A stretch of DNA of 64,000 nt from a virus, in IMG/VR virus record IMGVR_UViG_3300034200_001443, positions 70,381-134,380 of that record, one strand, 5' to 3'. How positions within the stretch are numbered: the stretch's first letter is position 1; each line of letters starts with the position of its first letter. The position numbers were made by a program, and so were the translations under genes. This document shows, one piece after another, positions 1 to 64,000 of the stretch. Below the pieces are notes generated by a model, which was given only the letters and a program-made list of their open reading frames with translations, had not been told where the DNA came from and searched no databases.

Positions 1-774
1 TGAGTCTGCTTCATCTGAGAAGCGAGGGTGTGAACGCCAAATGCGTCCTACAAATGCATCTTTACCTAACTTAGAAGTTTTATCTATGCCACCTTGTGTA
101 GTAGTTGACTGTTCACGTCTTCCAATGACATTAAAACCGCCACGAGGGTCAGTTGTTACTTCATCAACAGAACGAATGTCCCAAGACTCTGGCAATCTTT
201 GAGATGGCTTGCTTGGCATTTGAACTAGATAACATTCACCTGCTACTGAAAGGTTCAGTGCGGCATCTCTAAGCAATCCTGCTTGTCCACCGTATGCAGA
301 ATTTAATCGTGCAAGTGCACGCTCTGCTGCAGCCGCTATACGATCATCTACTAATTCTGATTGACGAACAGAAATTGGAGTCTCTGATGGATCATCAATT
401 ACTGCAGCATATATACGAATACGAGAGACAACGGAGGCAACTAAATTAAAAGCGTATTTAATTTCACCAATTGCGTCATAATATTCCCATGCTTCTGACT
501 GCCACGCACTTGATCCAGCAGATCGACGAATTCTAAATTGCTCAAACTCACCCTTGTCATTGACTTTAATTTGAGCTGCTGCAGCTGTAAGAGTTCTAGG
601 AGTTGAGTAACTTGCAGACTGTGCTGTATTAGTAAATACAGATGAAATTGTTGAAGGCTTTGGAGCCTGAATTATTTGTGTAGAACGAGAAAATGTTGAC
701 TTAGTTCTTTTGCGCTTTGGCTGGGACGGTGGAGGAGTAGGTTGATCTGGTGTGTCGTTAGTAAATAGACCCAC
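1..774 (-). CDS. Portal protein, N-terminal part (runs off the left window edge)
   Basis: Open frame from GTG at 774 with AAGGAG RBS. Translates MGLFTND...WQSEAWEYYDAIGEIKYAFNLVASVVSRIRIYAA, which resembles actinophage portal N-termini. Confidence 0.72.
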   Translation of the reverse strand, partial: MGLFTNDTPDQPTPPPSQPKRKRTKSTFSRSTQIIQAPKPSTISSVFTNTAQSASYSTPRTLTAAAAQIKVNDKGEFEQFRIRRSAGSSAWQSEAWEYYDAIGEIKYAFNLVASVVSRIRIYAAVIDDPSETPISVRQSELVDDRIAAAAERALARLNSAYGGQAGLLRDAALNLSVAGECYLVQMPSKPSQRLPESWDIRSVDEVTTDPRGGFNVIGRREQSTTTQGGIDKTSKLGKDAFVGRIWRSHPRFSDEADS

Positions 775-812
775 GGTTACTCCTTGTCATCCTAGTTACG
801 GAATATGAAGTC

Positions 813-1109
813 TTACTTATCTTCATATGCAGTCAACAGTCCCGCAATAGCAGATACAGCAAAAACTGTAGCAACTATATAAGTTACTGATGGAATAATG
901 ATAGCCGAAATTACGAACCCTGATCCTATCCAAACGCTAAAACACCACTCACAAGTAGATAAATAACCTAGTCGAGAAGACTCTGGCGGAAACTTACCCC
1001 AAAAAGCATTACGAAGGGAGGCTGTAATGGTATCCCTTGTTATCAAGCGAGTCACACGATAAGTGCCTAGCCCAAGAAGTAGAAACTGAAGAAGGGTCAT
1101 ATCTGTCAT
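813..1109 (-). CDS. DUF1360-like membrane protein
   Basis: YRVTRLITRD...LSTCEWCFSVW motif plus hydrophobic helices. Confidence 0.65.
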   Translation of the reverse strand: MTDMTLLQFLLLGLGTYRVTRLITRDTITASLRNAFWGKFPPESSRLGYLSTCEWCFSVWIGSGFVISAIIIPSVTYIVATVFAVSAIAGLLTAYEDK

Positions 1110-1474
1110 TCCATTGGATCCTCACTTGAGTAGACCGAACTATTCTGTCCGTAGGGGTTCCAAGCTCTTAATCTTGATCCGCAGCCGCAGCTGGCATCTT
1201 TGATAAAAGCTATGACCTTTCCAGATTCTGTTAAAACTGCTTGAAGCTTCCCGTCGACATGTCTATGGGTGTATTTCTCTCTAAAGACAAGTGTAGGACC
1301 TTGTGGAGAGTCTTGCGCTATCAAAATGCTATCGCCAAAAACAACTACTCGAACTCTATCAACTTTGCGGGTTCCTTCAGGTGATTTTCCAGGTATTGAA
1401 AGTTCATCTAACCCAATTGAATTGGGTGGAGCTATCCAGACTAGGGCTGGAAAAACATCCGAAACTGCTCTCAA
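1106..1474 (-). CDS. Hypothetical protein
   Basis: 4-bp overlaps with both neighbours; C-terminal CGCGSRL motif. Confidence 0.65.
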   Translation of the reverse strand: MRAVSDVFPALVWIAPPNSIGLDELSIPGKSPEGTRKVDRVRVVVFGDSILIAQDSPQGPTLVFREKYTHRHVDGKLQAVLTESGKVIAFIKDASCGCGSRLRAWNPYGQNSSVYSSEDPME

Positions 1475-1818
1475 GTATTTAATCCAAACTCTGTATATTC
1501 CTCTGGGATATAAAAATCATTCCAGCCCAATGCGTAACCTGCTAGTTGTAGGTCAAGCATAATTGGAGCCTCTCTAGAACTATCTTCAATGCTTGAATCA
1601 AAGTCCTCTGAACTTTTTACATGCTTTGCGCTCTTCCAAGCATAATGATTTTTAAGAGAAACTAAGGGGAAAGCCATAGGGTAGCTTGAGTTAGGGGCAG
1701 ACATAGTCTCGAGAGATCGTGACTGAGGTCTTTTAGATTTTTTAGGGTTCTTCCAAACAACTACAACAAGCTCTGTATCTTTGTAAGTACCTGTTTTGGT
1801 TTTATAGAGTCTACTCAT
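1471..1818 (-). CDS. Hypothetical protein
   Basis: Coupled by 4-bp overlaps within the operon. Confidence 0.6.
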   Translation of the reverse strand: MSRLYKTKTGTYKDTELVVVVWKNPKKSKRPQSRSLETMSAPNSSYPMAFPLVSLKNHYAWKSAKHVKSSEDFDSSIEDSSREAPIMLDLQLAGYALGWNDFYIPEEYTEFGLNT

Positions 1819-2312
1819 TGACTTAGACGCCTTGCCATAGCTCGGTAGGTAACCCCAGCGGCTTCAGCAATGGCTGCGGTAGGCACTCCACGATTTTTTA
1901 GCTGCCTAGCAATCTGAGTTAATTCATTGTTTGCCTGAGCTAGTGGGCTAGTAGGAGAAGTCTTTGCTCTATAACGCTTTGATAGGGCAGATAGCTCACG
2001 GAGTCGAATCCTTAGCTCTGGAGGGACGCCCGGAGAAACAGATCTGAGGCGAGGGGCATGTTTGGTTGGAACTGAGGTTGTAAGAGATTTAGGTGGGGGT
2101 AGAGGGAGTGCTCTCAACTGCTTCACGTCTGGCGCTCTACGAACCCAGAAATGAATAGTGGTCTTAGGCACAGCGGGGCTTAGAGAGCTTCCTATGACTC
2201 CTAAGGACCATCCAGCTTTCCACAGTCCGCGTAGGCGGGACTCCATCTCTGAGCGTGTGAGCGTAGAGAGGAACATAACCTCCTCTATGGGAAGTTTTGG
2301 TGGATTAAGCAT
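1815..2312 (-). CDS. Two-HTH DNA-binding protein
   Basis: GWSLGVIG...KTTIHFW and GVPTAAIAEAAGVTYRAMARRL helix-turn-helix patterns. Confidence 0.65.
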   Translation of the reverse strand: MLNPPKLPIEEVMFLSTLTRSEMESRLRGLWKAGWSLGVIGSSLSPAVPKTTIHFWVRRAPDVKQLRALPLPPPKSLTTSVPTKHAPRLRSVSPGVPPELRIRLRELSALSKRYRAKTSPTSPLAQANNELTQIARQLKNRGVPTAAIAEAAGVTYRAMARRLSQ

Positions 2313-2673
2313 GGTCCTATTGTACCGACTTTTTAAAGGGTGTACGAAAAGATAGTCTGCCTAATCTTGTACGGAATAGCTAAATATATGAACCTTTCCA
2401 TATTTTGCTTTTGACCCCGGAGAAGGATATGTATGTTTTTGGCAATTCTGCAAATCGTTCCGGGCCTTTTTTCTAAAAAAATCTTTTTATTTTTTACCCC
2501 CTAAAAATAATCTTTTTTACTATAAAAAAACCTAAAGACAAAGCAAGGAACTAATTTTTTATTGTTTTTTAGGTTATTTTTAAAGATCTTTATTATTTCT
2601 TTTTTCTTAATCCTTTTTATTTTTTAATTTCTTAAAAGCTTTTTTTTTTTTTTTTATTTTTAAACATTTAACT

Positions 2674-2789
2674 CTTACTCACTAGTAACTTACTTACTAG
2701 TAATTTACTTACTAGTAACTTATTGAGTCTTATAAACTACTCACTAGTAACTTAGTGGGTCTTATAGAAAAAAGTTACTGACTAGTAAC
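2674..2789. repeat. Five copies of quasi-palindrome TTACT-N-ACT-AGTAA beside a T-rich tract
   Basis: Copies at ~2674, 2689, 2704, 2736 and 2774; the first three are at a 15-bp period. Confidence 0.8.
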
Positions 2790-2834
2790 CCTCTAAAACT
2801 ATAACTAGTCATCTATAAAAAATCTTGTTTAGAC

Positions 2835-2864
2835 TTGCAAAAGTGCAGGAAAGTAGGGTATCTT
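2835..2864 (+). promoter_or_regulatory. Early promoter with conserved GCAGGAAAGTAG spacer
   Basis: TTGCAA-18-TATCTT. Confidence 0.7.
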
Positions 2865-2910
2865 TTACTTATTGGAGCAAGGGGCTTCAATAACACAAAG
2901 GGAGAAACAA

Positions 2911-3171
2911 ATGTCTTATGGAGTATCAATAACAGTTAAATACACAGAAACAACTTCAACAGGAACTATCACTAAAGAAACAAACTACAACTTCCATGTT
3001 GATACCGCATCAGGTGCAAGTGACTTAATCTCACAGACCGCAAAGAATGCAAAGGAAATGAATGCAGTTGTTCAAGAAGTAAAGGTCACAGAAGAGAACC
3101 AAAACTCTTATGAGAACCCTTACCGCAAATTATCAGACGGCGAAATCTTGGACTTACTCCTAACCAAGTAA
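2911..3171 (+). CDS. Hypothetical early protein
   Basis: ATG at 2911 after AAGGGAG RBS; has its own promoter and terminator. Confidence 0.7.
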   Translation: MSYGVSITVKYTETTSTGTITKETNYNFHVDTASGASDLISQTAKNAKEMNAVVQEVKVTEENQNSYENPYRKLSDGEILDLLLTK

Positions 3172-3183
3172 CCGCAAGACTTA

Positions 3184-3215
3184 GCCCCCCTATCCAAGGG
3201 GGGCTTTTTCTTTTT
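3184..3215 (+). terminator. Intrinsic terminator
   Basis: GCCCCCCT/AGGGGGGC stem followed by T tract. Confidence 0.85.
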
Positions 3216-3248
3216 CAAGACACACCGCAAAAGCTTTTACTTTTGATC

Positions 3249-3278
3249 TTGACAAAGTGCAGGAAAGTAGGTTATTCT
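3249..3278 (+). promoter_or_regulatory. Early promoter with conserved spacer
   Basis: TTGACA-aagtgcaggaaagtaggt-TATTCT. Confidence 0.8.
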
Positions 3279-3322
3279 TTTCCTAGTGAGGTCAAGGGGA
3301 CTTCACAAAAGGGAGAAATAAA

Positions 3323-3595
3323 ATGACAACACTAGCAATGACCGCAACACTAGAAATCACTCCAGTTCAATTATCTTTAATTGAAATGGCGCTACAAATT
3401 GAAATCGATACTTACGGCAACAAAACTAAAATGCAAATGACTAGAGAACCTGCTCTCCGTATCTTCTCTCGTCTTATTGGTGACCCTCTACATCTTCCAA
3501 AGTTTAGAGGACTACAGGGACGCAAGGACGCTCTTGCAATAGTTAAAGACTTCCTCATGCAACTTGAGGACGGCAGGGCTACCGTAGTGAAGTAG
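3323..3595 (+). CDS. Hypothetical early protein
   Basis: AAGGGAG RBS; monocistronic cassette. Confidence 0.7.
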   Translation: MTTLAMTATLEITPVQLSLIEMALQIEIDTYGNKTKMQMTREPALRIFSRLIGDPLHLPKFRGLQGRKDALAIVKDFLMQLEDGRATVVK

Positions 3596-3609
3596 CCAAC
3601 TCCCTAGAG

Positions 3610-3640
3610 AACCCCCCTAGAAATAGGGGGGTTTTTCTTT
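3610..3640 (+). terminator. Intrinsic terminator
   Basis: ACCCCCCTA-GAAA-TAGGGGGGT followed by T tract. Confidence 0.85.
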
Positions 3641-3650
3641 TGGCGTGTTG

Positions 3651-3679
3651 TTGCAAAATGCAGGAAGGTAGGTTATTAT
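3651..3679 (+). promoter_or_regulatory. Early promoter with conserved spacer
   Basis: TTGCAA-17-TATTAT. Confidence 0.75.
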
Positions 3680-3723
3680 TTTCTTAGTGGGAAACCAATT
3701 ACCACTATAGGGAGAGAGACAAA

Positions 3724-4065
3724 ATGAAAACAGCAATTAAATTAACAACAGAGGGCAAGGCTTCTTTGATCGACTTAACCGCAGATAGCAACGAACTTGT
3801 AACACTTCAAATGGCGGTAGGTGGATACATTGAAGCAAAAACTCTTGAAGGTGGTTACACACTTTTTATGAACGAAGAAGGAAAGTTAATGCAACTTCCA
3901 ATTAACGAAAGAGCAACCGAAATTTGGTTAGCCAACTTTCCTAACTTCCCAGATGTAATTGTGGGAGATGTAGTTATCGCAGGTGGAACAGATGATGAAG
4001 GCGAGCAACTAGGTCTTGACTCTGACTATGCTGACCGCTTGTTGGAACTTTTTGCACAAGCATAA
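3724..4065 (+). CDS. DUF3846-family protein
   Basis: LQMAVGGYIE...NEEGK...N.RAT...IVGDVVI pattern. Confidence 0.75.
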   Translation: MKTAIKLTTEGKASLIDLTADSNELVTLQMAVGGYIEAKTLEGGYTLFMNEEGKLMQLPINERATEIWLANFPNFPDVIVGDVVIAGGTDDEGEQLGLDSDYADRLLELFAQA

Positions 4066-4076
4066 GAACTAAAGCA

Positions 4077-4109
4077 AAGAACCCCCTACCAAAAGGCAGG
4101 GGGTTTTTT
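4077..4109. terminator. Bidirectional terminator between convergent genes
   Basis: AACCCCCT/AGGGGGTT stem with A-rich and T-rich flanks. Confidence 0.8.
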
Positions 4110-4120
4110 GTTGTCTTTAT

Positions 4121-4549
4121 TTAAGGAAGAACTCCAACGCTCTCACCTTGAAAAAGATAAGCCAAGACTTCTTCATCAAAGCAACCGCATTCATCAAGTC
4201 CCTTGGACTTTCTGAAAGCATTGATCGCTTCAACTGCTCCTTCTTCAAGACGACCAAACTTATCGTTCATTACTGAACTAAAGCCTAAATCACTCAACCG
4301 AAGTTGAACTGTCTTGACTGACTCGGAGTTGCCTTCATAAGCATTTACTTTTAATGCAGAAAGATAAACATACTTTTCAGGATTAGCTTGAAAAGTTGGG
4401 GCTTTCTTTTCTTTCTTTGGTTCTTCTTTTACTGCTACTGGTTTAACTTCTTCAACCTCTACTGGCTTGGACTCGAAAGAGAGCGCTTGCTCATTAGTTG
4501 AAGGTGCTACAGAACCAAGCAACGGCATAAGATTTTCTTGCTCGCTCAT
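4121..4549 (-). CDS. Peptidoglycan-binding-domain protein
   Basis: G...ESVKTVQLRLSDLGF...G...AINAFRKSKGL resembles PG_binding_1; likely start is MSEQ at 4549. Confidence 0.6.
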   Translation of the reverse strand: MSEQENLMPLLGSVAPSTNEQALSFESKPVEVEEVKPVAVKEEPKKEKKAPTFQANPEKYVYLSALKVNAYEGNSESVKTVQLRLSDLGFSSVMNDKFGRLEEGAVEAINAFRKSKGLDECGCFDEEVLAYLFQGESVGVLP

Positions 4550-4553
4550 AGTC

Positions 4554-5153
4554 TCACTTCTTTTCTGTGGGGAAATTGCCAAGCCATTGTTTGAACTTAG
4601 CGTAGTGACTTCCACTACTACTAGTATAAGCGTCTTTACCTATGTGCCATGCTCTCCAAACCTCTCCACCTTGACTCATGTGGAAAGCAATTTGAGCATT
4701 TACAACAGGGTTAAACAAATCTGCATTATGGGAAAGATCAAACTTCTCTCGTCTATCCTCTCCAAGACTGTTTATCATGTTGATTTGGAAGATACCGTAG
4801 GAGTTATCTCCTGTGAGAGTGTTTCCATTGAAGGCTAGGGGGCGACCATTACTTTCTTTCTTGGCTATTGCCCAAGCTTCTTTTAGTTCTTGACCTTCAA
4901 AGCCAACTGCTTCTAAAAGCCACACCAACTCAATGTCGGTAAGGTTGGTCTTGTTTTCAAAGTAGGACAGAGGCTTAGTCTTTTTGACTGGCTCTAACTG
5001 AACTACTGCTACTGCTTGCGTTGCCACTTGCTCTGTTGCGACAACCTCTTGGACTTTATTCTCTACCGCTACTGCTACTGCTCCTGATGATAGAACTATC
5101 ATGAGCGACAACAGCGCCAGCACCTTTTCAGGGGTCTTTAGAGTTGGGTTCAT
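4554..5153 (-). CDS. Secreted lytic transglycosylase (SLT/lysozyme-like, Rpf-related fold)
   Basis: N-terminal signal; AIAKKESNG (catalytic Glu) and SYGIFQIN motifs; LFNPVVNA. Confidence 0.8.
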   Translation of the reverse strand: MNPTLKTPEKVLALLSLMIVLSSGAVAVAVENKVQEVVATEQVATQAVAVVQLEPVKKTKPLSYFENKTNLTDIELVWLLEAVGFEGQELKEAWAIAKKESNGRPLAFNGNTLTGDNSYGIFQINMINSLGEDRREKFDLSHNADLFNPVVNAQIAFHMSQGGEVWRAWHIGKDAYTSSSGSHYAKFKQWLGNFPTEKK

Positions 5154-5471
5154 TTGGTTTTTCCTTTGTTAGGTTACGGGGACAAGGTTGCTAACTGAGC
5201 CAACCCGACCATCGCCTCTTAGGGGATAGCCTTACTTCAAGTGTCTAATTCGTAAATCTCCTTGTGTCGTTAGTTCTTACTGTATAAACTCTAGCATAAA
5301 TGCAGGAAAGTCCACTCGTCAAATCCGCATTAAGCGTGTCTTCAAACTATTTTTTACGCTTAAAAACCCTGCTGAGCGTGCTAGATCTATAAAAATCCCT
5401 AAATGCCCCAAAAAAAGTGCAGGAAGGACTGTTTTTAGCCCTTCCGCACACTTTTAGAGACTTGCGAGCGC

Positions 5472-5627
5472 CTAGCGTCTTTCCCTTGCTGAAAGGGTTG
5501 CAAGAGCGATAGAACTTAGTCCAAGAGACAAAACAAGACTGTCTTCTCCTTGTAGTCCAGCAATTATTGAGCCTACGGCAAGTATCATAGAGATTACCGC
5601 AGTCCAAACAACTCTTTTTAGATCCAT
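5472..5627 (-). CDS. Small two-TM membrane protein (51 aa, not in ORF track)
   Basis: MDLKRVVWTAVISMILAVGSIIAGLQGEDSLVLSLGLSSIALATLSARERR; GAGG RBS. Confidence 0.65.
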   Translation of the reverse strand: MDLKRVVWTAVISMILAVGSIIAGLQGEDSLVLSLGLSSIALATLSARERR

Positions 5628-5630
5628 TTT

Positions 5631-5861
5631 TTACCTCTTTCTTTTTTTATTAGAAGGTTTCTTTTTTGGCTCTGCTTTTTTTCCAGTAGGACTCGTCCTA
5701 CCAACTAGCCTTGCAGAAGGGTCTCTAGCCTCTACCCCTTTTGAATAGACGGCTTTTCTTGCAGTTCGGTAGGCAACCCCTAACTCTTTAGCGACTGCCT
5801 CCATAGATAGACCGCTCTTATAAAGCTTTACTGCTTCGTCTTGAATACTAGCGACTTTCAA
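5631..5861 (-). CDS. HTH DNA-binding protein
   Basis: LYKSGLSMEAVAKELGVAYRTARK. Confidence 0.7.
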   Translation of the reverse strand: MKVASIQDEAVKLYKSGLSMEAVAKELGVAYRTARKAVYSKGVEARDPSARLVGRTSPTGKKAEPKKKPSNKKRKR

Positions 5862-6033
5862 CTTTATCTCTCCTTAGTCTAGAGATTTCTCCTTCAAGAA
5901 ATCTTATCTTTTCATTTTTCTTGTTTATTACTCGGTGCAACTGACCTTGCGCCCTGATACCAACAACCATAACAAAGCAAGAGCCAGCGAGCGCAATAAT
6001 TATTGCGAGCATTGTTCCTGTATCTAAAACCAT
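5848..6033 (-). CDS. Small membrane-anchored protein
   Basis: N-terminal TM helix and coiled coil. Confidence 0.6.
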   Translation of the reverse strand: MVLDTGTMLAIIIALAGSCFVMVVGIRAQGQLHRVINKKNEKIRFLEGEISRLRRDKVESR

Positions 6034-6036
6034 TTT

Positions 6037-6204
6037 CTACCTCCTTACGCTTCTAGGGTCTACCTGTTTTGTCCCCTGACAAAATCCACACTCTTCCGCA
6101 TGGGCATAACCTAAAGCCCCAACTAGATTAGATACTCCGCAAGACCTCATCAACAGACAGGCGAACTCTTGGTCGGTAAGTCCTGCTTGTAAATCATCAG
6201 CCAT
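6037..6204 (-). CDS. Small Cys-containing hypothetical protein
   Basis: Start MADDLQ; CGFC motif. Confidence 0.5.
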   Translation of the reverse strand: MADDLQAGLTDQEFACLLMRSCGVSNLVGALGYAHAEECGFCQGTKQVDPRSVRR

Positions 6205-6367
6205 TTTTAGCCTCTTCTTTTTCAAATTGAATTGCTTTATCTAAATCTATGTCGCAATAAGGGATACCCTTGTAAATTGTTATAGGTATCTCACTTGTAT
6301 CTGCCCAGCAAACTTCGCAAGACTCCAACCCCGTGTATGGACTTGGGTGTTTAACTTTTTTACTCAT
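6197..6367 (-). CDS. Small Cys-containing hypothetical protein (56 aa, not in ORF track)
   Basis: MSKKVKHPSPYTGLESCEVC...YC; fills the gap with coupled overlaps. Confidence 0.55.
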   Translation of the reverse strand: MSKKVKHPSPYTGLESCEVCWADTSEIPITIYKGIPYCDIDLDKAIQFEKEEAKNG

Positions 6368-6579
6368 ACCAAAATCCCTTCTAATCCTTCGTCATTTCCA
6401 AAGTCGCTTGGACTTATTAAATCCAGCCACTCCCTAAATAAATAAACCAAACCTTCCTGCTCATTATTCCTTTTCTCAACAAGTCCCTCGTATAAGAAAT
6501 AGGCTTGATCTTCTACTAAATCTTCATAGGTTTCATAAGCTTCAATAAGCCGTAACTCTTCTAGCGTATAGGTTGGCAT
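6364..6579 (-). CDS. Acidic hypothetical protein
   Basis: GGGGTAAAAATG junction with the upstream gene. Confidence 0.6.
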   Translation of the reverse strand: MPTYTLEELRLIEAYETYEDLVEDQAYFLYEGLVEKRNNEQEGLVYLFREWLDLISPSDFGNDEGLEGILV

Positions 6580-6581
6580 TT

Positions 6582-6815
6582 TTACCCCTGCTCTTTAGTA
6601 AAGAGAAACGCAAAACCCGGACCATTACCTTCGGGGTCTTGGGATAAACATAAGCCTTCGCCATTATCGAACTCTAAGAAAGGAATTGGCTCATGGGCTG
6701 AAACTTCCCACCCCAACTCTTCTGCTTCTTCGGCAGTAGCATTTCTAACTTTTATGAGAGTCGCCCCTACGAGCGACCCCCACTCCTTCTCTAAGTATTT
6801 CGATAGGTCGCTCAT
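6582..6815 (-). CDS. Conserved phage hypothetical protein
   Basis: LVGATLIKVR...LSQDPEGNGPG; likely start MSDL. Confidence 0.6.
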   Translation of the reverse strand: MSDLSKYLEKEWGSLVGATLIKVRNATAEEAEELGWEVSAHEPIPFLEFDNGEGLCLSQDPEGNGPGFAFLFTKEQG

Positions 6816-7000
6816 GGGTATAACAAATCTAGGCAAAATTGGTTCATCTGCTCTGTTGGAACTTTGCACTCATCAGGTGTTGTTGCGTCATTAGCCCAAG
6901 CAAACAAACCTAGCAAGATAACGCCAACGGCAATTCGGCGTCTAATAAACTTTGCTTCTGTTTTCACTTTGTCCCTGCTTTCTGTGACTCCCTTAGCCAC
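6812..7000 (-). CDS. Small membrane protein
   Basis: RRR followed by TM helix and two Cys. Confidence 0.55.
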   Translation of the reverse strand: MAKGVTESRDKVKTEAKFIRRRIAVGVILLGLFAWANDATTPDECKVPTEQMNQFCLDLLYP

Positions 7001-7007
7001 TAGTAGA

Positions 7008-7036
7008 ACTTTACACTACTTTCCTGCTTTTTTCTA
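7008..7036 (-). promoter_or_regulatory. Early promoter with conserved spacer (motif duplicated at 7015-7047)
   Basis: TAGAAA-aaagcaggaaagtagtg-TAAAGT on the minus strand. Confidence 0.55.
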
Positions 7037-7234
7037 CTTTCCTGCTTTTTCCTTCTCTTTGGCGTGTCGCTTGGCTTCCTCTAGCAACTCCTCGAAACTT
7101 CTAAAGTCCTGCTCGAAAGAACTCCAACTCTGTGCCAAAACTTTCTCTTTTCTTTTTGAGGAACTAATACGGCGTGATTTTTTAGTAAGTCTCTTTACAG
7201 TTCCGTAAATTGCACTATCAGGCAAACCCCACAT
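7034..7234 (-). CDS. Small basic protein, paralog of 47249..47458
   Basis: Shared WSSF(E/D)QDxR(S/T)FE(E/Q)LL motif. Confidence 0.65.
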   Translation of the reverse strand: MWGLPDSAIYGTVKRLTKKSRRISSSKRKEKVLAQSWSSFEQDFRSFEELLEEAKRHAKEKEKAGK

Positions 7235-7258
7235 TTTTTACCCCTTCCCTTAGTTAAG

Positions 7259-7337
7259 ACTTAGTAGGGAGTCGTATTGTTTCCGCCCCTTGCAAGTTCT
7301 AGGCGTTCAGGTGACCAGCGACTTCCCCCTACTAAGT
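7259..7337 (-). ncRNA. Structured leader or small-RNA candidate
   Basis: ACUUAGUAGGG/CCCUACUAAGU closing stem with an inner hairpin, directly after the promoter at 7346-7374. Confidence 0.45.
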
Positions 7338-7345
7338 TAAAAGAA

Positions 7346-7374
7346 ATAATACACGACTTCCCTGACATTTTCAA
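7346..7374 (-). promoter_or_regulatory. Early promoter with conserved spacer
   Basis: TTGAAA-atgtcagggaagtcgtg-TATTAT. Confidence 0.75.
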
Positions 7375-7469
7375 ATTGACCGCACACGACACGCCAAGCC
7401 CCAAGTTCCCACACTTTTGTTTTTAGATAGAATAAAATTAAGACACAAGCCAAGAGAAAGGGAACTCAA

Positions 7470-7592
7470 ATGGCAAGAGTAAAAGCAAGAGAAGTAATGA
7501 TTTGGATAAATTGCTATCGGTGTGGAGAGCAATTCCAAATTAGACAGATAGATTATTACCGCAACCTAATTTGTAATGGTTGCTTAAAATGA
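7470..7592 (+). CDS. Small zinc-ribbon protein (40 aa)
   Basis: CYRC...CNGC; GAAAGGG RBS. Confidence 0.55.
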   Translation: MARVKAREVMIWINCYRCGEQFQIRQIDYYRNLICNGCLK

Positions 7593-7665
7593 ATTGCCAA
7601 ACCGCAAAATGGCTTTATGAGATTTACGGATACGGAAAAGCTCATGAGTGCGAAAAGTGTTCAAA

Positions 7666-7694
7666 TTGAGAAATGCAGGAAAGTAGTGTATCGT
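7666..7694 (+). promoter_or_regulatory. Early promoter with conserved spacer
   Basis: TTGAGA-aatgcaggaaagtagtg-TATCGT. Confidence 0.7.
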
Positions 7695-7745
7695 TAAGCC
7701 AGTTGGTTAATCATAGGGAATAACCACACTAACAAAGGGAAACAA

Positions 7746-8078
7746 ATGCCAGTTGCAAGTCGTGAAGTAATTGAGGAACAAATAGAAAACGCAGATAGAA
7801 GTCTTGCAGTTCTTTCTATCTTTGCTATGAACTACCACCTAGACCTTTCCAAATGGGAAAGCTTTGCAGATGACGCAGAGAATAATTATCTCGGTAACTA
7901 TGGAAGTCGTAGAACCTTTGCAGAGAATTATGCAGACCGCATTGGGATACTAAACTCAGGGGGCAACGGACAAATAGAAACTCTTGCTCGTTATTTTAAC
8001 TATGACCTTTGGGTGCATAACCTTTTCCAAGACGGAACAGTTTGGGAACATGAAGGTCATTACTTCCAAGCTCTTTAA
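7746..8078 (+). CDS. ardA: ArdA-like antirestriction (DNA-mimic) protein, C-terminal type
   Basis: Acidic; YLGNYGS..FAE.YAD...LARYFNYD.W...L...GHYF matches the ArdA C-terminal pattern. Confidence 0.65.
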   Translation: MPVASREVIEEQIENADRSLAVLSIFAMNYHLDLSKWESFADDAENNYLGNYGSRRTFAENYADRIGILNSGGNGQIETLARYFNYDLWVHNLFQDGTVWEHEGHYFQAL

Positions 8079-8088
8079 GAAGTGAGAG

Positions 8089-8118
8089 TAGCCCCCCAAG
8101 AAATTGGGGGGTTATTTT
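8089..8118. terminator. Terminator between convergent genes
   Basis: GCCCCCCAA-GAAA-TTGGGGGGT. Confidence 0.75.
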
Positions 8119-8687
8119 TATTCTCGGTATTGAGTTAAGAGGTAAAAAGGCTCGGCAGTTTTATTATCAAACTTTGAAGATACGGCGAGCGCAGTTTTAA
8201 TTCCTGATCTTGCATTAGTTAAAGTTCTTTTCTTTCCTTCTGATAAAGCATTAAGAACACCTAAAGCATAAGCTGAACCTGAACCTACCGCATAAGCCCC
8301 GACAGTATCGTGACACCAAGAGAAGTCTTCGCCTATCTCATAAACAGTTCCATTAACTAAAACAATTATTTGGCTTTCGTGTTCCCCGTCCTTTGAGTAT
8401 GAGGATTCCTCAAAACACTTCTTAAGTTCAGGGATAAAGACGGCAGTAATAAACTTATCTAGTTTTACCCCTAGAGTCGAAACAGTGCAGACAGGTGGCT
8501 TAAAGACATGAGCCAACAAGTTAATAGCCCGCACATCACCAGCTACTCCAATTATGTAATTTCCATTCTTAAAAACTTTCCCATTATCTTTCGGCAGAAT
8601 GTAACTACGCCCGTCCTCTTCTGAAACCCTAGAGTCATAGCCAATAACTGACCAGCCTTCACCCTGAACCGCAGCTATTGTTGTCAC
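8118..8687 (-). CDS. Proteasome beta/HslV-like Ntn peptidase (copy 1)
   Basis: N-terminal (M)TT nucleophile, DSR, K and AVGSGS motifs. Confidence 0.8.
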   Translation of the reverse strand: MTTIAAVQGEGWSVIGYDSRVSEEDGRSYILPKDNGKVFKNGNYIIGVAGDVRAINLLAHVFKPPVCTVSTLGVKLDKFITAVFIPELKKCFEESSYSKDGEHESQIIVLVNGTVYEIGEDFSWCHDTVGAYAVGSGSAYALGVLNALSEGKKRTLTNARSGIKTALAVSSKFDNKTAEPFYLLTQYRE

Positions 8688-8699
8688 TTCAATCCTTAC

Positions 8700-8945
8700 C
8701 TAGTAGTTAAAATTATCCCATAATTCATCACGCAAGGCGTATTCATACCTATCGGCAACCATAGAGTTTTTACCCCCTATGTCCTCACTTTCAATAAGTT
8801 TATCTAGTGAAAGAACCGCAGTGTATTCTTCGTCTTCAAACATGATTACTAACTTTGTATCTCCCTCGGCAGGATCATCAACTATAGCCACGACATACGG
8901 AGCGTTAGTTCCATTAGAGTGATAAACCTTTTGCACAATTTCCAT
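8700..8945 (-). CDS. Hypothetical protein
   Basis: ORF track; phage-like YHSNG motif. Confidence 0.6.
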   Translation of the reverse strand: MEIVQKVYHSNGTNAPYVVAIVDDPAEGDTKLVIMFEDEEYTAVLSLDKLIESEDIGGKNSMVADRYEYALRDELWDNFNY

Positions 8946-9035
8946 ACTCTAAAGAATAACCGCATCCAGCTTTCCTGATTTTTACCCCCCAAAAAGAAAC
9001 CCCCCACTTTTCGGTGAGGGGCTTAGAGAGTTTTA

Positions 9036-9272
9036 TTATGCTTCTCCCCATAGTTCTTCTAGGGTGTCGGGTTCATAGGGGTCGCCCATTTCTTCCTTCT
9101 CCTTTTCGAAAGTCCAAGCGTGTCCGCACTCGCACTTTACTTCTGAGGATACATTTCCCCAGTCGTCTGTCATAAAGTCTTCTTCCCAAGCCTTACCGCA
9201 CTCATAGCACTCTACTTCTAGAGTTACATCTTCGGCGTATATACCTGAGCCCTTCATACTTCCTTCGCTCAT
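9036..9272 (-). CDS. Acidic zinc-ribbon protein
   Basis: CYEC...CECGH; has its own promoter and RBS. Confidence 0.65.
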   Translation of the reverse strand: MSEGSMKGSGIYAEDVTLEVECYECGKAWEEDFMTDDWGNVSSEVKCECGHAWTFEKEKEEMGDPYEPDTLEELWGEA

Positions 9273-9302
9273 TTTCTTTCTCCCTTCTGAGCAAGTGTTT
9301 TA

Positions 9303-9331
9303 ATTCTACACTACCTACCTGACATTTTCAA
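9303..9331 (-). promoter_or_regulatory. Early promoter with variant spacer
   Basis: TTGAAA-atgtcaggtaggtagtg-TAGAAT. Confidence 0.75.
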
Positions 9332-9337
9332 TAGGGA

Positions 9338-9436
9338 CACTTCACCCCTGCTAGGGAGGCAAGGGTAAAGTGCGATAGGCATTGGAATACCTATCTCATC
9401 AGGGAGCGATAGGAAGGGAATCCGCGCTACTACCTG
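9338..9436 (-). ncRNA. Three-hairpin element with anti-SD-like loops
   Basis: First stem needs G-U pairs on the minus strand; loops read CUCCCUA and AUUCCCUUCCUAU. Confidence 0.45.
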
Positions 9437-9486
9437 GACTCCTATTCTAGCACCTACGATTTACCGCAAAAAACTTTTTACCCCTC

Positions 9487-9798
9487 TTAACCATTAAAAC
9501 AATCAGGACACTCTAACTCTCTAACCGCACCAGCTACTTCACTATTAACTTTCCCTCTTCCGTAACAAGTCTCGCAATTAGGGTCACCTTCATCTAAGAC
9601 TCCTATGTGATTACAAACCGCTTCTACATCCCACCCGTAGTGATGCTTCATTAACGCCTTTGCACTTCTAAGACAAGCGTCTTCATACACTTCGCCCTTT
9701 TCTACATCTTCTTCTCTTACCGCAACACTTACGATCATAGAGAAATAATCTCCTATAAAGATTACATTCTTCGGTGTAATTAAATTATCCATAGACAT
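9487..9798 (-). CDS. Hypothetical protein with C-terminal zinc ribbon
   Basis: CETCYGRG...CPDC. Confidence 0.6.
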   Translation of the reverse strand: MSMDNLITPKNVIFIGDYFSMIVSVAVREEDVEKGEVYEDACLRSAKALMKHHYGWDVEAVCNHIGVLDEGDPNCETCYGRGKVNSEVAGAVRELECPDCFNG

Positions 9799-9868
9799 AC
9801 CTTACCGCTTTTTACCCCCAACAAACAAGAAACCCCCGCCATTTCTGACGGGGGCTTCCTTTAATTTA

Positions 9869-10093
9869 TTACGCTACCGATACCCATTTAACGGCAGTGC
9901 TTAATACATTGTCGTAATCGCCTGACATACTTTCATCAAGATAAGCATTTATTTCTTCCTGAGAAACTCCTGCCTTTCTAAGTGCGTTAGCGACTCGTCC
10001 CATAATTGCAACGGCATTTCCGTCTTCGCCGACAAGTGCTACTTCAATCTCCGCATACTTTGGTGCATCAATCCCTATAAATTCTCTAGCCAT
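9869..10093 (-). CDS. Conserved phage hypothetical protein
   Basis: LVGEDGNAVAIMGRV..ALRKAG...SGDYD pattern; strong RBS. Confidence 0.7.
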   Translation of the reverse strand: MAREFIGIDAPKYAEIEVALVGEDGNAVAIMGRVANALRKAGVSQEEINAYLDESMSGDYDNVLSTAVKWVSVA

Positions 10094-10123
10094 TTTTCCC
10101 TCCTTTCGTCCCTAGTGTCTTTA

Positions 10124-10291
10124 TTATACTCCCGATAACTCTAATTTCAATTCATTTACAATCTTTTCTGCTTCGTGTGCCGTTAAGTATCTAGCCATAG
10201 CCCTGATAACTACAATCGGATTAGCTCCTGCTTCCAATACTTCGCCGATCACTTTTCTATTAAACTCATACTTATCCAATTCTTTTTCCAT
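10124..10291 (-). CDS. Hypothetical protein (55 aa, not in ORF track)
   Basis: MEKELDKYEFNRKVIGEV... starting at a GGGGTAAAAATG junction. Confidence 0.6.
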   Translation of the reverse strand: MEKELDKYEFNRKVIGEVLEAGANPIVVIRAMARYLTAHEAEKIVNELKLELSGV

Positions 10292-10293
10292 TT

Positions 10294-10686
10294 TTACCCC
10301 TCCTCTTCTTCATCTTTAATAAGGGTGAATGAGAAACCTGCGCCAGTAGGCTCGTCGTGGCTTGACCGTGTTGCAGTAAGGACTGTGCCTTCGTGCTTAA
10401 ACCGTAAATTAAAGTCGCCATTTATAGTTAGCGTGTTTAATACTTTGTCGAAAGAAACTATGGCTTCTCCACTTCTGTGTTGCCAACCCATATTTCTGCC
10501 AGTAATTCTTACGGTGTTCCAATCAACGCCTACTGCCTTGCGCCAGTTATTCATCATCTCTTTGAACAACCATTTAGAATCTTCCCAGCAATCGAAACAA
10601 TAATCGCTAGGCGTATCGTCTTCGTTAGTGCAAGTGCAATCGCTAGTCATTTCTAGCGTAATCTTTTCTTCGGTGTTTATGCTCAT
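10294..10686 (-). CDS. Hypothetical protein
   Basis: CxC...CxxC and SSHDEPTG motifs; RBS. Confidence 0.65.
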   Translation of the reverse strand: MSINTEEKITLEMTSDCTCTNEDDTPSDYCFDCWEDSKWLFKEMMNNWRKAVGVDWNTVRITGRNMGWQHRSGEAIVSFDKVLNTLTINGDFNLRFKHEGTVLTATRSSHDEPTGAGFSFTLIKDEEEEG

Positions 10687-10785
10687 AGTTTTACCTTTCC
10701 CTAGTTTTTATGAACAAGATAATTTTATCATACCTTTATGCAAATAGGGCTCTTTAACTCCGTATTCTTTTTTCCCAGCGTCCAG

Positions 10786-11004
10786 CTAAGAAACAATTAC
10801 ATCATCTAGCCAATAGCCCGCATACTTTTCTCCGTCTTTCATTTCATCATTGAAACTTTCCGCAAACAAGTCTCCCTCTTCGCTATCTATCCAGTTTTTA
10901 CCCTCGGCAAGAGTATCGAAAGAGATATGAGCCCAAACAATTTCTACATCATCATCTTCATTTCTAAGTATTGCTATCGCTTTATACGGCTTATCTATGA
11001 TCAT
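10786..11004 (-). CDS. Acidic hypothetical protein
   Basis: Junction motif at start. Confidence 0.6.
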   Translation of the reverse strand: MIIDKPYKAIAILRNEDDDVEIVWAHISFDTLAEGKNWIDSEEGDLFAESFNDEMKDGEKYAGYWLDDVIVS

Positions 11005-11006
11005 TT

Positions 11007-11312
11007 TTACCCCCCGTAGTCCTCATCTGTTCCATACCCTGCGCTTGCAAGAGTATCTGCGTCCGCTTCTACATCACTCATCTGTGGGATACCTTCGTCC
11101 GTTACCCAATAACCTGTTCCATCTGCGTTCAGAGTATTTTCCTCAATAGTCCAATCCGCTTCGTCCCAGCGAACTTCGTCCGTCATAATCTTGCCGATTT
11201 CATCTATGAACCTCTGCATAACCGCTTCGGCTTCTTCCATACTGCTCGCCTTGATTTCTACTATTGAGATAGTTAGGTCTCGCCCCGTTGAGTAATACTT
11301 TTCTGCGCTCAT
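11007..11312 (-). CDS. Acidic hypothetical protein
   Basis: Start MSAEK; C-terminal DADTLASAGYGTDEDYG. Confidence 0.6.
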   Translation of the reverse strand: MSAEKYYSTGRDLTISIVEIKASSMEEAEAVMQRFIDEIGKIMTDEVRWDEADWTIEENTLNADGTGYWVTDEGIPQMSDVEADADTLASAGYGTDEDYGG

Positions 11313-11422
11313 CACGCTACCTCGCAATCGTGTCCGTATGCCCACTCGCTTGCTTCTATTTCATCTAATAAATCAAACACACGCTTACACTCAACGCATC
11401 TTGCCTTAGTGCTAATTTTCAT
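11312..11422 (-). CDS. Small zinc-binding protein (36 aa)
   Basis: MKISTKARCVECKRVFDLL...YGHDCE; directly after a promoter. Confidence 0.55.
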   Translation of the reverse strand: MKISTKARCVECKRVFDLLDEIEASEWAYGHDCEVA

Positions 11423-11466
11423 TTTTATCTCTTTCCCTAGCCGTTAGCCCCTTGCTAACAATTCTT

Positions 11467-11495
11467 ATTATACACGACCTTCCTGCAATTTCATA
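11467..11495 (-). promoter_or_regulatory. Early promoter with conserved spacer
   Basis: ttgcaggaaggtcgtg-TATAAT. Confidence 0.7.
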
Positions 11496-11596
11496 CGATC
11501 CCCTGCCGTTTCTTTTTTACCCCTCGCCTTTTTACCTTGCCGTAGAAAGCAAAAACCCCCTGCTTTCGCAAGGGGCTTCTGCCGACTAGGGATTGT

Positions 11597-12031
11597 CTAT
11601 TTGGTAAGAACAACTGTGAAAGTGCTTTCCACCTTAGTCTTAGCAAAGACTTCAGGGAAATCCAATTCCAACTTTTTCTTATCTACATCTGTGCGATTAC
11701 GCTCGGAGATTGTAATTCTCGTTGCGCCGTTTAGTGTTCCCTTTTTAGCAACGCCGACCCATTTCTCGGTGCTACCAACTAACACTTTTTCCCAACCCAT
11801 TAGCAAATAAATTGCTTCTGTGGCTTCTTGCTTTTGCTTTTCCAAATCAGTAATCGCTTCACGCAATCTAACTAATTCGGCAACTGTGGCTTCTGCCTTT
11901 TTCTTGTTCTTATCAAGCGAAATAACTTCACTTGTTGCTACAACTGTTGTTTCATCAACAACTGTCTTGATTGTTTTTCCAGCAACCTTTTTAGTGGTGC
12001 TAGTGGTGGTGCTTTTGATAGTGCTACCCAT
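11597..12031 (-). CDS. Hypothetical protein (coiled coil, basic C-terminus)
   Basis: Has its own promoter, RBS and a terminator at ~11551-11580. Confidence 0.7.
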   Translation of the reverse strand: MGSTIKSTTTSTTKKVAGKTIKTVVDETTVVATSEVISLDKNKKKAEATVAELVRLREAITDLEKQKQEATEAIYLLMGWEKVLVGSTEKWVGVAKKGTLNGATRITISERNRTDVDKKKLELDFPEVFAKTKVESTFTVVLTK

Positions 12032-12086
12032 TTGGATACTTCCTATTCATTTCGTCATTTCCTAGGCGTTGTTGCCTAGTAAAAGA

Positions 12087-12116
12087 ATAATAACCTACTT
12101 TCCTGCCTTTCGTCAA
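12087..12116 (-). promoter_or_regulatory. Early promoter with conserved spacer
   Basis: TTGACG-aaaggcaggaaagtaggt-TATTAT. Confidence 0.8.
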
Positions 12117-12140
12117 ATCCAAACCTATCGTGTCGGGAAA

Positions 12141-12344
12141 TTAGTATCCCTCGGCATAGACTTCCTGTTCCTCGTCATAGAGTCCTGTGTAAATAACTAC
12201 CTGCCCCTCATTGTCGTATTCGTGTCCAACCCTTTTGGCTAGGTTATCCACAAGGTATTCGGTAGTAATTGTCCAGCGTGAAATACCAAATCCAATCCCA
12301 GCACCGATAATCATCATCAGTAAAGTGAAACCATTGAAAAACAT
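12141..12344 (-). CDS. Small membrane protein
   Basis: N-terminal TM helix; junction motif. Confidence 0.6.
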   Translation of the reverse strand: MFFNGFTLLMMIIGAGIGFGISRWTITTEYLVDNLAKRVGHEYDNEGQVVIYTGLYDEEQEVYAEGY

Positions 12345-12346
12345 TT

Positions 12347-12604
12347 TTACCCCTTATCCGTATTAGCGACAACTTTTTGTGCGATCTCTACAAAGTCCTC
12401 AGCAGCAGAGCTTTGGAAATACCACTCTCCGTTTTCGTAATTCTCTATTACCTCAGACCATTGTTCGTCCGTTAGTGTTAGGTCAGGCTTTTCTCCCCAA
12501 CCCGAGCCGTATGACTCAATAATCTTTTTATCCCAATAAGCGACAATCAACTCGTCCTCGCCGTCATAACTTTTCAATTGTTCTAATAAATCTTTTACTT
12601 TCAT
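12347..12604 (-). CDS. Hypothetical protein
   Basis: Start MKVKDLLEQL at 12604. Confidence 0.65.
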   Translation of the reverse strand: MKVKDLLEQLKSYDGEDELIVAYWDKKIIESYGSGWGEKPDLTLTDEQWSEVIENYENGEWYFQSSAAEDFVEIAQKVVANTDKG

Positions 12605-12666
12605 TTTTACCCTTCCCCTTTGGTAAGGCACGCCGTTAGACGTGCCCTATAAGTTGTGTGACGCCG

Positions 12667-12903
12667 TTAGTAAGAGGCTCCTAGTTTGTCAGGATTATTT
12701 ACTGCATAGTCCATGCCGTCATTGTATCCAGCATAATAAAGACTCTCTAGCCGTTCGGCTAAAGCCTTTGTTGCCTTGTCTATGTTAGACATACTCGCCT
12801 CAAAATACATTATTTCTTCGGCTTGTTCTTTTACATCTTTACGAACTTCTTTTTTTGTTCTCAATTTTTCTACATCACCCCCCCGTAAGTTTCTTTCCAA
12901 CAA
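12667..12903 (-). CDS. Hypothetical protein (start uncertain)
   Basis: ORF track; AGYNDG motif. Confidence 0.5.
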   Translation of the reverse strand: MLERNLRGGDVEKLRTKKEVRKDVKEQAEEIMYFEASMSNIDKATKALAERLESLYYAGYNDGMDYAVNNPDKLGASY

Positions 12904-13103
12904 TTAGGGTGCGTGCCTGTAAGCATTTGCTCACGCAACGCTTTATCTAAATCAGGGTAAGCCTCTTGAATAAGTCCACCAAGTTGCCTAACCAAAAAAC
13001 CTTCCATAGGAACTTCTACTTGCCCGTAATCTCCACACACAAAACATTTTGGAGTTTCCACAATGTAAGTCGTGTTCTTTACCATTTCACCGAAAGCCGT
13101 CAT
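12870..13103 (-). CDS. Small zinc-binding phage protein
   Basis: CFVC...IQEAYPDL...REQMLTGTHPNCW. Confidence 0.65.
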   Translation of the reverse strand: MTAFGEMVKNTTYIVETPKCFVCGDYGQVEVPMEGFLVRQLGGLIQEAYPDLDKALREQMLTGTHPNCWKETYGGVM

Positions 13104-13145
13104 TTTTTTCCCTTTCTGTTCGGTAAGTTTATTGTATCAGATTTA

Positions 13146-13442
13146 CTATTCAATTCCAAGTTCTTGGCGAATAGTGTCTACCGCTTCCATCCACGCTGCT
13201 GCTCGGACTTCATTGAGGACATCATCGTTCACGAAAAGTCTGAGAAACTTCAACCATTGTTCGTTTGTAATCTCAACTCCAAGATCAGACTCTACATCTG
13301 ACTTACACCAGACGCCCCAATGAACGAGTTCATTTTCGTCAAACTCTTGCGAAATAAACTCCGCAACTTGACCAGCCGTAAGGAACTCTGCATCTTCTTC
13401 TAATTCATCATCATCTATCTCTATGTCATTTTGATTTGTCAT
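13146..13442 (-). CDS. Acidic hypothetical protein
   Basis: 4-bp overlap with the upstream gene. Confidence 0.6.
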   Translation of the reverse strand: MTNQNDIEIDDDELEEDAEFLTAGQVAEFISQEFDENELVHWGVWCKSDVESDLGVEITNEQWLKFLRLFVNDDVLNEVRAAAWMEAVDTIRQELGIE

Positions 13443-13951
13443 TTTATATCACCCCCTAAAAAACCTTGATTCTTTTTATGGCGAAAGTTCTTTATATTGA
13501 AAGTAGTGTGACCCGTAGCCTCTGCTATTTCACGGGCAGTTATTTTATTGTCGATAGCAAGGATTATTAGTTCTTGCTTTCTTTTTTTCAGGTCGGAATA
13601 TTGTTTAGAAATAATTTCCAACTCGGTGAGAATTTTTACCGCAGTAGTGTCTACTGTTACTGACTTTGGTCTGCCCACTCTAAACTTCTGTGTAGATTTC
13701 ACCTCACCTTTTTGAGTGAAACCAATAGAGTAACTCTGCTTTACTCTTTTATAGCGATTAGTTATTGCTTGACTGCTTTGATAACCTAGAGCAAGAGCAA
13801 GTTCTACTGCCGAAACTCCTCGCTCAATCTCATCTACAATCAGTCTGTCAAACTCTAAAACTTCAACCGCAGCTCTATTACCGCCCCACGCTTTCTTTTG
13901 GTCTGGTTTTAGTTCTAGCAATCTTTCGATTACCTTCTCGTCTGCTTTCAT
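13439..13951 (-). CDS. Two-HTH DNA-binding protein
   Basis: GVSAVELALALGY and ITAREIAEATGHT patterns. Confidence 0.6.
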   Translation of the reverse strand: MKADEKVIERLLELKPDQKKAWGGNRAAVEVLEFDRLIVDEIERGVSAVELALALGYQSSQAITNRYKRVKQSYSIGFTQKGEVKSTQKFRVGRPKSVTVDTTAVKILTELEIISKQYSDLKKRKQELIILAIDNKITAREIAEATGHTTFNIKNFRHKKNQGFLGGDIK

Positions 13952-13996
13952 CAGCGAGATACCCCTTTCGTCATTTGGATAGTTATTATAGCATTT

Positions 13997-14491
13997 TTAG
14001 TGGTGGAAATCTGCAATAACCGCAAATTGTTTTTTCGGGTCTTTTTCTATTCTTTCCATAAGATAAAAAAGCCCCCCTGTTCCTGCCTCTAAATCCCAGA
14101 TAGCACTATCGCTATTCCAGTAATCAGCAATCAAAGTTCCAATCCTTCTTATGTAAAAACCAACCATACCTAAATCAAAGTTATTTATTCTTGGGTCATA
14201 ACTATCTATAACTTCACCTAAAGTTTTACCCTCTTTATCGAAAGCAGCTAAACTTTCTTTCATGTGAGTATGGCGATACTCGGAAAAAGTATTTATCCAT
14301 TTCATAAATACTTCAGGGTCATTAGCGTAATTCAGAGCATTAGTAGGTTCATCATCTCCGAACATACCTGTCCAGCGACCACCAACTTCAGACCAATCAG
14401 ACCAATCTGCTTCTTCTAGTCTGCTTTCAACTATCCCTATTGCTTCTTGGTGAGTATCTGCCTCAACCAAAAGTAATTGAACACAATGCAT
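13997..14491 (-). CDS. Conserved phage hypothetical protein
   Basis: MH...DWSEVGGRW...V.ADFHH pattern. Confidence 0.65.
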   Translation of the reverse strand: MHCVQLLLVEADTHQEAIGIVESRLEEADWSDWSEVGGRWTGMFGDDEPTNALNYANDPEVFMKWINTFSEYRHTHMKESLAAFDKEGKTLGEVIDSYDPRINNFDLGMVGFYIRRIGTLIADYWNSDSAIWDLEAGTGGLFYLMERIEKDPKKQFAVIADFHH

Positions 14492-14536
14492 TTTTTACCC
14501 CTCGTCATTTTGTCTTAGGTCTATTCTACCAAAAAT

Positions 14537-15004
14537 CTACTCCAAATCAAGAACCACGACTTGTCTGCCCTCAACTTGTGGCATTTGATTATTTTCAATC
14601 ATGCAGACATTTACAAATTGTTCAATCAGGTATTGGCAAGCATGGTCAAAGGCTTCATCTGCTTGGTGATTGACCATGTCCAAATGCTCTCCGTCAGAAC
14701 TGTAAACATCAAACCACGAATTGTTTTGCCAATCCAATCGGGGATAATTCCCAGAACTTGCTTCTGCTAAAGCTTTATCCGTAAGTAGATCATCAGGGAA
14801 CTCGCTACTGTTTGTGTAAGTGCTACCCGTTTCCCTGTCCTCAATCTTGGTATCTCCGTCTACATAAATCGTGACTTCAAAATCTCCTAGTCCTACTTTG
14901 CAGACCGCTCCCTTTTCCCACCACACGCTTTCTTGGTGGTCGCCGTCAGGTGTGTTTCCATCAAGCCAAAAGAACTCAATCTCGTATTCCCCTGCCGTTG
15001 GCAT
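14537..15004 (-). CDS. Acidic hypothetical protein
   Basis: Junction motif; WQNNSWF. Confidence 0.6.
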   Translation of the reverse strand: MPTAGEYEIEFFWLDGNTPDGDHQESVWWEKGAVCKVGLGDFEVTIYVDGDTKIEDRETGSTYTNSSEFPDDLLTDKALAEASSGNYPRLDWQNNSWFDVYSSDGEHLDMVNHQADEAFDHACQYLIEQFVNVCMIENNQMPQVEGRQVVVLDLE

Positions 15005-15006
15005 TT

Positions 15007-15234
15007 TTACCCCTCGTTCAGTTTTTTCAAGAGCGAGCCTACTTGTTCCGTTGCTTCGTATTCCAAATCCATTTCGATAGGGTCGTCATAATTTAATGTT
15101 CTCCACCTGCCCTCATCATGATCTACTCCGTCCCATACCGGGCCGTTCTTAAACCATGAACCTAAAGCTTCGTCTGCCGATGCCCATTTTTTTGTTTCCG
15201 TATTAAAACAAATTAAGTAATGGATTTCTGCCAT
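15007..15234 (-). CDS. Hypothetical protein
   Basis: TAATG coupling with the upstream gene. Confidence 0.6.
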   Translation of the reverse strand: MAEIHYLICFNTETKKWASADEALGSWFKNGPVWDGVDHDEGRWRTLNYDDPIEMDLEYEATEQVGSLLKKLNEG

Positions 15235-15386
15235 TACAAAATCTCTCTTGCGTCAAAGTTCGCCTTATGAACTAGGTCGCCGTATTCCTCTGCCGTCCAA
15301 GCCTCTGCTTGTCGTAGAGCCTCGTCCTTGCTATCGGCTTCCCATACTGTTCTGATACTTGCCGATACTACAACTTCGTATTTCAT
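15234..15386 (-). CDS. Hypothetical protein (50 aa, not in ORF track)
   Basis: MKYEVVVSASIRTVWEADS...; AAATGACGAAAGGG leader and TTGACG/TATGAT promoter. Confidence 0.65.
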   Translation of the reverse strand: MKYEVVVSASIRTVWEADSKDEALRQAEAWTAEEYGDLVHKANFDAREIL

Positions 15387-15703
15387 TTTTTCCCTTTCGT
15401 CATTTGTTCTTGTTATCCAATCCTATCATACCTATCCAAATACCCGTCAATACCAAATTAAAGTTTTTACTTCCTATGCTCTCTTTTTAATTTTTGAGCG
15501 TAATTCCCGGTAGGGTGCTACCTTTTTTTCGGAACTAAAAACTTCTAGTTAAAGGTGTTTAGTTTTACTGTGGTGCGGAAAATAAGTTATTCACTTCCGT
15601 CATGCTTCAGCTAATCCACGCTCACGACTACTTCGGTCTGCTGACTTGGTGGGGAACTGAAAACTTCCACACGATCTTGCGACCCGTTTCTTTTTACCCC
15701 GAC

Positions 15704-15750
15704 AACGAAAAACCCCCTACGCAACACCGATTCCGTAGGGGGCTTCCGTT
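15704..15750 (-). terminator. Large-loop intrinsic terminator after the VWA gene
   Basis: CCCCCUACG/CGUAGGGGG stem followed by U tract on the minus strand. Confidence 0.7.
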
Positions 15751-15752
15751 AA

Positions 15753-15801
15753 TCGTAATCGGGGGGACACACGCACCAATAAGGACGATACCCGACCACG
15801 A
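15753..15801 (-). ncRNA. Hairpin with a loop antisense to the VWA-gene leader
   Basis: 11-bp stem with 2 G-U pairs (minus strand); loop boxes complementary to the mRNA at 17606-17613 and 17621-17629. Confidence 0.6.
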
Positions 15802-15818
15802 AATCTCTTGCCGTTATC

Positions 15819-17600
15819 TCACGCCACGAACCTTTGCCCTGCCGTTGATAAAACTTTCTCGGCGTTCTTGCCGATAATTAAAGCAGACACACTTGGGTCA
15901 GTTATGTTCTCAACAACTTGGGCGTTCGCCGTTCCACAAATATGTTTAGCAGTTGAGCCGTTATCGCCAATCGGTAGCCATAGAACTGCTACGCCGTTCT
16001 TTGAGCAACGAGCAACCCACGCCTTTGCGTTCTCTGTTTCCTCATGTGTGTAGTGTCCGTCAGATACAACAACTAATAATCTTGCGCCCTCACCATTAAG
16101 TAGATTGAGTGCGCCGTCCAAAGCACGAAACGCTTTATCAAACTTTTCAGTTCCGTCAGGGGCAGAATAAACATTTACTTCTTTTAGTCGTTGCCCTGCT
16201 TTTAGAGTTGGGAAAACATCTGAACCATAATAAACCATAGCGCAACGACCCTGAACTCGGCGAACTGCCTCACTCATAATCCAAGCAGTAGAAGCCATTG
16301 GGTTCATAGCAGAACTCATTGACCCTGAAATATCTACCATTACGCCAACTGAAAGTGTTGGTTCATCTGTGTGCTTACGAACTTTTTTTGAGAAAGCAGT
16401 TGGTTGAGAATAAACTCCACGACTTTCCAAAGCCTTAGCCTCAATTACTTTTCTCATGTTTAATTTTCCGGGTGGAACAATACTTTTAACTTTAGTTATT
16501 CCACGCTCACGATACTTTGCTCTTTCTAAAGCCTTAGCAATTTTAACTGCGCTATTGCGTTCTTGACCATTAGGGCTTCGCTTCTCAACTAACTTAGAAG
16601 CAGTATGCGCTTCCCCCGGACCTGAACTCTTTGAGAATACTTGACGAGCAATTTCCTCATTTTTCTTTTGCTCTTTAGAAGTATTGGCTTTAGCAGTTGC
16701 GCTCTCTTTCATATCCTCTGATTGCTTTTGGTCTGCTAATTCATTGGCATTAGAAATAGAAATACTTTCGCTCATCTCGCCAAGCATTTCGCTAATCATT
16801 TCAGCAAAGGCTTCTTGTTGTTCTTGGGTTGGTTGTTCCCCTGCTTCCTCTGCCTTTTCACGAACTAATTTCGCCCACTCAATCGCTAGTGGATAGCAAG
16901 CAGAAATATCAGTATGAGTTGCGTGGTCTTGGAACTGATAAATAATTTCTTTTAATTTCATAACTAAATCAGAACCTAAAATCCCATTGACTTTATCTAC
17001 TAAATCAAAGGCTTCTAATTCATCAAGCGACCCTGCGATAATTCTTGCGTGGCATAATCCAACTAAAGAACTAGCAGAACGAATTGTTGATTGCTCTGAA
17101 AATACTTCTTTGGCTTCGTCAATAATTAAACCCATAGCACTTGCTCGTAAAAAAACTTTTGCGTCAGCGTGGGTCTTAATACCCCATGCTTCTATGCGAC
17201 CTTCCTCTAGCAACATCAAAGCCTCAAACTCATCTTGCTTTAGTGTCTTACCTGCTAGTGGAATATCCCATGCTGAAAACTTTGCGTGGTATGCCTCATG
17301 GCGAATTGCGCCAACTGCTTTAGCAAACTCGTATTGGTTCTTTCGCTTTGTTAAATCGTCAATCATGTTAGGTGTAGTGATTTCGCCAAAGGCTACTTTT
17401 GTATTTACTTCTACTTCTGCGAGAGCAGGTAAGAAACAAGCAGGTGCGCCTTGACCTGCTTCTGTTCCTAGTAAAGCAACTAGGTCAGTTCTATCAGCCC
17501 AAGTATTTACTAATTGAGTAATTTCATATCCAACTCCTAGCCAATCGCTAGGTGTCTTAATCTTGGAACGATTAAGTTCCTGTGGCTTTATGTGTGCCAT
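15819..17600 (-). CDS. VWA-domain protein (CobT/NorD-like) with N-terminal HExxH motif
   Basis: VDISGSM MIDAS motif, VVSDG and HEAYH. Confidence 0.85.
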   Translation of the reverse strand: MAHIKPQELNRSKIKTPSDWLGVGYEITQLVNTWADRTDLVALLGTEAGQGAPACFLPALAEVEVNTKVAFGEITTPNMIDDLTKRKNQYEFAKAVGAIRHEAYHAKFSAWDIPLAGKTLKQDEFEALMLLEEGRIEAWGIKTHADAKVFLRASAMGLIIDEAKEVFSEQSTIRSASSLVGLCHARIIAGSLDELEAFDLVDKVNGILGSDLVMKLKEIIYQFQDHATHTDISACYPLAIEWAKLVREKAEEAGEQPTQEQQEAFAEMISEMLGEMSESISISNANELADQKQSEDMKESATAKANTSKEQKKNEEIARQVFSKSSGPGEAHTASKLVEKRSPNGQERNSAVKIAKALERAKYRERGITKVKSIVPPGKLNMRKVIEAKALESRGVYSQPTAFSKKVRKHTDEPTLSVGVMVDISGSMSSAMNPMASTAWIMSEAVRRVQGRCAMVYYGSDVFPTLKAGQRLKEVNVYSAPDGTEKFDKAFRALDGALNLLNGEGARLLVVVSDGHYTHEETENAKAWVARCSKNGVAVLWLPIGDNGSTAKHICGTANAQVVENITDPSVSALIIGKNAEKVLSTAGQRFVA

Positions 17601-17777
17601 GTCTTTCGTCCTTTTCTAATCGTGTGTCCTTACAAAACCTATCATACCATTTTGGGGGGGATAATCAAACTTAGGGCTTGGCGTGGGGTGGGGAACTTGG
17701 GAAGTGATTTTAGATCCTGGAACCAAAGCTTTAACCCTGCCCTGCGTTATTTAGTTTTATTTACCCCTAGTTATTTA

Positions 17778-17812
17778 GAGAGTGGGAGTAGAGATACCTA
17801 ACTCCCACCCTC
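17778..17812 (-). ncRNA. Hairpin with a loop antisense to the RBS of gene 18912..19370
   Basis: 12-bp stem; loop GGUAUCUCU can pair with AGAGAUACC at 19372-19380. Confidence 0.5.
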
Positions 17813-17840
17813 AAAGCCAACACTAGGTTCTAGGGAAAAC

Positions 17841-18899
17841 CTAGATTTTCGCTGGCTTATGCTCTGCGCCGAACGCCCGAGCAATTACATCAACAACTAC
17901 ATCTCTATCTATTTCAGGTGCGCTCGCAATTAAATTAGAAATTGCGAACTCTGTTCCAAAGACTTCACTTGTATCTCTGAAACCTAGCAACTCACGCATT
18001 TGTGGCGACCATGAGATTTCAGCACTATCGCCTTGTGTGCGCTTGTATAGATTTTGAGCAACGCTAACCATTGTCGCTGGCACTCCTAACTTCTTTGCCA
18101 ACGCCCAATCAGTAGTTAGTTCTGCTTGGATTTGGAAACGAGATATTAACGCTTCACTCATGCGAACCCCCGGAGCATTTGGGTTAGTAGCAGAAACTAC
18201 ATAAAAATCCTCATGGACTTTAATAGTTCCTCTTTCAGGGTTCATTGGAATTGTTATCTCTTTTCGTCCGTCCATTACTGAATAGACAACTGCTAAGGCT
18301 TTAGGGTCAATCAAACCAATCTCGTCAATAAAGAAAGGCTTTCCAAACTCAACTGCCTTAATAAATCCTGCGTCAATCCACTCAAACTTTCCACTTGGGG
18401 TCTGAATAAACGAACCATAAAAATCATTGGTATCAGTATCACCATTACCAATTAAAGTTATTACTTCGTCATTAGAAAAACTTGCTTCTACTAAAGCAGT
18501 TTTTCCTGTTCCCGGAACTCCATAGAAAAATGCGAATTGTGGAGAACCAACGCCCTCTGAAAAGAACTTCTTAGTTGCTTCTCTTGCTCGGCGTAGAACT
18601 GCTACATCAGTATGAACTCCCCATTGGCGAGTGAAATACTTTTGTCCATTAGGGCGAACATAGAACTCATCAGCACTCATGTTATCCACCTCAACTCCAC
18701 TAGGGGTCATAGCACTAACTCGCTCTCTCGCTTTTCTTTTATCGCCACTTGCTCGCTCAACGCAACGACCACTTGGTAGAACTTTTGCGCTAAGTCGCAA
18801 AGAAGTATCCTCATGGACACTTTGGGTCAAGCAATCAGAAACGATATTCCAAAAATCGCCTCTTAAAGAAGCCAACTTGTCTTTGATAATTGTATCCAT
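17841..18899 (-). CDS. MoxR/CbbQ/CobS-like AAA+ ATPase
   Basis: GVPGTGKT Walker A, FIDEI Walker B, ATNP and ALISRF. Confidence 0.88.
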   Translation of the reverse strand: MDTIIKDKLASLRGDFWNIVSDCLTQSVHEDTSLRLSAKVLPSGRCVERASGDKRKARERVSAMTPSGVEVDNMSADEFYVRPNGQKYFTRQWGVHTDVAVLRRAREATKKFFSEGVGSPQFAFFYGVPGTGKTALVEASFSNDEVITLIGNGDTDTNDFYGSFIQTPSGKFEWIDAGFIKAVEFGKPFFIDEIGLIDPKALAVVYSVMDGRKEITIPMNPERGTIKVHEDFYVVSATNPNAPGVRMSEALISRFQIQAELTTDWALAKKLGVPATMVSVAQNLYKRTQGDSAEISWSPQMRELLGFRDTSEVFGTEFAISNLIASAPEIDRDVVVDVIARAFGAEHKPAKI

Positions 18900-18911
18900 T
18901 TTTATTGCCCC

Positions 18912-19370
18912 CTAAGCAATCTCAACAGGAAAGCCAAGTGCTTTTCTGCTTTGGTTGATACGATAAACAACTTTGATAGGTGTTTCACCTTTGTAAATCT
19001 CAATTAAATCATTTTGAGAAGTTTCTATCAGAATTGGGTCATTTACTAATTGCCAATCACCCTCAACCAATCCTGCGAAAATAGAGTTCAGGTGTTCTAA
19101 ACGCTTAGAAACATAAGTGTCTTTAAGACCTAGTTCTGCTAAATCTTGTGAGCCAACTTTTGCTAATTCCTCTGCGAACTGAACAGTTGTCTGTTGCCAT
19201 AACTTCTTTGGCTTTTCTCTAGAAACAATCCTGCGATAAATCTTGGCAGGAACTAAATCACCTGACGGCGTAAATCCGTCAGGGGTAATAAACATTTCTG
19301 TTCTGTATCCCGATTTTGCGAACTCGGCATAAACAGAAACACCCTGAATTGACTTTTCTTTGTCTAGCAT
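18912..19370 (-). CDS. Hypothetical protein upstream of the AAA+/VWA pair
   Basis: RBS and promoter; co-oriented. Confidence 0.7.
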   Translation of the reverse strand: MLDKEKSIQGVSVYAEFAKSGYRTEMFITPDGFTPSGDLVPAKIYRRIVSREKPKKLWQQTTVQFAEELAKVGSQDLAELGLKDTYVSKRLEHLNSIFAGLVEGDWQLVNDPILIETSQNDLIEIYKGETPIKVVYRINQSRKALGFPVEIA

Positions 19371-19470
19371 TGGTATCTCTTTTCGTCATTTACCTAATTC
19401 CCTACGAACTAGGTGTTGGGTCAATCTTACCATTTTCTATCATAGAAGCAAATTAGGCTAGGTGTGTCTT

Positions 19471-19523
19471 AAAAAAGGTTCTACCCCCACACTAAAATGA
19501 CGAGTAAAAGTATGGGGGTAGAA
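19471..19523 (-). terminator. Terminator whose 15-nt loop is antisense to the AAAUGACGA leader motif
   Basis: 15-bp stem with a G-U on the minus strand, U6 tail; loop UUUACUCGUCAUUUU. Confidence 0.7.
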
Positions 19524-19589
19524 ATCTATGTTTCCAGTTCCTAAGAAAGAGAAGCTTTAGAAAACCCTTTCTATGAGAACTGAAAGTTA

Positions 19590-19880
19590 TCAGTTCATAT
19601 CGACTTCGATCAACTGTGCTGGAAGTTCGTCGGCAGGGGGTAAAACTTTGTGCGGTTTAATTCCGTACTTTTTAAATTCTTTTTTATACTTCTTTGAGTC
19701 ACGACCCTCTGTAATCCAATCCGATATCAGTCGTGCAACCAAAAAGCGTTCCTCGTCCTTAGCTTCACGAACTAACAAGAAGTCCTCGTGTATCCAGTTT
19801 TCTGTACCAATCACCGTTATCTTGTCAGCGTTTCCGTAGTTTCCGTCAACATCAAAATAATGTATACGTCCCATGGGCAC
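19590..19880 (-). CDS. Hypothetical protein
   Basis: YFDVDGNYG motif; GAAAGGAG RBS. Confidence 0.65.
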   Translation of the reverse strand: MPMGRIHYFDVDGNYGNADKITVIGTENWIHEDFLLVREAKDEERFLVARLISDWITEGRDSKKYKKEFKKYGIKPHKVLPPADELPAQLIEVDMN

Positions 19881-20021
19881 TCTCCTTTCCTCTAGCCGTT
19901 AGTCTACCTGCTGCTGCAGCGCTGTTACTCGTCTTGCCGTTTTTATTTCCGGGCATCTGGCCTGGATCCAAACTCCTCTTGCCGTTGAGTGGGGCAGGGT
20001 TTTACCCCCACCCCCTCGCCG

Positions 20022-20267
20022 TTATTCAATCCAAAGGTCTCCTCTAATGAACCCGTGTTCTTTCACAACTGCTACACCCTTCATGAATGCTTCGTCTTTT
20101 GTAGTAGCACCTCGGACTAGCGAGAAGTTGTGCTCGCCGTCTTCGTCCGTGTAGCCAACTTGCCATGCTTCCCATGCCTCGTTGTATTCCACCTTGACGG
20201 CTTGCCGTAAGTCCTCTATCTCGCCGTTTCGTAGTTCAATCTCAAAGTAGCCCTCGTTCTTAATCAT
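20022..20267 (-). CDS. Hypothetical protein
   Basis: 4-bp overlap with the upstream gene. Confidence 0.6.
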   Translation of the reverse strand: MIKNEGYFEIELRNGEIEDLRQAVKVEYNEAWEAWQVGYTDEDGEHNFSLVRGATTKDEAFMKGVAVVKEHGFIRGDLWIE

Positions 20268-20869
20268 GCCGTTGCCTTTGCTTTCTCTAGTGCTGGTGGG
20301 CAGTCGTCATAAAGATACTCTTCATACTCTTCAGGGTCTTCCGCATACTGTTCGCAGTTATAGCACTCAACACCAAGAGTTTCCCAAGCCGAATGGTTTA
20401 ACTCGCCACCTTCTTCGGAAACCATCTCGCCAGCCTTGTAGATTTCAATACCCCAGAAATCACAACCAGACTCGTAATACTTATGTTCAATACTTAGTTC
20501 CGGGAAAATCTCTGACAGCGTTTTTGTTGTTAGTGTTGGTGGGGCCCAAGCAGAGTCAAACGAATAACTAATAAACTCATCTCCCTCTTTATAGTCATTC
20601 ATATAAACATTGCCATAGACATCCCACTTAGTTCCCCAAGAGTTGATGTTGTTGTGATACCAGTCGTCTGGACCTTTGCTCTCAAAATCTTTTCCTAGCA
20701 ATGATTCTGAATCAGGAACAGATGGTTTGATATTGGCAAGTGAGTAAAGAACATTCTCTATCTGCTTACCATCTTCATCAGTTATTGGTCTGCCAACAAA
20801 CTCTTTTAACTTCTTGACTGCATCAGCGTTTCCACTAATGCTGATTGTGTTATCGCACCAATTAGGCAT
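20264..20869 (-). CDS. DUF1281/YubB ferredoxin-like (Api92-like) protein
   Basis: MPNWCDN...WGTKWD...FDSAWAPP...Y.E.G. Confidence 0.8.
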   Translation of the reverse strand: MPNWCDNTISISGNADAVKKLKEFVGRPITDEDGKQIENVLYSLANIKPSVPDSESLLGKDFESKGPDDWYHNNINSWGTKWDVYGNVYMNDYKEGDEFISYSFDSAWAPPTLTTKTLSEIFPELSIEHKYYESGCDFWGIEIYKAGEMVSEEGGELNHSAWETLGVECYNCEQYAEDPEEYEEYLYDDCPPALEKAKATA

Positions 20870-21110
20870 TGTGTTCCTCATGTTCTATTACAGACTGAGT
20901 AATCTCTAAACCAAGAGCCTCAATCGCTGTCCCTAAATCGTCAATCGCTTCATCTATATTTTGACGAACATCAAAGTAATCCCATGGATTCTCGTCAGTC
21001 TTTGGTGAGCGAATGTATTGCAAATCAACTGCACATGAAACTGCAATGTTAATTACCTTAATTGCATTCTCATCACCAGCCAAATACTTTTCTGCTAGTT
21101 CTTGATACAT
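20862..21110 (-). CDS. Hypothetical protein
   Basis: Start reassigned to MYQEL (21110), directly after AAATGACGAAAGGG. Confidence 0.6.
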   Translation of the reverse strand: MYQELAEKYLAGDENAIKVINIAVSCAVDLQYIRSPKTDENPWDYFDVRQNIDEAIDDLGTAIEALGLEITQSVIEHEEHNA

Positions 21111-21340
21111 GTTTTCCCTTTCGTCATTTGTTTGGTCAAGCAATAGAAAATCTATCATAGAGATTCCAATGACGCAAGCACCTGAGTCAGGAGTTTCTTT
21201 CTTAACCAAAAGTTTTCATTTCCCCTCCAGGTCCCTGCACCTCCAGGTGGTTTTACGCTCAAAGGCCTGGGCGCTTAACAGCACGCCAATAACTTATTTT
21301 CCGGGCTGATGACCTTCTTCTGGTGTCCCATCTGAATTTA

Positions 21341-21550
21341 TTAGTTCCCGGTGACCTGGTCATCAACGAAACTTGTTTGGGCGAGCGCAATTGAAAACAA
21401 CTCGTTGTACTTCACCATTTGCTCAATGTCCTCCGTGAAGCAAGTGGCAGCGTGCTGCAGCAGATCTTCATCCGACATTATGTTTTCCGGGTCCTCGAGC
21501 ATCACAGCTTCGTCGAACTCGAACTCTATCTTGGTGCGAATCTTCCTCAT
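21341..21550 (-). CDS. Acidic hypothetical protein
   Basis: ORF track; AGGA RBS. Confidence 0.55.
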   Translation of the reverse strand: MRKIRTKIEFEFDEAVMLEDPENIMSDEDLLQHAATCFTEDIEQMVKYNELFSIALAQTSFVDDQVTGN

Positions 21551-21585
21551 TCGATTTTTCCTATCCGTTAGTAGTTTAAAAATTA

Positions 21586-21646
21586 AGGAGACCAGACCTG
21601 CTACACAAAGCGCTAACCGTTAGCGACCCTGCAGGTCTGGCCTCCT
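21586..21646 (-). ncRNA. Long-stem, large-loop RNA element
   Basis: 16-bp stem with one G-U on the minus strand, enclosing an inner CGCUAA/UUAGCG hairpin. Confidence 0.45.
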
Positions 21647-21716
21647 ATAGTCAAGCCGTCTTGCCCGTTCACTGACGCAGCTTAAAGGCGGGCCTGAATT
21701 CTTTTTTCCGGGCTTT

Positions 21717-21872
21717 CTAGCTTGCCGCTTTTTGATTTTCCTCAATCAGCGTTCTTAGTTGACTAGCCGTTGTTATGCTAGCAATGGCACCGACCAAATA
21801 CTCGATACCGTTATCACCCCACTTAGAGCGGACCACATCAGCGAGCCGTGTTTCTAACTCCGACTGAATCAT
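21717..21872 (-). CDS. Hypothetical protein (51 aa, not in ORF track)
   Basis: MIQSELETRLADVVRSKWG...; ATGA overlap. Confidence 0.55.
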   Translation of the reverse strand: MIQSELETRLADVVRSKWGDNGIEYLVGAIASITTASQLRTLIEENQKAAS

Positions 21873-22210
21873 GCCGTCTCCAATGCCAAGTGATAACTTA
21901 TAAAGGTTTCAAATGGAACGGGCGTGCCGTTGTGGATAACTAGTTGTTTCTCAAAGTCGACGGTTGTGGTGTCGTAAGACTCCTCGCCGCCAATGTCGAC
22001 AGACAAGCCGTAGCCTGTTTCTGAATCCCACTGGTTACCGATTAACTGTGAGACAGCAATCCGAATGGCGTAGTTGTTGTCTTCCCATCGTGGCTTTGCT
22101 TTAGCAATTGCATAAGCAAGGTCCGCTAGTTTGGAGTCGCCGCCCCAATGTGAGTAGAGCACTACGTCATGCCCGTTTGATTTGAAATTGAAGTTTGTTC
22201 TTGAACCCAA
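21869..22210 (-). CDS. Conserved phage hypothetical protein
   Basis: TTG start (MGSRTNF) after AAATGACGAAAGG; LYSHWGG motif. Confidence 0.65.
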   Translation of the reverse strand: MGSRTNFNFKSNGHDVVLYSHWGGDSKLADLAYAIAKAKPRWEDNNYAIRIAVSQLIGNQWDSETGYGLSVDIGGEESYDTTTVDFEKQLVIHNGTPVPFETFISYHLALETA

Positions 22211-22368
22211 TTGTTTTCCTTTCGTCATTTAAATCCCTAGGGTCCCCTAGTAAATCTATTATATAACTATCCTAAGGGCATGTGTCAACTACTGACGCCG
22301 AAGAATTTTTGATGTCTTCTGGCCCATCAATAGATAATGTTATTTCCGGGGATCCAGATCTGCAGCTG

Positions 22369-22806
22369 TCAGGCGGCCAAAACGTTTTCACTTCCTGGCC
22401 ATATGTATGGGAGATTTTCAGGTACCTCTGGCCAATGCATCCTGTAGTGCTCTGGAAATTTTCGAATCAAGTTACTTTGGTGTGAGACGTGGAAGTTTTC
22501 ATTTCCCAGCCAAGATGGCAGCTGCAGCTCCTCGCTGTGCCCGGAAAGTATTAATTCAAATCGCGGCAGCATCGAATCGTTGTAACCTCTTCGAATCCAT
22601 TCTTCGCAAATAACTTTTCCATACAGTGCAAGCGCTGGGACATGGTCCCTCCACATCACTGCTGCTGGATGATTCCTCCAGCCTCTGGTCTCACCGTTAA
22701 TTGCTCTTATCAGTTGCCATGTCTCTACCCGTTGTTTACCTAGTCGGCGATAGTCCAGTACTTCTGCACTCCGTTCGAACTCTGCGTATGGCAAGAATGT
22801 TTGCAT
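22369..22806 (-). CDS. MSMEG_6728-family / pyrimidine-dimer glycosylase-like protein
   Basis: MQTFLPY...LDYRRLGKQRVE...HPAAVMW...SHQSNL. Confidence 0.8.
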   Translation of the reverse strand: MQTFLPYAEFERSAEVLDYRRLGKQRVETWQLIRAINGETRGWRNHPAAVMWRDHVPALALYGKVICEEWIRRGYNDSMLPRFELILSGHSEELQLPSWLGNENFHVSHQSNLIRKFPEHYRMHWPEVPENLPYIWPGSENVLAA

Positions 22807-23647
22807 GTTGTCACTCCCTCATCCGTTTGAATATATAACCCTACCCATCCCTCGCCGCTAAATCAACAACCGTTAATAAATTCCTGCAGCTATCCCTCGC
22901 CGCCTGGAACAAACAAGCCGCGATGTCAATGCAGCTGCAGCTGTGATCAACGGTTATATTTTCCGGGCACTACCTCGCCGCTGTCAGCTCGAACTACTCC
23001 TCAGTAACTTGCCGTTTTATTTCCGGGTGCGGATCGGGCCCGAAGCTCTTCAGCTCGCCGCTGCCGTTATATTATATTTTCCGGGCTTGATGCAAGCACG
23101 CCGCCTCCGCCTGAACCACCGCCACCGCCAGCTCAGCACCAGGTGCACTGGAAACCAGGAACAAACAATCCGTTGTTGGAGGGACGGATCCGTCTTCGCG
23201 GGGTTGAGCCAAGCCGACTCAAGTTTGGAATCCCTCGCCGCCATCCAGGGCCGGGAGAAAAAACATTGTTATTTCCTGGTCCGCAGATCTGCAGCTTGAG
23301 CTCGTAACCGACCCGGTGATTCATTGCTCACGTTATTAGTTCCAGGCATCTGGAGCTACAGCTGCGGCCAACCGTTTGATTTGTTTTTTCCCGGCTTGTG
23401 GACCCGTTGGTCCCATTGGTCCTGTTGGTACTTTCTCATCCGTTAGGTTTCTTAAGGTTCATTAGTTCGCACTAGTCGTACAGGGTTAATTCTAAGTCTG
23501 TCCGTTTATCCACAGGCTGTTGTGGATCTGCGGGTAGCTGGTACCCGGAACTAACAACACCGTTTCACGATGTGGATCCTGAGCTCAGACGCTAACCGTT
23601 ATATATTTGCGAGCGCTTATCCCACGCCGCTTTTGTTGAAACTTAAA

Positions 23648-23812
23648 CTATCCCGCTGCGCTCGCCGTTTTCATTTCCAGGGCGATGGCAGCAGCTTCAT
23701 TTGCCCGTGCCGTTAAACGGATGTGTTCTTCGCGGGACTTGGCTAAAGTTATATCTTCCTGAAGGCGGGCCGCTAGCTCATCGAGCTTCTGTAAGTTATT
23801 ATTTCCTGGCAT
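23648..23812 (-). CDS. Small helical protein (54 aa, not in ORF track)
   Basis: MPGNNNLQKLDELAARLQEDI...; overlaps the end of the upstream gene. Confidence 0.55.
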   Translation of the reverse strand: MPGNNNLQKLDELAARLQEDITLAKSREEHIRLTARANEAAAIALEMKTASAAG

Positions 23813-24737
23813 CTTGATCCGATCCGTCTTCTGGTTTGGGGGTTACATCTGTGATTGTATAAACTTCCGTGACATCCACGCCGTCATTAACAAGTTGAGT
23901 TGTTCGTTCCGATGCCACAGCTTCGAGCCTGGCGAGCCGTTCCGCAAGAACCTCTGCTGGGGAGCGGTCTGTGGTTTTGACATCAATGTTTAGTTCCATG
24001 CCGCCTCGGACTCCAGCACGGTCAAGGATTTCTGTAGCCGCTTTAAGTTTGACTGGTTCGGAGACAGCCGTCTCCATTAGTTCCTCAAGAACATCCACAG
24101 CGTAGGTGGAAGCCTGACTTATTTTTTGACGGGCAATCTCGACATTGTTTGCCGTCCGTCTGGTCGAGCCCAAATGAATACGACACAGACCGTCATCTTT
24201 GATTCGCCCACTGTTCCATAGTTGGCATCTTGTTCCATCCGTCTTGGTCATCCGACATCTTCCCGGTAATCCAAGTGGTGCTCGCTTTGCGGATTTCGGG
24301 CCGCCCTCTTCCTGTTCTTTTAACCAGTTGCGAGTTGCGCCCAACACCCAAGGGGGTGCAATCTTTAAAGCCTCGTCATCTAAAAGTAGATCGAGGCCCG
24401 TTACGAAATCTGAGTTTACATTTCCAGGATCTGACAACAGCTGTTTCTTGTTGTTGATGCTGATGAGCGCTCGCTCTTTATCCTGCTCTATTGACCTAGC
24501 TATAATAAGATTAGTGGCAGCGCCTGTCTGGTCGTCAAAGACTGGAGACCACTTCAGCATTGAACGCCGAAGCATGGCACGGTTCTCAAATGTGTCTTGG
24601 CAGATGCCTCGTTCAATTTCTATGATGCCGAGCTCTTCTAGGTTAGGCCGACGATCATATGGAGTTTCGACAATTGGGATTATATTTTCCGGGGTGTCTT
24701 CCTCTTCAAAGTATTCAACAATCTCACTCACAAACAA
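23799..24737 (-). CDS. Terminase small subunit-like protein (C-C-C-H motif plus helical domain)
   Basis: C..TK.DG.RC...C.IH and VKLKAATEILDRAG patterns seen in actinophage TerS-like proteins. Confidence 0.5.
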   Translation of the reverse strand: MFVSEIVEYFEEEDTPENIIPIVETPYDRRPNLEELGIIEIERGICQDTFENRAMLRRSMLKWSPVFDDQTGAATNLIIARSIEQDKERALISINNKKQLLSDPGNVNSDFVTGLDLLLDDEALKIAPPWVLGATRNWLKEQEEGGPKSAKRAPLGLPGRCRMTKTDGTRCQLWNSGRIKDDGLCRIHLGSTRRTANNVEIARQKISQASTYAVDVLEELMETAVSEPVKLKAATEILDRAGVRGGMELNIDVKTTDRSPAEVLAERLARLEAVASERTTQLVNDGVDVTEVYTITDVTPKPEDGSDQDARK

Positions 24738-24800
24738 TTTCCCATTTCTCTATGATAAAAACCCTGAGGGTTTTTTACCCCCAGGGCTTTTACCCCTTAA

Positions 24801-25082
24801 TTACTTTTTAGCTTTTTTCGCTGCTTCGGCGGCTAGTTTTTTTCCAGCTTCCTTAGCAACACCTTCGGCGATACGGCCAAAGGCTGGGTCTTTCTTGTTC
24901 AACCAGCGGAGTGCGGTTGGGATGATGGAGGCCCAAAGTGCGTTGGCTACAAGGAGCCACTCACCTGCACCGAACTCGAGAGGTGACCCGATACCTGAGG
25001 TTTGCATGACGATCATTACTGCGCCAATAACTTGACCTGCAAGGTTACGGAGGTACGACTCGATTGCTACTTTGTTAATCAC
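24801..25082 (-). CDS. Holin-like two-TM protein
   Basis: Two TM helices, LRWLNKKDPAFG, basic tail. Confidence 0.6.
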   Translation of the reverse strand: MINKVAIESYLRNLAGQVIGAVMIVMQTSGIGSPLEFGAGEWLLVANALWASIIPTALRWLNKKDPAFGRIAEGVAKEAGKKLAAEAAKKAKK

Positions 25083-25443
25083 GAGTACTCGTTTCTACGG
25101 GGGTAAAAAGATTTGCCCCGTGATACATATAATGGCATGGGTTTGATTGGCCAAAAGTTTTTTGGGAAAGTTGTTTGAAACAGTAGGGGTCTGACGCTTT
25201 TATAAACAATAAACTGATTTTGAGCGTGTTTTATTAGATTTATTGCCCTACTTCATTATAGAGAATGTTGTACGAAAAAGTTAAAAGTATGTCTAAAAAA
25301 GTGCTTCCTGGATTCCCTAAAAGGTTTCTTGGTTAGGGTGTTTTGGTTTTCTCTTGTATTTCTTTTTGGATTCAACTGGTCGAGAAGCAGACGATCTTCG
25401 TAGTTCTAAAAGTCGCCTAAGTTCTTCTTTTGTCTTCTTAAAC

Positions 25444-25671
25444 TTAAAATCCATTTTCCTGTTCTCCTATGAAGTTCTCTACTTTGGTCAGGTGAAAGCC
25501 CATTGTCTTTTCGCACTTGAACCATGTTAGCTCGATTCCATATTTGTCCCTAGTAGAGATTATTATAGAGAAGATTGTTTTTGGGTCTCTATAGATTTTC
25601 TTATAATTATGATGATGACATCTGGTTAGGGTTGACCATGTCTTGGGTTTTCTAGGATGCTCTGATTTCAT
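25444..25671 (-). CDS. Hypothetical protein
   Basis: C...K..Y...C...GFHLT pattern. Confidence 0.55.
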   Translation of the reverse strand: MKSEHPRKPKTWSTLTRCHHHNYKKIYRDPKTIFSIIISTRDKYGIELTWFKCEKTMGFHLTKVENFIGEQENGF

Positions 25672-25879
25672 CTCTTCTCCACCCTACAAATGATTTAACA
25701 TATACAACTCCATAAGCAAGTGCAGATACAATAAAACCATACTGCTTAGTTTCTAAGGCATACACAATCCAAAGACATTCGCTGACACAGAGAATGAGCC
25801 AACCCCAAATGGTTTTTCTTCCCACAAAAAAGATTCCTGTGACACCAATTATTGCCAATACATAGGACCAGTACTCCAT
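25652..25879 (-). CDS. PnuC-like small three-TM membrane protein
   Basis: GRKTIWGW...LWIVY...QYGFI. Confidence 0.55.
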   Translation of the reverse strand: MEYWSYVLAIIGVTGIFFVGRKTIWGWLILCVSECLWIVYALETKQYGFIVSALAYGVVYVKSFVGWRRDEIRAS

Positions 25880-26220
25880 TAAATATCCTCTACTGCTTTA
25901 TCAAGTTTAAACTCTTGACCCTCCACATAGGGTTTGTCATTAAAGCCGTTAGCATCTGTAGCCGTTTGACCAGTGAGTATATCCATGGCATGTCTAAGTC
26001 CTAGGGTGTAAAGACTTGTATCTGCTTGTCCATAGACAGACTCCCAGTAGTCGATCTTCTCTTGGAGCTTTTCTACTTGGCTATCTTGTAAATCCATGGC
26101 TGCTTTTTTCATGGCAAGGTAGATGTCCAACTGAGTATCTGAGTCAAACTTCTTTTGGGCAAGTAAAGAAGTTAGGGTGTTGAAAATGGTTTCTTGAAAG
26201 TTTTTATCTAGTTCGCTCAT
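25879..26220 (-). CDS. Hypothetical protein
   Basis: Coupled operon. Confidence 0.6.
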   Translation of the reverse strand: MSELDKNFQETIFNTLTSLLAQKKFDSDTQLDIYLAMKKAAMDLQDSQVEKLQEKIDYWESVYGQADTSLYTLGLRHAMDILTGQTATDANGFNDKPYVEGQEFKLDKAVEDI

Positions 26221-26756
26221 GAGGCAACTCTACACTTCTGACAAACAAAATCATCGTAGCCAATAGAGCCTTCAGTCTGCTTTAAGGTTTTATCTGAGTT
26301 AAAGACTGCAGGGATGATTCTGTCTTGTTCTGTTGTGCAACCGCAGAGAAGGCAGGTGCGTTCTACTAACCATTTTATTGTACTATTTTCAACTTTAGAT
26401 AGAGCCCTAATACCTCTAGTTAAAGCATGAAGTTCACCTGACCCAGTAGTCTTCTTTAGGAAGTACTTGGTGTTAGAGACTTCTAGTACAGGTATCAACC
26501 TGCGACAACTACAACTCTGTGCATTAGGAGTGCATTTGAATGGTTCAGTTGGATCGCTCCATTTTAAGATAGCAACAGGTTTTTCCCAACCTATTGTTGC
26601 TGCAGCCTTGTGTCTATCCATAGCATGACCACAGATACAGATTCTTCGATCCACCCCTTGTTTATTTACTAGAGATGTATCGTGTGTATCTATTTCGTGA
26701 GGATCTATTCCCATGTCAGCCAACATATCTAAAGCTGGGTTACTCATTGAAGCCAC
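26217..26756 (-). CDS. Cys/His-rich zinc-binding protein
   Basis: CICGH...H, CSC, CLLC and CQKC. Confidence 0.65.
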   Translation of the reverse strand: MASMSNPALDMLADMGIDPHEIDTHDTSLVNKQGVDRRICICGHAMDRHKAAATIGWEKPVAILKWSDPTEPFKCTPNAQSCSCRRLIPVLEVSNTKYFLKKTTGSGELHALTRGIRALSKVENSTIKWLVERTCLLCGCTTEQDRIIPAVFNSDKTLKQTEGSIGYDDFVCQKCRVAS

Positions 26757-26973
26757 CTCTCTGTTCTTTTAGTCTTTCAACAATGTCAGAAAACTCTGCT
26801 TCAGTCTGAGCCCTATCGTGCATCTGACCAAGCATCTCTTCCATAACAATCATCTTTCGCTTTGTAGCATGACGCTTCATAAGAAGCATTGTCGTATACA
26901 TCGACACTAGAGTTGTTAAACTGCATGTCGCACCAATTAAAGCCATATCTAAAATAGTCAGGCTCATTGTCAT
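26740..26973 (-). CDS. Small membrane-anchored protein
   Basis: N-terminal TM helix. Confidence 0.55.
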   Translation of the reverse strand: MTMSLTILDMALIGATCSLTTLVSMYTTMLLMKRHATKRKMIVMEEMLGQMHDRAQTEAEFSDIVERLKEQRGGFNE

Positions 26974-27239
26974 TTATCTGTCCTTTCGTCTTTTTTGTTT
27001 ATTGTATAACCTTCTTCATCAAGTGCCCTTAGCATTGCCACAACATCGTCATAAGCAATCTCGGACCATTTTTCTATATCCGTTGGTATGTTTCTAGGAA
27101 ACCACCGTTTTAGTAAACCCACTGCTGCTGTCTGAATTATCTCAAACTCAACAGCATCAGCGAACTCATCATCAGAAAGATTGCTGACTAACTTAAGATG
27201 ATTGGTTACATCACTTGGTTGATTCATCATCCACCACAT
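26970..27239 (-). CDS. Hypothetical protein
   Basis: Coupled operon. Confidence 0.55.
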   Translation of the reverse strand: MWWMMNQPSDVTNHLKLVSNLSDDEFADAVEFEIIQTAAVGLLKRWFPRNIPTDIEKWSEIAYDDVVAMLRALDEEGYTINKKDERTDK

Positions 27240-27393
27240 CCGAAACTAACTCCGTCCATGTTTTTTGAACACTCAACAAAACTTCAACATCTGCTTTTAT
27301 AGAATTAACTGCCTTCATTAAAAGGTCAATCTTTTTCTCAAAAGCTTTGATCTCTTTTTCCAAGAGCCAAATCCTTTTCTCAACTTCGTCCAT
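27211..27393 (-). CDS. Coiled-coil protein
   Basis: GAAGGAG RBS; heptad pattern. Confidence 0.6.
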   Translation of the reverse strand: MDEVEKRIWLLEKEIKAFEKKIDLLMKAVNSIKADVEVLLSVQKTWTELVSDVVDDESTK

Positions 27394-27410
27394 CGTCTCT
27401 CCTTCGTTAC

Positions 27411-27900
27411 AATAAACCTATAGCATCTATAATCTATAGTCAAGCAATAATACTTGTCAATACTATACCACTATATTACTATATTTTACTATAGTGGGTA
27501 TGTAGGACTATGGATTTTGATAGGTCCGTAGCGCACACATACACGCGATGTAAAACTATAGTTCTACATACTATATATAGTGTATAGTTTTATAATCATG
27601 CGGTAGCCATAACTCTTTCAAAATATTTAGTTTTTTCTGACCGCATGTTTTTTAGAGCTTTTACCCCCTCTTTTTTCTAGTTTTAATTTTGATCTATTTT
27701 AGACCCCCTAAAAGGGAAAAGTCAATTATATCTTTAAAATACTTTAAAATTATTTTAGAACCGCATGATTATTAAATTATACCTCTATAGAGGGTATGTA
27801 GAACTATATTTTTGGAAAGTTTCGCCTAGGAAAAAATTAATTATTTATCGCCCAGACTTGACAAAAAGTATAGTCCTACATAAGCACTATAGTCTTATAG
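27411..27900. other. Candidate replication origin (AT-rich, inverted iteron-like repeats)
   Basis: Four TATGTAGRACTAT copies in two inverted pairs, plus an ATAATCATGCGGT inverted repeat, near the gene-strand switch. Confidence 0.5.
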
Positions 27901-27907
27901 TCAGTAT

Positions 27908-28567
27908 TTAGGGTAGGTAGACTGTCTCTTTATGATGCTTGACCCTGACCATAGGGTCGACCATAACCCTATACCCAGCTCTCCTAGCATTGTTGCAAAA
28001 AGAGTAATCCTCCCCAACATTGCACTCAAAGTCCACTTCGTCCCATTTGACCCTATCAATCAAAAACCATGGCCTAGGGGTATTTTCAAATACCTCAGCC
28101 TTCATAGCCACAAACCCAAATCCAACTCCCCCTACCTCTAGGGGTTCAACATCTAACATAAACTCGCTCCTATTGACCTTCTTAGGGCGACCCTTCTCAT
28201 CTAACTTGTTAACTGCCACCGTTCCATCAGGCGAGGTCTGGTAAAGCCCGGAAATAATATCTAGGGGTGAGTCCAACAGCTTCAGGAAATCACCTACCTC
28301 CCATTCGATGTCTGAATCGATCCAGAAGATTTTTTCACAGCTGAAGGCCCCGGAACCAATAACCCGAGTTTCCCAGTTATGGCTGTAGGTGTCCGTTGCT
28401 GTAAGTTCTCGAGCACTTGGCACAAAGGATGAATACTTGTTTAGCCAAATGTAGGACTTACCCAAACGATCTAATTCAGAGCATGTAAGTATTAAACTTT
28501 TAACATACTCAGCTTTCATGCTATGGCCGGGAGTTGCTATCGCTACATCGTAATGGGGTGTCGTCAT
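27908..28567 (-). CDS. GT-A fold glycosyltransferase-like protein
   Basis: FWIDSDI (DxD), GVGFGF and GEDYSFC...HHK. Confidence 0.75.
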   Translation of the reverse strand: MTTPHYDVAIATPGHSMKAEYVKSLILTCSELDRLGKSYIWLNKYSSFVPSARELTATDTYSHNWETRVIGSGAFSCEKIFWIDSDIEWEVGDFLKLLDSPLDIISGLYQTSPDGTVAVNKLDEKGRPKKVNRSEFMLDVEPLEVGGVGFGFVAMKAEVFENTPRPWFLIDRVKWDEVDFECNVGEDYSFCNNARRAGYRVMVDPMVRVKHHKETVYLP

Positions 28568-28603
28568 ATATCGAATACTACATTATGCGACTATTATTTG
28601 ACT

Positions 28604-28819
28604 ATGCAAACACCCCAACAAGAACCCACAGAAGTAGAGTGTTCTTGGGAGGGTTGTCCTTCTCACCAAACTTTTACCCCAGCAAGAGCCATCACAGTTC
28701 ATTGGCCAAGAGCGATACAGAAGGTAAGATATTTTCATTCAACAGAGTGCCTATCTTCATGGGCTCAAAGTTTTCCATCAGGACTATTGATTACTGGAGA
28801 GGATTCAGTTAATGTATAA
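28604..28819 (+). CDS. Small zinc-binding protein
   Basis: CSWEGC...FHSTECL; start MQTPQ. Confidence 0.5.
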   Translation: MQTPQQEPTEVECSWEGCPSHQTFTPARAITVHWPRAIQKVRYFHSTECLSSWAQSFPSGLLITGEDSVNV

Positions 28820-28836
28820 CTTGTTTCCTAATAAAT

Positions 28837-29019
28837 ATGTTTGACAAACAAACCAATACTCAAGAGGTAGCAGAAATGGCTGCCAAACTTATTACTCAAG
28901 GTTACATGGTTCAAAAAATTTGTTGTGGCGAGTGTGATCAAGATGACCTTCTAGTTCAGGTTCACACTTGCAATCCTCACAATTACACACATAATTGCAC
29001 ACCTAAAAGAAAGAAGTAA
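28837..29019 (+). CDS. Small Cys/His-rich protein
   Basis: CCGEC...HTC...H. Confidence 0.45.
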   Translation: MFDKQTNTQEVAEMAAKLITQGYMVQKICCGECDQDDLLVQVHTCNPHNYTHNCTPKRKK

Positions 29020-29021
29020 TA

Positions 29022-29255
29022 ATGTGCGAGAACGTTGCAGTAACTTGGAGTCAGTACGATACAGTAAGAGATCAAATAGAAAACGATGTACGACATAAGA
29101 TTTATGATGAACTTAAAGAAGTAATCGAATACTCTAAACTTCATAAGCTTTCGGATCAGTTTATTGCGGGACTTGAGTGCGCTCAGTCGAAGGTGATAGG
29201 CTTCAAAGTAGAAGAAATAGAGCAAAACGACCAAAGCGTGTTGTTCGACATCTAG
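29022..29255 (+). CDS. Hypothetical protein
   Basis: ORF track; co-oriented with the RNR gene. Confidence 0.55.
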   Translation: MCENVAVTWSQYDTVRDQIENDVRHKIYDELKEVIEYSKLHKLSDQFIAGLECAQSKVIGFKVEEIEQNDQSVLFDI

Positions 29256-29316
29256 TAGAATTTCCATCTAGGGTTTCCTAGTAGTAATCAATCATTTTTG
29301 TTAAGAGGAGATAGTT

Positions 29317-31359
29317 ATGTCTGTTGCATTTTCATTTAAGCTTTCTGAAGAGTTTGTCTCCTCATATAAGGAAAAACAATCACCATTTGGTTACAAGGAT
29401 GCAGGTGGAAACTCTGTAGGTGAGATTACCTTTCTTAGGACTTATTCTCGCTTAAAAGAAGATGGAACCAAAGAGACTTGGGTTGATGTCTGTGAGCGTG
29501 TTATTAATGGCATGTACTCCATTCAAAAAGACCATTGCAAGACTTCACGACTCCCTTGGTCAGACACTCGTGCAGCAGCTTCAGCTAAAGAAGCATTTGA
29601 CCGTTTATTTAATTTGAAGTGGACTCCACCCGGACGTGGTCTTTGGGTTATGGGAACACCACTTGTTAATGAGCAAAAGAACTCTGCAGCTTTACAAAAT
29701 TGTGCTTTTGTATCTACAAAGGAAATGACAAAAAACGATCCAGCAAAACCATTTGCATTTCTTATGGAAGCATCAATGCTTGGCGTTGGCGTTGGTTTTG
29801 ATGACCTTGGTGCAGATAAAGATTTCACTATCTATAAGCCAAAAGATGAAGTATCAATTGTTGTAGTTGCAGATACTCGTGAAGGTTGGGTAGACACAAC
29901 TGCACAACTTATTAATTCATATTTAAAACCAGACCAACCAACATTTGAATATGACTACTCACTTGTTCGTCCAGCAGGTGCTCCTATTAAAATCTTTGGT
30001 GGAACTGCAGCAGGTCCAGATCCACTTATTAAACTTCATAACTACATTAGAAAGTTGTTTACTGGTCGTGAAAATGAAAAAGTCACTCGTACTGATATCG
30101 CCGATATTGGTAATCTCATTGGCGTGTGCGTTGTTTCTGGCAATGTTCGTCGCTCTGCTGAACTCCTTATCGGAAGATTAGACGATGAAACATTCCTTAA
30201 TTTAAAGAACGCAGAAGTATTTCCAGAGCGCAACTCATATGATCCTAAATCTCCCGGTTGGGGATGGATGTCTAACAACTCTGTTGCAGCAGAGGTTGGA
30301 CAAGACCTATCAGGAATTGTTGAAGGCATTGCACTCAATGGAGAACCCGGAGTTGTTTGGCTTGACCTATCACGCAAGTATGGTCGCCTAATTGATCCAC
30401 CTAATAACAAAGACCATCGCATTATGGGATACAACCCTTGCGCTGAACAATCTCTTGAGTCATATGAAATGTGCACCCTTGTTGAAACTTATTTAAATCG
30501 CCACGATGACTTAGAAGATTTCAAGCGCACTTTAAAGTTTGCATATCTTTACGCTAAGACTGTAACTCTTCTTCCAACACACTGGGAAGAAACAAATGCA
30601 ATTATGCAACGCAATCGCAGAATTGGAACATCAATCTCTGGTGTAGCTAACTTTGCAGATCGTATTGGCTTACCAGTTCTAAAGGAATGGATGGATGCTG
30701 GATACAGCGTAGTTAAGAACTACGATATTACATACTCAGAATGGCTTGGTATTCGTGAGTCGATCAAGACCACAACCGTTAAGCCATCAGGAACCGTTAG
30801 CATTCTTGCAGGTGAGTCTCCAGGAGTTCACTGGACTCCAGGTGGAAAGCACTTCAATCGTGCAATTCGTTTTGCTAACTCAGATCCAATGCTTCCACTC
30901 TTTAAGATGGCAAACTACAGAGTTGAACCAGCATCAGAGTCTCCTGACACAACATCTGTTGTTTTCTTCCCAATTGAATCGCTAGCAGAGCGTGCAGAAA
31001 AAGATGTAACTATTTTTGAAAAGATGGCTCTTGCAGCAACTGCACAGCGCTACTGGTCTGATAATTCTGTGTCTGTAACTATTTCATTCAATCCAGAAAC
31101 AGAGAAGGAACATGTTGGAACTGTCCTACATATGTATGATGGCCAGCTCAAGACTGTTTCATTCCTACCATCTGGAAACTTTACATACCCTCAGATGCCA
31201 TACACACAAATTACAAAAGAAGAGTACGAGGAATACACAATGAAGTTATTCCCTATTGATTTCTCAGGTGTTTATGAAGGACTTGCTGCTGACGCTATCG
31301 GTGAGGCATACTGCACCACTGATGCTTGTGAGGTGAGGCTTATAAAGGAGAATCAATGA
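29317..31359 (+). CDS. nrdJ: Class II (AdoCbl-dependent) monomeric ribonucleoside-triphosphate reductase
   Basis: RTYSR, PPGRGLW, NC, NPCAEQ, VKPSGT and C-terminal CTTDAC. Confidence 0.93.
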   Translation: MSVAFSFKLSEEFVSSYKEKQSPFGYKDAGGNSVGEITFLRTYSRLKEDGTKETWVDVCERVINGMYSIQKDHCKTSRLPWSDTRAAASAKEAFDRLFNLKWTPPGRGLWVMGTPLVNEQKNSAALQNCAFVSTKEMTKNDPAKPFAFLMEASMLGVGVGFDDLGADKDFTIYKPKDEVSIVVVADTREGWVDTTAQLINSYLKPDQPTFEYDYSLVRPAGAPIKIFGGTAAGPDPLIKLHNYIRKLFTGRENEKVTRTDIADIGNLIGVCVVSGNVRRSAELLIGRLDDETFLNLKNAEVFPERNSYDPKSPGWGWMSNNSVAAEVGQDLSGIVEGIALNGEPGVVWLDLSRKYGRLIDPPNNKDHRIMGYNPCAEQSLESYEMCTLVETYLNRHDDLEDFKRTLKFAYLYAKTVTLLPTHWEETNAIMQRNRRIGTSISGVANFADRIGLPVLKEWMDAGYSVVKNYDITYSEWLGIRESIKTTTVKPSGTVSILAGESPGVHWTPGGKHFNRAIRFANSDPMLPLFKMANYRVEPASESPDTTSVVFFPIESLAERAEKDVTIFEKMALAATAQRYWSDNSVSVTISFNPETEKEHVGTVLHMYDGQLKTVSFLPSGNFTYPQMPYTQITKEEYEEYTMKLFPIDFSGVYEGLAADAIGEAYCTTDACEVRLIKENQ

Positions 31360-31808
31360 AAAATAGACTAGTACTGTCTTTTTTAGTTATTGGTTTGTTT
31401 TATGTTGGTTTGTCTTTTGTAAGTAAGTCCGACAACAACTGCGTCAACTTATATGTTGATTTTGGTTCTCTTAATGCTGAAACAAAAGTAGAAAAGTGTA
31501 TAGAAGTTTCTGCTGAAACAAATGCATTAGAGTTGTTGAAAATGTCTGGTTATACAACAGAAGGCACACAAAAATACGGTGATGCTGTTATCTGCAGACT
31601 CAATGATCTTCCAAATCAAACTGTGGAATCTTGTGAGGTTATGCCACCAGAAGATGCTTACTGGGCTGTCATAGTAAAAGAAAAGAAACTACTTCCTTTC
31701 TTTAACGAGTGGGGTTGGGCTCAGACAGGAATCAATGAGATTTCCTTATCTGAAGGCGACTCTTTAGGTCTGGTCTTTTCTACAAATGGAGATCTAAAAT
31801 GGCCTTGA
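31356..31808 (+). CDS. Membrane-anchored DUF4430/transcobalamin-beta-like protein (candidate cobalamin-binding)
   Basis: N-terminal TM; VDFG...C...ALELL..G...G...ICR.N..P...C..MPP..AYW...W..AQ.G...L..GD beta-grasp pattern. Confidence 0.55.
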   Translation: MKNRLVLSFLVIGLFYVGLSFVSKSDNNCVNLYVDFGSLNAETKVEKCIEVSAETNALELLKMSGYTTEGTQKYGDAVICRLNDLPNQTVESCEVMPPEDAYWAVIVKEKKLLPFFNEWGWAQTGINEISLSEGDSLGLVFSTNGDLKWP

Positions 31809-31930
31809 TGTTAAAAACTAAAGGCAAGACTTCTGCTGAAATTATCCTTCAACTATCAATAACTTTATCTTTTATGTATATTTCAAACAAACTTAGCGTA
31901 GACATTTGGCGCTCAATGACAGGACACTAA
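31799..31930 (+). CDS. Small single-TM protein (43 aa, not in ORF track)
   Basis: MALMLKTKGKTSAEIILQLSITLSFMYISNKLSVDIWRSMTGH; TAATG-coupled to pduO. Confidence 0.5.
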   Translation: MALMLKTKGKTSAEIILQLSITLSFMYISNKLSVDIWRSMTGH

Positions 31931-32493
31931 TGGTTCACCTAACTAGAATTTACACAAAGACAGGCGACGATGGCACCACTTCTCTTGGAGACATGAGTAG
32001 AACTTCTAAAAATGACCCAAGACTTGAAGCCTTTGCAACCGTTGATGAAGCTAATTCCTACCTAGGTGTAGTGCTTTTACATGTAACTAATCCTGTTATA
32101 AAAGATTTACTAACAACAATTCAAAACAACATGTTTGATGTGGGAGCAGATCTTTGTACTCCAGTTGTCGACAATCCAAAAATAAAGCCACTCAGAGTTA
32201 CACAGGAACAAATAGATTACTTAGAGCAACAGATTGATACCTACAATTCAGAGTTAGAGCCTCTTAACTCATTTGTACTGCCATCTGGCTCTTCAGCTTC
32301 TTCGCATCTCCATGTGGCAAGGACAATAGTTCGTCGTGCAGAAAGAAGGACTTGGCATGCTATTCATAGTTTTGGAGAAGGTGTAAATCTTCTGACAGCA
32401 AAGTATTTAAATAGACTTTCAGATCTATTATTTGTTTTAGCTCGATATGAAAATAAAGAAAGCGGCGATCAGCTGTGGGTGCCTGGAAACTAA
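31930..32493 (+). CDS. pduO: ATP:cob(I)alamin adenosyltransferase, PduO type
   Basis: IYTKTGDDGTT, TVDEANS, RRAERR and YLNRLSDLLFVLAR. Confidence 0.93.
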   Translation: MVHLTRIYTKTGDDGTTSLGDMSRTSKNDPRLEAFATVDEANSYLGVVLLHVTNPVIKDLLTTIQNNMFDVGADLCTPVVDNPKIKPLRVTQEQIDYLEQQIDTYNSELEPLNSFVLPSGSSASSHLHVARTIVRRAERRTWHAIHSFGEGVNLLTAKYLNRLSDLLFVLARYENKESGDQLWVPGN

Positions 32494-32584
32494 ATCTATT
32501 GTATTAAATAGTGTCGGCGAGGCTTGTTTAATAATCTATACTTACGACACTAAACTTATAACATTAAATTCATAAGGGAGAATC

Positions 32585-32887
32585 GTGCCATCAGTTAGCA
32601 CTTACCTAAAACCTATTCATTCCAATTGGGAGTGGCAGGAAGAAGGAGTATGTAGAAGTTTTGAGACTAATACTTTCTTTCTAGAGAATAGTCTTAGAGG
32701 AAAGAAAAAATCTCAAAAAGAAAAAATAGCCGTTTCTATATGCAATACTTGTCCCGTGAAGATGCAGTGCCTAGAGCACGCTCTCAACACTCCAGAAATT
32801 TATGGCGTCTGGGGAGGTATGACTGAAGAACAGCGCCATCAGATTTTAAGAAAGAGAGGGATTAAGTTTGAGTACATACGAGTATAG
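32585..32887 (+). CDS. whiB: WhiB-family transcription factor
   Basis: W....C...F...C..CPV...C...A...GVWGG.TE.QR. Confidence 0.92.
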   Translation: MPSVSTYLKPIHSNWEWQEEGVCRSFETNTFFLENSLRGKKKSQKEKIAVSICNTCPVKMQCLEHALNTPEIYGVWGGMTEEQRHQILRKRGIKFEYIRV

Positions 32888-33041
32888 ATGCGCTACCTGT
32901 AATAAATTAATGGATCTTGATTTCCCCTTTGGTCAAGCACCTCAAACTGCCCCATGTCCTACTTGTGGCAGCGAGGCTAAGAAATTTTTCGGCAAAACAT
33001 CTGTCATCTTTCGTGGTGGAGGTTGGGCTGGAAAGCGCTAG
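32868..33041 (+). CDS. FmdB-family zinc-ribbon protein (not in ORF track)
   Basis: MSTYEYRCATC...CPTCG...VIFRGGGW. Confidence 0.8.
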   Translation: MSTYEYRCATCNKLMDLDFPFGQAPQTAPCPTCGSEAKKFFGKTSVIFRGGGWAGKR

Positions 33042-33075
33042 GATAATCTAGTTCATTCTCGAGAAAAGGACATAT

Positions 33076-33417
33076 ATGGACATTCAGTTAGTAATACTTG
33101 TTGTCGGAGCTATTGGTGTAGTAATTGCTTACTACGCTATTAAGGAAGATAAACAAGATAAAGAAATTAAACGTCTTGTTGATCGCGCAATTGATCGTGA
33201 CAACGACGGCTGGGTTTTAGAAGGAACTCCTTTAGCTACTTACAGAGGTTCTAAGAAAAAGGCAGTTGTAAAGAAAAAGACAGTTGCCAAAAAGAAACCA
33301 GTCAAAAAGGCAGTGGCAAAAAAGAAAGCTAGCCCTGCCAAAAAGTCTGTAAAGAAAAAGGCAGCAGCGCCAAAGAAGAAGAAGAAGAAAGCAGTGGCTA
33401 AAAAGAAGTCACGCTAA
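33076..33417 (+). CDS. Membrane-anchored histone H1-like Lys/Ala-rich protein
   Basis: N-terminal TM, DRDNDG, then AKKK repeats. Confidence 0.7.
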   Translation: MDIQLVILVVGAIGVVIAYYAIKEDKQDKEIKRLVDRAIDRDNDGWVLEGTPLATYRGSKKKAVVKKKTVAKKKPVKKAVAKKKASPAKKSVKKKAAAPKKKKKKAVAKKKSR

Positions 33418-33424
33418 AGTCTAC

Positions 33425-33463
33425 AAAATAGGGGGGTCTGGAAATAAAGACCCCTCTATTTTT
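33425..33463 (+). terminator. Intrinsic terminator
   Basis: AAAATAGGGGGGTCT/AGACCCCTCTATTTT. Confidence 0.75.
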
Positions 33464-33479
33464 GTTTTATACTATTACA

Positions 33480-33528
33480 GTGACTGCCACAAGGGGTCAC
33501 ATAAACCGTTACCGCCTAAGGGGGTAGC
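33480..33528 (+). promoter_or_regulatory. hsp20 leader with two iso-structural hairpins
   Basis: GTGACT-G-CC-ACAA-GG-GGTCAC and GTTACC-G-CC-TAAG-GG-GGTAGC following a TATACT -10. Confidence 0.6.
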
Positions 33529-33544
33529 AGAAAGCGAGACAGTC

Positions 33545-34000
33545 ATGTCTAGATTAGTACCATCAAATCAAACATATACACCAATAACAACAACTTGGTC
33601 CCTACCTCAAATAGATAGTTGGACAGTTGGTTTTGATAGACATTGGAAGTTATTGGAAGATCTTCATAGTTCCACAACAAAGAACACTTATCCTCCATAC
33701 AACATCCTCAAAATGAGCGATGAAAGTTATGGTGTAGAGCTTGCTTTGGCTGGCTTTAATAAAGACGAGATCGAGATTGTTCATCATAACGGAATTCTAA
33801 AAATCTCTGGAAAGAAAGATGTAGAGATTCTAGGCAGCTTTGTTCATAAAGGTATAGCTACTAGAGACTTCGAGCATCAATTTGCGCTTGCAGATTATGT
33901 AGAAGTTAAGTCAGCAACCTTTGAAAATGGCATTCTAAGCATTTATCTCAAGCAAGAACTTCCAGAAGAAAAGCGCCCAAAGGCAATTCAAATTCAGTAA
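33545..34000 (+). CDS. Small heat-shock protein Hsp20 (IbpA-like)
   Basis: YPPYNI, LAGF, HKGIATRDF and FENGIL. Confidence 0.93.
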   Translation: MSRLVPSNQTYTPITTTWSLPQIDSWTVGFDRHWKLLEDLHSSTTKNTYPPYNILKMSDESYGVELALAGFNKDEIEIVHHNGILKISGKKDVEILGSFVHKGIATRDFEHQFALADYVEVKSATFENGILSIYLKQELPEEKRPKAIQIQ

Positions 34001-34007
34001 TATATTC

Positions 34008-34037
34008 TAAGACCTGAGCATGTCTTAAAACTGCTCA
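34008..34037 (+). ncRNA. Candidate H-type pseudoknot
   Basis: TAAGAC/GTCTTA stem; loop TGAGCA can pair with downstream TGCTCA. Confidence 0.5.
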
Positions 34038-34063
34038 CCATTTTATTTTGATAGGGTGTCATA

Positions 34064-34465
34064 ATGATTCAAAGACCAGACTGGGATGTTTATTATATGA
34101 ACATCGCTCTTGCAGTTTCCTTGCGTGGCGACTGTGTGCGAGCGCAACACGGAACAGTCATTGTTAAAAACAATAAGATTATTTCAACTGGATACAACGG
34201 AACTCCTGCAGGTGATGAGCGTTCTTGTGGTGCAACAGGGGAATGTCCTAGAGCTTTAGATCCAAACTCAGAACATTCAAAAGGAGATTACGATCTTTGC
34301 TGGGCAACTCACTCAGAAGCAAATGCAATAGTTCGTGCATCTTGGGAAGAGTTAAAAGGTTCAACACTTTATGTAACTGGCACACCTTGTCCCGGTTGCT
34401 CGAAGTTAATAGCATCTGCTGGAATCGAAAGACTAGTTACCTATGATAGGGACTCAGACATATGA
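34064..34465 (+). CDS. dCMP deaminase
   Basis: STGYNG, HSEANAI and PCPGC. Confidence 0.9.
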   Translation: MIQRPDWDVYYMNIALAVSLRGDCVRAQHGTVIVKNNKIISTGYNGTPAGDERSCGATGECPRALDPNSEHSKGDYDLCWATHSEANAIVRASWEELKGSTLYVTGTPCPGCSKLIASAGIERLVTYDRDSDI

Positions 34466-35250
34466 TAGTTGAAACTTATAAAGACATCTCCCCAGAGATT
34501 GTCAGCGCAATGAAACCTTTAATTAAAAAGTCTGACCACTACCATCAGGGCCACGCTCGTCGCATGGCAAGAACTCTCCAAGTAATTCTTGACCAAAAAC
34601 CTCAAGGTAATTTTTTAGAAGTAGGAACAACAACACTTATCCCCCTTGTTCTCAGCAAACTTGCACCAGAGCTAGATTTAACCGTTACTGATTTTAATCT
34701 AGATAAACCTAAACTTGGCGAAGATACTTTTACACTTCAAGATGAATCCATCAACCTTAAAGTTGGTCGTGTAAACATTGAAGATGAACCTCTTCCCTTC
34801 GACGATAATTCCTTCGACTTCATACTCCTCTCGGAAGTTATCGAGCACATGGAGGTCGACCCCATGTACATGCTTTTAGAGATCAATAGAGTTCTTAAAG
34901 TCGGAGGAACCCTTTTAGTTACAACACCCAACTGCGCCAGCACTTGGGCAATTCACAAAATTATTAATGGTATAGAGCCATACTTCTATATGCAGTATCG
35001 TCACGATAGATCACGATACAGGCATAACTATGAATACAGCATTCACTCTCTTACAGCCGTTCTTAAAGCTGCAGGGTTTGACGGTCACACTTGGACTGAA
35101 GATTCATTTGAAGAACCACATACAGCCATTGGACCTCGTCTCGAGCAGATAGGAATTAAACTTCAACATACTGGAGATAATATTTTTGCTCTTACAAAGA
35201 AAGTAAGTGGAGTTGTTGATAGATACCCAAAGGTGATTTATGCTGATTGA
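34462..35250 (+). CDS. Class I SAM-dependent methyltransferase
   Basis: LEVG...LPFDDNSFD...EVIEH...RVLKVGG.L..TTPN. Confidence 0.85.
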   Translation: MIVETYKDISPEIVSAMKPLIKKSDHYHQGHARRMARTLQVILDQKPQGNFLEVGTTTLIPLVLSKLAPELDLTVTDFNLDKPKLGEDTFTLQDESINLKVGRVNIEDEPLPFDDNSFDFILLSEVIEHMEVDPMYMLLEINRVLKVGGTLLVTTPNCASTWAIHKIINGIEPYFYMQYRHDRSRYRHNYEYSIHSLTAVLKAAGFDGHTWTEDSFEEPHTAIGPRLEQIGIKLQHTGDNIFALTKKVSGVVDRYPKVIYAD

Positions 35251-36175
35251 AGATGATAAGAGTGCTCCTACTATTCATCAATTAGGTGGAGAGATTAAAA
35301 ATGTTCGTCGCTTAGCTGATCCCAATGTTAAAGAATGGTCTGCTACAAACCTTTCCATTGGCTACCACAAAACAACTGGATACATAGGAATGCTTCGCTC
35401 TGGCAACTATATAATCACTCCTTCAGGCGGATACCAGCTTGTTACTGGTGACATAATTCGTAGCAAGATTTATATCTCAGAGCTTGACCCAAAAACTTAT
35501 AAACTCACGAATCTACGGATGCTTGATGTCGATAACATCTCAAAAGAAGGACCGTTGCGTAGAGGGCTAGAAGACCCAAAACTTTTCTATCGTGACGATG
35601 CTTGGCACTTTACCTGTGTCACTATGGAGAAGGGTCACACAGAAAAAGCTCGTATGGCTGTATGTCGTCTTAGTGATGACCTTAAATCAATTGTTGCATT
35701 TGAAAAATTTACTGGAGTTGACGTTAACAAACCAGAAAAAAACTGGATGGTCTCTCCTGACCCTAACGAGTTTTTTGATTGGATCTACGGTCCTACATCT
35801 ACTATTAAAAACAATAAGATGATTACTTACATGAGTGACAATCAACAAATTGCCAGTCTTAGAGGTAGTAGTAATCTTCATCCATTTGAAGATGGGACTT
35901 ATATAGCAGTTGTTCACAGACTCTTTACAAGAATTATTATCAACAACACTCATAGATTCTATGTCCACTACTTTGCAAAATATGATAAAAGAGGAAAGAT
36001 CATTGCTCTTTCACGAGGCTTTATCTTTGAAAATCGTGGCACAGAGTTTGCAGCAGGACTAACAACTCAAGGAGATAACTTCCTTATTAGTTATGGAAGT
36101 AAAGATGTCTCATCTCATATTGCAATACTGCCTCAAGAGTTAGTTCTTAAATCACTACTACCGATTAAGGACTAA
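35240..36175 (+). CDS. Beta-propeller glycosidase-like protein (GH130/GH43 clan-like)
   Basis: GLEDPKLF, PEKNW, LRGSS and EFAAGL...ISYG. Confidence 0.6.
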   Translation: MLIEDDKSAPTIHQLGGEIKNVRRLADPNVKEWSATNLSIGYHKTTGYIGMLRSGNYIITPSGGYQLVTGDIIRSKIYISELDPKTYKLTNLRMLDVDNISKEGPLRRGLEDPKLFYRDDAWHFTCVTMEKGHTEKARMAVCRLSDDLKSIVAFEKFTGVDVNKPEKNWMVSPDPNEFFDWIYGPTSTIKNNKMITYMSDNQQIASLRGSSNLHPFEDGTYIAVVHRLFTRIIINNTHRFYVHYFAKYDKRGKIIALSRGFIFENRGTEFAAGLTTQGDNFLISYGSKDVSSHIAILPQELVLKSLLPIKD

Positions 36176-36184
36176 AATACATAT

Positions 36185-36424
36185 ATGAGCGAAGCAGTCG
36201 GAGGTCTGGACCTCGACACAAAACCAGAGCTGGATCATGGAGACGGAGACCATGACCGCTTTGCTCACTATGTTACAAAAGAAGATGCTATGAAAGCATA
36301 TGTAGAAGGAGCACAAGTTACTGCCCTCTGTGGGAAGAAGTGGATTCCATCTAGAGACCCAGAGAAATTCCCAACTTGTCCAACTTGTAAGGAGCTATAT
36401 GGACTCTTCTTCGGCGACAATTGA
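36185..36424 (+). CDS. DUF3039 protein
   Basis: GDHDRFAHYV...ALCGKKW.PSRDPEKFP.CP.CKE. Confidence 0.85.
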   Translation: MSEAVGGLDLDTKPELDHGDGDHDRFAHYVTKEDAMKAYVEGAQVTALCGKKWIPSRDPEKFPTCPTCKELYGLFFGDN

Positions 36425-36605
36425 ACCAGCTAAAGCAATAGGTCCAACAGACCGCTGCGATAGCTGTAACGCTAAAGCGTTTTACATGGTCAGATTTGAA
36501 ACAGGTGATCTATTTTTCTGCCGTCATCACTTTGTAAAGTTTGAAGATGCTCTTATGGAAAAAGCATATGACATCTACGATGATTCAGATTTTATAGACG
36601 AGTAG
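36399..36605 (+). CDS. Actinobacterial small zinc-binding protein (DUF7455-like)
   Basis: DRCDSC.A.A...L.FC.HH; AAGGAG RBS. Confidence 0.7.
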   Translation: MDSSSATIEPAKAIGPTDRCDSCNAKAFYMVRFETGDLFFCRHHFVKFEDALMEKAYDIYDDSDFIDE

Positions 36606-36920
36606 TTATTCTTCTGTAGGTTCTACAGATGCTACAACTTCTACAGCTTCTACTACTGGCACTGTCTCAATAAAACCTAAACTATCGATAGGTTGTCTTA
36701 CATCTATTGCATCCACTATTGGAGGAACAGCAAATTTTCTAAAAGTTACATCTATAACAGTGTCATCTTCTGCAGGTTCTTCTACAATAAAAAACTCACT
36801 GTCTTTCCAAATAACTTTTACATCTTTAGGGATACAAATAGAGCAAGCTTCGACATGGTTTATAAGAAGATTTAAGCTTTCAGGCTTATGCTTCCATCCA
36901 CAATCTAATAAACATTCCAT
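36606..36920 (-). CDS. Hypothetical protein
   Basis: Coupled to speD; N-terminal Cys/His. Confidence 0.5.
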   Translation of the reverse strand: MECLLDCGWKHKPESLNLLINHVEACSICIPKDVKVIWKDSEFFIVEEPAEDDTVIDVTFRKFAVPPIVDAIDVRQPIDSLGFIETVPVVEAVEVVASVEPTEE

Positions 36921-37300
36921 TAAATTTCCTCCTCGACTACTATTTTAAACCCTTCGCTACGCTCTAATACCTTGTATCTATAGGAAACAAGCCCAAAAGT
37001 GGTAACTAAACTGTCTATAACTTTCCTAATTGGAAGGGTTGAACAGGTATAAAGATCAAATTGAATAAATCCTGGATCTGTTTCATCCCATACATGCATA
37101 GCAATATGAGATGTCTCAATCATTACTACTGCCGTTAATCCACGGTTTCCTTCTTTAGTTACATATGAAGCATAAGGTCCTTGAATAATCTTCATATCAA
37201 TATCTTCAACAAGCTTACGCATCCACTCGATTGTCTCTGCTTCATCTTTAGGAGGCTTAGTGGCAGCTCCATTGAGAAGCAAATGGTTATGTAGGGCCAT
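36920..37300 (-). CDS. speD: S-adenosylmethionine decarboxylase proenzyme-like (SpeD/SpeH fold)
   Basis: G.TAVVMIETSHIAMH.W...FDLYTC pyruvoyl self-cleavage motif. Confidence 0.8.
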   Translation of the reverse strand: MALHNHLLLNGAATKPPKDEAETIEWMRKLVEDIDMKIIQGPYASYVTKEGNRGLTAVVMIETSHIAMHVWDETDPGFIQFDLYTCSTLPIRKVIDSLVTTFGLVSYRYKVLERSEGFKIVVEEEI

Positions 37301-37410
37301 ATCTCTCCTTCGGTTTATCTCATTCTATAGGATAAGAATGAAAATAATACAGCCAAAACGCCTAGGCAATTTGCCTGGACTTTTGAGGGATCTTGACATA
37401 CTATTAGGGT

Positions 37411-38484
37411 ATGACAGAATATAAGCCACTCGAGAGGGCAAGGAAGCCTCTAGAGTCAGTAGTTCAAATGGACGATTTGCTGTGGGATGTAATACGTCCA
37501 TTTGATTATCAAACAGATGGCACAGAGAAGTTCTACCCTTTTGAAGTCCCAGAAGATTTACCTAAAGATTATTCAATAGGGGTTATTGTCGGAGCTTCAG
37601 GTACAGGAAAATCCACTCTTCTTAAAAAGTTTGGAAAAGCAACTCCCATTGTTTGGGAAACTAAAAAGGCTATTGCATCTCACTTTGATTCCCCAGAAGA
37701 TGCAGTAGAGCGTCTATCAGCAGCAGGACTGATGAGTGTTCCTGAATGGGCTAAACCTTTTACAGCTTTATCTAATGGACAACAATTTAGAGCAGGGCTT
37801 GCTCGTTCTCTTCACGATGGAGCAGTCCTTGATGAATTCACATCTGTTGTTGATAGAAATGTTGCTAAGGCAGCTTCTACTGCAATGGCTAGGTATGTAA
37901 GACGAAATGGTATTAAGCAAATAACAATTGCCACTTGCCACAGAGATGTTCTAGAGTTCCTCGAACCTGATTGGGTAATTGATACTGATCGTGGTGAGTG
38001 GACCTCGGGAAGGTATCTTCAACGACCTCAACTGGTACTCGACATATATCCTTGCTCAAACTCCATTTGGAAGCACTTCGCTAAGCACCACTATCTCTCC
38101 GAGTCTCTCAACAAAGCCTCACACAACTACTTGGCTATCTGGGAAGGAAAAGTAGTTGGCTTCTCATCCGTTATGTCATATCCGTCAGGCACGGTTAAGG
38201 CAGCGTTTAGAGAGCATAGACTTGTAGTACACCCTGACTATCAAGGATTTGGTTTTGGACCACGCATTTCAGAAGCAGTGGCTCGACACTACACAGAGAA
38301 TGGGAAGCGTTTCTTTTCTAAGACTTCACACCCTAGACTAGGAGAATACAGAGACAACTCTCCGAAGTGGAAACCTACTTCGAAGAACCATATGAGGAGG
38401 ACAGATGGGCAAAAAACAAAAACACGTTGGGAGCTCAACAACGAAAGGTGGAGTTATTCCCACGAATTTATCGGCGATGTCTAA
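37411..38484 (+). CDS. ABC-type ATPase fused to a GNAT acetyltransferase
   Basis: GASGTGKS, LSNGQ and LDEFTS; C-terminal HHYL and RLVVHPDYQGFG. Confidence 0.85.
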   Translation: MTEYKPLERARKPLESVVQMDDLLWDVIRPFDYQTDGTEKFYPFEVPEDLPKDYSIGVIVGASGTGKSTLLKKFGKATPIVWETKKAIASHFDSPEDAVERLSAAGLMSVPEWAKPFTALSNGQQFRAGLARSLHDGAVLDEFTSVVDRNVAKAASTAMARYVRRNGIKQITIATCHRDVLEFLEPDWVIDTDRGEWTSGRYLQRPQLVLDIYPCSNSIWKHFAKHHYLSESLNKASHNYLAIWEGKVVGFSSVMSYPSGTVKAAFREHRLVVHPDYQGFGFGPRISEAVARHYTENGKRFFSKTSHPRLGEYRDNSPKWKPTSKNHMRRTDGQKTKTRWELNNERWSYSHEFIGDV

Positions 38485-38818
38485 ACATGCAATCGTTGAA
38501 TTAAGTCTTATTAAGGAAGAGCCAAAGATAATGCTTTGGTATGTATCTGTTCTTGAAGCTTACAATATTATGCAATTAACTGAAGAAGCTTCCGATCATT
38601 GCTTAGAGACCCTTACTCGCTTAATCCGTTATGAAAACCTAGCTCCTCTAACAGATGAACCTATGGAGTGGGTAAAGGTTGGAGATGACATTTGGCAAAG
38701 CATTCGTAACTACGATGCTTACTCAACTAATGGTGGAAAGACATTTAAACTACACTCTGAGAATAACGATGTAGAACACGCTACTATGAAAATGGAGAAG
38801 GAAGATGCTGGGTCCTAA
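38477..38818 (+). CDS. Conserved phage hypothetical protein
   Basis: LAPLTD...W...WQS.R...S..GGKT. Confidence 0.65.
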   Translation: MSKHAIVELSLIKEEPKIMLWYVSVLEAYNIMQLTEEASDHCLETLTRLIRYENLAPLTDEPMEWVKVGDDIWQSIRNYDAYSTNGGKTFKLHSENNDVEHATMKMEKEDAGS

Positions 38819-39089
38819 ATTTGCTAAAGTTATGTTAGAACGATACAGAAAGGAAAACCCAGTGGGAATAGCAGATAGTACTTTTAGAGGGGCAGCTACT
38901 AGAGCTTTAGAAACCAAATTTGGTTGGGGACACGAAGCATGGGTAGAAGAACTTGCATTAGAGATAGAAAAGATGCACTTTGACCCAACATGGAGTTCAG
39001 AACAAATACTCCGTTATGTGTCTAATTATGTAAAATCATGTGGCCATCAAAACCCATCTACAGTTAATCACCAAAGAAAAGACCTGTAA
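38805..39089 (+). CDS. Hypothetical protein
   Basis: Overlapping operon. Confidence 0.55.
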   Translation: MLGPKFAKVMLERYRKENPVGIADSTFRGAATRALETKFGWGHEAWVEELALEIEKMHFDPTWSSEQILRYVSNYVKSCGHQNPSTVNHQRKDL

Positions 39090-39101
39090 AATTGATTTAT
39101 T

Positions 39102-40334
39102 ATGGCAAACACTAACGCTCAAGGCAAGATCCCTAACGTAGCTCAGCACGGTTTTGCCAGTTTTCGGACGGATCTTTTTGGAAGAATTAAAACATCTGAA
39201 CCTTATACTTTATTCGACTCTTCACATAGATATAAAGAGTCTGGAGACTTTAGTAAAGAAACTTCTGGCACAGCAACAGTTTCTCATCTTACAAATGAAA
39301 GTTCTCTAGCTCTAGCAATAGGTAGTAATTCAGGTGACAAGATAACTCTTGAGTCTTTTAGAACTTTTCCATATCAACCAGGCAAGTCTTTGCAGGTTAT
39401 GCAGACTTTTGTTATGGCTCCAGCTAAGGTAAATTTAAGACAAAGAGCTGGTTATTTTTCTAGACAAAACGGAATTTATTTAGAGCAGGATGGTACAAGC
39501 GTTTATTTAGTTAAGCGCAGCTATATTAGTGGCGAAGTAGTCAATACAAGAATTGCACAAAGTGATTGGAATATTGACCAACTTAACGGAAATGGACCTT
39601 CAGATATAGTTTTAGATCTATCCAAAGCTCAAATTTTTTGGACAGAGTATGAATGGCTTGGCGTAGGTTCAGTACGCTGCGGCTTTGCTATAGATGGTTA
39701 TTTTATTCCAGTTCATGCTTTTCACCATGCAAACAAAATCACATCTGTCTATATAACAACAGCTTCTTTACCTTTACGGTATGAAATTGAAAACACTGGA
39801 GCAACTTCAAGCTCTTCTACAATGAAGCAAATATGTGCCACCGTTATTTCTAATGGAGGGTATACTAGAAAAACAGAACATTGGACTGCATCTAGATCTA
39901 CACAAGTTGGTGTTGCTGGAGACTTTTACCCAATAGTTTCTATTCGCTTAGCTTCTGCTAGAACGGACTCAGTAATAGTTCCTAATGCTATATCTATACT
40001 TGGAAGATCTGCTGGAGATTATGAATACGCTCTTATAAAAAATGCAACCTTAACTGGTGGTACATGGGTGCCTCACACAGAATCTACAGGTAATGTTGAA
40101 TATAATATTACTCAAACCGTTTTAACGGGTGGAACAATAGTTGAACAAGGATTTTTTAGTTCTTCCAATCAATCAATTACATCAGTATCTTTAGGAGATA
40201 TTTTCCGCTGGGATCTTCAACTAGGTAGAACTAATGCAACAACTCCAGTTAGCGACACAATTACCTTAGCTGTGCGCTCTCTTGGTGGAACTCAAAATGT
40301 TGTTGGTTCTATTGCTTGGTTAGATATCGTTTAG
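39102..40334 (+). CDS. Beta-rich protein, probably virion-associated
   Basis: D.FGR.....P.TLFD, YQPGK and EWLGVG.VR.GF motifs familiar from phage structural-type proteins. Confidence 0.55.
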   Translation: MANTNAQGKIPNVAQHGFASFRTDLFGRIKTSEPYTLFDSSHRYKESGDFSKETSGTATVSHLTNESSLALAIGSNSGDKITLESFRTFPYQPGKSLQVMQTFVMAPAKVNLRQRAGYFSRQNGIYLEQDGTSVYLVKRSYISGEVVNTRIAQSDWNIDQLNGNGPSDIVLDLSKAQIFWTEYEWLGVGSVRCGFAIDGYFIPVHAFHHANKITSVYITTASLPLRYEIENTGATSSSSTMKQICATVISNGGYTRKTEHWTASRSTQVGVAGDFYPIVSIRLASARTDSVIVPNAISILGRSAGDYEYALIKNATLTGGTWVPHTESTGNVEYNITQTVLTGGTIVEQGFFSSSNQSITSVSLGDIFRWDLQLGRTNATTPVSDTITLAVRSLGGTQNVVGSIAWLDIV

Positions 40335-40968
40335 TTTCCCAAATATCTAAATCTTTAGGATAATCAAAGTCTTCTGTCCAATCATCTATCTCTACAAATC
40401 TACTTGAGTCATATGCTTCTCCCCTATTCTTTTCTGGAGATCCAACAGTTAGATATCTAAAAAGAGACCATCCCCCAGCACTTTTAATTTCAGGTTCGTA
40501 ATTTAATAAATACTTAATAGCAAGCTTTGCTTCATTATAGAAACAACTGTTAAAAGAAAAAGCAAATATCTCTTTACAGTCTTTTCCAGTTATTTTGGAA
40601 GGTTTAGTTCTACAAAAGCACATCCAACTTTCCACCCCTTGAGATATAAGATCTACAGCTTCGTCAGTAAAGTAAACGTCTCCAAATACAACAACCGTCT
40701 GCTCATCTCCCCAAAGATCTAAAGAAGACGCAAATTTATCCATTTCACACCAGCTACCCTTTTCCTTTACAGGAATAACTAGCGTAGCTCCTTCTACTGA
40801 ATATCTTTCATCGTTTCCAACAATCACAACATCTTTTGTATATTTTAAAAACTGATTAGTAGTTCTATTTAAAAGAACTTGGTTTTCTATAGTTACAAGG
40901 TGTTTAGGGATGTCCCTATAGTTATTCCACCTAACTCCATCACCTGCAGCTAGGATCAGAACTTTCAT
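40309..40968 (-). CDS. Nucleotidyltransferase (LicC/MobA-like GT-A fold)
   Basis: ILAAG.G.RW...PK.L, FGDVYF and DFDYP.D. Confidence 0.75.
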   Translation of the reverse strand: MKVLILAAGDGVRWNNYRDIPKHLVTIENQVLLNRTTNQFLKYTKDVVIVGNDERYSVEGATLVIPVKEKGSWCEMDKFASSLDLWGDEQTVVVFGDVYFTDEAVDLISQGVESWMCFCRTKPSKITGKDCKEIFAFSFNSCFYNEAKLAIKYLLNYEPEIKSAGGWSLFRYLTVGSPEKNRGEAYDSSRFVEIDDWTEDFDYPKDLDIWETKRYLTKQ

Positions 40969-41243
40969 TAAAAATCTTCTCTAGGCTCAGTTCTTACGCT
41001 AAATCTTGGCTGCAACTGCTCGTTGTATGTCACATCTAATAAACCAAGTTCGTAAAGCTCTAACAATCCTTTATCTATATCTGCCATCCACATATCGTAA
41101 AACGGACGACAAACTTCTTTCATTATCTCTGCATCCATAAAATAAAGTTCATCCCCGTTATCATCTACCCCACCAACATACAAAGCTCCCCAATCAATAA
41201 GCATTGCTACAAAAGCTTCTTCCTCAGGAGTTCTGTCCGTCAT
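40968..41243 (-). CDS. Hypothetical protein
   Basis: Start MTDRT after GAGG; GVDDNG...LYELGLLDV. Confidence 0.6.
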   Translation of the reverse strand: MTDRTPEEEAFVAMLIDWGALYVGGVDDNGDELYFMDAEIMKEVCRPFYDMWMADIDKGLLELYELGLLDVTYNEQLQPRFSVRTEPREDF

Positions 41244-41493
41244 CCTCTTCCTCATCCTCACTGTGGAGTTCTTTAAAGAAAGTTTCATCAAAGAAAAGAT
41301 TAACTCCACCTTCCCCATGGGACTCTTCAATAAGAAAAGCAACTAACTGCAAAGCTTGTCTTTCCTCAAAACCAGCCTTAAGCAGAGCCCTGAACATCTC
41401 GTGCATTTGAGCAGCGTCTTGCTCTAAAGGAGTAGGACTATCAAACTCTAAATGATCTAAGTTATTTTCTTCAGGCACTTCGTTCTCATCCAT
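41224..41493 (-). CDS. Acidic hypothetical protein
   Basis: MHEMFRALLKAGF...AL.L pattern. Confidence 0.65.
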   Translation of the reverse strand: MDENEVPEENNLDHLEFDSPTPLEQDAAQMHEMFRALLKAGFEERQALQLVAFLIEESHGEGGVNLFFDETFFKELHSEDEEEDDGQNS

Positions 41494-41540
41494 ATAGTAA
41501 ATCTACTATAAGTTATATATGTTGTATTTTTAAGCAGAAC

Positions 41541-41616
41541 CACACACCACACACACAACCCCCTTCCCCTCTCCTCTCCTCCCTCTCACTCTCTATTGGA
41601 AAGAGCGCCGGGAAAA
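41541..41616 (+). repeat. CA-repeat / pyrimidine tract / GGAAAGRGCGCCSGGAAAA element, copy 1
   Basis: Other copies at 44588, 46655 and 46781. Confidence 0.8.
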
Positions 41617-41650
41617 TTGACCTTTTGACCAGTAAAGGTACAATTCAGAT

Positions 41651-41902
41651 ATGAGTTATTCACGAATGCTTGAAAACGACATCTATGTCTTCGCAACTAA
41701 TATTGCAGGTGCTCCTGCGATCTATTGCTGCATGTGCCCCCTAGAAGAGGGGATGGAGCAAACTGGCTTTGTAGCTCGTCGTACCCAAGACATGTTGGAG
41801 CACTTGGAGGAGCATCGCAAGGTAGGGCACAGAATGCCTTCAACTATAGATGAAGAGCTCCTTGCAGATGATGCAGAGAACTTTCCTGTACGACCCATCT
41901 AA
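41651..41902 (+). CDS. Hypothetical protein, probably from a leaderless mRNA
   Basis: TTGACC-16-TACAAT ends 6 nt before the ATG; CCMC...H...H. Confidence 0.65.
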   Translation: MSYSRMLENDIYVFATNIAGAPAIYCCMCPLEEGMEQTGFVARRTQDMLEHLEEHRKVGHRMPSTIDEELLADDAENFPVRPI

Positions 41903-42016
41903 GTAAAAGAAGGTTATGTTTTCTCTTAAACTTAGGTAGAAGAGGGCGCATATACCTTAGGAGTTATAGTTACCCCCGGTTTGCGCTCTCTTCCTTAAAG
42001 AGAAAAGAGCACAGGT

Positions 42017-42250
42017 ATGAAGAAGCTTGCAGTCTTCTTAGGTTCTACAGTTTTAGCCTTAGGGCTGAGCTCATGTGGGTATGACGGTCATTATCGCTAC
42101 CCATGTCAAGATCCTACTAATTGGGAAACAGCAGAATGTAAGCCTCCTGTCTGCACTACAGCTGGCACTTGTCCAGTAGACTTAGTCGGCGAAGAAGTCT
42201 TTAACGGCGAGACGACAACAACAGATAGTGGAGCGACACCAAATGGCTAG
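42017..42250 (+). CDS. Lipoprotein
   Basis: Lipobox LSSC; RYPCQDP...C.PP.C...C. Confidence 0.75.
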   Translation: MKKLAVFLGSTVLALGLSSCGYDGHYRYPCQDPTNWETAECKPPVCTTAGTCPVDLVGEEVFNGETTTTDSGATPNG

Positions 42251-42653
42251 ATATAGATATTCTCAAGCAGAGCTTGACTCTCGCTTAAAATTTACCCTTG
42301 GAATTATCCTTGGAGTTATTTTGCTGTGCACAGCAATTGGAATTCTTTACGGATTACTTTTTGTAACACAGCCAGTAAATGCTCAGTCAGAAAATGACAA
42401 GATGTTCTTCAACGTCTTAGGTTCTATTGCAACATTTATTACAGGAACCCTTGCAGGTATTTTGATTGGTAACTCTGGCGCTAAAGATATTATGTCAGCG
42501 CAATTAGCAAACAAAGAAATGGATGCTAAGAATACTCAAGCAGATAAGAAGCTTGAAGCAGAGATTGATGCAACAGCAGCACGCTTGGCAGCAAAGCCAG
42601 ATGGTGCAATGCCAGAAGAACAACCAGTTGATTTAGATTGGGACAAAGACTAA
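42243..42653 (+). CDS. Two-TM membrane protein (lysis cassette)
   Basis: Two hydrophobic helices; lies next to the endolysin. Confidence 0.7.
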   Translation: MARYRYSQAELDSRLKFTLGIILGVILLCTAIGILYGLLFVTQPVNAQSENDKMFFNVLGSIATFITGTLAGILIGNSGAKDIMSAQLANKEMDAKNTQADKKLEAEIDATAARLAAKPDGAMPEEQPVDLDWDKD

Positions 42654-43180
42654 TGGCTAAAAAGAATGGCGACTTAATTGTCTATCATCGCTCAGACTGC
42701 GGTTCTGGTTATGTACGAATGTACGGCGGCGGCGGTGATATGGATGGCTCAGCATGTGGAACATGGGGGTTAGAAGATTGGCAAATAGACATCATTCATA
42801 AATATGACTGGAACTTTAAATCGGAAGACTTGAACCAATTAAAGATATATCGTGACGGTGATATTTTTGGTAATGGAAAATTATCTCCAGAGGCATTTCA
42901 GTTAGCAGTAAATTGGGTAGCAGGATGTCACACAGACATGTATGGAAACTTACTCAATGATGATGGAAGTAGACAGGATGGACAAAATCCTCAAGATGCT
43001 CAAGGTTTTTATTTAGCATTCACTGTGAATGGGCGTTGTCCAGATGCCACGAGAAGAGATTGCCCAGAAAATCATACCCGTTGGGAAAGTTTGTCGAAAT
43101 CAATGGGAGGGGACATGAGCGCTTTTGGCGGTGGACCTGAGACATGGAAAGCAATTCCGTACAATAGAGGAGATGAGTAA
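42653..43180 (+). CDS. Hypothetical protein within the lysis cassette
   Basis: TAATG coupling. Confidence 0.6.
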   Translation: MAKKNGDLIVYHRSDCGSGYVRMYGGGGDMDGSACGTWGLEDWQIDIIHKYDWNFKSEDLNQLKIYRDGDIFGNGKLSPEAFQLAVNWVAGCHTDMYGNLLNDDGSRQDGQNPQDAQGFYLAFTVNGRCPDATRRDCPENHTRWESLSKSMGGDMSAFGGGPETWKAIPYNRGDE

Positions 43181-43183
43181 ATA

Positions 43184-43759
43184 ATGGCAGATCAAGGAAC
43201 AGCAGCCCGTCTCATTGAAGTTGCTACAGCAGAAATTGGCGTTATTGAAGGACCTAAAGATAACGAAACAAAGTACGGTGCTTACACAAAGGCTAACTTT
43301 CAACCATGGTGCGGAAGTTTCGTTAACTGGTGTGGAAACGAAGCCGGGGTAAAAATCCCTAACACTGTTTACACTCCAAGTGGCGCAGCAGCTTTTAAGA
43401 AGAAGGGCGCATGGATTGATGGAGACATCGCAGATCCAGAGCCAGGTGATATCGCCTATTTTGATTTCCCGGCAGATGGTGTCGATAGAATTTCTCACGT
43501 TGGAATTGTTGTCAAAGACAATGAAGATGGAACTGTTTGGTGTATCGAAGGAAACACTACTTCAAAGAAAAAAGGAAGCCAAAGAAATGGCGGAGAAGTG
43601 TGCAAACAACTTCGTGCTTTCAAGAAGAACAAGGCTGGAGTAATGATTTCAATTGTAGGTTTTGGTCGTCCAAAGTTTAAAGGCGCAGGTGCTGCACCTT
43701 CTACAGAACAGAAGACTGCTAAAGCCAAACCAGAAGTTTGCCCTACTTGCGGTAAATGA
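43184..43759 (+). CDS. CHAP-domain endolysin
   Basis: PWCGSFV, HVGIV and IEGNT. Confidence 0.85.
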   Translation: MADQGTAARLIEVATAEIGVIEGPKDNETKYGAYTKANFQPWCGSFVNWCGNEAGVKIPNTVYTPSGAAAFKKKGAWIDGDIADPEPGDIAYFDFPADGVDRISHVGIVVKDNEDGTVWCIEGNTTSKKKGSQRNGGEVCKQLRAFKKNKAGVMISIVGFGRPKFKGAGAAPSTEQKTAKAKPEVCPTCGK

Positions 43760-44058
43760 TTAAAGACAGCAGTTCAGCCCAGTTTGCTGACGATGTTTTA
43801 CTTGTAAAAGGTAGAGTCGTCGTTGACTTCTGGGCTGACTGGTGTGGGCCTTGTAAGGCTCTTGCACCTATTCTTGAAGAAATCTCAAATCAAGTAGACG
43901 TTGTTAAGATTAATTCAGATGACAACTCAGGGTTAGCAGCAGAACTAAGTATCAGAGCTATCCCTACAATTATTGTGTTTGAGGATGGAAAAGAAGTAAA
44001 AAGAATTACAGGAGCTAGACCTAAAGCAGTTCTTATTAAAGAGCTTGAGTTAGACTGA
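43756..44058 (+). CDS. trxA: Thioredoxin
   Basis: DFWADWCGPCK and IPT. Confidence 0.92.
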   Translation: MIKDSSSAQFADDVLLVKGRVVVDFWADWCGPCKALAPILEEISNQVDVVKINSDDNSGLAAELSIRAIPTIIVFEDGKEVKRITGARPKAVLIKELELD

Positions 44059-44560
44059 TAAAAGGTCTGCCTGTATAAATATCGTTCTTTTCTGCAATAT
44101 CTAAAGCTTCTTCCCAGCTAGCTCCAGCTTGTAGAGCACCTAACGCCCAGCGTGAGCCACTACCAGCACCATAGAAACCATCATCTCTCATATACACAGT
44201 AAAGGTTTCATCAATCTCGTAAAGAGTTCCTTTATAAGCTATTAAGAATATAAACCCTCCATCTTTATCTTCTTTGTCCCGCTCATAGCCATTTTTCTTT
44301 AAACAGTCTCTAATACTTAAAGCAGCTTTACTAACCATGTACTTGTAATTGTCTTTAATCGTTTGCTTTGGTGGAGCCCATAGATGCTGAACAATGTCAC
44401 AGGCTTGTGGATCCCCAGCACCAGCAATAATCCAATCCCCACGCTCAGTTATCTTTGCTACTTTTTCGTGGTGGTAAGGACGACCATATTCATTTGTAGT
44501 ACGAGAGTCAGCAGCAAGCAAACACCCATTCTCGTTCTGAATCCCGATTATCGTTGTCAT
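44036..44560 (-). CDS. Proteasome beta/HslV-like Ntn peptidase (copy 2)
   Basis: MTTI, AADSRTT, K, GAGSGS and DIYTG. Confidence 0.82.
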   Translation of the reverse strand: MTTIIGIQNENGCLLAADSRTTNEYGRPYHHEKVAKITERGDWIIAGAGDPQACDIVQHLWAPPKQTIKDNYKYMVSKAALSIRDCLKKNGYERDKEDKDGGFIFLIAYKGTLYEIDETFTVYMRDDGFYGAGSGSRWALGALQAGASWEEALDIAEKNDIYTGRPFISLTQAL

Positions 44561-44587
44561 ATGTAAAGTGTATCAACCAAACCCAAA

Positions 44588-44662
44588 ACACACACAAAAC
44601 ACACACAACCCTCCCCGGAAAGTCTTCCCCCTCCACCTATAACGGAAAGGGCGCCCGGAAAA
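44588..44662 (+). repeat. CA/pyrimidine/ACGGAAAGGGCGCCCGGAAAA element, copy 2
   Basis: Exact 21-mer core at 44642-44662. Confidence 0.85.
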
Positions 44663-44757
44663 TCAGGTTTTTAAAGACTACAAAGACAAAATTCTTGCAA
44701 GACTTATCTATTACCTATAGGATAAGATCTACATCTCACCTATAGAAAAAGGGACTT

Positions 44758-44922
44758 ATGGCCACCAAGGTATATACCTACGAAATCAAAATGATTGTCC
44801 AAGTTTTAAGTGAAGAAGATGAACCTGCAGCAAGAGAAAATCTTGATAAAAATGGTGGTTATGTAACCGACAGAGTGGTTAGAATTCTTAATACAACAGA
44901 GCTAAAAGAAGTTGAAGGCTAA
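44758..44922 (+). CDS. Hypothetical protein (54 aa, not in ORF track)
   Basis: MATKVYTYEIKMIVQVL...GGYV; AAGGGA RBS. Confidence 0.6.
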   Translation: MATKVYTYEIKMIVQVLSEEDEPAARENLDKNGGYVTDRVVRILNTTELKEVEG

Positions 44923-44930
44923 ATATATTT

Positions 44931-45003
44931 GCCTTCGTAGCTCAGGGGATAGAGCGAGACTCTTCTAAGGTCTGCGTCGCAGGTTCAATTCCTGCCGGGG
45001 GCA
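44931..45003 (+). tRNA. tRNA-Arg(TCT)
   Basis: Cloverleaf with GCCTTCG/CGGGGGC acceptor, CT-TCT-AA loop and GGTTCAATTCC T-arm. Confidence 0.9.
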
Positions 45004-45007
45004 CTTA

Positions 45008-45081
45008 GCGCTATTAGCTCAGTCGGTTAGAGCCCTGAACTCATAATTCAGTCGTCGCAGGTTCAAGTCCTGCATAGCGCA
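45008..45081 (+). tRNA. tRNA with CAT anticodon (elongator Met or Ile2)
   Basis: GCGCTAT/ATAGCGC acceptor and CTGAA-CTCATAA-TTCAG arm; lacks initiator features. Confidence 0.88.
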
Positions 45082-45110
45082 CTTAAGTTTAAATAAAATA
45101 AATCCTAAAA

Positions 45111-45521
45111 CTAAGATTTTTTAGGAAGGGCACTAACTCCTAATATCTCAGAAGGATCTAGATCTTTTCCAGCTGACCAACGAATATTGTTTCTCATTTC
45201 AAAATGAAGGTGAGGACCAGTGGAGTTTCCAGTGTTACCAGAAGATCCAATTCTTTGACCAGCCTTTAGAACATCGCCAGGCTTGACATCAAGCTTTGAA
45301 AGATGAGCATAGATTACCCAACCGCCAGCAACTTTTTGAACGCATTGAATGCCATAGCTTTTTCCCCAATTGGCATTTTCAACTTTTCCATCTGCCACTG
45401 CAATAATTTCAGTTCCTGTAGGCACAGCAAAGTCTACCCCGGTGTGATAACCCTTGCTCCAATACTTTCCAAGTTTTTTATAGGCAGTAGTTATTTTTCC
45501 ATTTTTAATTGGTAGTCCCAC
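45111..45521 (-). CDS. M23 family peptidase
   Basis: HTGVD, YAHL and GNSTGPHLHFE. Confidence 0.9.
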   Translation of the reverse strand: MGLPIKNGKITTAYKKLGKYWSKGYHTGVDFAVPTGTEIIAVADGKVENANWGKSYGIQCVQKVAGGWVIYAHLSKLDVKPGDVLKAGQRIGSSGNTGNSTGPHLHFEMRNNIRWSAGKDLDPSEILGVSALPKKS

Positions 45522-45689
45522 GATAGCTCCTTGTTAAAAGTTATAAATCCTTATTTTCCATCGTATAGAAACAAATACCTAGTTATTTAACAGTAAGCAC
45601 CTAAATACCCTTTTGTGGTGAGGAGTTTCTCTTTGTAAAACTGTTTAATTATCTACCTAAAGTTCGAGCAAAATCACCTGCTTGAACCT

Positions 45690-46148
45690 ATGTCAAACTT
45701 GTACTCTATGAAGCACAAGGATGAAATCCTTCGTCTAAGCGCTGAAGGCTTCTCCTATAACGAGATATCCAAAGCCCTCAGTTGCTCAAAGGGCACTGTC
45801 TCCTACCACTTAGGAGAGGGTCAAATTGAAAAGACAAATAGCAGACGTAAAAGACATAAAAAAGAAATAGCAGAGTATTTACAAGATTTAAAAGGCAAGA
45901 CCCCTTGTGCCGACTGCGGCTCTACCTATCCATACTGGATTATGGATTTTGACCATGTCCGAGGTAAGAAGCGTTTTAATATATCTCAATACTCTAACAA
46001 GGTGGTAAGTCTAGAGATTGTTAAAGAAGAGATAGCCAAATGCGAGATCGTCTGCTCAAATTGTCATAGACACAGGACTCACGTTCGCTACCTAGACAAC
46101 CTTGAAGATGTACCATTCGTGGGTGGTAAAGACCTACGAAGAGCTTAG
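45690..46148 (+). CDS. HTH-HNH endonuclease-like protein
   Basis: N-terminal HTH; CADC...DFDH...EEIAKC..VCSNCH. Confidence 0.8.
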   Translation: MSNLYSMKHKDEILRLSAEGFSYNEISKALSCSKGTVSYHLGEGQIEKTNSRRKRHKKEIAEYLQDLKGKTPCADCGSTYPYWIMDFDHVRGKKRFNISQYSNKVVSLEIVKEEIAKCEIVCSNCHRHRTHVRYLDNLEDVPFVGGKDLRRA

Positions 46149-46860
46149 AGCTGATAGGTTCTGGAACAAAGTAGTAAAACCTAGCCCTCACCAATGTTGG
46201 CAGTGGCAAGCAGCAAGACAGAGTAGTGGCTATGGAGCTTTTGCATATAATCCAAAACAGATCGTTACAGCCCATAGAGTCTCGTGGGCACTTGCTAACA
46301 ACAATGGAGTTCTGCCAGATTCTAAGTTAGTAGTAATGCACCTTTGCGATAATAAACTCTGCGTTAACCCCTCTCACCTCACCCTTGCAACTGTGGCAGT
46401 AAACAACCTAGATGCCATTAATAAAGGAATAAGACTCTCAATAGAAGAGCATGTTGGCATACCCATCCTCAACGAGCTCTGTCGTCATGGACACCCAAGA
46501 ACCCTAGAAAACACAACCTTTCGAAAAAAGAAAGGATACCCCTATGCCCTCTGCAAACTCTGCTTACGAGAGCGTAGTAAGCAAGCCAAGCGCAATCTCT
46601 CTCTAGAGGAGAAGAGACGGCGTATGAACCTCTGGAGAGCCAGAAAAAAGGCAAAACACACAACCCACTCCCCCCTCTTTTTCCCTCTTCCCATCCCTCT
46701 CTTAACGGAAAGGGCGCCCGGAAAATCAAAGATTGTAAAAGTAGCCAAAGCCAAGAAAAAGGGCAAAAAAAGAAAAAAGGCACACACACCCAAAAAAGCC
46801 CCCCGTCGCCTTCCGCCGCCACCTCCATCACGGAAAGGGCGCCCGGAAAAAGGCACTTGA
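46102..46860 (+). CDS. HNH homing endonuclease (the 3' end runs through repeat elements; start uncertain)
   Basis: RFW.KV...CWQW...GYG...AHRVSW...HLCDN..CVNP.HL...N. Confidence 0.8.
   Translation: MKMYHSWVVKTYEELRADRFWNKVVKPSPHQCWQWQAARQSSGYGAFAYNPKQIVTAHRVSWALANNNGVLPDSKLVVMHLCDNKLCVNPSHLTLATVAVNNLDAINKGIRLSIEEHVGIPILNELCRHGHPRTLENTTFRKKKGYPYALCKLCLRERSKQAKRNLSLEEKRRRMNLWRARKKAKHTTHSPLFFPLPIPLLTERAPGKSKIVKVAKAKKKGKKRKKAHTPKKAPRRLPPPPPSRKGRPEKGT
46655..46850 (+). repeat. Copies 3 and 4 of the CA/pyrimidine/21-mer element
   Basis: Exact cores at 46705-46725 and 46830-46850. Confidence 0.85.
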
Positions 46861-46884
46861 CAGATACAATAGAACCTGTAGACT
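46857..46884 (+). promoter_or_regulatory. Promoter, duplicated at ~47198-47225
   Basis: TTGACA-gatacaatagaacctg-TAGACT, identical in both copies. Confidence 0.8.
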
Positions 46885-46907
46885 AGATCCAACGACGAAA
46901 GGGAAAA

Positions 46908-47201
46908 ATGAATATTACTTTTAAACATCACAACTACCATTCAGATACTGCAACAGTTCACACTCTCTGCGGAGGATATTCAGAAAATCGAGATTTGTTA
47001 ATGCGAAAGATTGCTTCTCGTAGTTTTATGATTTATTTTAGTATGCGTAGATCAACTGCATGGATACCCACTTTTATTAGTAAAGTTGCTAGTAGAGTTT
47101 TATTAGGTAGAAAATGTCTTGATTGTAAAAGACGAGCTATTCTTGGTTTTAGTAAAAAAGGAAACATCTGTTTTTGTTTAGATAATATATCTAATACTTG
47201 A
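46908..47201 (+). CDS. Hypothetical Cys-containing protein
   Basis: GAAAGGG RBS; lies between the duplicated promoters. Confidence 0.55.
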   Translation: MNITFKHHNYHSDTATVHTLCGGYSENRDLLMRKIASRSFMIYFSMRRSTAWIPTFISKVASRVLLGRKCLDCKRRAILGFSKKGNICFCLDNISNT

Positions 47202-47248
47202 CAGATACAATAGAACCTGTAGACTAGATCTAACGACAAAAGGACTAT

Positions 47249-47458
47249 ATGCTCTCAGAACTAATCGCCTATTCTTTTGGCAAAAGAAGAGCTCGCAAGC
47301 AACAAGAGCGAGTTCTAGAGAGTTTATTGTTAGAAGAGGAAGAAGATATGTCATCACAATCAGTACAGAACTGGAGCTCTTTTGACCAAGACACCAGAAC
47401 CTTTGAACAACTCCTCCAAGAAGCAAGGGAACATCGTGCCAACAAAGACAATCAATAG
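47249..47458 (+). CDS. Small protein, paralog of 7034..7234
   Basis: WSSFDQDTRTFEQLL. Confidence 0.65.
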   Translation: MLSELIAYSFGKRRARKQQERVLESLLLEEEEDMSSQSVQNWSSFDQDTRTFEQLLQEAREHRANKDNQ

Positions 47459-47552
47459 GGCAGTCATTTGCCCTAACTGCAGAGCAGATATAGAGGTTAG
47501 GTCCAGCTTTGCCCACTTCACTCTAACTAACCATCTAAAGACATGCAAATAG
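47436..47552 (+). CDS. Small zinc-finger protein (38 aa)
   Basis: CPNC...HLKTC; AAGGGA RBS. Confidence 0.5.
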   Translation: MPTKTINRAVICPNCRADIEVRSSFAHFTLTNHLKTCK

Positions 47553-47645
47553 TTAAAAAGCTGACATGCTGGATTTTTGGTCATTGTTACTATAGCCTTG
47601 AGAACATGTCAGCGTACATCTGCGTTGAATGTGGAAAGGAAATGT

Positions 47646-47861
47646 ATGATCCCAGCATTTAAATTAAGGTCTGCTAATAAGAAGTTTGGCAGATTTTTAG
47701 TAGGGGCAGGTATATGGGATAGCTGGGGCTTCGGTCTTAACTATTCTCACTACTCAAAAGCTTTTACTATTGAATTTATCCATTGGTACGCCTATGTGGA
47801 GTACTGGACCAAACAAGAAACAAAAGACTATAAGAAAAGACAGGAGTATCCAGTTGAGTAA
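47646..47861 (+). CDS. Hypothetical protein
   Basis: Start MIPAF after GAAAGGA. Confidence 0.55.
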   Translation: MIPAFKLRSANKKFGRFLVGAGIWDSWGFGLNYSHYSKAFTIEFIHWYAYVEYWTKQETKDYKKRQEYPVE

Positions 47862-48162
47862 GAATTTGCCAGATTCTCGTTTATTTAACTACAAGTCAAA
47901 CAATGAAAATGCAGAAAAGTATGGAAAGTTTTATTGGGGTGTAATTCTTTCCGATGGAAGATTTCTTTCTTTTTATGCAAATAAAGTCGATGTCAAAGAT
48001 GGAGCTTTGATCGCTACTCGTGAGGTTTTAGGTCCCAATGAAAACGATGGCTTACCTCAAAACCCTCTTATCATTGCTTCAGGTCAATGGAGTGCTTGCT
48101 ATGCAGCAAGTGTAATTACTGGAGACCCAATCTGTGTCGACAGAACTGAGGCTGCTGAATGA
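47854..48162 (+). CDS. Hypothetical protein
   Basis: TTG start after AGGAG; YGKFYW...A.GQW...YAAS..TG. Confidence 0.6.
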   Translation: MSKNLPDSRLFNYKSNNENAEKYGKFYWGVILSDGRFLSFYANKVDVKDGALIATREVLGPNENDGLPQNPLIIASGQWSACYAASVITGDPICVDRTEAAE

Positions 48163-48323
48163 GTAAAGTTATAGATAGAACTCCTCACTACAACATCATT
48201 GACGAGCTTTTTGTCTGCTGTGACGAGCATCAGTTCCGTTACTACTGCAAAGCCCACCAAGAGCGTATGGACTGCCAGTTCTGCGCCTTTGACCCATACG
48301 GTCCTTGCGACTGTCCAGAATAA
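48159..48323 (+). CDS. Cys-rich small protein (54 aa)
   Basis: CCDEH...CKAH...CQFC...CDC; ATGA overlap. Confidence 0.55.
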   Translation: MSKVIDRTPHYNIIDELFVCCDEHQFRYYCKAHQERMDCQFCAFDPYGPCDCPE

Positions 48324-48349
48324 AACAACAGTCCTAAGAAAGGGATATT

Positions 48350-48562
48350 ATGTCAAAAATACTTAATATTGAAGAAATTCTTACTTTATTAGATTCACTT
48401 AGCTTAAAATCAAATTATGAGTTAGCTGCTCTTAAATGTGCAGAGCAAGCAATTCTTTGTCTTGGTACTAGTCCAGAAGTTTCACAAGTTCTTGCAACTT
48501 TATCTAATACCTACGCTACTCTTCTTGTAGCAAAAGCTACTAATGAAGATGTCATTGAATAG
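48350..48562 (+). CDS. Hypothetical protein
   Basis: GAAAGGGA RBS. Confidence 0.55.
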   Translation: MSKILNIEEILTLLDSLSLKSNYELAALKCAEQAILCLGTSPEVSQVLATLSNTYATLLVAKATNEDVIE

Positions 48563-48696
48563 GTTGTACGCTTAAAAAAATAAAAATCGTCCAATATGAA
48601 GCTTATAAAACGCTTGACACACCCCTAAATACAGTACATACTTAAGTCTAAGTCTGTACGATAGAATAGGGAAACTCCCTAAAGAAAGAGGTAAAT

Positions 48697-48909
48697 ATGA
48701 ACCTAGACTGGCAACGCCCGTTTGAAATAGCGTGGCAACTAAGTCTTTTCATGGTTGGTTGGGTACTGGTACTAATTGTTGCCTTCATTGGTTTTACATT
48801 GGTGTGGGCTTTACTAACCGCTTTTGTTAATGTCTTCAAAAAGAAGAAGGTTGATAGGTTAGTGCCAAAAGCTCCTAACTTTAAAATCTTCAAAGGAGAG
48901 AAAAAGTAA
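48697..48909 (+). CDS. Small membrane protein
   Basis: Long TM helix with basic tail. Confidence 0.6.
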   Translation: MNLDWQRPFEIAWQLSLFMVGWVLVLIVAFIGFTLVWALLTAFVNVFKKKKVDRLVPKAPNFKIFKGEKK

Positions 48910-49626
48910 TTGTATCCAGACGATCTCGTATTCAGGTCTGATGTAGTAGTTGACTTAGTAAAGCACAGTGCATCTGATGAAGATGTCGCTTTTGCTGCCA
49001 GAGTCAGCACTTTAGGGGAAAAGGCTCAAGGAGAGTCTGATCCTAATAAAACTGCTGGACTTATCAACTATCTGATGCGAGATCGTCATGGTTCACCTTT
49101 CGAGCACTCTGTTTTTACCTTTTATGTCAAGGCTCCTATCTTTGTTTGGCGAGAGCATATGCGTCATCGTATGGCTTCTTACAATGAGGAATCAGGTCGT
49201 TATAGGGTTCTTCAGCCAGAGTTTTATATCCCAGATAGCAATAGAAAGCTTTTGCAGATTGGAAAGCCAGGGGCTTATACCTTTGAAGAAGGAAGTCCAG
49301 AGCAGATTGCTGTAACTATGGTCAATTACAGGAAAACCTGTAAAGAGGCATACACGGGCTATGAAGAAATGATTAGGCACGGGGTGGCACGAGAAGTTGC
49401 ACGAGGAGTCCTTCCAGTCACTATTTACTCCTCTGCCTATGTCACCATGAACTCTAGAGCTCTTATGAACTTTTTATCTCTTCGTCGTAATGTAGAAGGA
49501 CAAAAATTTCCTTCCTATCCCCAACGCGAAATTGAAATGGTGGCAGAGAAGTACGAAGAGATATTTAAGAAACTTATGCCACTGACTCATAAAGCATTTA
49601 TTGAAAATGGAAGAGTATCTCCATGA
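48910..49626 (+). CDS. thyX: Flavin-dependent thymidylate synthase
   Basis: HGSPFEH, RHRMASYNEESGRY and REVARGVLP. Confidence 0.95.
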   Translation: MYPDDLVFRSDVVVDLVKHSASDEDVAFAARVSTLGEKAQGESDPNKTAGLINYLMRDRHGSPFEHSVFTFYVKAPIFVWREHMRHRMASYNEESGRYRVLQPEFYIPDSNRKLLQIGKPGAYTFEEGSPEQIAVTMVNYRKTCKEAYTGYEEMIRHGVAREVARGVLPVTIYSSAYVTMNSRALMNFLSLRRNVEGQKFPSYPQREIEMVAEKYEEIFKKLMPLTHKAFIENGRVSP

Positions 49627-50282
49627 GTGAAGGCATTGCTTACTGCTATGCACGAGTATCTACTCAGATGCAAGCAGAAGATGGAATGAGTCTTGGTGCT
49701 CAAGAAAAGCAACTAATTGCTGCAGCAGAGCTAGCAGGGTATGAAGCTGTGATTCTTAGAGAAGAAGGTCGTTCTGGTAAAAGTATTAGTGGTCGTCCTG
49801 TCCTACGACAAGCTTTAGAAGATTTAGATACAGGAAAAGCTAGAGCACTTTTTGTTACACGACTTGATCGTCTTGCTCGTTCTACCCGTGACTTTTTAAG
49901 CATTGTTGATCGTTCACATAAATATGAATGGCGTTTAGCACTGCTTGATCTTGGGTTAGATACTGGAACATATCAAGGTAGATTTGTTGTAACAATTATG
50001 TCTGCTATGGCAGAAATGGAGCGTGGAATGATTTCTATGCGCCAGAAGGATGTTCATAAAGACAGACGAGACAATGGAAAGGTTTGGGGAGTAGATCTTG
50101 GACCACTTCCTTTAGTTAAAGAAGACATTAGAGATCGAATAGTTTTAGAACGAGAAGCAGGTTTAAGCTTTCAAGACATTGCTAATAAGCTTAATTCTGA
50201 GTTAGTTCCAACTGCAAGTGGTAAAAATACTTGGTACAAATCAACTGTACGACATTTATACTTAAGGAATATAAACAAATAG
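49623..50282 (+). CDS. Serine recombinase (resolvase/invertase family)
   Basis: YARVST, SGK...RP, RLDRLARS and AEMER. Confidence 0.9.
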   Translation: MSEGIAYCYARVSTQMQAEDGMSLGAQEKQLIAAAELAGYEAVILREEGRSGKSISGRPVLRQALEDLDTGKARALFVTRLDRLARSTRDFLSIVDRSHKYEWRLALLDLGLDTGTYQGRFVVTIMSAMAEMERGMISMRQKDVHKDRRDNGKVWGVDLGPLPLVKEDIRDRIVLEREAGLSFQDIANKLNSELVPTASGKNTWYKSTVRHLYLRNINK

Positions 50283-50344
50283 CGTAAAATAATAAAGCAG
50301 ATTAAATTTAATTTGCTTTAACTCCTTGGACACGGGAGATTGCT

Positions 50345-53300
50345 TTGAGCAGCGCTATTCGCAAATATAAGCTGAAACTGTCAGCTAGATTTTTGGCGTA
50401 CGCACTTACTGTCCCAATCATTGGTTTTATTTATGGGATAATTATTCCATCACAAGCTTCCGCAAATGAGGCTCTGCCTCAGAATCAGGGGGACACTGGA
50501 ACAACTAACGAAACAACATCCAGTGCGTCGTCGGGAGGTGATCCACAAGCTTCTTCTAGTAGCTCAGCGCAAGAGCAAATTACTGAGGCAGCAACCGTTG
50601 TAGCAACAGCGGAATCTACAGTTACATCGTTAGAAACAAAAATCACTCAAATTGCGGAGGTAGCATCATCAATATCTCAACCATCAACAGTAGTTACTGG
50701 ATCAGTACAAAACGCACAAACTGAAATAACAGAAGCAAGCACTTCAACTCAACAAGCAAGTACAGCAGTAGAAACAGCTCAGACAGCTGTAACAGCAGCT
50801 GAAACTGCCAATCAAACTTTAACTGAAGCGACAGCCACAGTTGTATCTCAGACAGCAATAGTGGCACAAGCAACTACTAATGCCTCTTCAGCTGCGGCAG
50901 CAGAGACTACTGCAATAACAACTTTCTATCAAGAGAATTCAAATCTAGGGACTTTAACTTCTAATCTATCTACTGCTCAAACCACAGCAACAAATGCAGC
51001 AGCAGATGCAGCAGCGGCTAACACAACTACAACAGTTACAGAGACTTTTGCTAACAACACGACAAGCGCTGTAACAATTACAACTGGCACAACCACTGTA
51101 ACCTCTTCTACAGGATCTACAGGAGTTTCAATTGGTGGAAACTGGAACACTCCTCAAACCTCAGGTGCTGGTCTTACAATCATTAGTCCAGCTAATGACA
51201 TCGTTATTGATGTTAACCCAACAAATAATGGCACAGTTACACAAGTTGTAATGGGTGTATATGCTAAAAATGGCGATACACCAATTATCGTAACAAACAC
51301 AGATGGAACCACAACCACAACGGTTATGGATAACAACGTCTCTCCTCAGCAACAGTCAGTTTCATATACATCCACTGAGACTGTAACTGGAACAAATATT
51401 GATACTGTAACTATTGTAAAAGATGCTGACTACTACGTTGTTGATAATATTGTCATAACTAAGACATCTTCAGATCCTGCTTTAGTAGCAGCAGCTGAGG
51501 CAGCAACTGCAGCTCTTGCTGCAGCACAGGCGGCTCACGACGCACAACTAGCAGTTCGTGATGCATCCCATGCAGCGTGGGGCGTAGCGCACGTTGCTGC
51601 TAATGCTGCTCAGGCGACTCTTTCTACAGAACAAACAGCTCTTGCAACTCTACAAACAACACAAACTACTGCTCAAACAGCTGCAGCAACAGCCGAGACA
51701 GTAGCTACAACTGCTATTACAACTGCCGTTGCATTAGTGGAGCCAGCAGTCACTGCTGTAGCAGAAGCAGTAGTTGCAGTTGCAGTAGCTCAGGTAGTTG
51801 TTTCAGAAGCAGCAGTCGAAACTGTATCTAACACATTACAGACAGTAGTTACTTCATCAGATGCTCTTCCATTACAGAAACCAGAAATAATTGCAGTAGT
51901 AGATGCTGCAGTCGATGCAGTAGTTGAGGCGCAAGAGGCAGTCGAGGCAGCCCAGACTGCTATGGAAACAGCCACAACTCTAGCTCAAACAGCTCCTACA
52001 GTGGAAGCAGCAACAGAAGTAGTTGCAGATAAAACAGAAGTTTTACAAGAAGCACAAGAAGCAGTAGATGCTCAAGAAGTTGTTGTTGCTCAAGCAGTAT
52101 CAGTAGAGGCCTCTGCTCAAGCAGTAGTAGATGCTGCCACAACTTCAGGACTAAAGGTTGAGGTTTACAACACTCAAGGGCAAAATGCTTCCCCAACTCT
52201 TCCTGCAAATGCAGTTCCTATTCACACTACTACAGATACAGATGGAATTAATGAGCAGTGGGGTAGTGGACCAATTGCTGGCTCTAATAGATCAGAAGAT
52301 GTAATTGTTAAATACACAGGTAATTGGACTCCTCAAACTAGCGGAACTCAATACCTACACGCATCAGCAGACGATGGAACAAAACTTTATTTAGATGGAG
52401 AGCTTGTTCTAAACGACTGGTATGACAAAGGTGGAGGCGGATCTACAGCAGACGTAGAGACCACAGCTGGAGTAGGTAAGGTTTTCGAGTTTTGGTATTA
52501 CGAAAATGGTGGTGGCGCTGCGGTAGTTTTAATGCGCTATACAGATAGCGGCTGGGAAGTAATTCCTGGCTCTGAATTTAGTCAATCATCAGCTACCTCT
52601 GAACAACTACAAACACTAGCAACTGCCGAAGCAACTGTTGAGGCAGAGCAAGATGAACTTGAGTTTTTAGAAGCAGAAGAAGATGCTGCTGCTGATAATT
52701 TAGCCGATGCCCAAGCAGATTTACAAGATGCTGAAAATGCTGTAGAGGCAATGGAAACAGCAGTAGTTCTTGCCCAAATAGCAATTACAGAGACAGTTGA
52801 AGCAATAGCAGCTGTACAGACTGCACAAACAGTTGTAGCGCAAGAGGTTATTCTTCAAAGCCCAATCGGGGCACCAAGTAATATTGTTGTTACGCAGTTA
52901 GAGAATGGTGATATTCAAGTTTCTTGGGATCCACCAACAGGCGTAGTTTCGCCAGAACGTTATGCAATCTCTTGGTCAGTTGGGGATAGTGGTTGGGGAG
53001 TAGCTACTGGCAATGCAGGAGATTCCAATGCTCTTAATACAAGTATTGTTCTTTCAGCATCTTTGTTTGAAAGCACTGGTGGATTAGACACTACTTACCA
53101 AATTAGTGTTCGTTCAGATAATGATTCACTTGCTAAATATTCAGATGTAGTTGCTACTCAACTATTTATTTCTGATCCCACCCCGGCTCCAGAACCTCAA
53201 CCTGAGCCTCAGCCTGAACCAAATCCGACTCCTCAACCAGATCCAACTCCGACTCCTCCAACACCTGAGCCAACTCCCGAACCGCAGCCAGAACCAACCC

Positions 53301-54082
53301 CAGAGCCACAGCCAGAACCCCAGCCAGAGCCAACACCCGAACCTTCACCTGAACCTACTCCAGAACCCGAACCACAACCCGAACCAGAACCAACCCCAGA
53401 GCCAGAACCAGAACCACAGCCAGAACCTGAGCCAGAAGTAGAACCAGAGCCAGAACCAGAGCCAGAGGTAGAGCCTGAACCCGAAGTCGAGCCAGAGCCT
53501 GAAGTCGAGCCAGAACCTGAACCTGAAGTTTCCGAAGAAGAGTCATCTGACAATGATACTCCAGAAGAAGCAGTTGACTCTGCAGTTGAAGATGCTCAAG
53601 CAGACGGTGTCATAACTGAAGAAGAGAAAGAAGTCATTGCTACGGCACTTATTGAAGCAGCTGTAGATGGCGTTGTTTCTAGTGAAGCAATGGAAGAAGC
53701 TGGTCTTACATACGAAGATTTACCTCCAGAGACCCCAGTAGATGTGCGTACAGATGAAAGTGGCAATCCTGTAGTTATAACTGCGGAAGTTGCAGCAGCG
53801 CTAGAATTGTTCTCTGACCCAACTGAATTAGTCTCTGCGATATTTTCAGATCCGGGAGAAGCTCTACTAGCTCTTGCAAGCCTTGGAGCTGATATGAGTG
53901 AAGAAGAACGTGAAGAAGCAGAGAAGATGGTTCTTACAGTTGTTGTGGTTGGACAGGCAGTTCAAACTGCTTTAGGAGCTGCAACAGCTGCCGCTCAAAC
54001 AGCCGCTTCAGTATCAACTGGATCTACATCATCTAGAGGTCCTAGAAGAGCTAGAGCAGTAAGAAGGAGGAGTAAAGAATGA
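50345..54082 (+). CDS. Large exported protein: Ala/Thr coiled coil, PA14 domain, FN3-like domain, Pro-Glu repeat
   Basis: Signal/TM; [18 protein letters not shown]...YYENGGGA (PA14); P.N....VSW.PP...Y (FN3). Confidence 0.75.
53180..53530 (+). repeat. Pro-Glu/Gln/Thr coding repeat
   Basis: (PE/PQ/PT)n linker. Confidence 0.85.
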
Positions 54083-54252
54083 AAGACTTCCTAAGAGATG
54101 TCTTGGATCAGGTCTGGACCCTGCTAGGCATGTTTATTGCTTGGCTAGTCCTTGACGGGTCTGCAAAGACTGTCGTAGGCTGGGCTATCGTCTTTTCTAT
54201 GGTGGTTTGGTGGGCTACATACCCAATCCGAAACTCCAGAGACGACGAATAA
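54079..54252 (+). CDS. Small two-TM protein (57 aa, not in ORF track)
   Basis: [30 protein letters not shown]...; ATGA overlap. Confidence 0.65.
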
Positions 54253-54326
54253 CCCTCACTTGACTTTTTAATATAAATGCCTCTAGAATAGACTCTGACA
54301 CACGCCAGAGACATACTGGAGACATA

Positions 54327-54785
54327 ATGAATGCTGAACTAGTTCAAGAATATAAAACAAAGATTCAACCAATCTTGCCATTAGCTAAAAAAGCTTTTGG
54401 ATCAAGAAATCAAGAAACTCCTGCTCACGATGCAAGTCGTGAATATACACGTCTTCTTATTGAATTCCATAAGCGTGGAGGAAGTCTTCCACAACTAGCA
54501 AAAGCTTTAAAAGTTGCATACGCAGGTGTTCGTCGCCGAGTTGTTATGGATGATGTTGCAGTTGCTAGCATTAAACCAACAGTCCGTGCAAGTAAAGAAG
54601 ATGTAGAACGCTCAGCAACAAGAGTCTTAAAGGCTAAGGAAAAAAGCGTAGATGACTATCACGATCAACTTGCTAAGGAATATCAAGCAGGAATTTCCCT
54701 TTCAAATCTTGCAAAAGCAATGGGTCTAAGTTCGGCTGCACCTCTATACTATGGAGTACAGAGAAGTCTTCAGCGAACAAAGTAG
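54327..54785 (+). CDS. Two-HTH DNA-binding protein
   Basis: GGSLPQLAKALKVAYAGVRRR and GISLSNLAKAMG; related to 1815..2312. Confidence 0.65.
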   Translation: MNAELVQEYKTKIQPILPLAKKAFGSRNQETPAHDASREYTRLLIEFHKRGGSLPQLAKALKVAYAGVRRRVVMDDVAVASIKPTVRASKEDVERSATRVLKAKEKSVDDYHDQLAKEYQAGISLSNLAKAMGLSSAAPLYYGVQRSLQRTK

Positions 54786-54791
54786 GGTCTA

Positions 54792-56201
54792 ATGGGCGAG
54801 AGCATGATGGAGCGGATTGTAAAGCTGCCTCCAGATTTAAAACAAGAAGCTCTAGCCAAACTAGATCCTGAAATTGTTAACTGGCAATGGAGTCTTTGGG
54901 GTAGACCAGAGCAACTTGCGCCTGTAGGCGATTGGAATATTTGGGTGTACCTTGCAGGTCGTGGTGCGGGAAAAACCCGCGCTGCGGCTGAATGGGTGCG
55001 TGAAGAAGCAAGATACACAAATACAGGTCAACGACGTTTTGCATTAGTTGCTCGTACTGCAGCAGATGTGCGTGACGTTATTGTTGAAGGTGAATCAGGA
55101 ATTATGAATGTGACGCCTCCAAGTGAGCGTCCACTATATGAACCATCAAAGCGCCGACTTACTTGGCCTAATGGAAATACAGCAACTTGCTTTACAGCAG
55201 ATGAACCTGACTCACTTCGTGGTCCTCAATTTACACATGCGTGGGGTGACGAGGTAGCAGCATGGAGACAGACTCCAGATGCTGCAGGTATGACCGCATT
55301 TGATAACTTGCGTGTTGGAACTCGTCTTGGAGCAAATCCAAAGATTATGGTAACTACAACACCAAAGCGTGTACCGCTTTTATATCAACTTTTAAAAGAA
55401 GCAGAAAAAGGAAACAAAGTAGTTTTTACTAGAGGATCCACTTTAGATAACCGAGGAAACTTAAGTCAAACATATCTTGACACAATTGTTGGAGTATATG
55501 AAGGAACTCGATTAGCCCAACAGGAACTTTATGGAGAGATGCTTTCAGATGTTGAAGGAGCTCTTTGGACAATTGAAATGATTGAAGCTTCACGGCATGG
55601 AGTTCTCCCACCTTCTACTCCTTTACGAATTATTGGAGTTGACCCATCTGTTGCAGAAAATCCAAGAGATGCGTGTGGAATTATTGTTTGTGCATCAACT
55701 GCAGATAGGGATTTGTACAAGCGTCATGCATGGATTTTAGAAGATGCAACAGTTCATGGTTCACCAGAGATGTGGGCAAATAAAGTAGTTGAAATGGCAA
55801 GACGCTGGGGAGCTCCAGTTGTTGCTGAAGTAAACCAAGGTGGAGCACTAGTTCGTAATGCTATTAATGCAATTGACCCTAATGTTAAAGTTTTAGAAGT
55901 TCATTCCAAGCATGGTAAAGCTTTGCGTGCTGAGCCTACAGTTTTAGCTTATGAGCAAGGTAGAGTTCATCATCTTGGTTACTTAACAGATCTTGAAAGT
56001 CAAATGACACAGTGGATTCCAGGAGAAGGAAAATCTCCAGACCGTGTGGATGCATTAGTACACGCACTTACCGCATTAATGATTAAACCACCTGAAGGTT
56101 TTGTAGGTGGCCGCATAACAGCAAAGTCACCATCTGCAAGACGACTACCACCATTTAGAGGTGGAAGTGGTGGAGCTAGAGTCTTTAGTCCTAAAGGCTA
56201 G
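54792..56201 (+). CDS. terL: Terminase large subunit
   Basis: AGRGAGKT, LRGPQF...DE, TTTP, GVDP, E.NQGG and SPDRVDA. Confidence 0.93.
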   Translation: MGESMMERIVKLPPDLKQEALAKLDPEIVNWQWSLWGRPEQLAPVGDWNIWVYLAGRGAGKTRAAAEWVREEARYTNTGQRRFALVARTAADVRDVIVEGESGIMNVTPPSERPLYEPSKRRLTWPNGNTATCFTADEPDSLRGPQFTHAWGDEVAAWRQTPDAAGMTAFDNLRVGTRLGANPKIMVTTTPKRVPLLYQLLKEAEKGNKVVFTRGSTLDNRGNLSQTYLDTIVGVYEGTRLAQQELYGEMLSDVEGALWTIEMIEASRHGVLPPSTPLRIIGVDPSVAENPRDACGIIVCASTADRDLYKRHAWILEDATVHGSPEMWANKVVEMARRWGAPVVAEVNQGGALVRNAINAIDPNVKVLEVHSKHGKALRAEPTVLAYEQGRVHHLGYLTDLESQMTQWIPGEGKSPDRVDALVHALTALMIKPPEGFVGGRITAKSPSARRLPPFRGGSGGARVFSPKG

Positions 56202-56602
56202 TTAGATAACTTTCTTTTAGCTGCAAGCTCTTCAAAGTTTTTAACTTTTGTATCTCCTAGATATCCCCAAGCATATCCATCTGCAACAAGAGCTTCGTTA
56301 ACAGATTTTTCTGCACCGTTTACAAATAGCCAACCAAGAATACGTCCATACTTTTCAGAGCTGTCTGGAAGTTCAGTTCTAATAACAACTAGCTCAGCTT
56401 TACTAAGCACATCTTTAAGACGTTGTTTTGATTCAAGACCAAGAGCTTTTTCCATTTTATCTTTGGTTCGTGACTCTGGAGTATCAATTCCAGCAAGACG
56501 AACTCTCTGAGAGTAAGAAATATTAAAGCCTAAATCAAGCTCAACATCAATGGTGTCGCCATCAACAACGTTAGTAACCTTTTTTACACGATATTCATAC
56601 AT
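56198..56602 (-). CDS. Thermonuclease (SNase-like)
   Basis: VVDGDT, RLAGIDTPE and KYGRIL. Confidence 0.9.
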   Translation of the reverse strand: MYEYRVKKVTNVVDGDTIDVELDLGFNISYSQRVRLAGIDTPESRTKDKMEKALGLESKQRLKDVLSKAELVVIRTELPDSSEKYGRILGWLFVNGAEKSVNEALVADGYAWGYLGDTKVKNFEELAAKRKLSN

Positions 56603-56636
56603 ACCATCTAAGGTATCGTATTTTTAAATAGGTGAT

Positions 56637-59258
56637 TTAAAAGGTTCTAGCTACCCTAGTTAAACCACTCCAGTCAGTATCCCCATTAATAGGTACAGGT
56701 CTTGGAGCTATTTGAATTCCAAAGACAGTGGCTTTTGCTCCACTACCTTCAATCTTGTAACTACGCTCACGCATTTTACGGTCAAAAGCAATTTGAGTCA
56801 TAGGGCGTTCTCCACGATCCTCGCTCCATGTACGGTATTGAAGGAACAATTGCTTAACAGTACAGTTTGCACCTTCAGATATAAGTGTTTCTTCTTCAAG
56901 AAATAGAGCAAGTCTGTCTTCGTTCTTACGATACATATCAGCTGCTTCTGAAACAACTTTGCACCAACCAAGACCATCTCTGTTCGCACTTCCAAGCACT
57001 TTAATTGCACCTTCAACTGCCCAAGATAAAACTGCTGGAAGAGCACCATCTGGATCAAAAATGTATTCCTTAAGTCCAGGATCTGCCTTCTCAGGAGTCT
57101 TAAGCATAGGAATTGGTCGAATACGACGCCACATAGCATCATCAGTAATAATTGGTCTGTGGTTAGTTGTAATCCAAAGCTTTGCTTGTGATTGGAACGT
57201 AAATGGCTTTTCTCCTGGTGAACGAGCAGAAATTTCAGATGAACCAGTTAACTTCTTAACAGAGTTTTCTTTAATACGTTCGTTATCTGGAAGCTCATCT
57301 ACCCAAACCATTCTGCGCCCACGCATTTCAGCCCAGTGATAAAGATCTGTGCTTCGAGAAGATCCTCCATCTAAAGCTAAAACGCTTGAGTCAAGAGGAA
57401 ATGCATACTGACTACTTCCTAAACATTTAACAATTGCTTCTACTAAAGTATTTTTACCAGAACCAGCAGGTCCATAAACTAAGAAAAGAATGTCATAACG
57501 ACTTAAACCAGTTAACGAATAACCAGCAGCACGTTGAATCCAGTCTTGAAACTCTTTATCTCCATCTGTTGCAAAATCTAGGAATTGCTGCCATCGCATG
57601 TTGGTCATTCCTCGTGTATATGAAACTGGAGCACGTTTGGTTATATATAAATCTGGACGACCCTGCAATAACTCACCTGTTCGCAAATCAACTACACCAT
57701 TATTTACACCAATAAGATAAGGATCTTGGTCCCATTTGGCTATGTCGACTCTAACTCGTGGATCTGAGTTTGCATTACTAATTGCACTTTTAAGTCTTGC
57801 TTCAGATTTTGCTTGTGCAGCCCACGAAACAACTTTTTGTTGATCAGCTGGGTCATCATGTTTTGCTACTTCTGTAGCAATTAAAGCACCAAGTTTTTTA
57901 GAAGTTTCTTGTATGTGTAAAGACTCTACATCTGGCTTCCAATAACCATTACTCCATACAAACCAACCAAGACTTGGTGTGTAGCGAAGCGCTTGACCAA
58001 ACGAGTCAACTAAACGACGACCATTACCTGTATCGGAAAGAGTTCTTCCTTTCCAATTAGGACCTTTATCTTCTTCGCCAAGAGCATCCTGATCTGAAAC
58101 AGTTCCCATTGCTTTATTAGATGAAGCTTCTTCTAAGGACATACCGCTATTTATGTTTTCAGAAACATTGCCACCAATAGTTCCTGGCAAGTTGTAGTCA
58201 TCAAAATTATTTAAAGGTTGAACTACTCCAAGCATTGGTTGAAGTTGTTCCGAATTATCATTTAAAGTCTTACGAGTATTTTCAACCATGTTTTGTGCAT
58301 ACTGAGAAGCACCTGGCCAAATTTTATCAATAATAGGATTTTCATCAACAAACTTAATTGCACGTCTTGTATGCATAAGAAGACCATTCTGACCTTCTAA
58401 CGGCATTGGAGGTTTTACTTTTTCTGCGTTAAATCTAATCATTAAAGTTTCAACGGCAAGACGCTGAGCCTCTGTTTTTGTTCCAAATTTATTAGCAAGA
58501 GCACAAGCAAGCTTGTGAAGCATTACCGCTCTTTCACCTTCTATAAGACCTTCTTCTAGAATTTTGTCAATATCTAGACCCATACCTTTAACTGAATCCC
58601 AATCGGCAGATTCGTATGAGGTATCTCCAACCATATATTTTTGTCGTTTACGAAGAGCTTTTAATAAATCTTCTGGAGCTTCAGCAATCGGCATGTTCCA
58701 AGGTTCTTTACCTTCTACCCATTCATAAGTTACTCCAGAAAAATGTCTTGAAGGAGGAATTAATACATATCCGTTGTGCTTTATGTCAATACCTTTAAAA
58801 CCAAGTTTAGAAAGATTTCCAATTAAGTCTTCATTAATTTCACACTTGTAGTAAAGATGACGACCACGAATTATTTTTCCATTAATTTCATACTGACCTG
58901 TAATTGCTTCTGCAGTAGGAGGAAGAGCTCCTTCTACATACGCTTCAAATTTTTCAAAAGAATCTTCTCCACCAGAACGTGGATCAATATCAATTACAAA
59001 AAACCCAGAAGTTTTACAATTAACGCCAACGTTATATTCAGGATTAGATTCCCACCAAGAATTTAGTTTTGCTAAATCAGAAGTTGATTCCCTGTTCCAT
59101 GCATTTATAGCTGGATGTTTTCCAATGTCTTTTGACTCTTCATGCTTTTGACCGCAAGTACAACGACCTTCAACAATTCCATGACATGGAAGAATTTGCC
59201 ATCCTTGAGATGAATACCAATGCACTGCCTTTTGGAACCGTTCAGACCCAGTCGTCAC
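56637..59258 (-). CDS. Bifunctional Prim-Pol fused to a D5/P4-type SF3 helicase
   Basis: N-terminal KHP, DID and GRHLYY; D.GN..R; GPAGSGKNT; KKLTG; WRR. Confidence 0.9.
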   Translation of the reverse strand: MTTGSERFQKAVHWYSSQGWQILPCHGIVEGRCTCGQKHEESKDIGKHPAINAWNRESTSDLAKLNSWWESNPEYNVGVNCKTSGFFVIDIDPRSGGEDSFEKFEAYVEGALPPTAEAITGQYEINGKIIRGRHLYYKCEINEDLIGNLSKLGFKGIDIKHNGYVLIPPSRHFSGVTYEWVEGKEPWNMPIAEAPEDLLKALRKRQKYMVGDTSYESADWDSVKGMGLDIDKILEEGLIEGERAVMLHKLACALANKFGTKTEAQRLAVETLMIRFNAEKVKPPMPLEGQNGLLMHTRRAIKFVDENPIIDKIWPGASQYAQNMVENTRKTLNDNSEQLQPMLGVVQPLNNFDDYNLPGTIGGNVSENINSGMSLEEASSNKAMGTVSDQDALGEEDKGPNWKGRTLSDTGNGRRLVDSFGQALRYTPSLGWFVWSNGYWKPDVESLHIQETSKKLGALIATEVAKHDDPADQQKVVSWAAQAKSEARLKSAISNANSDPRVRVDIAKWDQDPYLIGVNNGVVDLRTGELLQGRPDLYITKRAPVSYTRGMTNMRWQQFLDFATDGDKEFQDWIQRAAGYSLTGLSRYDILFLVYGPAGSGKNTLVEAIVKCLGSSQYAFPLDSSVLALDGGSSRSTDLYHWAEMRGRRMVWVDELPDNERIKENSVKKLTGSSEISARSPGEKPFTFQSQAKLWITTNHRPIITDDAMWRRIRPIPMLKTPEKADPGLKEYIFDPDGALPAVLSWAVEGAIKVLGSANRDGLGWCKVVSEAADMYRKNEDRLALFLEEETLISEGANCTVKQLFLQYRTWSEDRGERPMTQIAFDRKMRERSYKIEGSGAKATVFGIQIAPRPVPINGDTDWSGLTRVARTF

Positions 59259-59446
59259 TAAATCTCTCCCTTCTTATTTTTGGTAACCCTACCAATAGAG
59301 CCAGTCAAAAGAAAGGACCCTTAATTTGGAATATTTGGCGTGTCCCCTAAGTGTACCTTGTTTGTAAAATAATTACTAAAGACGCCCCAGAGCGTATATA
59401 ATTGAGCATAGTCCTATAAAGGATAATCACATTTAGGAGTTTTGTA

Positions 59447-59770
59447 ATGTCTGATATGTCAATACTATCTACCACCCTTTTTGTGATAGGTGCAGTTACA
59501 GGAATTAGTGCTTTTATGTTTAGCATGTATAAAGTTGCTAAAAGGATAGATCAAGCAATAGGCGTAGACGCCGATGGTAAGACACTTTCTGATCGAATGT
59601 CAAGGGTGGAACATCAACTTTGGGAAAATGGCGGAGATTCACTAAAAGATCAAGTCAACTCAATCGCAAGTTCCCAAACAGAAATTAGAGCCGAAATGGG
59701 TATTATAAAAGATTTACTTATTGGGACAATAGAAAAACCAAAAAAAGCAAGGGTTAGAAAAGCTTCGTAA
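59447..59770 (+). CDS. Membrane protein with coiled coil
   Basis: N-terminal TM; NGGDSLKDQV motif common in actinophage membrane proteins. Confidence 0.65.
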   Translation: MSDMSILSTTLFVIGAVTGISAFMFSMYKVAKRIDQAIGVDADGKTLSDRMSRVEHQLWENGGDSLKDQVNSIASSQTEIRAEMGIIKDLLIGTIEKPKKARVRKAS

Positions 59771-59927
59771 TAATAAATTTTAAAGCAGTTTTATATAATG
59801 ACACGACACGCCGTATTAGACTATGTAAATATTTTTATCTTTTAAATGGTAGGGTTACTTGCTAGATTACCTGTTAGGTTAAGTTTTACTTTAGGGTTTT
59901 CTATTTACTCAATTGAAGGGATAAAAA

Positions 59928-60227
59928 GTGAGTCTTGCAGAAAAACTTAAAGAAGCAACTCGCACTGGCCCAGGACTGCCTTGCGGAGTATCAGTTTTAT
60001 TAGAGAGTTTAGAGGGAGAAGATAAAAAAGCTTTAGAGCTTATTTTTGCTACTAAGTCCGTTAGAGGAACAGTTCCCAATACAAAGATCCACAAAATTCT
60101 TATAAGCGAAGGATATGATATTGCCTTTGCTTCTATTAGACTTCATAGAGGTCAAAGGTGTAGATGCTTTACAGGAGCAGACGGGCTCCTAAGAAAAAGC
60201 TCTAATAAAATAACAGAGGCATCCTAA
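59928..60227 (+). CDS. Hypothetical protein (C...HR...C.C)
   Basis: TAATG-coupled to the phosphoesterase. Confidence 0.65.
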   Translation: MSLAEKLKEATRTGPGLPCGVSVLLESLEGEDKKALELIFATKSVRGTVPNTKIHKILISEGYDIAFASIRLHRGQRCRCFTGADGLLRKSSNKITEAS

Positions 60228-61441
60228 TGTCGGAGTTATTAAAAAAACTTGAAGAAATGGTTTCACCCGGTCCTTCAGGGTCAGATTTAAGGGTAAATCA
60301 AACTCCAGAGGCTTGGCGTCCTAGACTAGAGATAGATCAAGAGGGTGGTTACTTTGTATCTACCCCTAGAAAAGCAGCCAAAGAGATACCCGATGCTGCC
60401 GAGCTTTTAAAAGAAGCAGACTTAGATCCTGCTAACTGGGAAGTAAGAAATCTTAGAAAAGGCAAATGGCAAGTCTATGGTGGCGAATGGTTAGAATCTT
60501 TTAAATTAACTTTAGTTCCAATAGGAACTACAGAGTCAGAGCTTAAAGCTGATGCTGAAAAAATATGTGACCAATTAATGAAATGGAAGCCATCAAAAGC
60601 TGTTGGCACCGTTACAGGTGACCTTTCTTATATGGTTGTCGCTAGTGACCAGCAAATAGGTAAAAGAGTTGGCGATAGCGGTACTGCAGACATAATAGAT
60701 AGAGCTTTACGAGGAACTGACTTAACCGTAGAAAGATTAAAAGAGCTTCGCCGCACAGGAAGAAAAATTGGAACAATTGTTTTAGCACTTCCAGGAGATC
60801 ATGTTGAAGGTATAGTTTCTCAAAACGGAAAATTGCAGGGACAAGCAGCATCAGATTTAGGTATTACAGAACAAGTAAGAGTTGCTAGACGACTTCTTTT
60901 GGCTCAAATAAAAGCACTTAGTCCCTATTGCGAAAAACTTTATGTTCCAGTGGTAAATGGAAACCACGACGAATCAACTCGTCAAGTGGTGGCTGACCCA
61001 GCAGATGGTTGGAATACAGAGATTGCCAGCTCGGTTCAAGACATCTGTGCAGAAAATCCTAACTTTGCTCATGTAGAGTTTAGGTTTCAGTCAAAGAGCC
61101 ATCAAACTCTTGCAGTAAATATAAACGGTGTTATGTTAGGTCTTTTTCATGGACATCAAGCGGGAAATACCTCTACTTCAACTGAAAAATACTTAGACGG
61201 GCAAAGTGGTGGACAGACCCCGATTGGCGGTTGTGATCTCTGGGTTTCGGGGCACTATCATAATTTTAGATGCATGGATTATGGATCCCGTTTTTGGGTA
61301 CAAGCTCCAACTTTAGACGGTGGGTCAGATTGGTACAGGGATAAAACAGGTAAAGAAGCTCATCCAGGGCTACTTACTATGGTAATAGGAAAAGATTATG
61401 ACCCCCGCAGAGACCTAAGTGTAATAAAACTGCCTCGATAA
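60227..61441 (+). CDS. Calcineurin-like metallophosphoesterase
   Basis: SDQQIG, GD, GNHDE, HGH and GHYH. Confidence 0.85.
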   Translation: MSELLKKLEEMVSPGPSGSDLRVNQTPEAWRPRLEIDQEGGYFVSTPRKAAKEIPDAAELLKEADLDPANWEVRNLRKGKWQVYGGEWLESFKLTLVPIGTTESELKADAEKICDQLMKWKPSKAVGTVTGDLSYMVVASDQQIGKRVGDSGTADIIDRALRGTDLTVERLKELRRTGRKIGTIVLALPGDHVEGIVSQNGKLQGQAASDLGITEQVRVARRLLLAQIKALSPYCEKLYVPVVNGNHDESTRQVVADPADGWNTEIASSVQDICAENPNFAHVEFRFQSKSHQTLAVNINGVMLGLFHGHQAGNTSTSTEKYLDGQSGGQTPIGGCDLWVSGHYHNFRCMDYGSRFWVQAPTLDGGSDWYRDKTGKEAHPGLLTMVIGKDYDPRRDLSVIKLPR

Positions 61442-61481
61442 TTGTTGATTTTTTCAGGTCAGTGTACGAAAACTATCGTAA

Positions 61482-64000
<2,519 letters not shown>

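Follow-up and report, generated by a model that had tools for sequence, protein, structure and literature searches.

The phage RNAs c4 (P1/P7) and CI (P4) control immunity and arise by processing of the 5' leader. In bacterial messages, action of the 3' end on translation is described for icaR of Staphylococcus aureus, where the 3'-UTR motif UCCCCUG pairs with its own mRNA's Shine-Dalgarno (SD) region and both RNase III cleavage and a translational block have been demonstrated in the part of the report used here (PMC3868564). OppZ and CarZ of Vibrio cholerae are autoregulatory 3'-UTR-derived sRNAs cut out by RNase E, in a report that has Hfq among its keywords (PMC7398697), and distant anti-SD-like sequences are described as repressing by pairing with the ribosome-binding site (PMC12697547). 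A 14-bp pairing of the 5'-UTR with the 3'-UTR in Bacillus subtilis hbs modulates cleavage by RNase Y (PMC5737220). In Cluster K mycobacteriophages a conserved 13-bp motif (SAS/ESAS) lies at the translation starts of 11-19 genes, with its function left unassigned in the sections cited here (PMC3203893).

The window that we analysed (the whole stretch of DNA, 64,000 nucleotides) comes from an uncultured lake phage whose host group is actinobacteria, and its hairpins lie downstream of early genes on minus-strand transcripts. We consider it probable that the 3' loop of an early unit, as the Watson-Crick complement of the initiation region of that unit's first gene, would act as an RNA brake on translation, because the loops exactly complement the ribosome-loading sites of their own message and relatives preserve the match by paired changes. 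The genes concerned encode an AAA+ ATPase, a VWA protein and uncharacterised others. The start site would be open during synthesis of the message; the 3' element, once transcribed, would base-pair to the start region, whether intramolecularly or across separate copies or 3' fragments, and this pairing would block 30S binding and perhaps provoke decay, with a limited protein burst per message as the outcome. Complementarity, predicted site accessibility and covariation were established by sequence and folding computations; we infer in addition that leader and 3' element would share one transcript and that the sign of the effect would be repression.

As in icaR, a pyrimidine-containing 3'-UTR motif complements its own SD or start, so that an initiation block is expected, and as with OppZ and CarZ an operon 3'-end RNA would pair with its own transcript and inhibit translation, as negative feedback at the RNA level; in both comparisons the phage elements are known from sequence, whereas OppZ and CarZ are RNase E-processed. 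The nearest analogue of icaR is the 15753 element described below, with two boxes, SD included. Unlike icaR, the phage case involves two or more adjacent units and, in addition, one hairpin with a shared motif; the motif is displayed by the loop of a covarying, dedicated hairpin, and the match is gene-specific and covers spacer or AUG, beyond a generic anti-SD. Actinobacteria are not known to have Hfq. The likeness to c4 and CI lies in phage RNA with short complementary boxes on the source operon transcript; the elements here differ in being located after genes, and an Rfam search of positions 4000-26000 gave no match at E <= 1, C4 included, which excludes the C4/CI family, named as a precedent in a first-pass annotation of this DNA.

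That annotation had named five hairpins with stems closing by G-U pairs on the minus strand, and all were found there (19523-19479, 17812-17778, 17844-17823, 15799-15753 and 9373-9337). Because of the G-U pairs, which the stems require and which are available on the minus strand only, all five fold better as minus- than as plus-strand RNA: -24.5 against -19.8 kcal/mol for 19479 (0 of 200 shuffles as stable, z -7.0), -21.5 against -17.5 for 17778 (0 of 200, z -4.2), -8.2 against -6.6 for 17823 (2 of 200), -16.5 against -6.5 for 15753 (11 of 200) and -23.6 against -16.5 for 9338 (0 of 200). Targets and loops alike are predicted to be open, with opening energies of 0.04-3.5 kcal/mol. The loop/leader design is not universal, since four other hairpins in early intergenic gaps (9860-9827, 11583-11548, 9024-8997 and 12649-12624) have 4-6-nt loops without anti-leader content.

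The AAA operon has the following features.

19439..19444, minus strand: putative -10 element TATGAT of the operon promoter; TATGAT or TAGAAT in 8 of 8 aligned genomes
19383..19391, minus strand: site 1 of the 19370 leader, AAAUGACGA, faced by loop A; opening energy predicted at 0.41 kcal/mol
19372..19380, minus strand: site 2 of the 19370 leader, AGAGAUACC (-10..-2), target of the 17778 loop; opening energy 0.62 kcal/mol
18912..19370, minus strand: gene that opens the operon, 152 aa, without a family match
17841..18899, minus strand: AAA+ ATPase gene (MoxR/CobS-like); Pfam AAA_5, 1.6e-13; phrog_16448, 5.7e-50
17823..17844, minus strand: hairpin B1, pyrimidine loop UUUUCCCUAG, overlapping the AAA stop codon
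17778..17812, minus strand: hairpin B2, 12-bp stem, 11-nt loop, GGUAUCUCU at 17790-17798, no U tract

A consensus promoter scan did not list the TATGAT at 19439..19444. The 17778 loop GGUAUCUCU complements AGAGAUACC, positions -10..-2 relative to start 19370, whose gene opens the operon that this hairpin belongs to; lacking a U tract, the hairpin may lie between cistrons instead of marking a true 3' end. A 9x9 matrix of loops against 19370-type starts in close relatives gave matches of 8-9 nt for own or same-group pairs and 3-6 nt across groups, the three loop/target groups being GGUAUCUCU or AUUGGUAUC with ..GAGAUACCAAU, CUUCUCUCU with AGAGAGAA, and CAUGGGUGU with ACACCCAUG. In all 9 genomes the 19370-type start ranked first, or shared first place, by run length among 17-43 starts each. 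For the whole family we compared the first 93 nt past the AAA stop with the interval -30..+6 around the start of the operon's first gene, the loops not being hand-picked, and 30 distinct genomes out of 34 had a perfect match of at least 8 nt; being related, these genomes do not count as independent, and they amount to about 10 sequence groups for this operon and to fewer for the VWA unit. When each of 12 sequence groups was represented once, own matches reached at least 8 nt in 9/12 cases against 6/132 for cross comparisons, and the observed sum was reached by 0 of 200,000 permutations; a negative control in which the 17778-type loop was set against the leader of the AAA gene itself gave 8,758 of 20,000. 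Across the family the 17778-type element comprises about 10 loop/target sequence pairs. The perfect match is just 6 nt in L001 and L030, the pair of L004-6 is of low complexity (CU-rich against GA-rich), and in L010-L019 the loop of the first hairpin matches the start region and that of the second has no match. The B1-type loop is an 8-11-nt complement of the operon start region in distant relatives, and in the close clade of this phage it gives a weak signal (7, 4 and 3 nt). In 17823, UUUCCCUAG complements CUAGGGAAA of the 10686 and 11422 leaders, and no covariation of this match was found in relatives, so the antisense role proposed for this hairpin is not supported here.

The adjacent VWA unit is organised as follows.

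17641..17668, minus strand: promoter-like site TTGATT-16-TATGAT with TG, upstream of the VWA gene; -10 kept in relatives
17606..17629, minus strand: VWA leader boxes, GGACACACG at 17621-17629 and AAGGACGA at 17606-17613, the latter the SD region
15819..17600, minus strand: VWA-domain (CobT-like) gene, 593 aa; Pfam VWA_CoxE 3.7e-5, under the curated cut-off
15753..15799, minus strand: element C1, 12-bp stem directly after the VWA stop, loop of ~27-30 nt, UCGUCCUU at 15781-15788 and CGUGUGUCC at 15765-15773
15708..15747, minus strand: classical intrinsic terminator of the unit, loop unconserved

The VWA protein is 46% identical to a 'cobalamin biosynthesis protein' of phage DSL-LC01. The C1 loop carries UCGUCCUU-N7-CGUGUGUCC, which complements GGACACACG-N7-AAGGACGA of its own VWA leader, where the two boxes have opening energies of 0.74 and 0.36 kcal/mol, respectively; in 8 of 9 genomes the predicted duplex energy lies between -25.8 and -30.7 kcal/mol. 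The stem alignment has 12 pairs, 2 of them compensatory, and box 2 covaries with its target (UCGUCCUU:AAGGACGA, UUUCCCUUU:AAAGGGAAA, UCUUUCCCU:AGGGAAAGA and UCGUCCUUUUC:GAAAAGGACGA); L009 has a one-pair compensatory variant, and the VWA unit of DSL-LC01 has an unrelated 13-nt pair. At the level of sequence groups, own matches were at least 8 nt in 7/11 cases and cross matches in 14/110, and 106 of 200,000 permutations reached the observed sum. Loop and target thus change together for 17778 and 15753, which bears out the antisense pairing first proposed for them. Position 15753 is not a classical terminator; it is the 3' end of the C1 stem, and the terminator adjoins it at 15747-15708, with a loop that gave no match to leaders (best run 5, p = 1.0).

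Tests inside this genome compared 22 hairpins with 42 start regions using 300 loop shuffles. The shuffled-loop check proposed in the first-pass annotation was marginal for 17778 and 19479 (p 0.06 each) and negative for 17823 (0.23) and 9338 (0.12), and none of these four values survives 22 tests; it was clear for 15753, whose duplex with its own leader (-29.4 kcal/mol) was reached by 0/500 dinucleotide shuffles and 0/2,537 other 29-nt windows, its own leader ranking best among 42. When 149,316 window-leader pairs were scanned globally, the 15753 element came only 7th and the 17778 pair was outside the 25 best listed, and therefore raw energy does not single these pairs out. Between entire intergenic regions and 2.2 kb of sequence upstream, about 2 random matches of 9-10 nt are expected, and such matches were observed. 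The shuffle values of 0.06-0.23, the many chance duplexes of -25 kcal/mol in the scan and the reverse-complement control loops (at least 8 nt in 3/22, against 7/22 for real loops) would suit ordinary terminators or stabilising hairpins, with chance matches between purine-rich leaders and pyrimidine-containing loops, but the own-versus-cross genome tests, the conservation of the hairpin A loop and the 15753 controls leave this explanation disfavoured and barely credible. Given the comparative data, the matches of 17778, 15753 and 19479 are far more than chance would produce.

Covariation proves pairing, not its sign, and long-range pairing between the two ends of one bacterial message also occurs in hbs, so the interaction might act positively by shielding the ends from ribonucleases or masking a cleavage site. 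We hold this to be improbable: hbs pairing, as described in the section cited, modulates an RNase Y site in the 5'-UTR (PMC5737220), whereas the phage duplexes cover the ribosome-binding region, that is SD, spacer or AUG in the AAA family (-10..-2, -7..+2 and -6..+3) and, in the VWA leader, the SD box, sites at which pairing would block 30S binding. The elements also form inverted repeats that bracket genes, as would sites for a protein bridging the start and end of a unit, or recombination sites. Such a role at the DNA level seems very remote, since the repeats are unrelated in sequence between two units of one genome, with about 10 sequences in the family, and each would therefore need a separate protein specificity. 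Moreover, one copy always lies in an RNA hairpin loop, the stem covaries and requires G-U pairs that one strand alone offers, and some matches hold through G-U (L021 and L030).

Hairpin A differs from the two elements above in facing a motif common to eight leaders, one of them site 1 of 19370; the others are listed with it.

22222..22230, minus strand: AAAUGACGA leader motif of the TTG start 22210
21121..21129, minus strand: AAAUGACGA leader motif of start 21110, first gene of the unit ending at hairpin A
19479..19523, minus strand: hairpin A, resembling a terminator, with a stem of 14-15 bp and a loop of 15 nt (UUUACUCGUCAUUUU), followed by CC and U6
15397..15405, minus strand: AAAUGACGA leader motif of start 15386, invariant in 7 genomes
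14502..14510, minus strand: AAAAUGACGAG leader motif of start 14491, which loop A matches best (11 nt, with GUAAAA added past a GGG bulge)
13968..13976, minus strand: AAAUGACGA leader motif of start 13951
12052..12060, minus strand: AAAUGACGA leader motif of start 12031
6389..6397, minus strand: AAAUGACGA leader motif of start 6367

The loop A segment CUCGUCAUUUU complements AAAAUGACGAG of the 14491 leader, and 9 nt match the early-leader motif AAAUGACGA before 8 starts, which heads the unit closed by hairpin A (21110), the next unit (19370) and six more early leaders. The Alifold alignment of 8 genomes has 14 pairs, 4 compensatory, and 12/15 loop columns are invariant. Over 30 kb there are 13 sense and 2 antisense copies of the heptamer AATGACG, and one antisense copy sits in the hairpin A loop, likewise in 9 of 9 close viral loci. 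The pairing proposed for 19479 gains from the conservation of both sides and from a compensatory change in L008/L041, where loop UUCGUCGUUU (A>G) accompanies the 19370 leader AAACGACGAA (U>C). In DSL-LC01 motif and loop have changed together: the leader motif is AACGACGAAAGG, present in 10 exact copies within 25.8 kb, and UUCGUCGUU is found in the loop of a hairpin located at a different genomic place than hairpin A. Compared by description only, SAS is likewise an actinophage motif repeated at starts, as AAAUGACGAAAGG is here; unlike the latter, neither a hairpin-loop copy nor pairing is described for it in the part of the report cited (PMC3203893). Of the hairpins first read as reused terminators or 3'-UTR hairpins, 19479 is terminator-like, with its U6 tail; 17778, 15753 and 9338 lack a U tract and so do not qualify as terminators.

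A near-invariant loop of a terminator-like hairpin facing eight starts, and a DSL-LC01 loop at another place, as fits a diffusible regulator, would suit RNA fragments acting chiefly in trans, as a multi-target network or a timer shutting many early leaders. This was the emphasis of the first-pass annotation, and we find it unlikely as the main mode: the best-supported elements, 17778 and 15753, have targets that each occur in one leader only, that of their own unit, the matches of 17823 and 9338 to leaders of other operons show no covariation, and processed fragments are without support in four lake RNA libraries, which gave low-depth contigs only, with DNA carry-over possible. Of the elements, 19479 alone faces a motif present in several leaders. 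Because 17778 and 15753 face own-unit leaders in the relatives' data, loop/leader pairing appears to be directed for the most part at the own unit, as in icaR or OppZ, with a single hairpin for a shared motif in addition, rather than a broad trans network.

A point in favour of action in trans is the structured RNA that contains 9338.

9336..9443, minus strand: conserved ~108-nt three-hairpin RNA downstream of a -10 element TAGAAT; 9338 is its third arm (9337-9373)

What had been taken for a 3'-UTR hairpin is thus an arm of a separate, promoter-proximal RNA. Its UCCCUAGC complements GCUAGGGA of the 11422 leader, a match for which covariation was not found in relatives. The alignment of 6 genomes has 34 pairs, 7 of them compensatory, and the RNA, with its own -10 element, presents three C-rich loops: UUCCCUU, UUCC here against YCCC in five relatives, and CUCCCUA.

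Sequence comparison indicates that pairing between hairpin loops and the leaders of early genes is real and selected at three of the five early-region loci analyzed here (17778, 15753 and 19479). The window makes up the second half of one phage contig of 134,380 bp, and from ~4.5 to 24.7 kb every plausible gene lies on the minus strand, mostly as small ORFs without assigned function. Early genes with a domain assignment are the following.

early region, minus strand, AAA+ ATPase (Pfam AAA_5, 1.6e-13)
early region, minus strand, VWA protein of 593 aa (VWA_CoxE, 3.7e-5, below Pfam's cut-off)
early region, minus strand, HslV-like peptidase (domain searches)
early region, minus strand, DUF1281_C protein (domain searches)

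The 152-aa protein encoded by the first gene of the ATPase operon (start 19370) gave no informative match in PADLOC or NCBIfam. Megablast returned no DNA-level match of the region to named phages, and a protein search identified the lake metagenome phage DSL-LC01 (OQ999401) as the nearest named relative, with 46% identity in the VWA protein and the same gene order. The authors of DSL-LC01 predicted an actinobacterial host for it (PMC10611076); our guess for the present phage is low-GC freshwater actinobacteria, which would fit its G+C content of ~42%. The comparison set consisted of 21 related loci from IMG/VR and 45 from JGI metagenomes (L numbers below), with ATPase identities of 48-99%, and the divergence that they supplied made covariation tests possible. 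Lake-water DNA runs, 14 in number and drawn from 14 studies, contained segment 15380-19640 nearly whole (89-100% of sampled words), and parts of it turned up in 6 RNA libraries of lake or freshwater origin. The window also carries an adjacent tRNA pair, Arg (TCT) and Met (CAT), at 44931-45082 (+).

All five hairpins that the first-pass annotation had placed in the early region are present on the minus strand, where G-U pairs make each of them fold more stably than its plus-strand form does, and the complementarities between loops and leaders that it described are found in the sequence.

Hairpins of the early region, with folding energies in kcal/mol (minus strand/plus strand)
19523-19479, minus strand, hairpin A, -24.5/-19.8
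17823, minus strand, first hairpin after the ATPase gene, overlapping its stop codon, -8.2/-6.6
17812-17778, minus strand, second hairpin after the ATPase gene, -21.5/-17.5
15799-15753, minus strand, element C1, directly after the VWA stop codon, a 12-bp stem around a ~27-nt loop with 15753 as its 3' end, -16.5/-6.5
9373-9337, minus strand, hairpin 9338, third arm of a ~108-nt RNA at 9336-9443, -23.6/-16.5

A G+C-rich hairpin followed by a U tract, as expected of an intrinsic terminator, was found at 19523-19479 (U6 after CC) and at 15747-15708 (U5); no U tract follows 17812-17778, 15799-15753 or 9373-9337. C1 is thus distinct from a classical terminator, the adjoining terminator being 15747-15708. 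An antisense role for the loop of that terminator was rejected, its best run being 5 nt (p = 1.0) and its sequence varying among relatives and in one RNA-library contig.

Within this genome alone, we compared 22 intergenic hairpins with 42 start regions (-30 to +6), using 300 shuffles of each loop. Of the matches proposed earlier, only that of C1 was significant, against controls of its own given below; those of 17778, 19479, 17823 and 9338 were not (p 0.06-0.23). For the 17778 loop, which matches 9 nt of the 19370 start, p = 0.060 (energy p = 0.047), and for the 19479 loop, which matches 11 nt, p = 0.063 (energy p = 0.29); the values for 17823 and 9338 are p = 0.23 and p = 0.12. Matches of at least 8 nt were made by 7 of the 22 real loops and by 3 of 22 reverse-complement control loops. 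Chance alone should produce about two 9-mers when whole intergenic regions are compared with 2.2 kb of upstream sequence, and matches of this kind were observed; the 9-15-mers from a whole-region complement search were traced to G/C-rich stems and attributed to chance, and a stem-derived 11-mer in L018/L020 was discarded. A global RNAduplex scan of 149,316 window-leader pairs produced many duplexes of -25 kcal/mol and did not discriminate. In its top pair, that of 11590-11566 with the 11422 leader (-34.1 kcal/mol), the sequence used is the 5' arm buried in a terminator stem, and the pair was judged a G/C-stem artefact; C1 ranked 7th in the 25-nt scan.

Relatives are more informative. In the operon of the AAA+ ATPase, nine close genomes retain the hairpin that follows the ATPase gene; its loop falls into three sequence groups, and the start region of the 152-aa gene varies in step with them. 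Between loop and start region the match is 8-9 nt within a genome or group and 3-6 nt across groups, and in 9/9 genomes no target exceeds the 19370-type start in run length.

Loops after the ATPase gene and start regions of the operon's first gene
Window: 17778 loop GGUAUCUCU; 19370 start region AGAGAUACC
L002/L003: loop AUUGGUAUC; start region GAUACCAAU
L004-6: loop CUUCUCUCU; start region AGAGAGAA
L007: loop CAUGGGUGU; start region ACACCCAUG, AUG included
L047/50/54: first-hairpin loop GUUUCCGUCCU; start region AGGACGGAAAC; 11 nt

A version of the test that involves no choice of loop compared the first 93 nt past the ATPase stop with positions -30 to +6 of the first gene in the 43 genomes that hold both parts, which reduce to 34 distinct pairs. 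A perfect match of at least 8 nt was present in 30 of these (6 nt in 2 pairs, 7 in 2, 8 in 17, 9 in 7, 10 in 3 and 11 in 3), and the matching sequences form about ten unrelated groups across the family. In distant relatives the match is carried by the first hairpin, which overlaps the ATPase stop codon; in L010-L019 no start-region match was seen for the loop of the second hairpin. When each of 12 groups was reduced to a single representative, own pairs reached at least 8 nt in 9/12 cases versus 6/132 for cross pairs, and the observed sum was reached by none of 200,000 permutations. As a control, second-hairpin loops were compared with the ATPase gene's own leader and gave no excess (8,758/20,000). 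The weak cases are L001 (DSL-LC01) and L030 with 6 perfect pairs (8 with one G-U in L030), and L045 and L019 with 7. Joint change of loop and target, which the first-pass annotation had named as a check, is therefore seen here in three close groups and in about ten family-wide.

Element C1 forms a predicted duplex of -29.4 kcal/mol with the VWA leader (start 17600), its best partner among the 42 start regions, and this energy was reached by 0/500 dinucleotide shuffles and, among the other 29-nt windows in the early region, by 0/2,537. The loop carries two boxes, UCGUCCUU-N7-CGUGUGUCC, opposite GGACACACG-N7-AAGGACGA in the leader, where the second box is the SD region. The stem of C1 is conserved, and its changes comprise two compensatory pairs and numerous G-U/A-U/G-C exchanges. 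Box 1 is near-invariant in loop and leader alike, and box 2 covaries.

Covarying box 2 of C1 and the VWA leader
L004: C1 UUUCCCUUU; leader AAAGGGAAA
L006: C1 UCUUUCCCU; leader AGGGAAAGA
L007: C1 UCGUCCUUUUC; leader GAAAAGGACGA

The pairs are weak in L005 (6 nt) and L008 (7 nt, -17.6 kcal/mol). When the VWA unit was examined without hand-picked loops in 32 distinct genomes, DSL-LC01 was found to pair GUUUACUUGUCCU with AGGACAAGUAAAC over 13 nt of unrelated sequence, equalled by 0/31 cross pairs, and L009 to hold a variant with one compensatory pair. At the group level own pairs reached at least 8 nt in 7/11 cases versus 14/110 for cross pairs, and the observed sum was reached by 106 of 200,000 permutations; loop and target thus change together in this unit as well. 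A 14-nt motif, AAGUUUUCAGUUCC, and its complement occur with at most 2 mismatches in both orientations at 15666 and 15544 (-) and at 15461, 19528, 21210 and 22493 (+), in intergenic stretches of the early region, and relatives keep it in the 432-nt gap past the VWA unit. These copies are possible operator sites or sites of further long-range RNA pairing.

Hairpin A follows a different pattern, in which the loop complements a motif common to eight leaders. In eight genomes 4 of its 14 stem pairs covary and 12 of 15 loop columns are invariant, with poorly conserved flanks. It pairs base for base with AAAUGACGA, a sequence that lies 9-19 nt ahead of eight start codons in the window, including that of the unit closed by hairpin A itself (start 21110). 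A count over 30 kb gives 13 sense and 2 antisense copies of AATGACG; one of the antisense copies lies inside loop A, and likewise in each of 9 close viral loci. Among 32 metagenome loci with a called start, the loop is canonical in 20, a recognisable variant in 4 and absent from 8, which are distant. Both sides are altered in L008 and L041, where loop UUCGUCGUUU and 19370 leader AAACGACGAA represent a compensatory change via a G-U intermediate (other L008 leaders retain U), and in DSL-LC01, whose leader motif AACGACGAAAGG has 10 exact copies in 25.8 kb and which holds UUCGUCGUU in the loop of a strong hairpin at a different genomic position. The co-conservation proposed as a check is accordingly found for this loop too. 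In L037 the loop pairs with the same leader motif in another register and also covers GAAAGG. As counter-evidence, L004-6 show AUGAACGACA in the neighbouring 19370 leader, a drift from the motif that other leaders there retain. We also considered a small plus-strand ORF or an antisense promoter within loop A, and rejected both, since relatives keep neither the ATG nor the -10-like hexamer.

Some further features of these leaders were noted. DSL-LC01 has a hairpin at 25030-25070, past an annotated endonuclease gene, with a loop complementary to its own leader motif AACGACGAA, and at least 10 promoter-leader cassettes of the form TATAAT-AGAATCA...AACGACGAAAGGA in 25.8 kb. In the window's early region the RBS leaders are stereotyped in three classes (for example at starts 15004, 14491, 12344, 11004, 10291, 7234 and 6579), namely GGGGUAAAAA-AUG ahead of internal genes, AAAUGACGAAAGG after promoters, and CUAGGGAAAGG as the third class. 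UUUUAC, the 5' half of loop A, also complements GUAAAA of the GGGGUAAAAA-AUG class.

The paired segments span the SD, the spacer or the AUG, so that occlusion of the ribosome-binding site after transcription of the 3' element is proposed as the most likely effect. Target sites in the 19370 and VWA leaders are predicted to be unpaired (opening 0.4-0.7 kcal/mol), and opening of the loops is predicted to cost 0.04-3.5 kcal/mol versus -9.3 to -14.8 kcal/mol gained per duplex box. Once transcribed, the 3' element would pair with the start region, either inside one molecule or between copies, and would cover the ribosome-binding site, giving a self-limiting message. Actinobacteria are not known to carry Hfq. 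From the conserved -10 elements and terminator 15747-15708 we infer that both partners lie on one transcript; 17778, which has no U tract, may be intercistronic. Four lake metatranscriptome runs yielded short, low-depth contigs with parts of the AAA and VWA genes, too short for RNA ends or bridging; uncovered stretches, contig ends and joints were left out of the evidence.

This arrangement resembles known bacterial systems. In icaR, 3'-UTR/SD pairing on one mRNA is reported to block initiation and to yield an RNase III substrate (PMC3868564). Here the 17778 loop is likewise complementary to -10 to -2 of 19370 in the same operon, and the C1 loop to the VWA leader and SD of the same gene; the block of initiation is by analogy a prediction. 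The 3'-UTR sRNAs OppZ and CarZ are described as repressing their own operons (PMC7398697), and judging by complementarity 17778 and C1 would pair with their own transcripts at the translation start in the same manner. A 5'/3'-UTR contact of 14 bp is reported for hbs (PMC5737220), and in B. subtilis anti-SD-like octamers hundreds of nucleotides away are reported to repress via RBS pairing (PMC12697547, a 2025 preprint). The P1/P7 c4 and P4 CI family, invoked earlier as a model, found no counterpart: in an Rfam cmscan of 4000-26000, the 6 matches at E <= 1 were weak, C4 was not among them, and no match fell at the five hairpins. Among phages, leader motif AAAUGACGA resembles the start-associated sequences of Cluster K mycobacteriophages, the function of which is given as unknown in the source (PMC3203893), where the Figure S3 legend mentions a single complementary-strand start-associated sequence for Adephagia, Angelica and CrimD. 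Our search of open-access papers and bioRxiv found no phage precedent for pairing between a 3' element and a leader.

Autoregulatory 3'-UTR sRNAs are known from a few operons, and the same logic now appears in several units of one phage early region. It is maintained throughout a family of uncultured lake actinophages by about ten different sequence solutions, which makes the comparative case for long-range mRNA pairing in vivo unusually strong. If the arrangement is confirmed, phage early expression would gain a layer of control at translation, the conserved 'start-associated' leader motifs of actinophages would be explained, and compact orthogonal loop/leader pairs would become available for synthetic regulators. 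Of the antisense network across operons suggested in the first-pass annotation, selected pairing stands at three loci and the cross-operon reach for the most part does not, the hairpins being chiefly self-targeting with the exception of the one shared-motif hairpin. Only tentatively, and as a rather doubtful generalization, we propose a family-wide rule by which the 'private' loop of each early unit would close the completed message onto its own RBS, while 19479 would act as one 'public' master brake common to eight leaders and end the early phase without protein, a self-timing, RNA-only temporal control in lytic actinophages.

At the other two loci the proposed targets do not covary. The match of 17823 to the 10686 and 11422 leaders is identical in the close clade and falls to 6 nt in L007/L008 with the leaders unchanged, which does not support these targets. 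Against the 19370 leader the three close groups give matches of 7, 4 and 3 nt, a weak signal in this phage, although in distant relatives the corresponding hairpin supplies the principal anti-start loop. For 9338, a 7-8-nt complement to CUAGGGA(A) leaders is kept in relatives; against six start-region families own and cross pairs did not differ, and no target of this loop covaries.

The RNA at 9336-9443 (minus strand) comprises three hairpins, with 34 pairs of which 7 are compensatory in six genomes, and a CCC run in every loop. It is flanked by promoter-like sites, a conserved -10 TAGAAT upstream and TTGAAA-17-TAGAAT at 9331-9303 downstream. It is a candidate for a stand-alone regulatory RNA with C-rich loops, or for a long leader of the 9272 gene. 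Gram-positive sRNAs of the RsaE / 6C type (UCCC motif) are stand-alone RNAs in which several hairpin loops expose C-rich anti-SD motifs. The present RNA, with its three CCC loops and upstream -10, may belong with them; it has no Rfam match and no covarying target.

Another structured segment of ~80-110 nt, at 7260-7340 (minus strand), is 74-85% identical in relatives by blastn and has no Rfam match. In L004-L006 a segment of this type lies inside the leader of the 9272 orthologue (L004:18972-19075, L006:19454-19585), and it has the appearance of a riboswitch-like leader element that is movable. The 883 nt at 7235-8117 hold no convincing minus-strand ORF and have a predicted MFE of -235.7 kcal/mol, calculated with no shuffle control; a 110-aa ORF is present at 7746-8078 on the plus strand.

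Follow-up and report, generated by a model that had tools for sequence, protein, structure and literature searches.

A phage gene followed by a hairpin whose loop is complementary to the ribosome-binding leader of the same gene

Why should the leader of a phage gene be repeated, in inverted orientation, just after the stop codon of the same gene? We addressed this question in a 64,000-nucleotide stretch of DNA (hereafter, the window), positions 70,381 to 134,380 of the virus record IMGVR_UViG_3300034200_001443. A sequence-only reading of the window had proposed that the loop of a 3' UTR hairpin can pair with the ribosome-binding site (RBS) of its own gene, about 1.8 kb upstream, and had compared this design with the a'/b' boxes of C4. 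If so, related loci should keep both partners through compensatory changes. We therefore verified the repeat, examined the transcription unit around it, and compared it with related viral loci.

The repeat was confirmed exactly. The + strand at 15765-15788 reads GGACACACG-CACCAAT-AAGGACGA, whereas the - strand at 17629-17606 reads GGACACACG-ATTAGAA-AAGGACGA and is followed by AAGAC-ATG, with the start codon at 17600-17598. That is, 9+8 nt are identical and the spacing is 7 nt in both copies, while the spacers share 1 of 7 positions. The second box covers the Shine-Dalgarno (SD) sequence, as AAGGA lies 8-9 nt before the ATG. With up to 3 mismatches, the two-box pattern had only these 2 matches in 64 kb, against an expectation of 0.02, and 0 of 100 shuffles gave 2 or more. 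With up to 2 mismatches, it had only these 2 matches in the whole 134,380-bp virus record. However, the boxes taken singly were not remarkable; GGACACACG with up to 1 mismatch gave 6 matches against 5.7 expected, and AAGGACGA gave 5 exact matches against 1.4 expected. Extra copies of the boxes at 19753-19795 (-) lie inside a coding frame and were taken as chance.

We next examined the gene between the two copies. The coding sequence at 15819-17600 (-) encodes 593 aa, a candidate VWA-domain (CobT/CoxE-like) partner of the AAA_5 (MoxR-class) ATPase gene at 17841-18899 (-). The Pfam VWA_CoxE match gave E=3.7e-5 and 23.7 bits, below the 26.4-bit cut-off, and searches of PHROGs, NCBIfam and PDB sequences gave no name for the protein. 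A 46%-identical homologue in OQ999401 is annotated as "cobalamin biosynthesis protein". The upstream gene is clearer, matching AAA_5 at 1.6e-13 as well as Midasin and CbbQ/NorQ structures. In a consensus scan, the VWA-like gene showed its own predicted promoter at 17641-17668 (-), comprising TTGATT (17668-17663), a 16-nt spacer and a TG-extended TATGAT (17646-17641), with 9 of 12 matches to the consensus. The transcription start is predicted at about 17633-17634, which leaves a predicted leader of about 33 nt (17601-17633, -) with box 1 (17629-17621, GGACACACG) near the inferred 5' end and box 2 (17613-17606, AAGGACGA) as the SD.

The downstream copy lies in a hairpin at 15753-15801 (-), which starts 17 nt after the TGA stop at 15821-15819. 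The 5' arm (15801-15791) and the 3' arm (15763-15753) form 11 bp including two G.U pairs, and the 27-nt loop (15790-15764) holds anti-box 2 (15788-15781, UCGUCCUU) and anti-box 1 (15773-15765, CGUGUGUCC). The fold of the 136-nt 3' region had z = -3.4, and 0 of 200 shuffles folded as well. This hairpin is not itself an intrinsic terminator, given its 27-nt loop and the absence of a U-tract after 15753. It is followed by a separate intrinsic-terminator-like element at 15708-15742 (-), in which the stem CCCCCUACG (15742-15734) with CGUAGGGGG (15721-15713) precedes U5 (15712-15708), the predicted 3' end of the mRNA. A simple terminator scan did not list this element because its loop exceeds 8 nt; it was seen in the minimum-free-energy structure. 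The anti-SD motif thus lies between the stop codon and the predicted terminator of a gene with its own predicted promoter.

The duplex of the loop with its own leader was predicted at -30.2 kcal/mol. Leaving aside the loop's own antisense site (-52.6), this was the second-best site of 67,170 windows in the whole genome and the best of 4,563 windows in the locus. The one site with equal predicted energy, 41701-41740 (-), is not at a gene start and was taken as chance. Among 150 ORFs of at least 70 aa in the window, this gene was the top outlier for pairing of its leader with its 3' region, at -33.8 kcal/mol against a mean of -14.6 (sd 4.7).

To assess whether the pairing is conserved, we collected 52 related viral loci. 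With the window, 53 were obtained, of which 49 were usable, and these were dereplicated to 36 representatives including the window, whose relatives share 45-92% protein identity with the window's gene. A first test using the whole 60-nt 3' region as the probe against all 40-nt windows of each locus did not discriminate, as the GC-rich stem arms pair with many sites; the own leader was best in 1 of 36. Therefore, we used the hairpin loop alone. The own leader was then the single best site in the roughly 4.7-kb locus, counting both strands, in 14 of 36 representatives, and at most 3 sites were better in 22 of 36. Own loop-leader pairs averaged -19.8 kcal/mol against -13.7 for non-own pairs, and none of 10,000 permutations reached this value. 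In 24 of 36, at least 8 nt of perfect Watson-Crick complement was found, and 27 of 36 beat shuffled loops at p<=0.05. However, 9 of 36 showed no significant complementarity, including L027, L040, L042, L044 and L046 (locus numbers of the comparison set), mostly on long branches. The homologue in Microbacterium phage Pumpernickel, at 31% identity, has a hairpin after the stop but no complement to its leader.

The paired sequences differ between clades in a compensatory way. The types AAGGACGA/TCGTCCTT, AAGGGAAA/TTTCCCTT, GGGAAC/GTTCCC, GGAAACGA/TCGTTTCC, TGACGGAAGGA/TCCTTCCGTCA, TTTGGACACG/CGTGTCCAAA and GGACACAGGACA/TGTCCTGTGTCC are spread over both major clades of the protein tree, and the pair in the GenBank relative OQ999401 is AGGACAAGTAAAC/GTTTACTTGTCCT. 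The related loci therefore keep both partners with compensatory changes, and the pairing proposed in the sequence-only reading is supported. The bipartite form is nevertheless clade-specific, since one large clade uses a single 9-12-nt box. Mismatches flanking the helices were A.C in 48 cases and G.U in 12, which follows base composition and gives no strand support for the long-range helix itself; internal single mismatches (0, then 2) were too few to be informative.

We then examined the stem. A MAFFT alignment of 26 hairpins followed by RNAalifold gave 0 predicted pairs because the arms were not in register; we therefore counted pairs outward from the loop. Own arms paired at 7.3 of 8 positions against 3.95 of 8 for mismatched arms, although the stems were defined from each sequence's own fold, which biases the own figures upward. 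In 30 of 36 representatives, at least 7 of 8 loop-proximal positions were paired, and several pair types occurred at every position. The stem was more stable on the sense strand than on the antisense strand in 29 of 36 (Wilcoxon p=3.6e-6; the rows are not phylogenetically independent). A -10-like hexamer (at least 5 of 6) lay 18-60 nt upstream of the ATG in 28 of 36, against 5% of random 42-nt windows. We also considered whether the loop regulates the RBS of the downstream gene. The 130 nt downstream of the hairpin paired better than the own leader in only 7 of 36, which are the representatives with weak own-leader pairing, no clear hairpin or a badly drawn loop. In one large clade the hairpin has no terminator after it and the next gene follows; the only architecture common to all is therefore leader and loop on one transcript.

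Taken as a self-contained transcription unit of promoter, short leader, coding sequence, hairpin and terminator, the VWA/CobT-like gene most likely presents in its loop a pyrimidine-rich sequence that masks the SD region, and in this clade also the 5'-proximal part, of the same mRNA's leader. We consider this reading somewhat more likely than not. Once the 3' end has been made, loop and leader would pair, most likely within one molecule, as a loop-to-linear, pseudoknot-like contact that can go on to invade the stem and occlude the RBS and the 5' end. The full-length message would then stop being translated, the duplex may become a substrate for a double-strand RNase, and the output of the VWA subunit would be capped. 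The transcript ends, co-transcription of leader and loop, cis rather than trans action, repression and any RNase involvement are inferred, and there are no transcript data; 21 RNA library runs hold small shares of the stretch, and contigs of 4 lake metatranscriptome runs covered only pieces of the coding sequence and of the upstream gene, with nothing on the 3' UTR and one relative's contig ending inside the leader at 17616. Such contigs cannot show strand, ends or expression, and no conclusion was drawn from them. In a nested folding model, the leader did not displace the stem (ddG about 0) in roughly a third of representatives, and own ddG <= -5 kcal/mol occurred in 18 of 36, against 97 of 400 mismatched pairs; pairing there must be a pseudoknot-like loop contact. 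In addition, ribosomes can load during the roughly 1.8 kb of transcription before the loop exists, so repression cannot be complete.

The loop, however, is more conserved than its supposed partner. Mean pairwise identity was 73% for the loop, 58% for the leader and 63% for the coding DNA, and the loop is 100% identical among L013, L018 and L019, whose proteins are 58-66% identical and whose leaders differ. In L018 and L026, the loop's box-1 complement has no partner in the 40-nt leader, and 17-18 of 35 foreign leaders pair better than their own; the loop may therefore have a further constraint or partner. It could primarily be a binding site for a phage or host protein or another conserved RNA, its complementarity to SD-like leaders being a by-product of a pyrimidine-rich, anti-SD-like sequence. 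We regard this as very unlikely, as the complementarity extends well beyond the SD core and changes in step on both sides in several clades, and the own leader is the best site in the locus in 14 of 36. The conservation of the loop would also suit a trans-acting riboregulator, in which the hairpin (plus the terminator in this clade), released by processing or transcribed on its own as a small RNA of about 100 nt, pairs with leaders of newly made mRNAs, its own gene's and in some phages those of other genes. A seed-bearing hairpin followed by an intrinsic terminator, as in the window's clade, appears to be the usual layout of 3'-UTR-derived small RNAs. In the single-box clade, the GACGGAAGG motif also sits on other genes' leaders, with extra copies in 5 of 14 loci, and all 4 inspected are true leaders; specificity for the own leader is thus not absolute there. 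In L030, a second leader pairs almost as well as the own one (-24.2 against -25.9 kcal/mol). Trans action remains possible but less likely. In the window's genome only the own leader carries the two boxes, and the promoter scan reported no sigma-70-like promoter on the minus strand just upstream of the hairpin. A crude test found a terminator-like hairpin after the element in 10 of 36 representatives and in none of the single-box clade.

The same pairing might instead protect or delay, either by sequestering the 5' end from 5'-end-dependent RNases, as in hbs, or by holding the full-length mRNA inert until 3' trimming removes the loop, a hok-like timer that delays VWA synthesis. In most clades the paired region starts within about 5-15 nt of the predicted 5' end. 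Still, the element common to all clades is the SD itself, so the first-order effect of pairing is loss of ribosome binding, and we consider this alternative unlikely. A DNA-level inverted repeat, as two operator or recombination sites bracketing the gene, is very unlikely, although on double-stranded DNA the two copies are identical inverted 9+8-bp sites with equal spacing. Binding of a protein to DNA had been the rival named in the sequence-only reading. It is disfavoured because the 3' copy lies in the loop of a covarying stem that is stronger on the sense RNA strand, and because the paired sequences differ widely between relatives while tracking the SD. The spacers differ, so there is no shared crossover core, and a chance repeat is excluded by the pattern counts and the permutation test.

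The closest precedent is icaR of Staphylococcus aureus, in which a pyrimidine-rich anti-SD motif in the 3' UTR pairs with the SD region of the same gene's mRNA, blocks the initiation complex and creates an RNase III substrate (PMC3868564); its authors could not exclude intermolecular action either. icaR has a long 3' UTR, whereas here the motif sits in the loop of a hairpin 4-26 nt after the stop codon, in a double-stranded-DNA phage, is bipartite in this clade, and is supported by covariation across relatives but by no experiment; there is no sequence homology. The icaR discussion names hok of plasmid R1 (hok/sok), in which pairing of the 3' end with the 5' end keeps a full-length mRNA translationally inert. 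The hok mRNA, of about 400 nt, is probably activated by 3' trimming and then controlled by the Sok antisense RNA; no antisense partner and no trimming are known here, and the gene is not a toxin. In hbs of Bacillus subtilis, a 14-bp interaction between the two UTRs modulates RNase Y cleavage in the leader and does not cover the SD (PMC5737220), whereas here the SD is the core of the paired region. Also in B. subtilis, pyrimidine-rich anti-SD-like octamers hundreds of nt downstream pair with the RBS, promote decay and inhibit initiation (Gill et al. 2025, PMC12697547); those are synthetic substitutions, and such sequences are reported as depleted from native genes, whereas here one is conserved and presented in a dedicated hairpin about 1.8 kb from the RBS. 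The comparison with C4 of phages P1/P7 holds only as a functional analogy, in that two short boxes in an RNA loop seem to pair there with two boxes around an RBS, with regulator and target made from one transcript. C4 probably lies upstream of its target and is processed out, and an Rfam 15 scan of 15000-20000 at E<=1 gave no C4 match, returning only a sub-threshold SurC match at 17750-17815.

End-to-end pairing of bacterial mRNAs is known from very few cases, and the icaR authors call theirs "a singular example" (PMC3868564). The icaR and hbs cases rest on experiments in a single host species, and no phage mRNA whose 3' UTR pairs with its own RBS was described in the titles and abstracts that we surveyed. 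Here, a whole family of uncultured lake phages, predicted to infect actinobacteria, keeps such a pairing across deep divergence with compensatory changes, which is strong comparative evidence that the design is selected. It also supplies many natural variants in loop presentation, one box versus two, and distance from the stop codon, and suggests that the VWA-like subunit of the presumed phage AAA+/VWA pair needs tighter dosage or timing control than its partner. More speculatively, and with a low likelihood in our view, the element could be a conserved closed-loop device in messages of double-stranded-DNA phages, in which the mRNA can be translated only while it is still being transcribed, or only after its 3' end has been trimmed. 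The hairpin emerging right after the stop codon would capture the leader and the 5' end, giving a fixed burst or a timed delay of the VWA subunit relative to its AAA+ partner. This would be the first 5'-3' UTR interaction in a bacterial or phage mRNA backed by phylogenetic covariation. The hairpin starts only 4-12 nt after the stop codon in about half of the representatives; terminating ribosomes could therefore melt the stem and tune the capture.

The 134,380-bp virus record, of which the window is the last 64 kb, carries direct terminal repeats. The gene of interest is on the minus strand (15819-17600) and encodes a 593-aa product with a weak match to VWA_CoxE (E=3.7e-5; 23.7 bits, below the 26.4-bit cut-off), whereas PHROG, NCBIfam and PDB sequence searches gave no match of use. 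The gene directly upstream on the same strand (17841-18899) is a clear AAA_5 ATPase related to Midasin and CbbQ/NorQ; therefore, the pair looks like a MoxR-class AAA+ ATPase with its VWA partner. In the closest GenBank record, the metagenome-assembled Actinomycetia phage DSL-LC01 (OQ999401), whose host was predicted by software only (PMC10611076), the VWA homologue (46% identity) is annotated 'cobalamin biosynthesis protein' next to an 'AAA family ATPase'. The two genes in the window are adjacent but separated by 240 nt that hold a promoter-like site. The two partners therefore appear to be transcribed separately, and only the VWA gene carries the leader/3'-hairpin device.

The sequence-only reading had noted that the VWA gene is bracketed by two boxes shared between its leader and the loop of a hairpin past its stop codon, and this observation holds exactly. 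The mRNA leader reads GGACACACG-ATTAGAA-AAGGACGA-AAGAC-AUG at 17629-17598 on the minus strand, and the plus strand at 15765-15788 reads GGACACACG-CACCAAT-AAGGACGA; that is, the mRNA strand there is the complement of both boxes. When up to 3 mismatches were allowed, the pattern had only these two matches in the window, against 0.02 expected, and 0 of 100 shuffles gave two. With up to 2 mismatches, these were the only two matches in the whole genome. Each box alone is not special, and the extra copies at 19753-19795 lie inside a coding frame. The downstream copy lies in the 27-nt loop (15790-15764) of an 11-bp stem (15801-15791 with 15763-15753, including two G.U pairs) that starts 17 nt after the TGA stop. 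A separate strong hairpin (15742-15713) followed by U5 (15712-15708) comes next and looks like the terminator. On the 5' side, a TG-extended -10 promoter-like site (TTGATT-16-TATGAT, 17668-17641) puts the predicted transcription start near 17633, in which case the leader is about 33 nt long and box 1 starts about 5 nt from the 5' end. Many genes of these phages share a short leader of the type (T)GACG(A/G)AAGG about 5-10 nt before the start codon, placed some 12-13 nt after a TG-extended TATAAT/TATGAT -10 element, as seen at 15380-15400 (-) and 19371-19400 (-) in the window and in the related viral loci L030, L032, L034 and L038, suggesting one promoter and leader class for a set of genes.

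We then assessed the specificity of the pairing within this phage. Among 150 ORFs of at least 70 aa in the window, the VWA gene was the top outlier for pairing between its own leader and its own 3' region, at -33.8 kcal/mol against a mean of -14.6 (sd 4.7); that is, the design is not a general habit of this genome. The whole genome was also scanned with the loop as probe (67,170 windows). After the trivial antisense self-site, the own leader (-30.2 kcal/mol) was one of the two best sites. The other, at 41701-41740 on the minus strand (-30.7 kcal/mol), lies opposite a plus-strand ORF and not at a gene start, and was taken as chance. An Rfam scan of 15000-20000 found nothing relevant and no C4 match.

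Next, we conducted a protein-guided scan of viral contigs, which gave 52 loci with 44-92% protein identity, or 53 with the window. Four loci were dropped before the counts: L010 and L052, whose reading frames are interrupted, L024, which has no stop codon in the locus, and L045, which has no start codon in the locus. L010 and L052 nevertheless carry the loop motif after the gene. The 49 usable loci were dereplicated to 36 representatives, nearly all of which have a hairpin 4-26 nt after the stop codon, with loops mostly of 9-30 nt. Counting outward from the loop, own arms paired at 7.3 of 8 positions, against 3.95 of 8 for arms taken from different loci, although the stems were defined from each sequence's own fold, which favours the 'own' figure. 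In 30 of 36 representatives at least 7 of 8 positions were paired, and every position showed several pair types. With the loop held unpaired, the stem was more stable on the sense strand than on the antisense strand in 29 of 36 (Wilcoxon p=3.6e-6; the rows are related, so this is not a true probability), which points to an RNA structure on the mRNA strand.

To examine loop-leader complementarity in the relatives, we first used the whole 60-nt 3' region as probe. This test failed to discriminate, with the own leader best in 1 of 36; the GC-rich stem arms pair with many sites. We therefore used the loop alone as probe against every 40-nt window of each locus of about 4.7 kb, on both strands. The own leader was the single best site in 14 of 36, and at most 3 sites were better in 22 of 36. 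In the 36x36 matrix of loops against leaders, own pairs averaged -19.8 kcal/mol and non-own pairs -13.7 kcal/mol, and none of 10,000 permutations reached the observed mean, although relatedness inflates this test. In addition, 24 of 36 representatives had at least 8 nt of perfect Watson-Crick complement, and 27 of 36 beat shuffled loops at p<=0.05.

The paired sequences differ between clades in step. The leader and loop sequences were AAGGACGA and TCGTCCTT in the window and L007, AAGGGAAA and TTTCCCTT in L005, GGGAAC and GTTCCC in L006, GGAAACGA and TCGTTTCC in L039, TTTGGACACG and CGTGTCCAAA in L011, GGACAA and TTGTCC in L016, GGACACAGGACA and TGTCCTGTGTCC in L049, and TGACGGAAGGA and TCCTTCCGTCA in the large single-box clade. 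In L021, the leader holds GAGGGAA and AGGACAG and the loop TTCCCTC and CTGTCCT. The L049 leader (L049:1430-1500) holds four to five tandem GGACA(C) units, and the hairpin region after the stop (L049:3342-3375) holds matching tandem UGUCC units, an expanded form of the same pairing. In DSL-LC01, the loop has a 13-nt complement to the 5' part of the leader and an 8-nt complement to the SD. On the protein tree, the element is present in both major clades, and sister groups differ by compensatory changes, so it is ancestral and maintained; the members without it sit mostly on long branches.

Simpler readings were also considered. The region downstream of the hairpin, including the next gene's leader, paired with the loop better than the own leader in only 7 of 36 representatives, namely those with weak own-leader pairing (L014, L026), with no significant complement (L027, L040, L042, L046) or with a badly drawn loop (L049). 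A -10-like hexamer lies 18-60 nt upstream of the start codon in 28 of 36, against 5% of random windows. The gene generally has its own predicted promoter and a short leader.

However, the loop is more conserved than its partner. Mean pairwise identity among nine representatives of the two-box clade was 73% for the loop, 58% for the leader and 63% for the coding DNA. In the hairpins of L013, L018 and L019, from three subclades with 58-66% VWA protein identity, the 22-nt loop is 100% identical and the whole hairpin 89-96% identical; this non-coding element is far more conserved than the gene it follows. In L018 and L026, the loop keeps the box-1 complement although the 40-nt leader has no box 1, and their own leaders are no better than about half of the foreign ones. 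In the single-box clade, GACGGAAGG is a common leader motif; extra copies occur in 5 of 14 loci, and the four inspected all lie between a TATAAT-type promoter and a start codon. In L030, a second leader pairs nearly as well as the own one. In that clade, the loop could also touch other messages. Furthermore, a loop-to-leader helix crosses the hairpin stem. In a nested folding model, the leader displaced the stem by -10 to -19 kcal/mol in the window's clade but did not do so in the clade with long GC-rich stems, where the contact must be a loop-to-linear one. Mismatch types at the helix flanks followed base composition and did not indicate a strand.

The best-supported reading is an autoregulatory RNA-RNA contact, in which the hairpin loop in the 3' UTR captures the SD region of the same gene's leader, and in this clade also the 5'-proximal box, thereby blocking ribosome loading on the completed message and possibly creating a substrate for a double-strand RNase. 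This reading rests on sequence comparison without transcript data, and the repression itself is inferred; contigs from four lake metatranscriptome runs cover only coding pieces and say nothing about ends or strand. The same logic has been shown experimentally for icaR (PMC3868564), and the reading is consistent with the finding that anti-SD-like sequences far downstream of an RBS repress expression (PMC12697547). We favour cis action because the one architecture common to all clades is leader and loop on a single predicted transcript, and because in this genome the own leader is the only two-box target. Trans action by a released 3' fragment nevertheless remains possible, as does, more tentatively, a protective or timing role like that of hbs (PMC5737220) or hok. 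A DNA-level protein site is unlikely.

The element is not a member of any sequence family in Rfam, and it is not a C4 RNA, to whose a'/b' boxes the sequence-only reading had likened the bipartite design. No description of such an element in a phage mRNA was found among the titles and abstracts listed in our literature searches. It appears to work like the icaR, hok and hbs class of end-to-end mRNA pairings but differs from them in that it is in a double-stranded-DNA phage, that the anti-leader is presented in a dedicated hairpin loop immediately after the stop codon, that it is bipartite in one clade and single-box in another, and that its support is comparative (covariation across deep divergence) rather than experimental. 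Elsewhere in the window, a 205-aa ORF at 20264-20881 (-) matches Pfam DUF1281_C (ferredoxin-like domain of Api92-like proteins, E=2e-9).

Follow-up and report, generated by a model that had tools for sequence, protein, structure and literature searches.

Introduction

In RNA phages such as MS2, distant base pairing gates the initiation of cistrons. To our knowledge, the bacterial 5'-3' mRNA self-pairings that have been dissected experimentally are few, namely those of icaR, hbs and the type I toxin mRNAs. A pyrimidine-rich 3' motif of the Staphylococcus aureus icaR mRNA pairs with its own Shine-Dalgarno (SD) region and blocks the initiation complex, and the 5'-3' duplex is an RNase III substrate (PMC3868564). 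In the type I toxin mRNAs hok and aapA, the 3' end of the full-length molecule folds onto the 5' ribosome-binding site and leaves the mRNA translationally inert; these mRNAs are translatable before the 3' end is made or once it is trimmed (PMC6733600). The hbs mRNA of Bacillus subtilis contains a 14-bp long-range pairing between its 5' and 3' UTRs (PMC5737220). In Vibrio cholerae, OppZ and CarZ are autoregulatory small RNAs derived from 3' UTRs as RNase E products, which inhibit translation by base pairing with the mRNA of their own operon (PMC7398697). Gill et al. (2025) described pyrimidine-rich anti-SD-like sequences that pair with the ribosome-binding site from hundreds of nucleotides downstream and thereby lower translation and stability, and such sequences are reported to be depleted from genes (PMC12697547).

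Here, we describe an operon of a 134-kb dsDNA phage from lake water, in which sequences after a downstream gene are complementary to the translation start region of the first gene. Our literature search on phages found no such pairing described for a dsDNA phage operon. All coordinates refer to the window, the whole 64,000-nt stretch of DNA that was analysed, and the operon lies on its minus strand.

Results

Organization of the locus

The genes, promoter-like sequences and terminators of the locus are arranged as follows.

19481-19521, minus strand: terminator hairpin of the gene before g1, then a U-tract at 19476-19471
19424-19451, minus strand: P1, inferred promoter-like sequence read by eye (TTGCTT, 16 nt, TGG-TAAGAT; extended -10)
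18912-19370, minus strand: g1, first cistron, 152 aa
17841-18899, minus strand: AAA+ ATPase, 352 aa (AAA_5; PHROG 'ATPase' and 'porphyrin biosynthesis'; CobS-like)
17641-17668, minus strand: P2, promoter-like sequence for the VWA gene, from the consensus scan (TTGATT, 16 nt, TATGAT, with TG preceding)
15819-17600, minus strand: VWA-domain protein, 593 aa, CobT-like (VWA_CoxE at 23.7 bits, under the cut-off of 26.4)
15708-15742, minus strand: canonical terminator after VWA (CCCCCUAC, loop, GUAGGGGG, then UUUUU)

The g1 product matched no known family in Pfam, PHROGs, NCBIfam or PADLOC, and its AlphaFold model is confident (pLDDT 86.8), yet has no PDB match (best E 0.13). The AAA+ cistron has its own SD sequence, and, for the VWA protein, the relative carries the annotation 'cobalamin biosynthesis protein'. 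P1 was not listed by the promoter consensus scan (its -35 matches at 3/6 positions); its -10 pattern TGnTA..T is retained in the relatives L002 and L007, and the start predicted from it is about A19417. Of the words sampled from this stretch, 89-100% are present in fourteen DNA runs.

Complementarity between the region after the AAA+ gene and the g1 leader

A sequence-only reading of the window had claimed that the 3' UTR of the AAA+ operon is complementary to the leader of its first gene. The elements concerned are listed below.

19371-19419, minus strand: g1 leader, with CCAACAC at 19419-19413, a leader hairpin at 19414-19392 and AGAGAUACC at 19380-19372
17823-17844, minus strand: hairpin I, CUAGGUU-UUCCCUAG-AACCUAG
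17817-17823, minus strand: GUGUUGG, which adjoins hairpin I and complements the leader box CCAACAC
17778-17812, minus strand: hairpin II, GC-rich, GAGGGUGGGAGU-UAGGUAUCUCU-ACUCCCACUCUC, a 12-pair stem with one mismatch

The two hairpins lie approximately 1.5 kb from the g1 start, g1 being upstream. The AAA+ stop codon UAG (17843-17841) sits in the 5' arm of hairpin I, whose loop UUCCCUA (17837-17831) complements UAGGGAA of the g1 leader (19404-19398), located in and beside the loop of the leader hairpin (-11.2 kcal/mol). The mirrored boxes that had been noticed, CCAACAC-N7-TAGGGAA on the plus strand (17817-17837) and CCAACAC-N8-TAGGGAA on the minus strand (19419-19398), are present as described, and TAGGGAA indeed occupies the loop of a second small hairpin at 17823-17844. 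The spacers between both boxes pair partly too (TAG/CTA, TTC/GAA). The resulting box I duplex spans about 26 nt, a length found only in the window clade, and its calculated energy is -27.7 kcal/mol, against 20.1 needed to open both hairpins. Hairpin II presents an 11-nt loop, UAGGUAUCUCU (17800-17790), of which 9 nt complement 19380-19372. Here, too, the earlier claim was borne out: GGUAUCUCU (17798-17790) complements AGAGAUACC (19380-19372) at every position, and the latter stops 2 nt ahead of the g1 AUG (19370) and covers the weak SD sequence and the spacer. Loop II against the g1 start region yields -14.8 kcal/mol.

The boundaries of the RNA call for a more cautious wording than the original claim. 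Hairpin II lacks the U-tract of an intrinsic terminator, the next letters being UAAAUAACUAG, unlike the neighbouring terminators (19521-19471 and 15742-15708), in which U-runs are present. Thus, while the complementarity to the first-gene leader is supported, the presumed 3' UTR may be intercistronic within a longer g1-AAA+-VWA transcript. Similarly, since CCAACAC overlaps the predicted start at about A19417, RNA from the nearest promoter may hold only part of this box. Shallow contigs from four RNA-library runs, which may be DNA and do not reveal transcript ends, span parts of the genes as well as the junction between the AAA+ stop codon and hairpin I; neither these pieces nor their absence from 19432-19700 carries evidential weight.

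Within the window, single words occur at chance frequency (CCAACAC 9 times against 6.3 expected, TAGGGAA 8 times against 9.5), and AGAGATACC, with three exact occurrences, is unremarkable alone. The local complementarity of the leader (19425-19365) to 17850-17770 scored 37; the null for such scores, 1000 dinucleotide shuffles, gave 19.0 +/- 3.3 with a maximum of 36, so that none reached the observed value. For a weaker statistic, the summed length of the two longest exact segments, the value of 16 was reached by 14 of 1000 shuffles. When the 5'/3' pairs belonging to the same unit were ranked within this phage by local alignment, the VWA pair came first and the AAA+/g1 pair joint second. The AAA+ pair is absent among the 25 longest of 101 inverted pairs in an inverted-repeat search of the window because of its indel and its 9-nt length. 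Hairpin loops were also compared with start regions throughout the genome of the window's phage; this search was discarded in favour of the local-alignment version, since it returned AT-rich matches only and missed the known pair because the MFE fold pinches the loop. The sole Rfam match was SurC on the opposite strand (21.8 bits against a gathering score of 80; E 0.64).

Other complementarities were observed at the locus. The terminator loop of the preceding gene, UCGUCAUUU (19503-19495), complements AAAUGACGA in the g1 leader (19391-19383); this terminator lies upstream of P1, so its pairing with the leader could occur only in trans or after read-through. The 5' arm and loop of the VWA terminator (15708-15742) are 82% complementary to the g1 leader at 19400-19421, a match that relatives do not conserve. 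Among relatives, complementarity was not significant for the g1 leader against the post-VWA region (P=0.27) or for the VWA leader against the AAA+ 3' region (P=0.18).

A second unit at the VWA gene

The VWA gene had been said to share the two-box design, and the following elements agree with this.

17601-17629, minus strand: VWA leader, with boxes GGACACACG and AAGGACGA (SD region)
15753-15801, minus strand: post-VWA hairpin, with a large loop containing UCGUCCUU and GUGUGUCC (15788-15765), complementary to the VWA leader

The VWA leader (17629-17606) is 75% complementary to the 3' region 15788-15765 over 24 nt, and the score of this pair, 33, was reached by none of 1000 shuffles (18.5 +/- 2.75). 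In 39 non-redundant loci, the mean for cognate pairs was 7.82 against 6.40 for non-cognate pairs, a value attained in 0 of 100,000 permutations. The conserved core of the hairpin in relatives is GCGUCCUUCCAGCGUGUGUCC. When 22 post-VWA elements were aligned with MAFFT, the 3' arm was misaligned and RNAalifold therefore yielded no consensus; per-sequence folds, used instead, place the anti-SD core inside an outer stem of at least 5 pairs in 19/21 cases. The post-VWA region showed no strand asymmetry (16/32). In this unit, an anti-SD loop of the UCCUUCC type and a GUGUCC box in the 3' hairpin would pair with GGAAGGA and GGACAC of the leader.

Conservation and covariation in related phages

The family is one of lake and other environmental phages, and one scan yielded 253 relatives. 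A distant blastn search of phage records returned one short match only. The g1-AAA+-VWA trio is syntenic (g1 in 98/101 and VWA in 99/101 locus records, some contigs being counted twice), and gene order and orientation are identical across all related loci compared. Microbacterium phage Pumpernickel carries the same genes packed without these spacers, so these proteins can function without the element.

The main comparison used 41 non-redundant loci, from which L021, with a split AAA+ gene, was excluded. The longest exact complement between the hairpin loops and their own leader (-45..+3) averaged 7.22 nt, compared with 5.09 nt for non-cognate combinations, and none of 100,000 permutations reached the cognate mean. 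Complements of at least 7 nt occur in 32/41 cognate but only 230/1640 (14%) non-cognate pairs. Both 3' zones add to this signal: for the first (stop..+20), the permutation P is 1e-5 and 11/15 targets of at least 7 nt reach -16..+2, and for the second (+17..+75), the cognate mean was again reached by 0 of 100,000 permutations. Among the second-zone matches of at least 7 nt, the target lies upstream of -16 in 17/33 loci; the start site proper is therefore not always the target. A complement of at least 8 nt between -20..+3 and the second zone is present in 51/99 loci. The commonest targets are the SD sequence, the spacer and the AUG itself, and in most lineages pairing extends over no more than 7-11 nt. 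L007 and L008 do not conserve the 5'-terminal box.

A duplex energy indistinguishable from random and a lack of conservation had been named as outcomes that would refute the claim, and both tests came out in its favour, with a qualification on the energy for the window alone. The local duplex energy is -16.22 kcal/mol for cognate and -13.21 kcal/mol for non-cognate pairs (0/100,000 permutations), although the best partner in its row is the cognate one in just 7/41 loci, partly because GACACCC-type leaders are common to many lineages. For the window itself, the 14-nt-window energy of -15.4 falls within the values obtained when its leader is combined with the 3' regions of other loci (best -16.4). 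These local measures replaced an RNAduplex comparison of the full 75-nt pieces, in which cognate values of -19 to -43 overlap the non-cognate range because long interior loops are allowed.

The complementarity is conserved in related phages with different sequences. In the covariation listing, from which L021 and L022 were excluded, the pairs include AGAGAUACC/GGUAUCUCU in the window, GAUACCAAU/AUUGGUAUC in L002, AGAGAGAA/UUCUCUCU in L004-6, ACACCCAUG/CAUGGGUGU in L007, GAUACCCAUG/CAUGGGUAUC in L032, GACACCCAAUG/CAUUGGGUGUC in L034, GGACACCUA/UAGGUGUCC in L033 and a 13-nt pair in L038. The paired sequences thus vary by lineage while complementarity is kept, which constitutes covariation. The hairpin architecture recurs as well: the stop codon lies inside a 5' arm in 26/41 related loci, and by a crude call only 3/41 have at least 5 T among the 9 nt that follow the main hairpin. 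The mRNA strand folds the 3' region more stably than the other strand in 33/41 loci (Wilcoxon 3.9e-5), with G.U pairs at 101/940 versus 42/862. In the flanks of the paired cores, A.C (28) versus G.U (7) follows composition as in non-cognate pairs and gives no extra sign of RNA pairing. Antisense ORFs starting from a loop CAT were found in 4/41 loci only, spanning 5-38 codons and not conserved.

Proposed mechanism

The self-complementarity of the post-AAA+ region and the g1 leader is real and not due to chance. We consider it reasonably likely that long-range 5'-3' RNA pairing, similar to that of icaR and the type I toxin mRNAs, masks the g1 start site, in cis or via a stable 3' fragment. The loops of the two post-AAA+ hairpins would present complements to the g1 leader, SD region, spacer and start codon; once the hairpins are transcribed and free of ribosomes, the loops could dock on the g1 start region. 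In the window, the leader hairpin and hairpin I may kiss and then extend to the duplex of about 26 nt. Such docking would make the g1 ribosome-binding site inaccessible and limit g1 translation, perhaps also altering decay, and the pairing may form within one molecule or join newly made transcripts to a stable 3' fragment. By folding back in this way, the completed mRNA can probably silence its first gene. Sequence and comparison support the pairing, from which we infer the transcript boundaries, its occurrence in vivo, the repression and its action in cis or in trans.

A more specific version, a translation-gated closure switch, appears doubtful. The anti-SD loop of hairpin I begins 0-12 nt past the AAA+ stop codon, which itself lies in the stem, so that terminating ribosomes would melt the stem and cover the loop. 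Ongoing AAA+ termination would thereby license g1 initiation, a closed loop of reverse translational coupling in which an mRNA no longer translated would silence itself. The VWA element would repeat the closing part only, lying beyond the reach of the terminating ribosome. If true, such gating would set the subunit ratios of a g1/AAA+/VWA machine and represent a new principle for bacterial and phage operons.

Alternative explanations

The same pairing could instead serve mRNA stability or processing, either by closing the 5' end onto the 3' hairpins and thus shielding the leader from 5'-end-dependent nucleases or by creating an RNase III site, which we regard as possible, though on the unlikely side. 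Box I lies at the predicted 5' end, its duplex of about 26 nt (-27.7 kcal/mol) would in principle suffice for RNase III, the second-zone target is upstream of -16 in 17/33 loci, and the 14-bp 5'/3' UTR pairing of hbs, which modulates RNase Y cleavage, provides a precedent (PMC5737220). Against this, RNase III would need a longer duplex than the 7-11 nt paired in most lineages, the SD sequence, spacer and AUG are targeted most often, and the 5'-terminal box is not conserved in L007/L008. It seems unlikelier still that the element acts in trans only, with a stable 3' fragment accumulating and repressing g1 on new transcripts as an OppZ/CarZ-type feedback or an infection timer. GC-rich hairpins withstand 3' exonucleases, 7-11 complementary nucleotides in loops are typical of antisense RNAs, and 3' UTR-derived repressors of this kind exist in OppZ and CarZ (PMC7398697); the loop of the preceding terminator likewise complements the g1 leader, and L007 and L008 differ there by a compensatory change, but this match is weak across the family (P=0.035). 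Moreover, no U-tract follows hairpin II, and by the crude call at least 5 T appear in the next 9 nt in just 3/41 loci, which makes hairpin II unlike terminator-ended Hfq-type small RNAs.

Explanations without RNA pairing fare considerably worse. Inverted repeats do flank the g1-AAA+ cassette, between promoter and start codon on one side and after the stop codon on the other, as would be expected for site-specific inversion of the cassette or for paired protein-binding sites. Such a role at the DNA level is very improbable, given that the arms are short, interrupted and different between lineages, lie in hairpin loops that fold better on the mRNA strand, coincide with the SD sequence and AUG, and keep a constant orientation in all related loci compared. 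Composition could also bring purine-rich leaders and pyrimidine-rich 3' regions into complementarity anywhere, and the chance frequency of single words, the 14% of non-cognate pairs with at least 7 nt and the overlapping whole-piece duplex energies are in keeping with this. Nevertheless, in each of four separate statistics the cognate pairs surpass all 100,000 permutations, and the window score lies above all 1000 shuffles, so that an origin by chance is exceedingly improbable.

Discussion

The principle occurs twice in tandem within a widespread phage family, and its natural compensatory variation resembles a ready-made mutational series. This work flags two unannotated conserved RNA elements, namely the pair of hairpins after AAA+ and the post-VWA UCCUUCC/GUGUCC hairpin. 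Should g1 be repressed by the pairing, the phage would cap the output of its first cistron without a protein regulator, and a loop with its matching leader would offer a compact programmable part for synthetic operons.

Compared with known systems, the phage 3' element resembles OppZ and CarZ at the sequence level only, in that it complements the start region of its own operon. OppZ and CarZ end in a terminator and depend on Hfq, whereas hairpin II has no U-tract and does not resemble a terminator-ended small RNA. In the hbs mRNA, the pairing modulates RNase Y cleavage; for the phage operon, masking of the start site is proposed instead. Type I toxin mRNAs are short and monocistronic, and activation by 3' trimming is theirs; the phage operon is polycistronic, at least 1.6 kb long and without a toxin or antisense partner gene. 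Unlike the anti-SD-like sequences depleted from genes, those of the phage are retained, placed in loops and covary with lineage-specific flanks. MS2-type pairing belongs to ssRNA genomes, whereas the present operon is that of a 134-kb dsDNA phage. The likeness to icaR is that 3' sequence of the phage operon complements the SD/start region of the same operon, here with covariation. In contrast to icaR, the complementarity reaches across 1.5 kb to the first cistron of an operon, and two loops cover the SD sequence, spacer and AUG. RNase III cleavage, moreover, is unlikely for most phage members because only 7-11 nt are paired. Finally, the last cistron has its stop codon within one of the phage hairpins, the next gene shows the design again, and covariation extends over approximately 40 phage lineages.

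Organization of the g1–ATPase–VWA operon

The window, which is the final 64 kb of a viral record of 134,380 bp with direct terminal repeats, comes from lake-water metagenomes and has a G+C content of 41.6%. The operon and its signals are arranged as follows.

Features of the operon, in transcription order
19521-19481, minus: canonical terminator of the gene preceding g1, hairpin followed by a U-run
19451-19424, minus: promoter-like site before g1 (TTGCTT, 16 nt, TGG-TAAGAT), read by eye
19414-19392, minus: g1 leader hairpin (-11.2 kcal/mol); UAGGGAA lies in its loop and next to it
19370-18912, minus: g1, the first cistron, 152 aa, no family
18899-17841, minus: AAA+ ATPase (AAA_5, 1.6e-13; PHROG 'ATPase', 5.7e-50, and 'porphyrin biosynthesis', 8.7e-17)
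17844-17823, minus: hairpin I, AAA+ stop codon in the 5' arm, UUCCCUA in the loop
17812-17778, minus: hairpin II
17668-17641, minus: promoter-like site before the VWA gene, in the consensus scan list
17600-15819, minus: VWA-domain protein (VWA_CoxE, 23.7 bits, below its cut-off)
15742-15708, minus: canonical terminator after the VWA gene

The AAA+ and VWA proteins look like the CobS/CobT-like pair of many phages, with an unknown small protein (g1) ahead. The promoter-like site before g1 is absent from the consensus scan list; RNA starting from it would begin near A19417. The ATPase has its own Shine-Dalgarno sequence, UAGGGGG, 8 nt upstream of its AUG. The AlphaFold model of g1 is confident (pLDDT 86.8, pTM 0.80) and comprises a beta-sheet and helices; a PDB search with this fold gave no match (best E 0.13), and none of four libraries placed g1 in a family. 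The adjacency of g1 and the ATPase is conserved in about 100 loci. Two neighbouring tRNA genes, Arg (tct) and Met (cat), lie at 44931-45082 on the plus strand.

Complementarity between the 3' hairpins and the g1 leader

A sequence-only reading had proposed that the region 3' of AAA+ is complementary to the g1 leader, and re-reading bore out all its sequence statements on this region, its hairpins and the leader. The predicted RNA runs from the AAA+ stop as UAG-GUUUUCCCUAGAACCUAG-UGUUGG-CUUUGA, followed by hairpin II (GAGGGUGGGAGU-UAGGUAUCUCU-ACUCCCACUCUC). The hairpin I loop UUCCCUA and the adjoining GUGUUGG are complementary to UAGGGAA (19404-19398) and CCAACAC (19419-19413) of the leader, and the hairpin II loop contains a 9-nt complement of AGAGAUACC (19380-19372), immediately 5' of the g1 AUG. 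Since UAGGGAA lies in and beside the leader hairpin loop, this hairpin and hairpin I could kiss. Their extended duplex is computed at -27.7 kcal/mol, whereas opening the two hairpins would cost 20.1; pairing of the hairpin II loop with the g1 start region is computed at -14.8 kcal/mol.

The local complementarity score of 37 between the g1 leader and the post-AAA+ region was reached by none of 1000 dinucleotide shuffles (19.0 +/- 3.3). The summed length of the two longest exact segments, which is a weaker statistic, was matched by 14 of 1000, and the single words each occur at chance frequency. When the 5' and 3' ends of each unit were compared genome-wide (15.9 +/- 3.4; 99th percentile 26), the VWA pair ranked first (33) and the AAA+-3'/g1 pair joint second (27); therefore, the pairing design is special to the g1/AAA+/VWA module and not a general property of the genome. 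Three other genes lie at or above the 99th percentile (window 24801-25082 and 61935-62123; genome 177-371), the first apparently owing to an inverted copy of the motif GGGGTAAAA.

This motif occurs 23 times in the window (0.61 expected), 20 copies being on the minus strand of an early-looking gene block at 2492-28680 (e.g. 15013-15005, 14501-14493, 15700-15692 and 9818-9810). Because several copies immediately precede ATG, it is probably the usual Shine-Dalgarno sequence and spacer of the phage; others follow terminators. The g1 and VWA start regions are of the GAAAGGA type, unlike GGGGTAAAA. In addition, the loop UCGUCAUUU of the terminator upstream of the operon (19521-19471) is complementary to AAAUGACGA (19391-19383) of the g1 leader. 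Two related loci, L007 (UUCGUCAUUU/AAAUGACGAA) and L008 (UUCGUCGUUU/AAACGACGAA), differ here by a compensatory pair, and the signal across 41 loci is weak (P=0.035).

Conservation and covariation of the pairing

Two viral-contig scans yielded 21 loci and then 80 (the best 80 of 253 relatives), making a set of 101 records with the ATPase in which some contigs are represented twice; g1 is found in 98 and the VWA gene in 99 of them, in the same order. Shared 8-mers reduced these to 42 non-redundant loci, or 41 once L021, with a split ATPase gene, was left out. Each 3' region was folded, and its hairpin loops (+2 nt) were compared with the leaders (-45 to +3) of its own locus (cognate) and of the others (non-cognate).

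Cognate pairs have a longest exact complement of 7.22 nt on average and non-cognate pairs one of 5.09 nt (sd 1.24), and complements of at least 7 nt occur in 32/41 versus 230/1640. None of 100,000 permuted pairings reached the cognate mean (maximum 5.9). Both 3' zones contribute: between the stop and +20 (permutation P 1e-5), -16 to +2, the Shine-Dalgarno region, is reached by 11 of the 15 matches that are 7 nt or longer; between +17 and +75 (mean reached by 0/100,000 permutations), it is reached by 16 of 33 such matches. The complementarity is thus kept among relatives, in lineage-specific sequences. The expectation of a duplex stronger than random holds family-wide: in 14-nt windows, cognate pairs are the more stable (-16.22 versus -13.21 kcal/mol; 0/100,000 permutations). 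Whole-piece RNAduplex does not separate the two classes, and the window's own value (-15.4) falls inside the range that its leader attains with foreign 3' regions.

Leader/loop combinations of at least 8 nt number 26 distinct ones in 51 of 99 loci. Since the paired sequences vary from lineage to lineage, this is covariation and not simply conservation. The match of the more distant lineages is carried by the stop-codon hairpin loop. The stop codon lies within a 5' hairpin arm in 26/41 loci for AAA+ versus 10/32 for the VWA control.

Leader/loop pairs in related loci
L032: GAUACCCAUG/CAUGGGUAUC
L088: GACACCCAUG/CAUGGGUGUC
L034: GACACCCAAUG/CAUUGGGUGUC
L033: GGACACCUA/UAGGUGUCC
L004-6: AGAGAGAA/UUCUCUCU
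L038: 13 nt
L010, stop-codon hairpin loop: UUCCGUUC/GAACGGAA
L015, stop-codon hairpin loop: GUUGUGUC/GACACAAC
L018, stop-codon hairpin loop: UGUGUCCU/AGGACACA

The AAA-VWA spacer of the distant lineages L010, L012 and L015-L017 has as its second hairpin a long palindrome whose 3' arm includes TTGACA. A -10-like box comes next, so that the -35 element of the VWA promoter is embedded in the hairpin.

A related element at the VWA gene

The claim that the VWA gene carries the same design also holds. The leader/post-VWA score in the window is 33 (18.5 +/- 2.75; 0/1000 dinucleotide shuffles), and in 39 non-redundant loci, drawn from 84 with coordinates, the cognate mean of 7.82 nt exceeds the non-cognate 6.40 (0/100,000 permutations). 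The conserved post-VWA element has an outer stem of variable sequence around a mini-hairpin with the loop UCCUUCC, an anti-Shine-Dalgarno sequence, and then GUGUCC; these face GGAAGGA and GGACAC of the VWA leader. Of 21 elements, 19 have the core enclosed by at least 5 pairs, and 13 have it nearly all unpaired. RNAalifold on a MAFFT alignment of post-VWA elements found no consensus. Actinomycetia phage DSL-LC01, listed as metagenome-assembled in PMC10611076, has an 11-nt match between the post-VWA hairpin loop and the VWA leader; Microbacterium phage Pumpernickel has the same genes without spacers and without such an element.

In the VWA terminator (15742-15708), the 5' arm together with the loop shows 82% complementarity to the g1 leader (19421-19400) over 22 nt. 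Such a match would join the two ends of a g1-AAA+-VWA read-through transcript; relatives do not conserve it (P=0.27).

Level of action and proposed mechanism

In the post-AAA+ region, the mRNA strand folds more stably than the opposite strand in 33/41 loci (Wilcoxon 3.9e-5), and G.U pairs number 101/940 on the mRNA strand versus 42/862 on the other. This bias points to selection of the structure at the transcript level. For the post-VWA region, no such difference between the strands is seen (16/32). The flanks of the intermolecular cores are uninformative, since A.C is commoner there than G.U, as in non-cognate pairs. Rfam searches matched no family, and the antisense ORFs that begin at the loops are short, with no conservation. 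An invertible segment was also considered; the constant gene order and orientation across loci argue against it. Four RNA libraries supplied contigs for parts of the genes, and two of these contigs run across the AAA+ stop codon and hairpin I; their depth is low, they may be DNA, and they are not informative on ends. One RNA-library contig of run X16 (single, depth 2.9) matches 17804-17918 and then diverges at hairpin II as a strain variant; as read by eye, the 30 loose letters displayed retain an 8-nt complement of the leader GAUACCAA.

That selected RNA-RNA complementarity exists at all is very probable; that this pairing represses g1 is somewhat favoured. Pairing would mask the g1 Shine-Dalgarno region and spacer, and often its AUG as well, so that initiation would be repressed once the 3' hairpins are transcribed and free. 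A co-transcriptional window would be left for g1 translation, and the ATPase would retain its own Shine-Dalgarno sequence. Both flanking terminators have a U-run and hairpin II has none; it is therefore more likely to lie between cistrons of a longer transcript, or to be a barrier in processing or for stability, than to be a terminator. Less probably, the 3' hairpins may act as a trans-acting fragment, as in OppZ/CarZ (PMC7398697), or in stability, as in hbs (PMC5737220). Repression of g1 initiation by the 3' hairpins is the most economical reading.

Comparison with known systems

Literature searches, some of them phage-directed, yielded no description of an element of this kind in the operon of a dsDNA phage, nor any case that joins a hairpin at the stop codon with two loops and a second, tandem copy of the design in the following gene. 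The underlying principle, self-pairing of an mRNA at its start site, is already known. The proposed masking of the g1 start site by the 3' hairpins resembles the working of icaR (PMC3868564), the long-distance 5'-3' interaction in type I toxin mRNAs (PMC6733600) and long-range anti-Shine-Dalgarno sequences (PMC12697547). Antisense RNAs likewise carry their masking sequences in loops, as do the hairpins of the g1 module.
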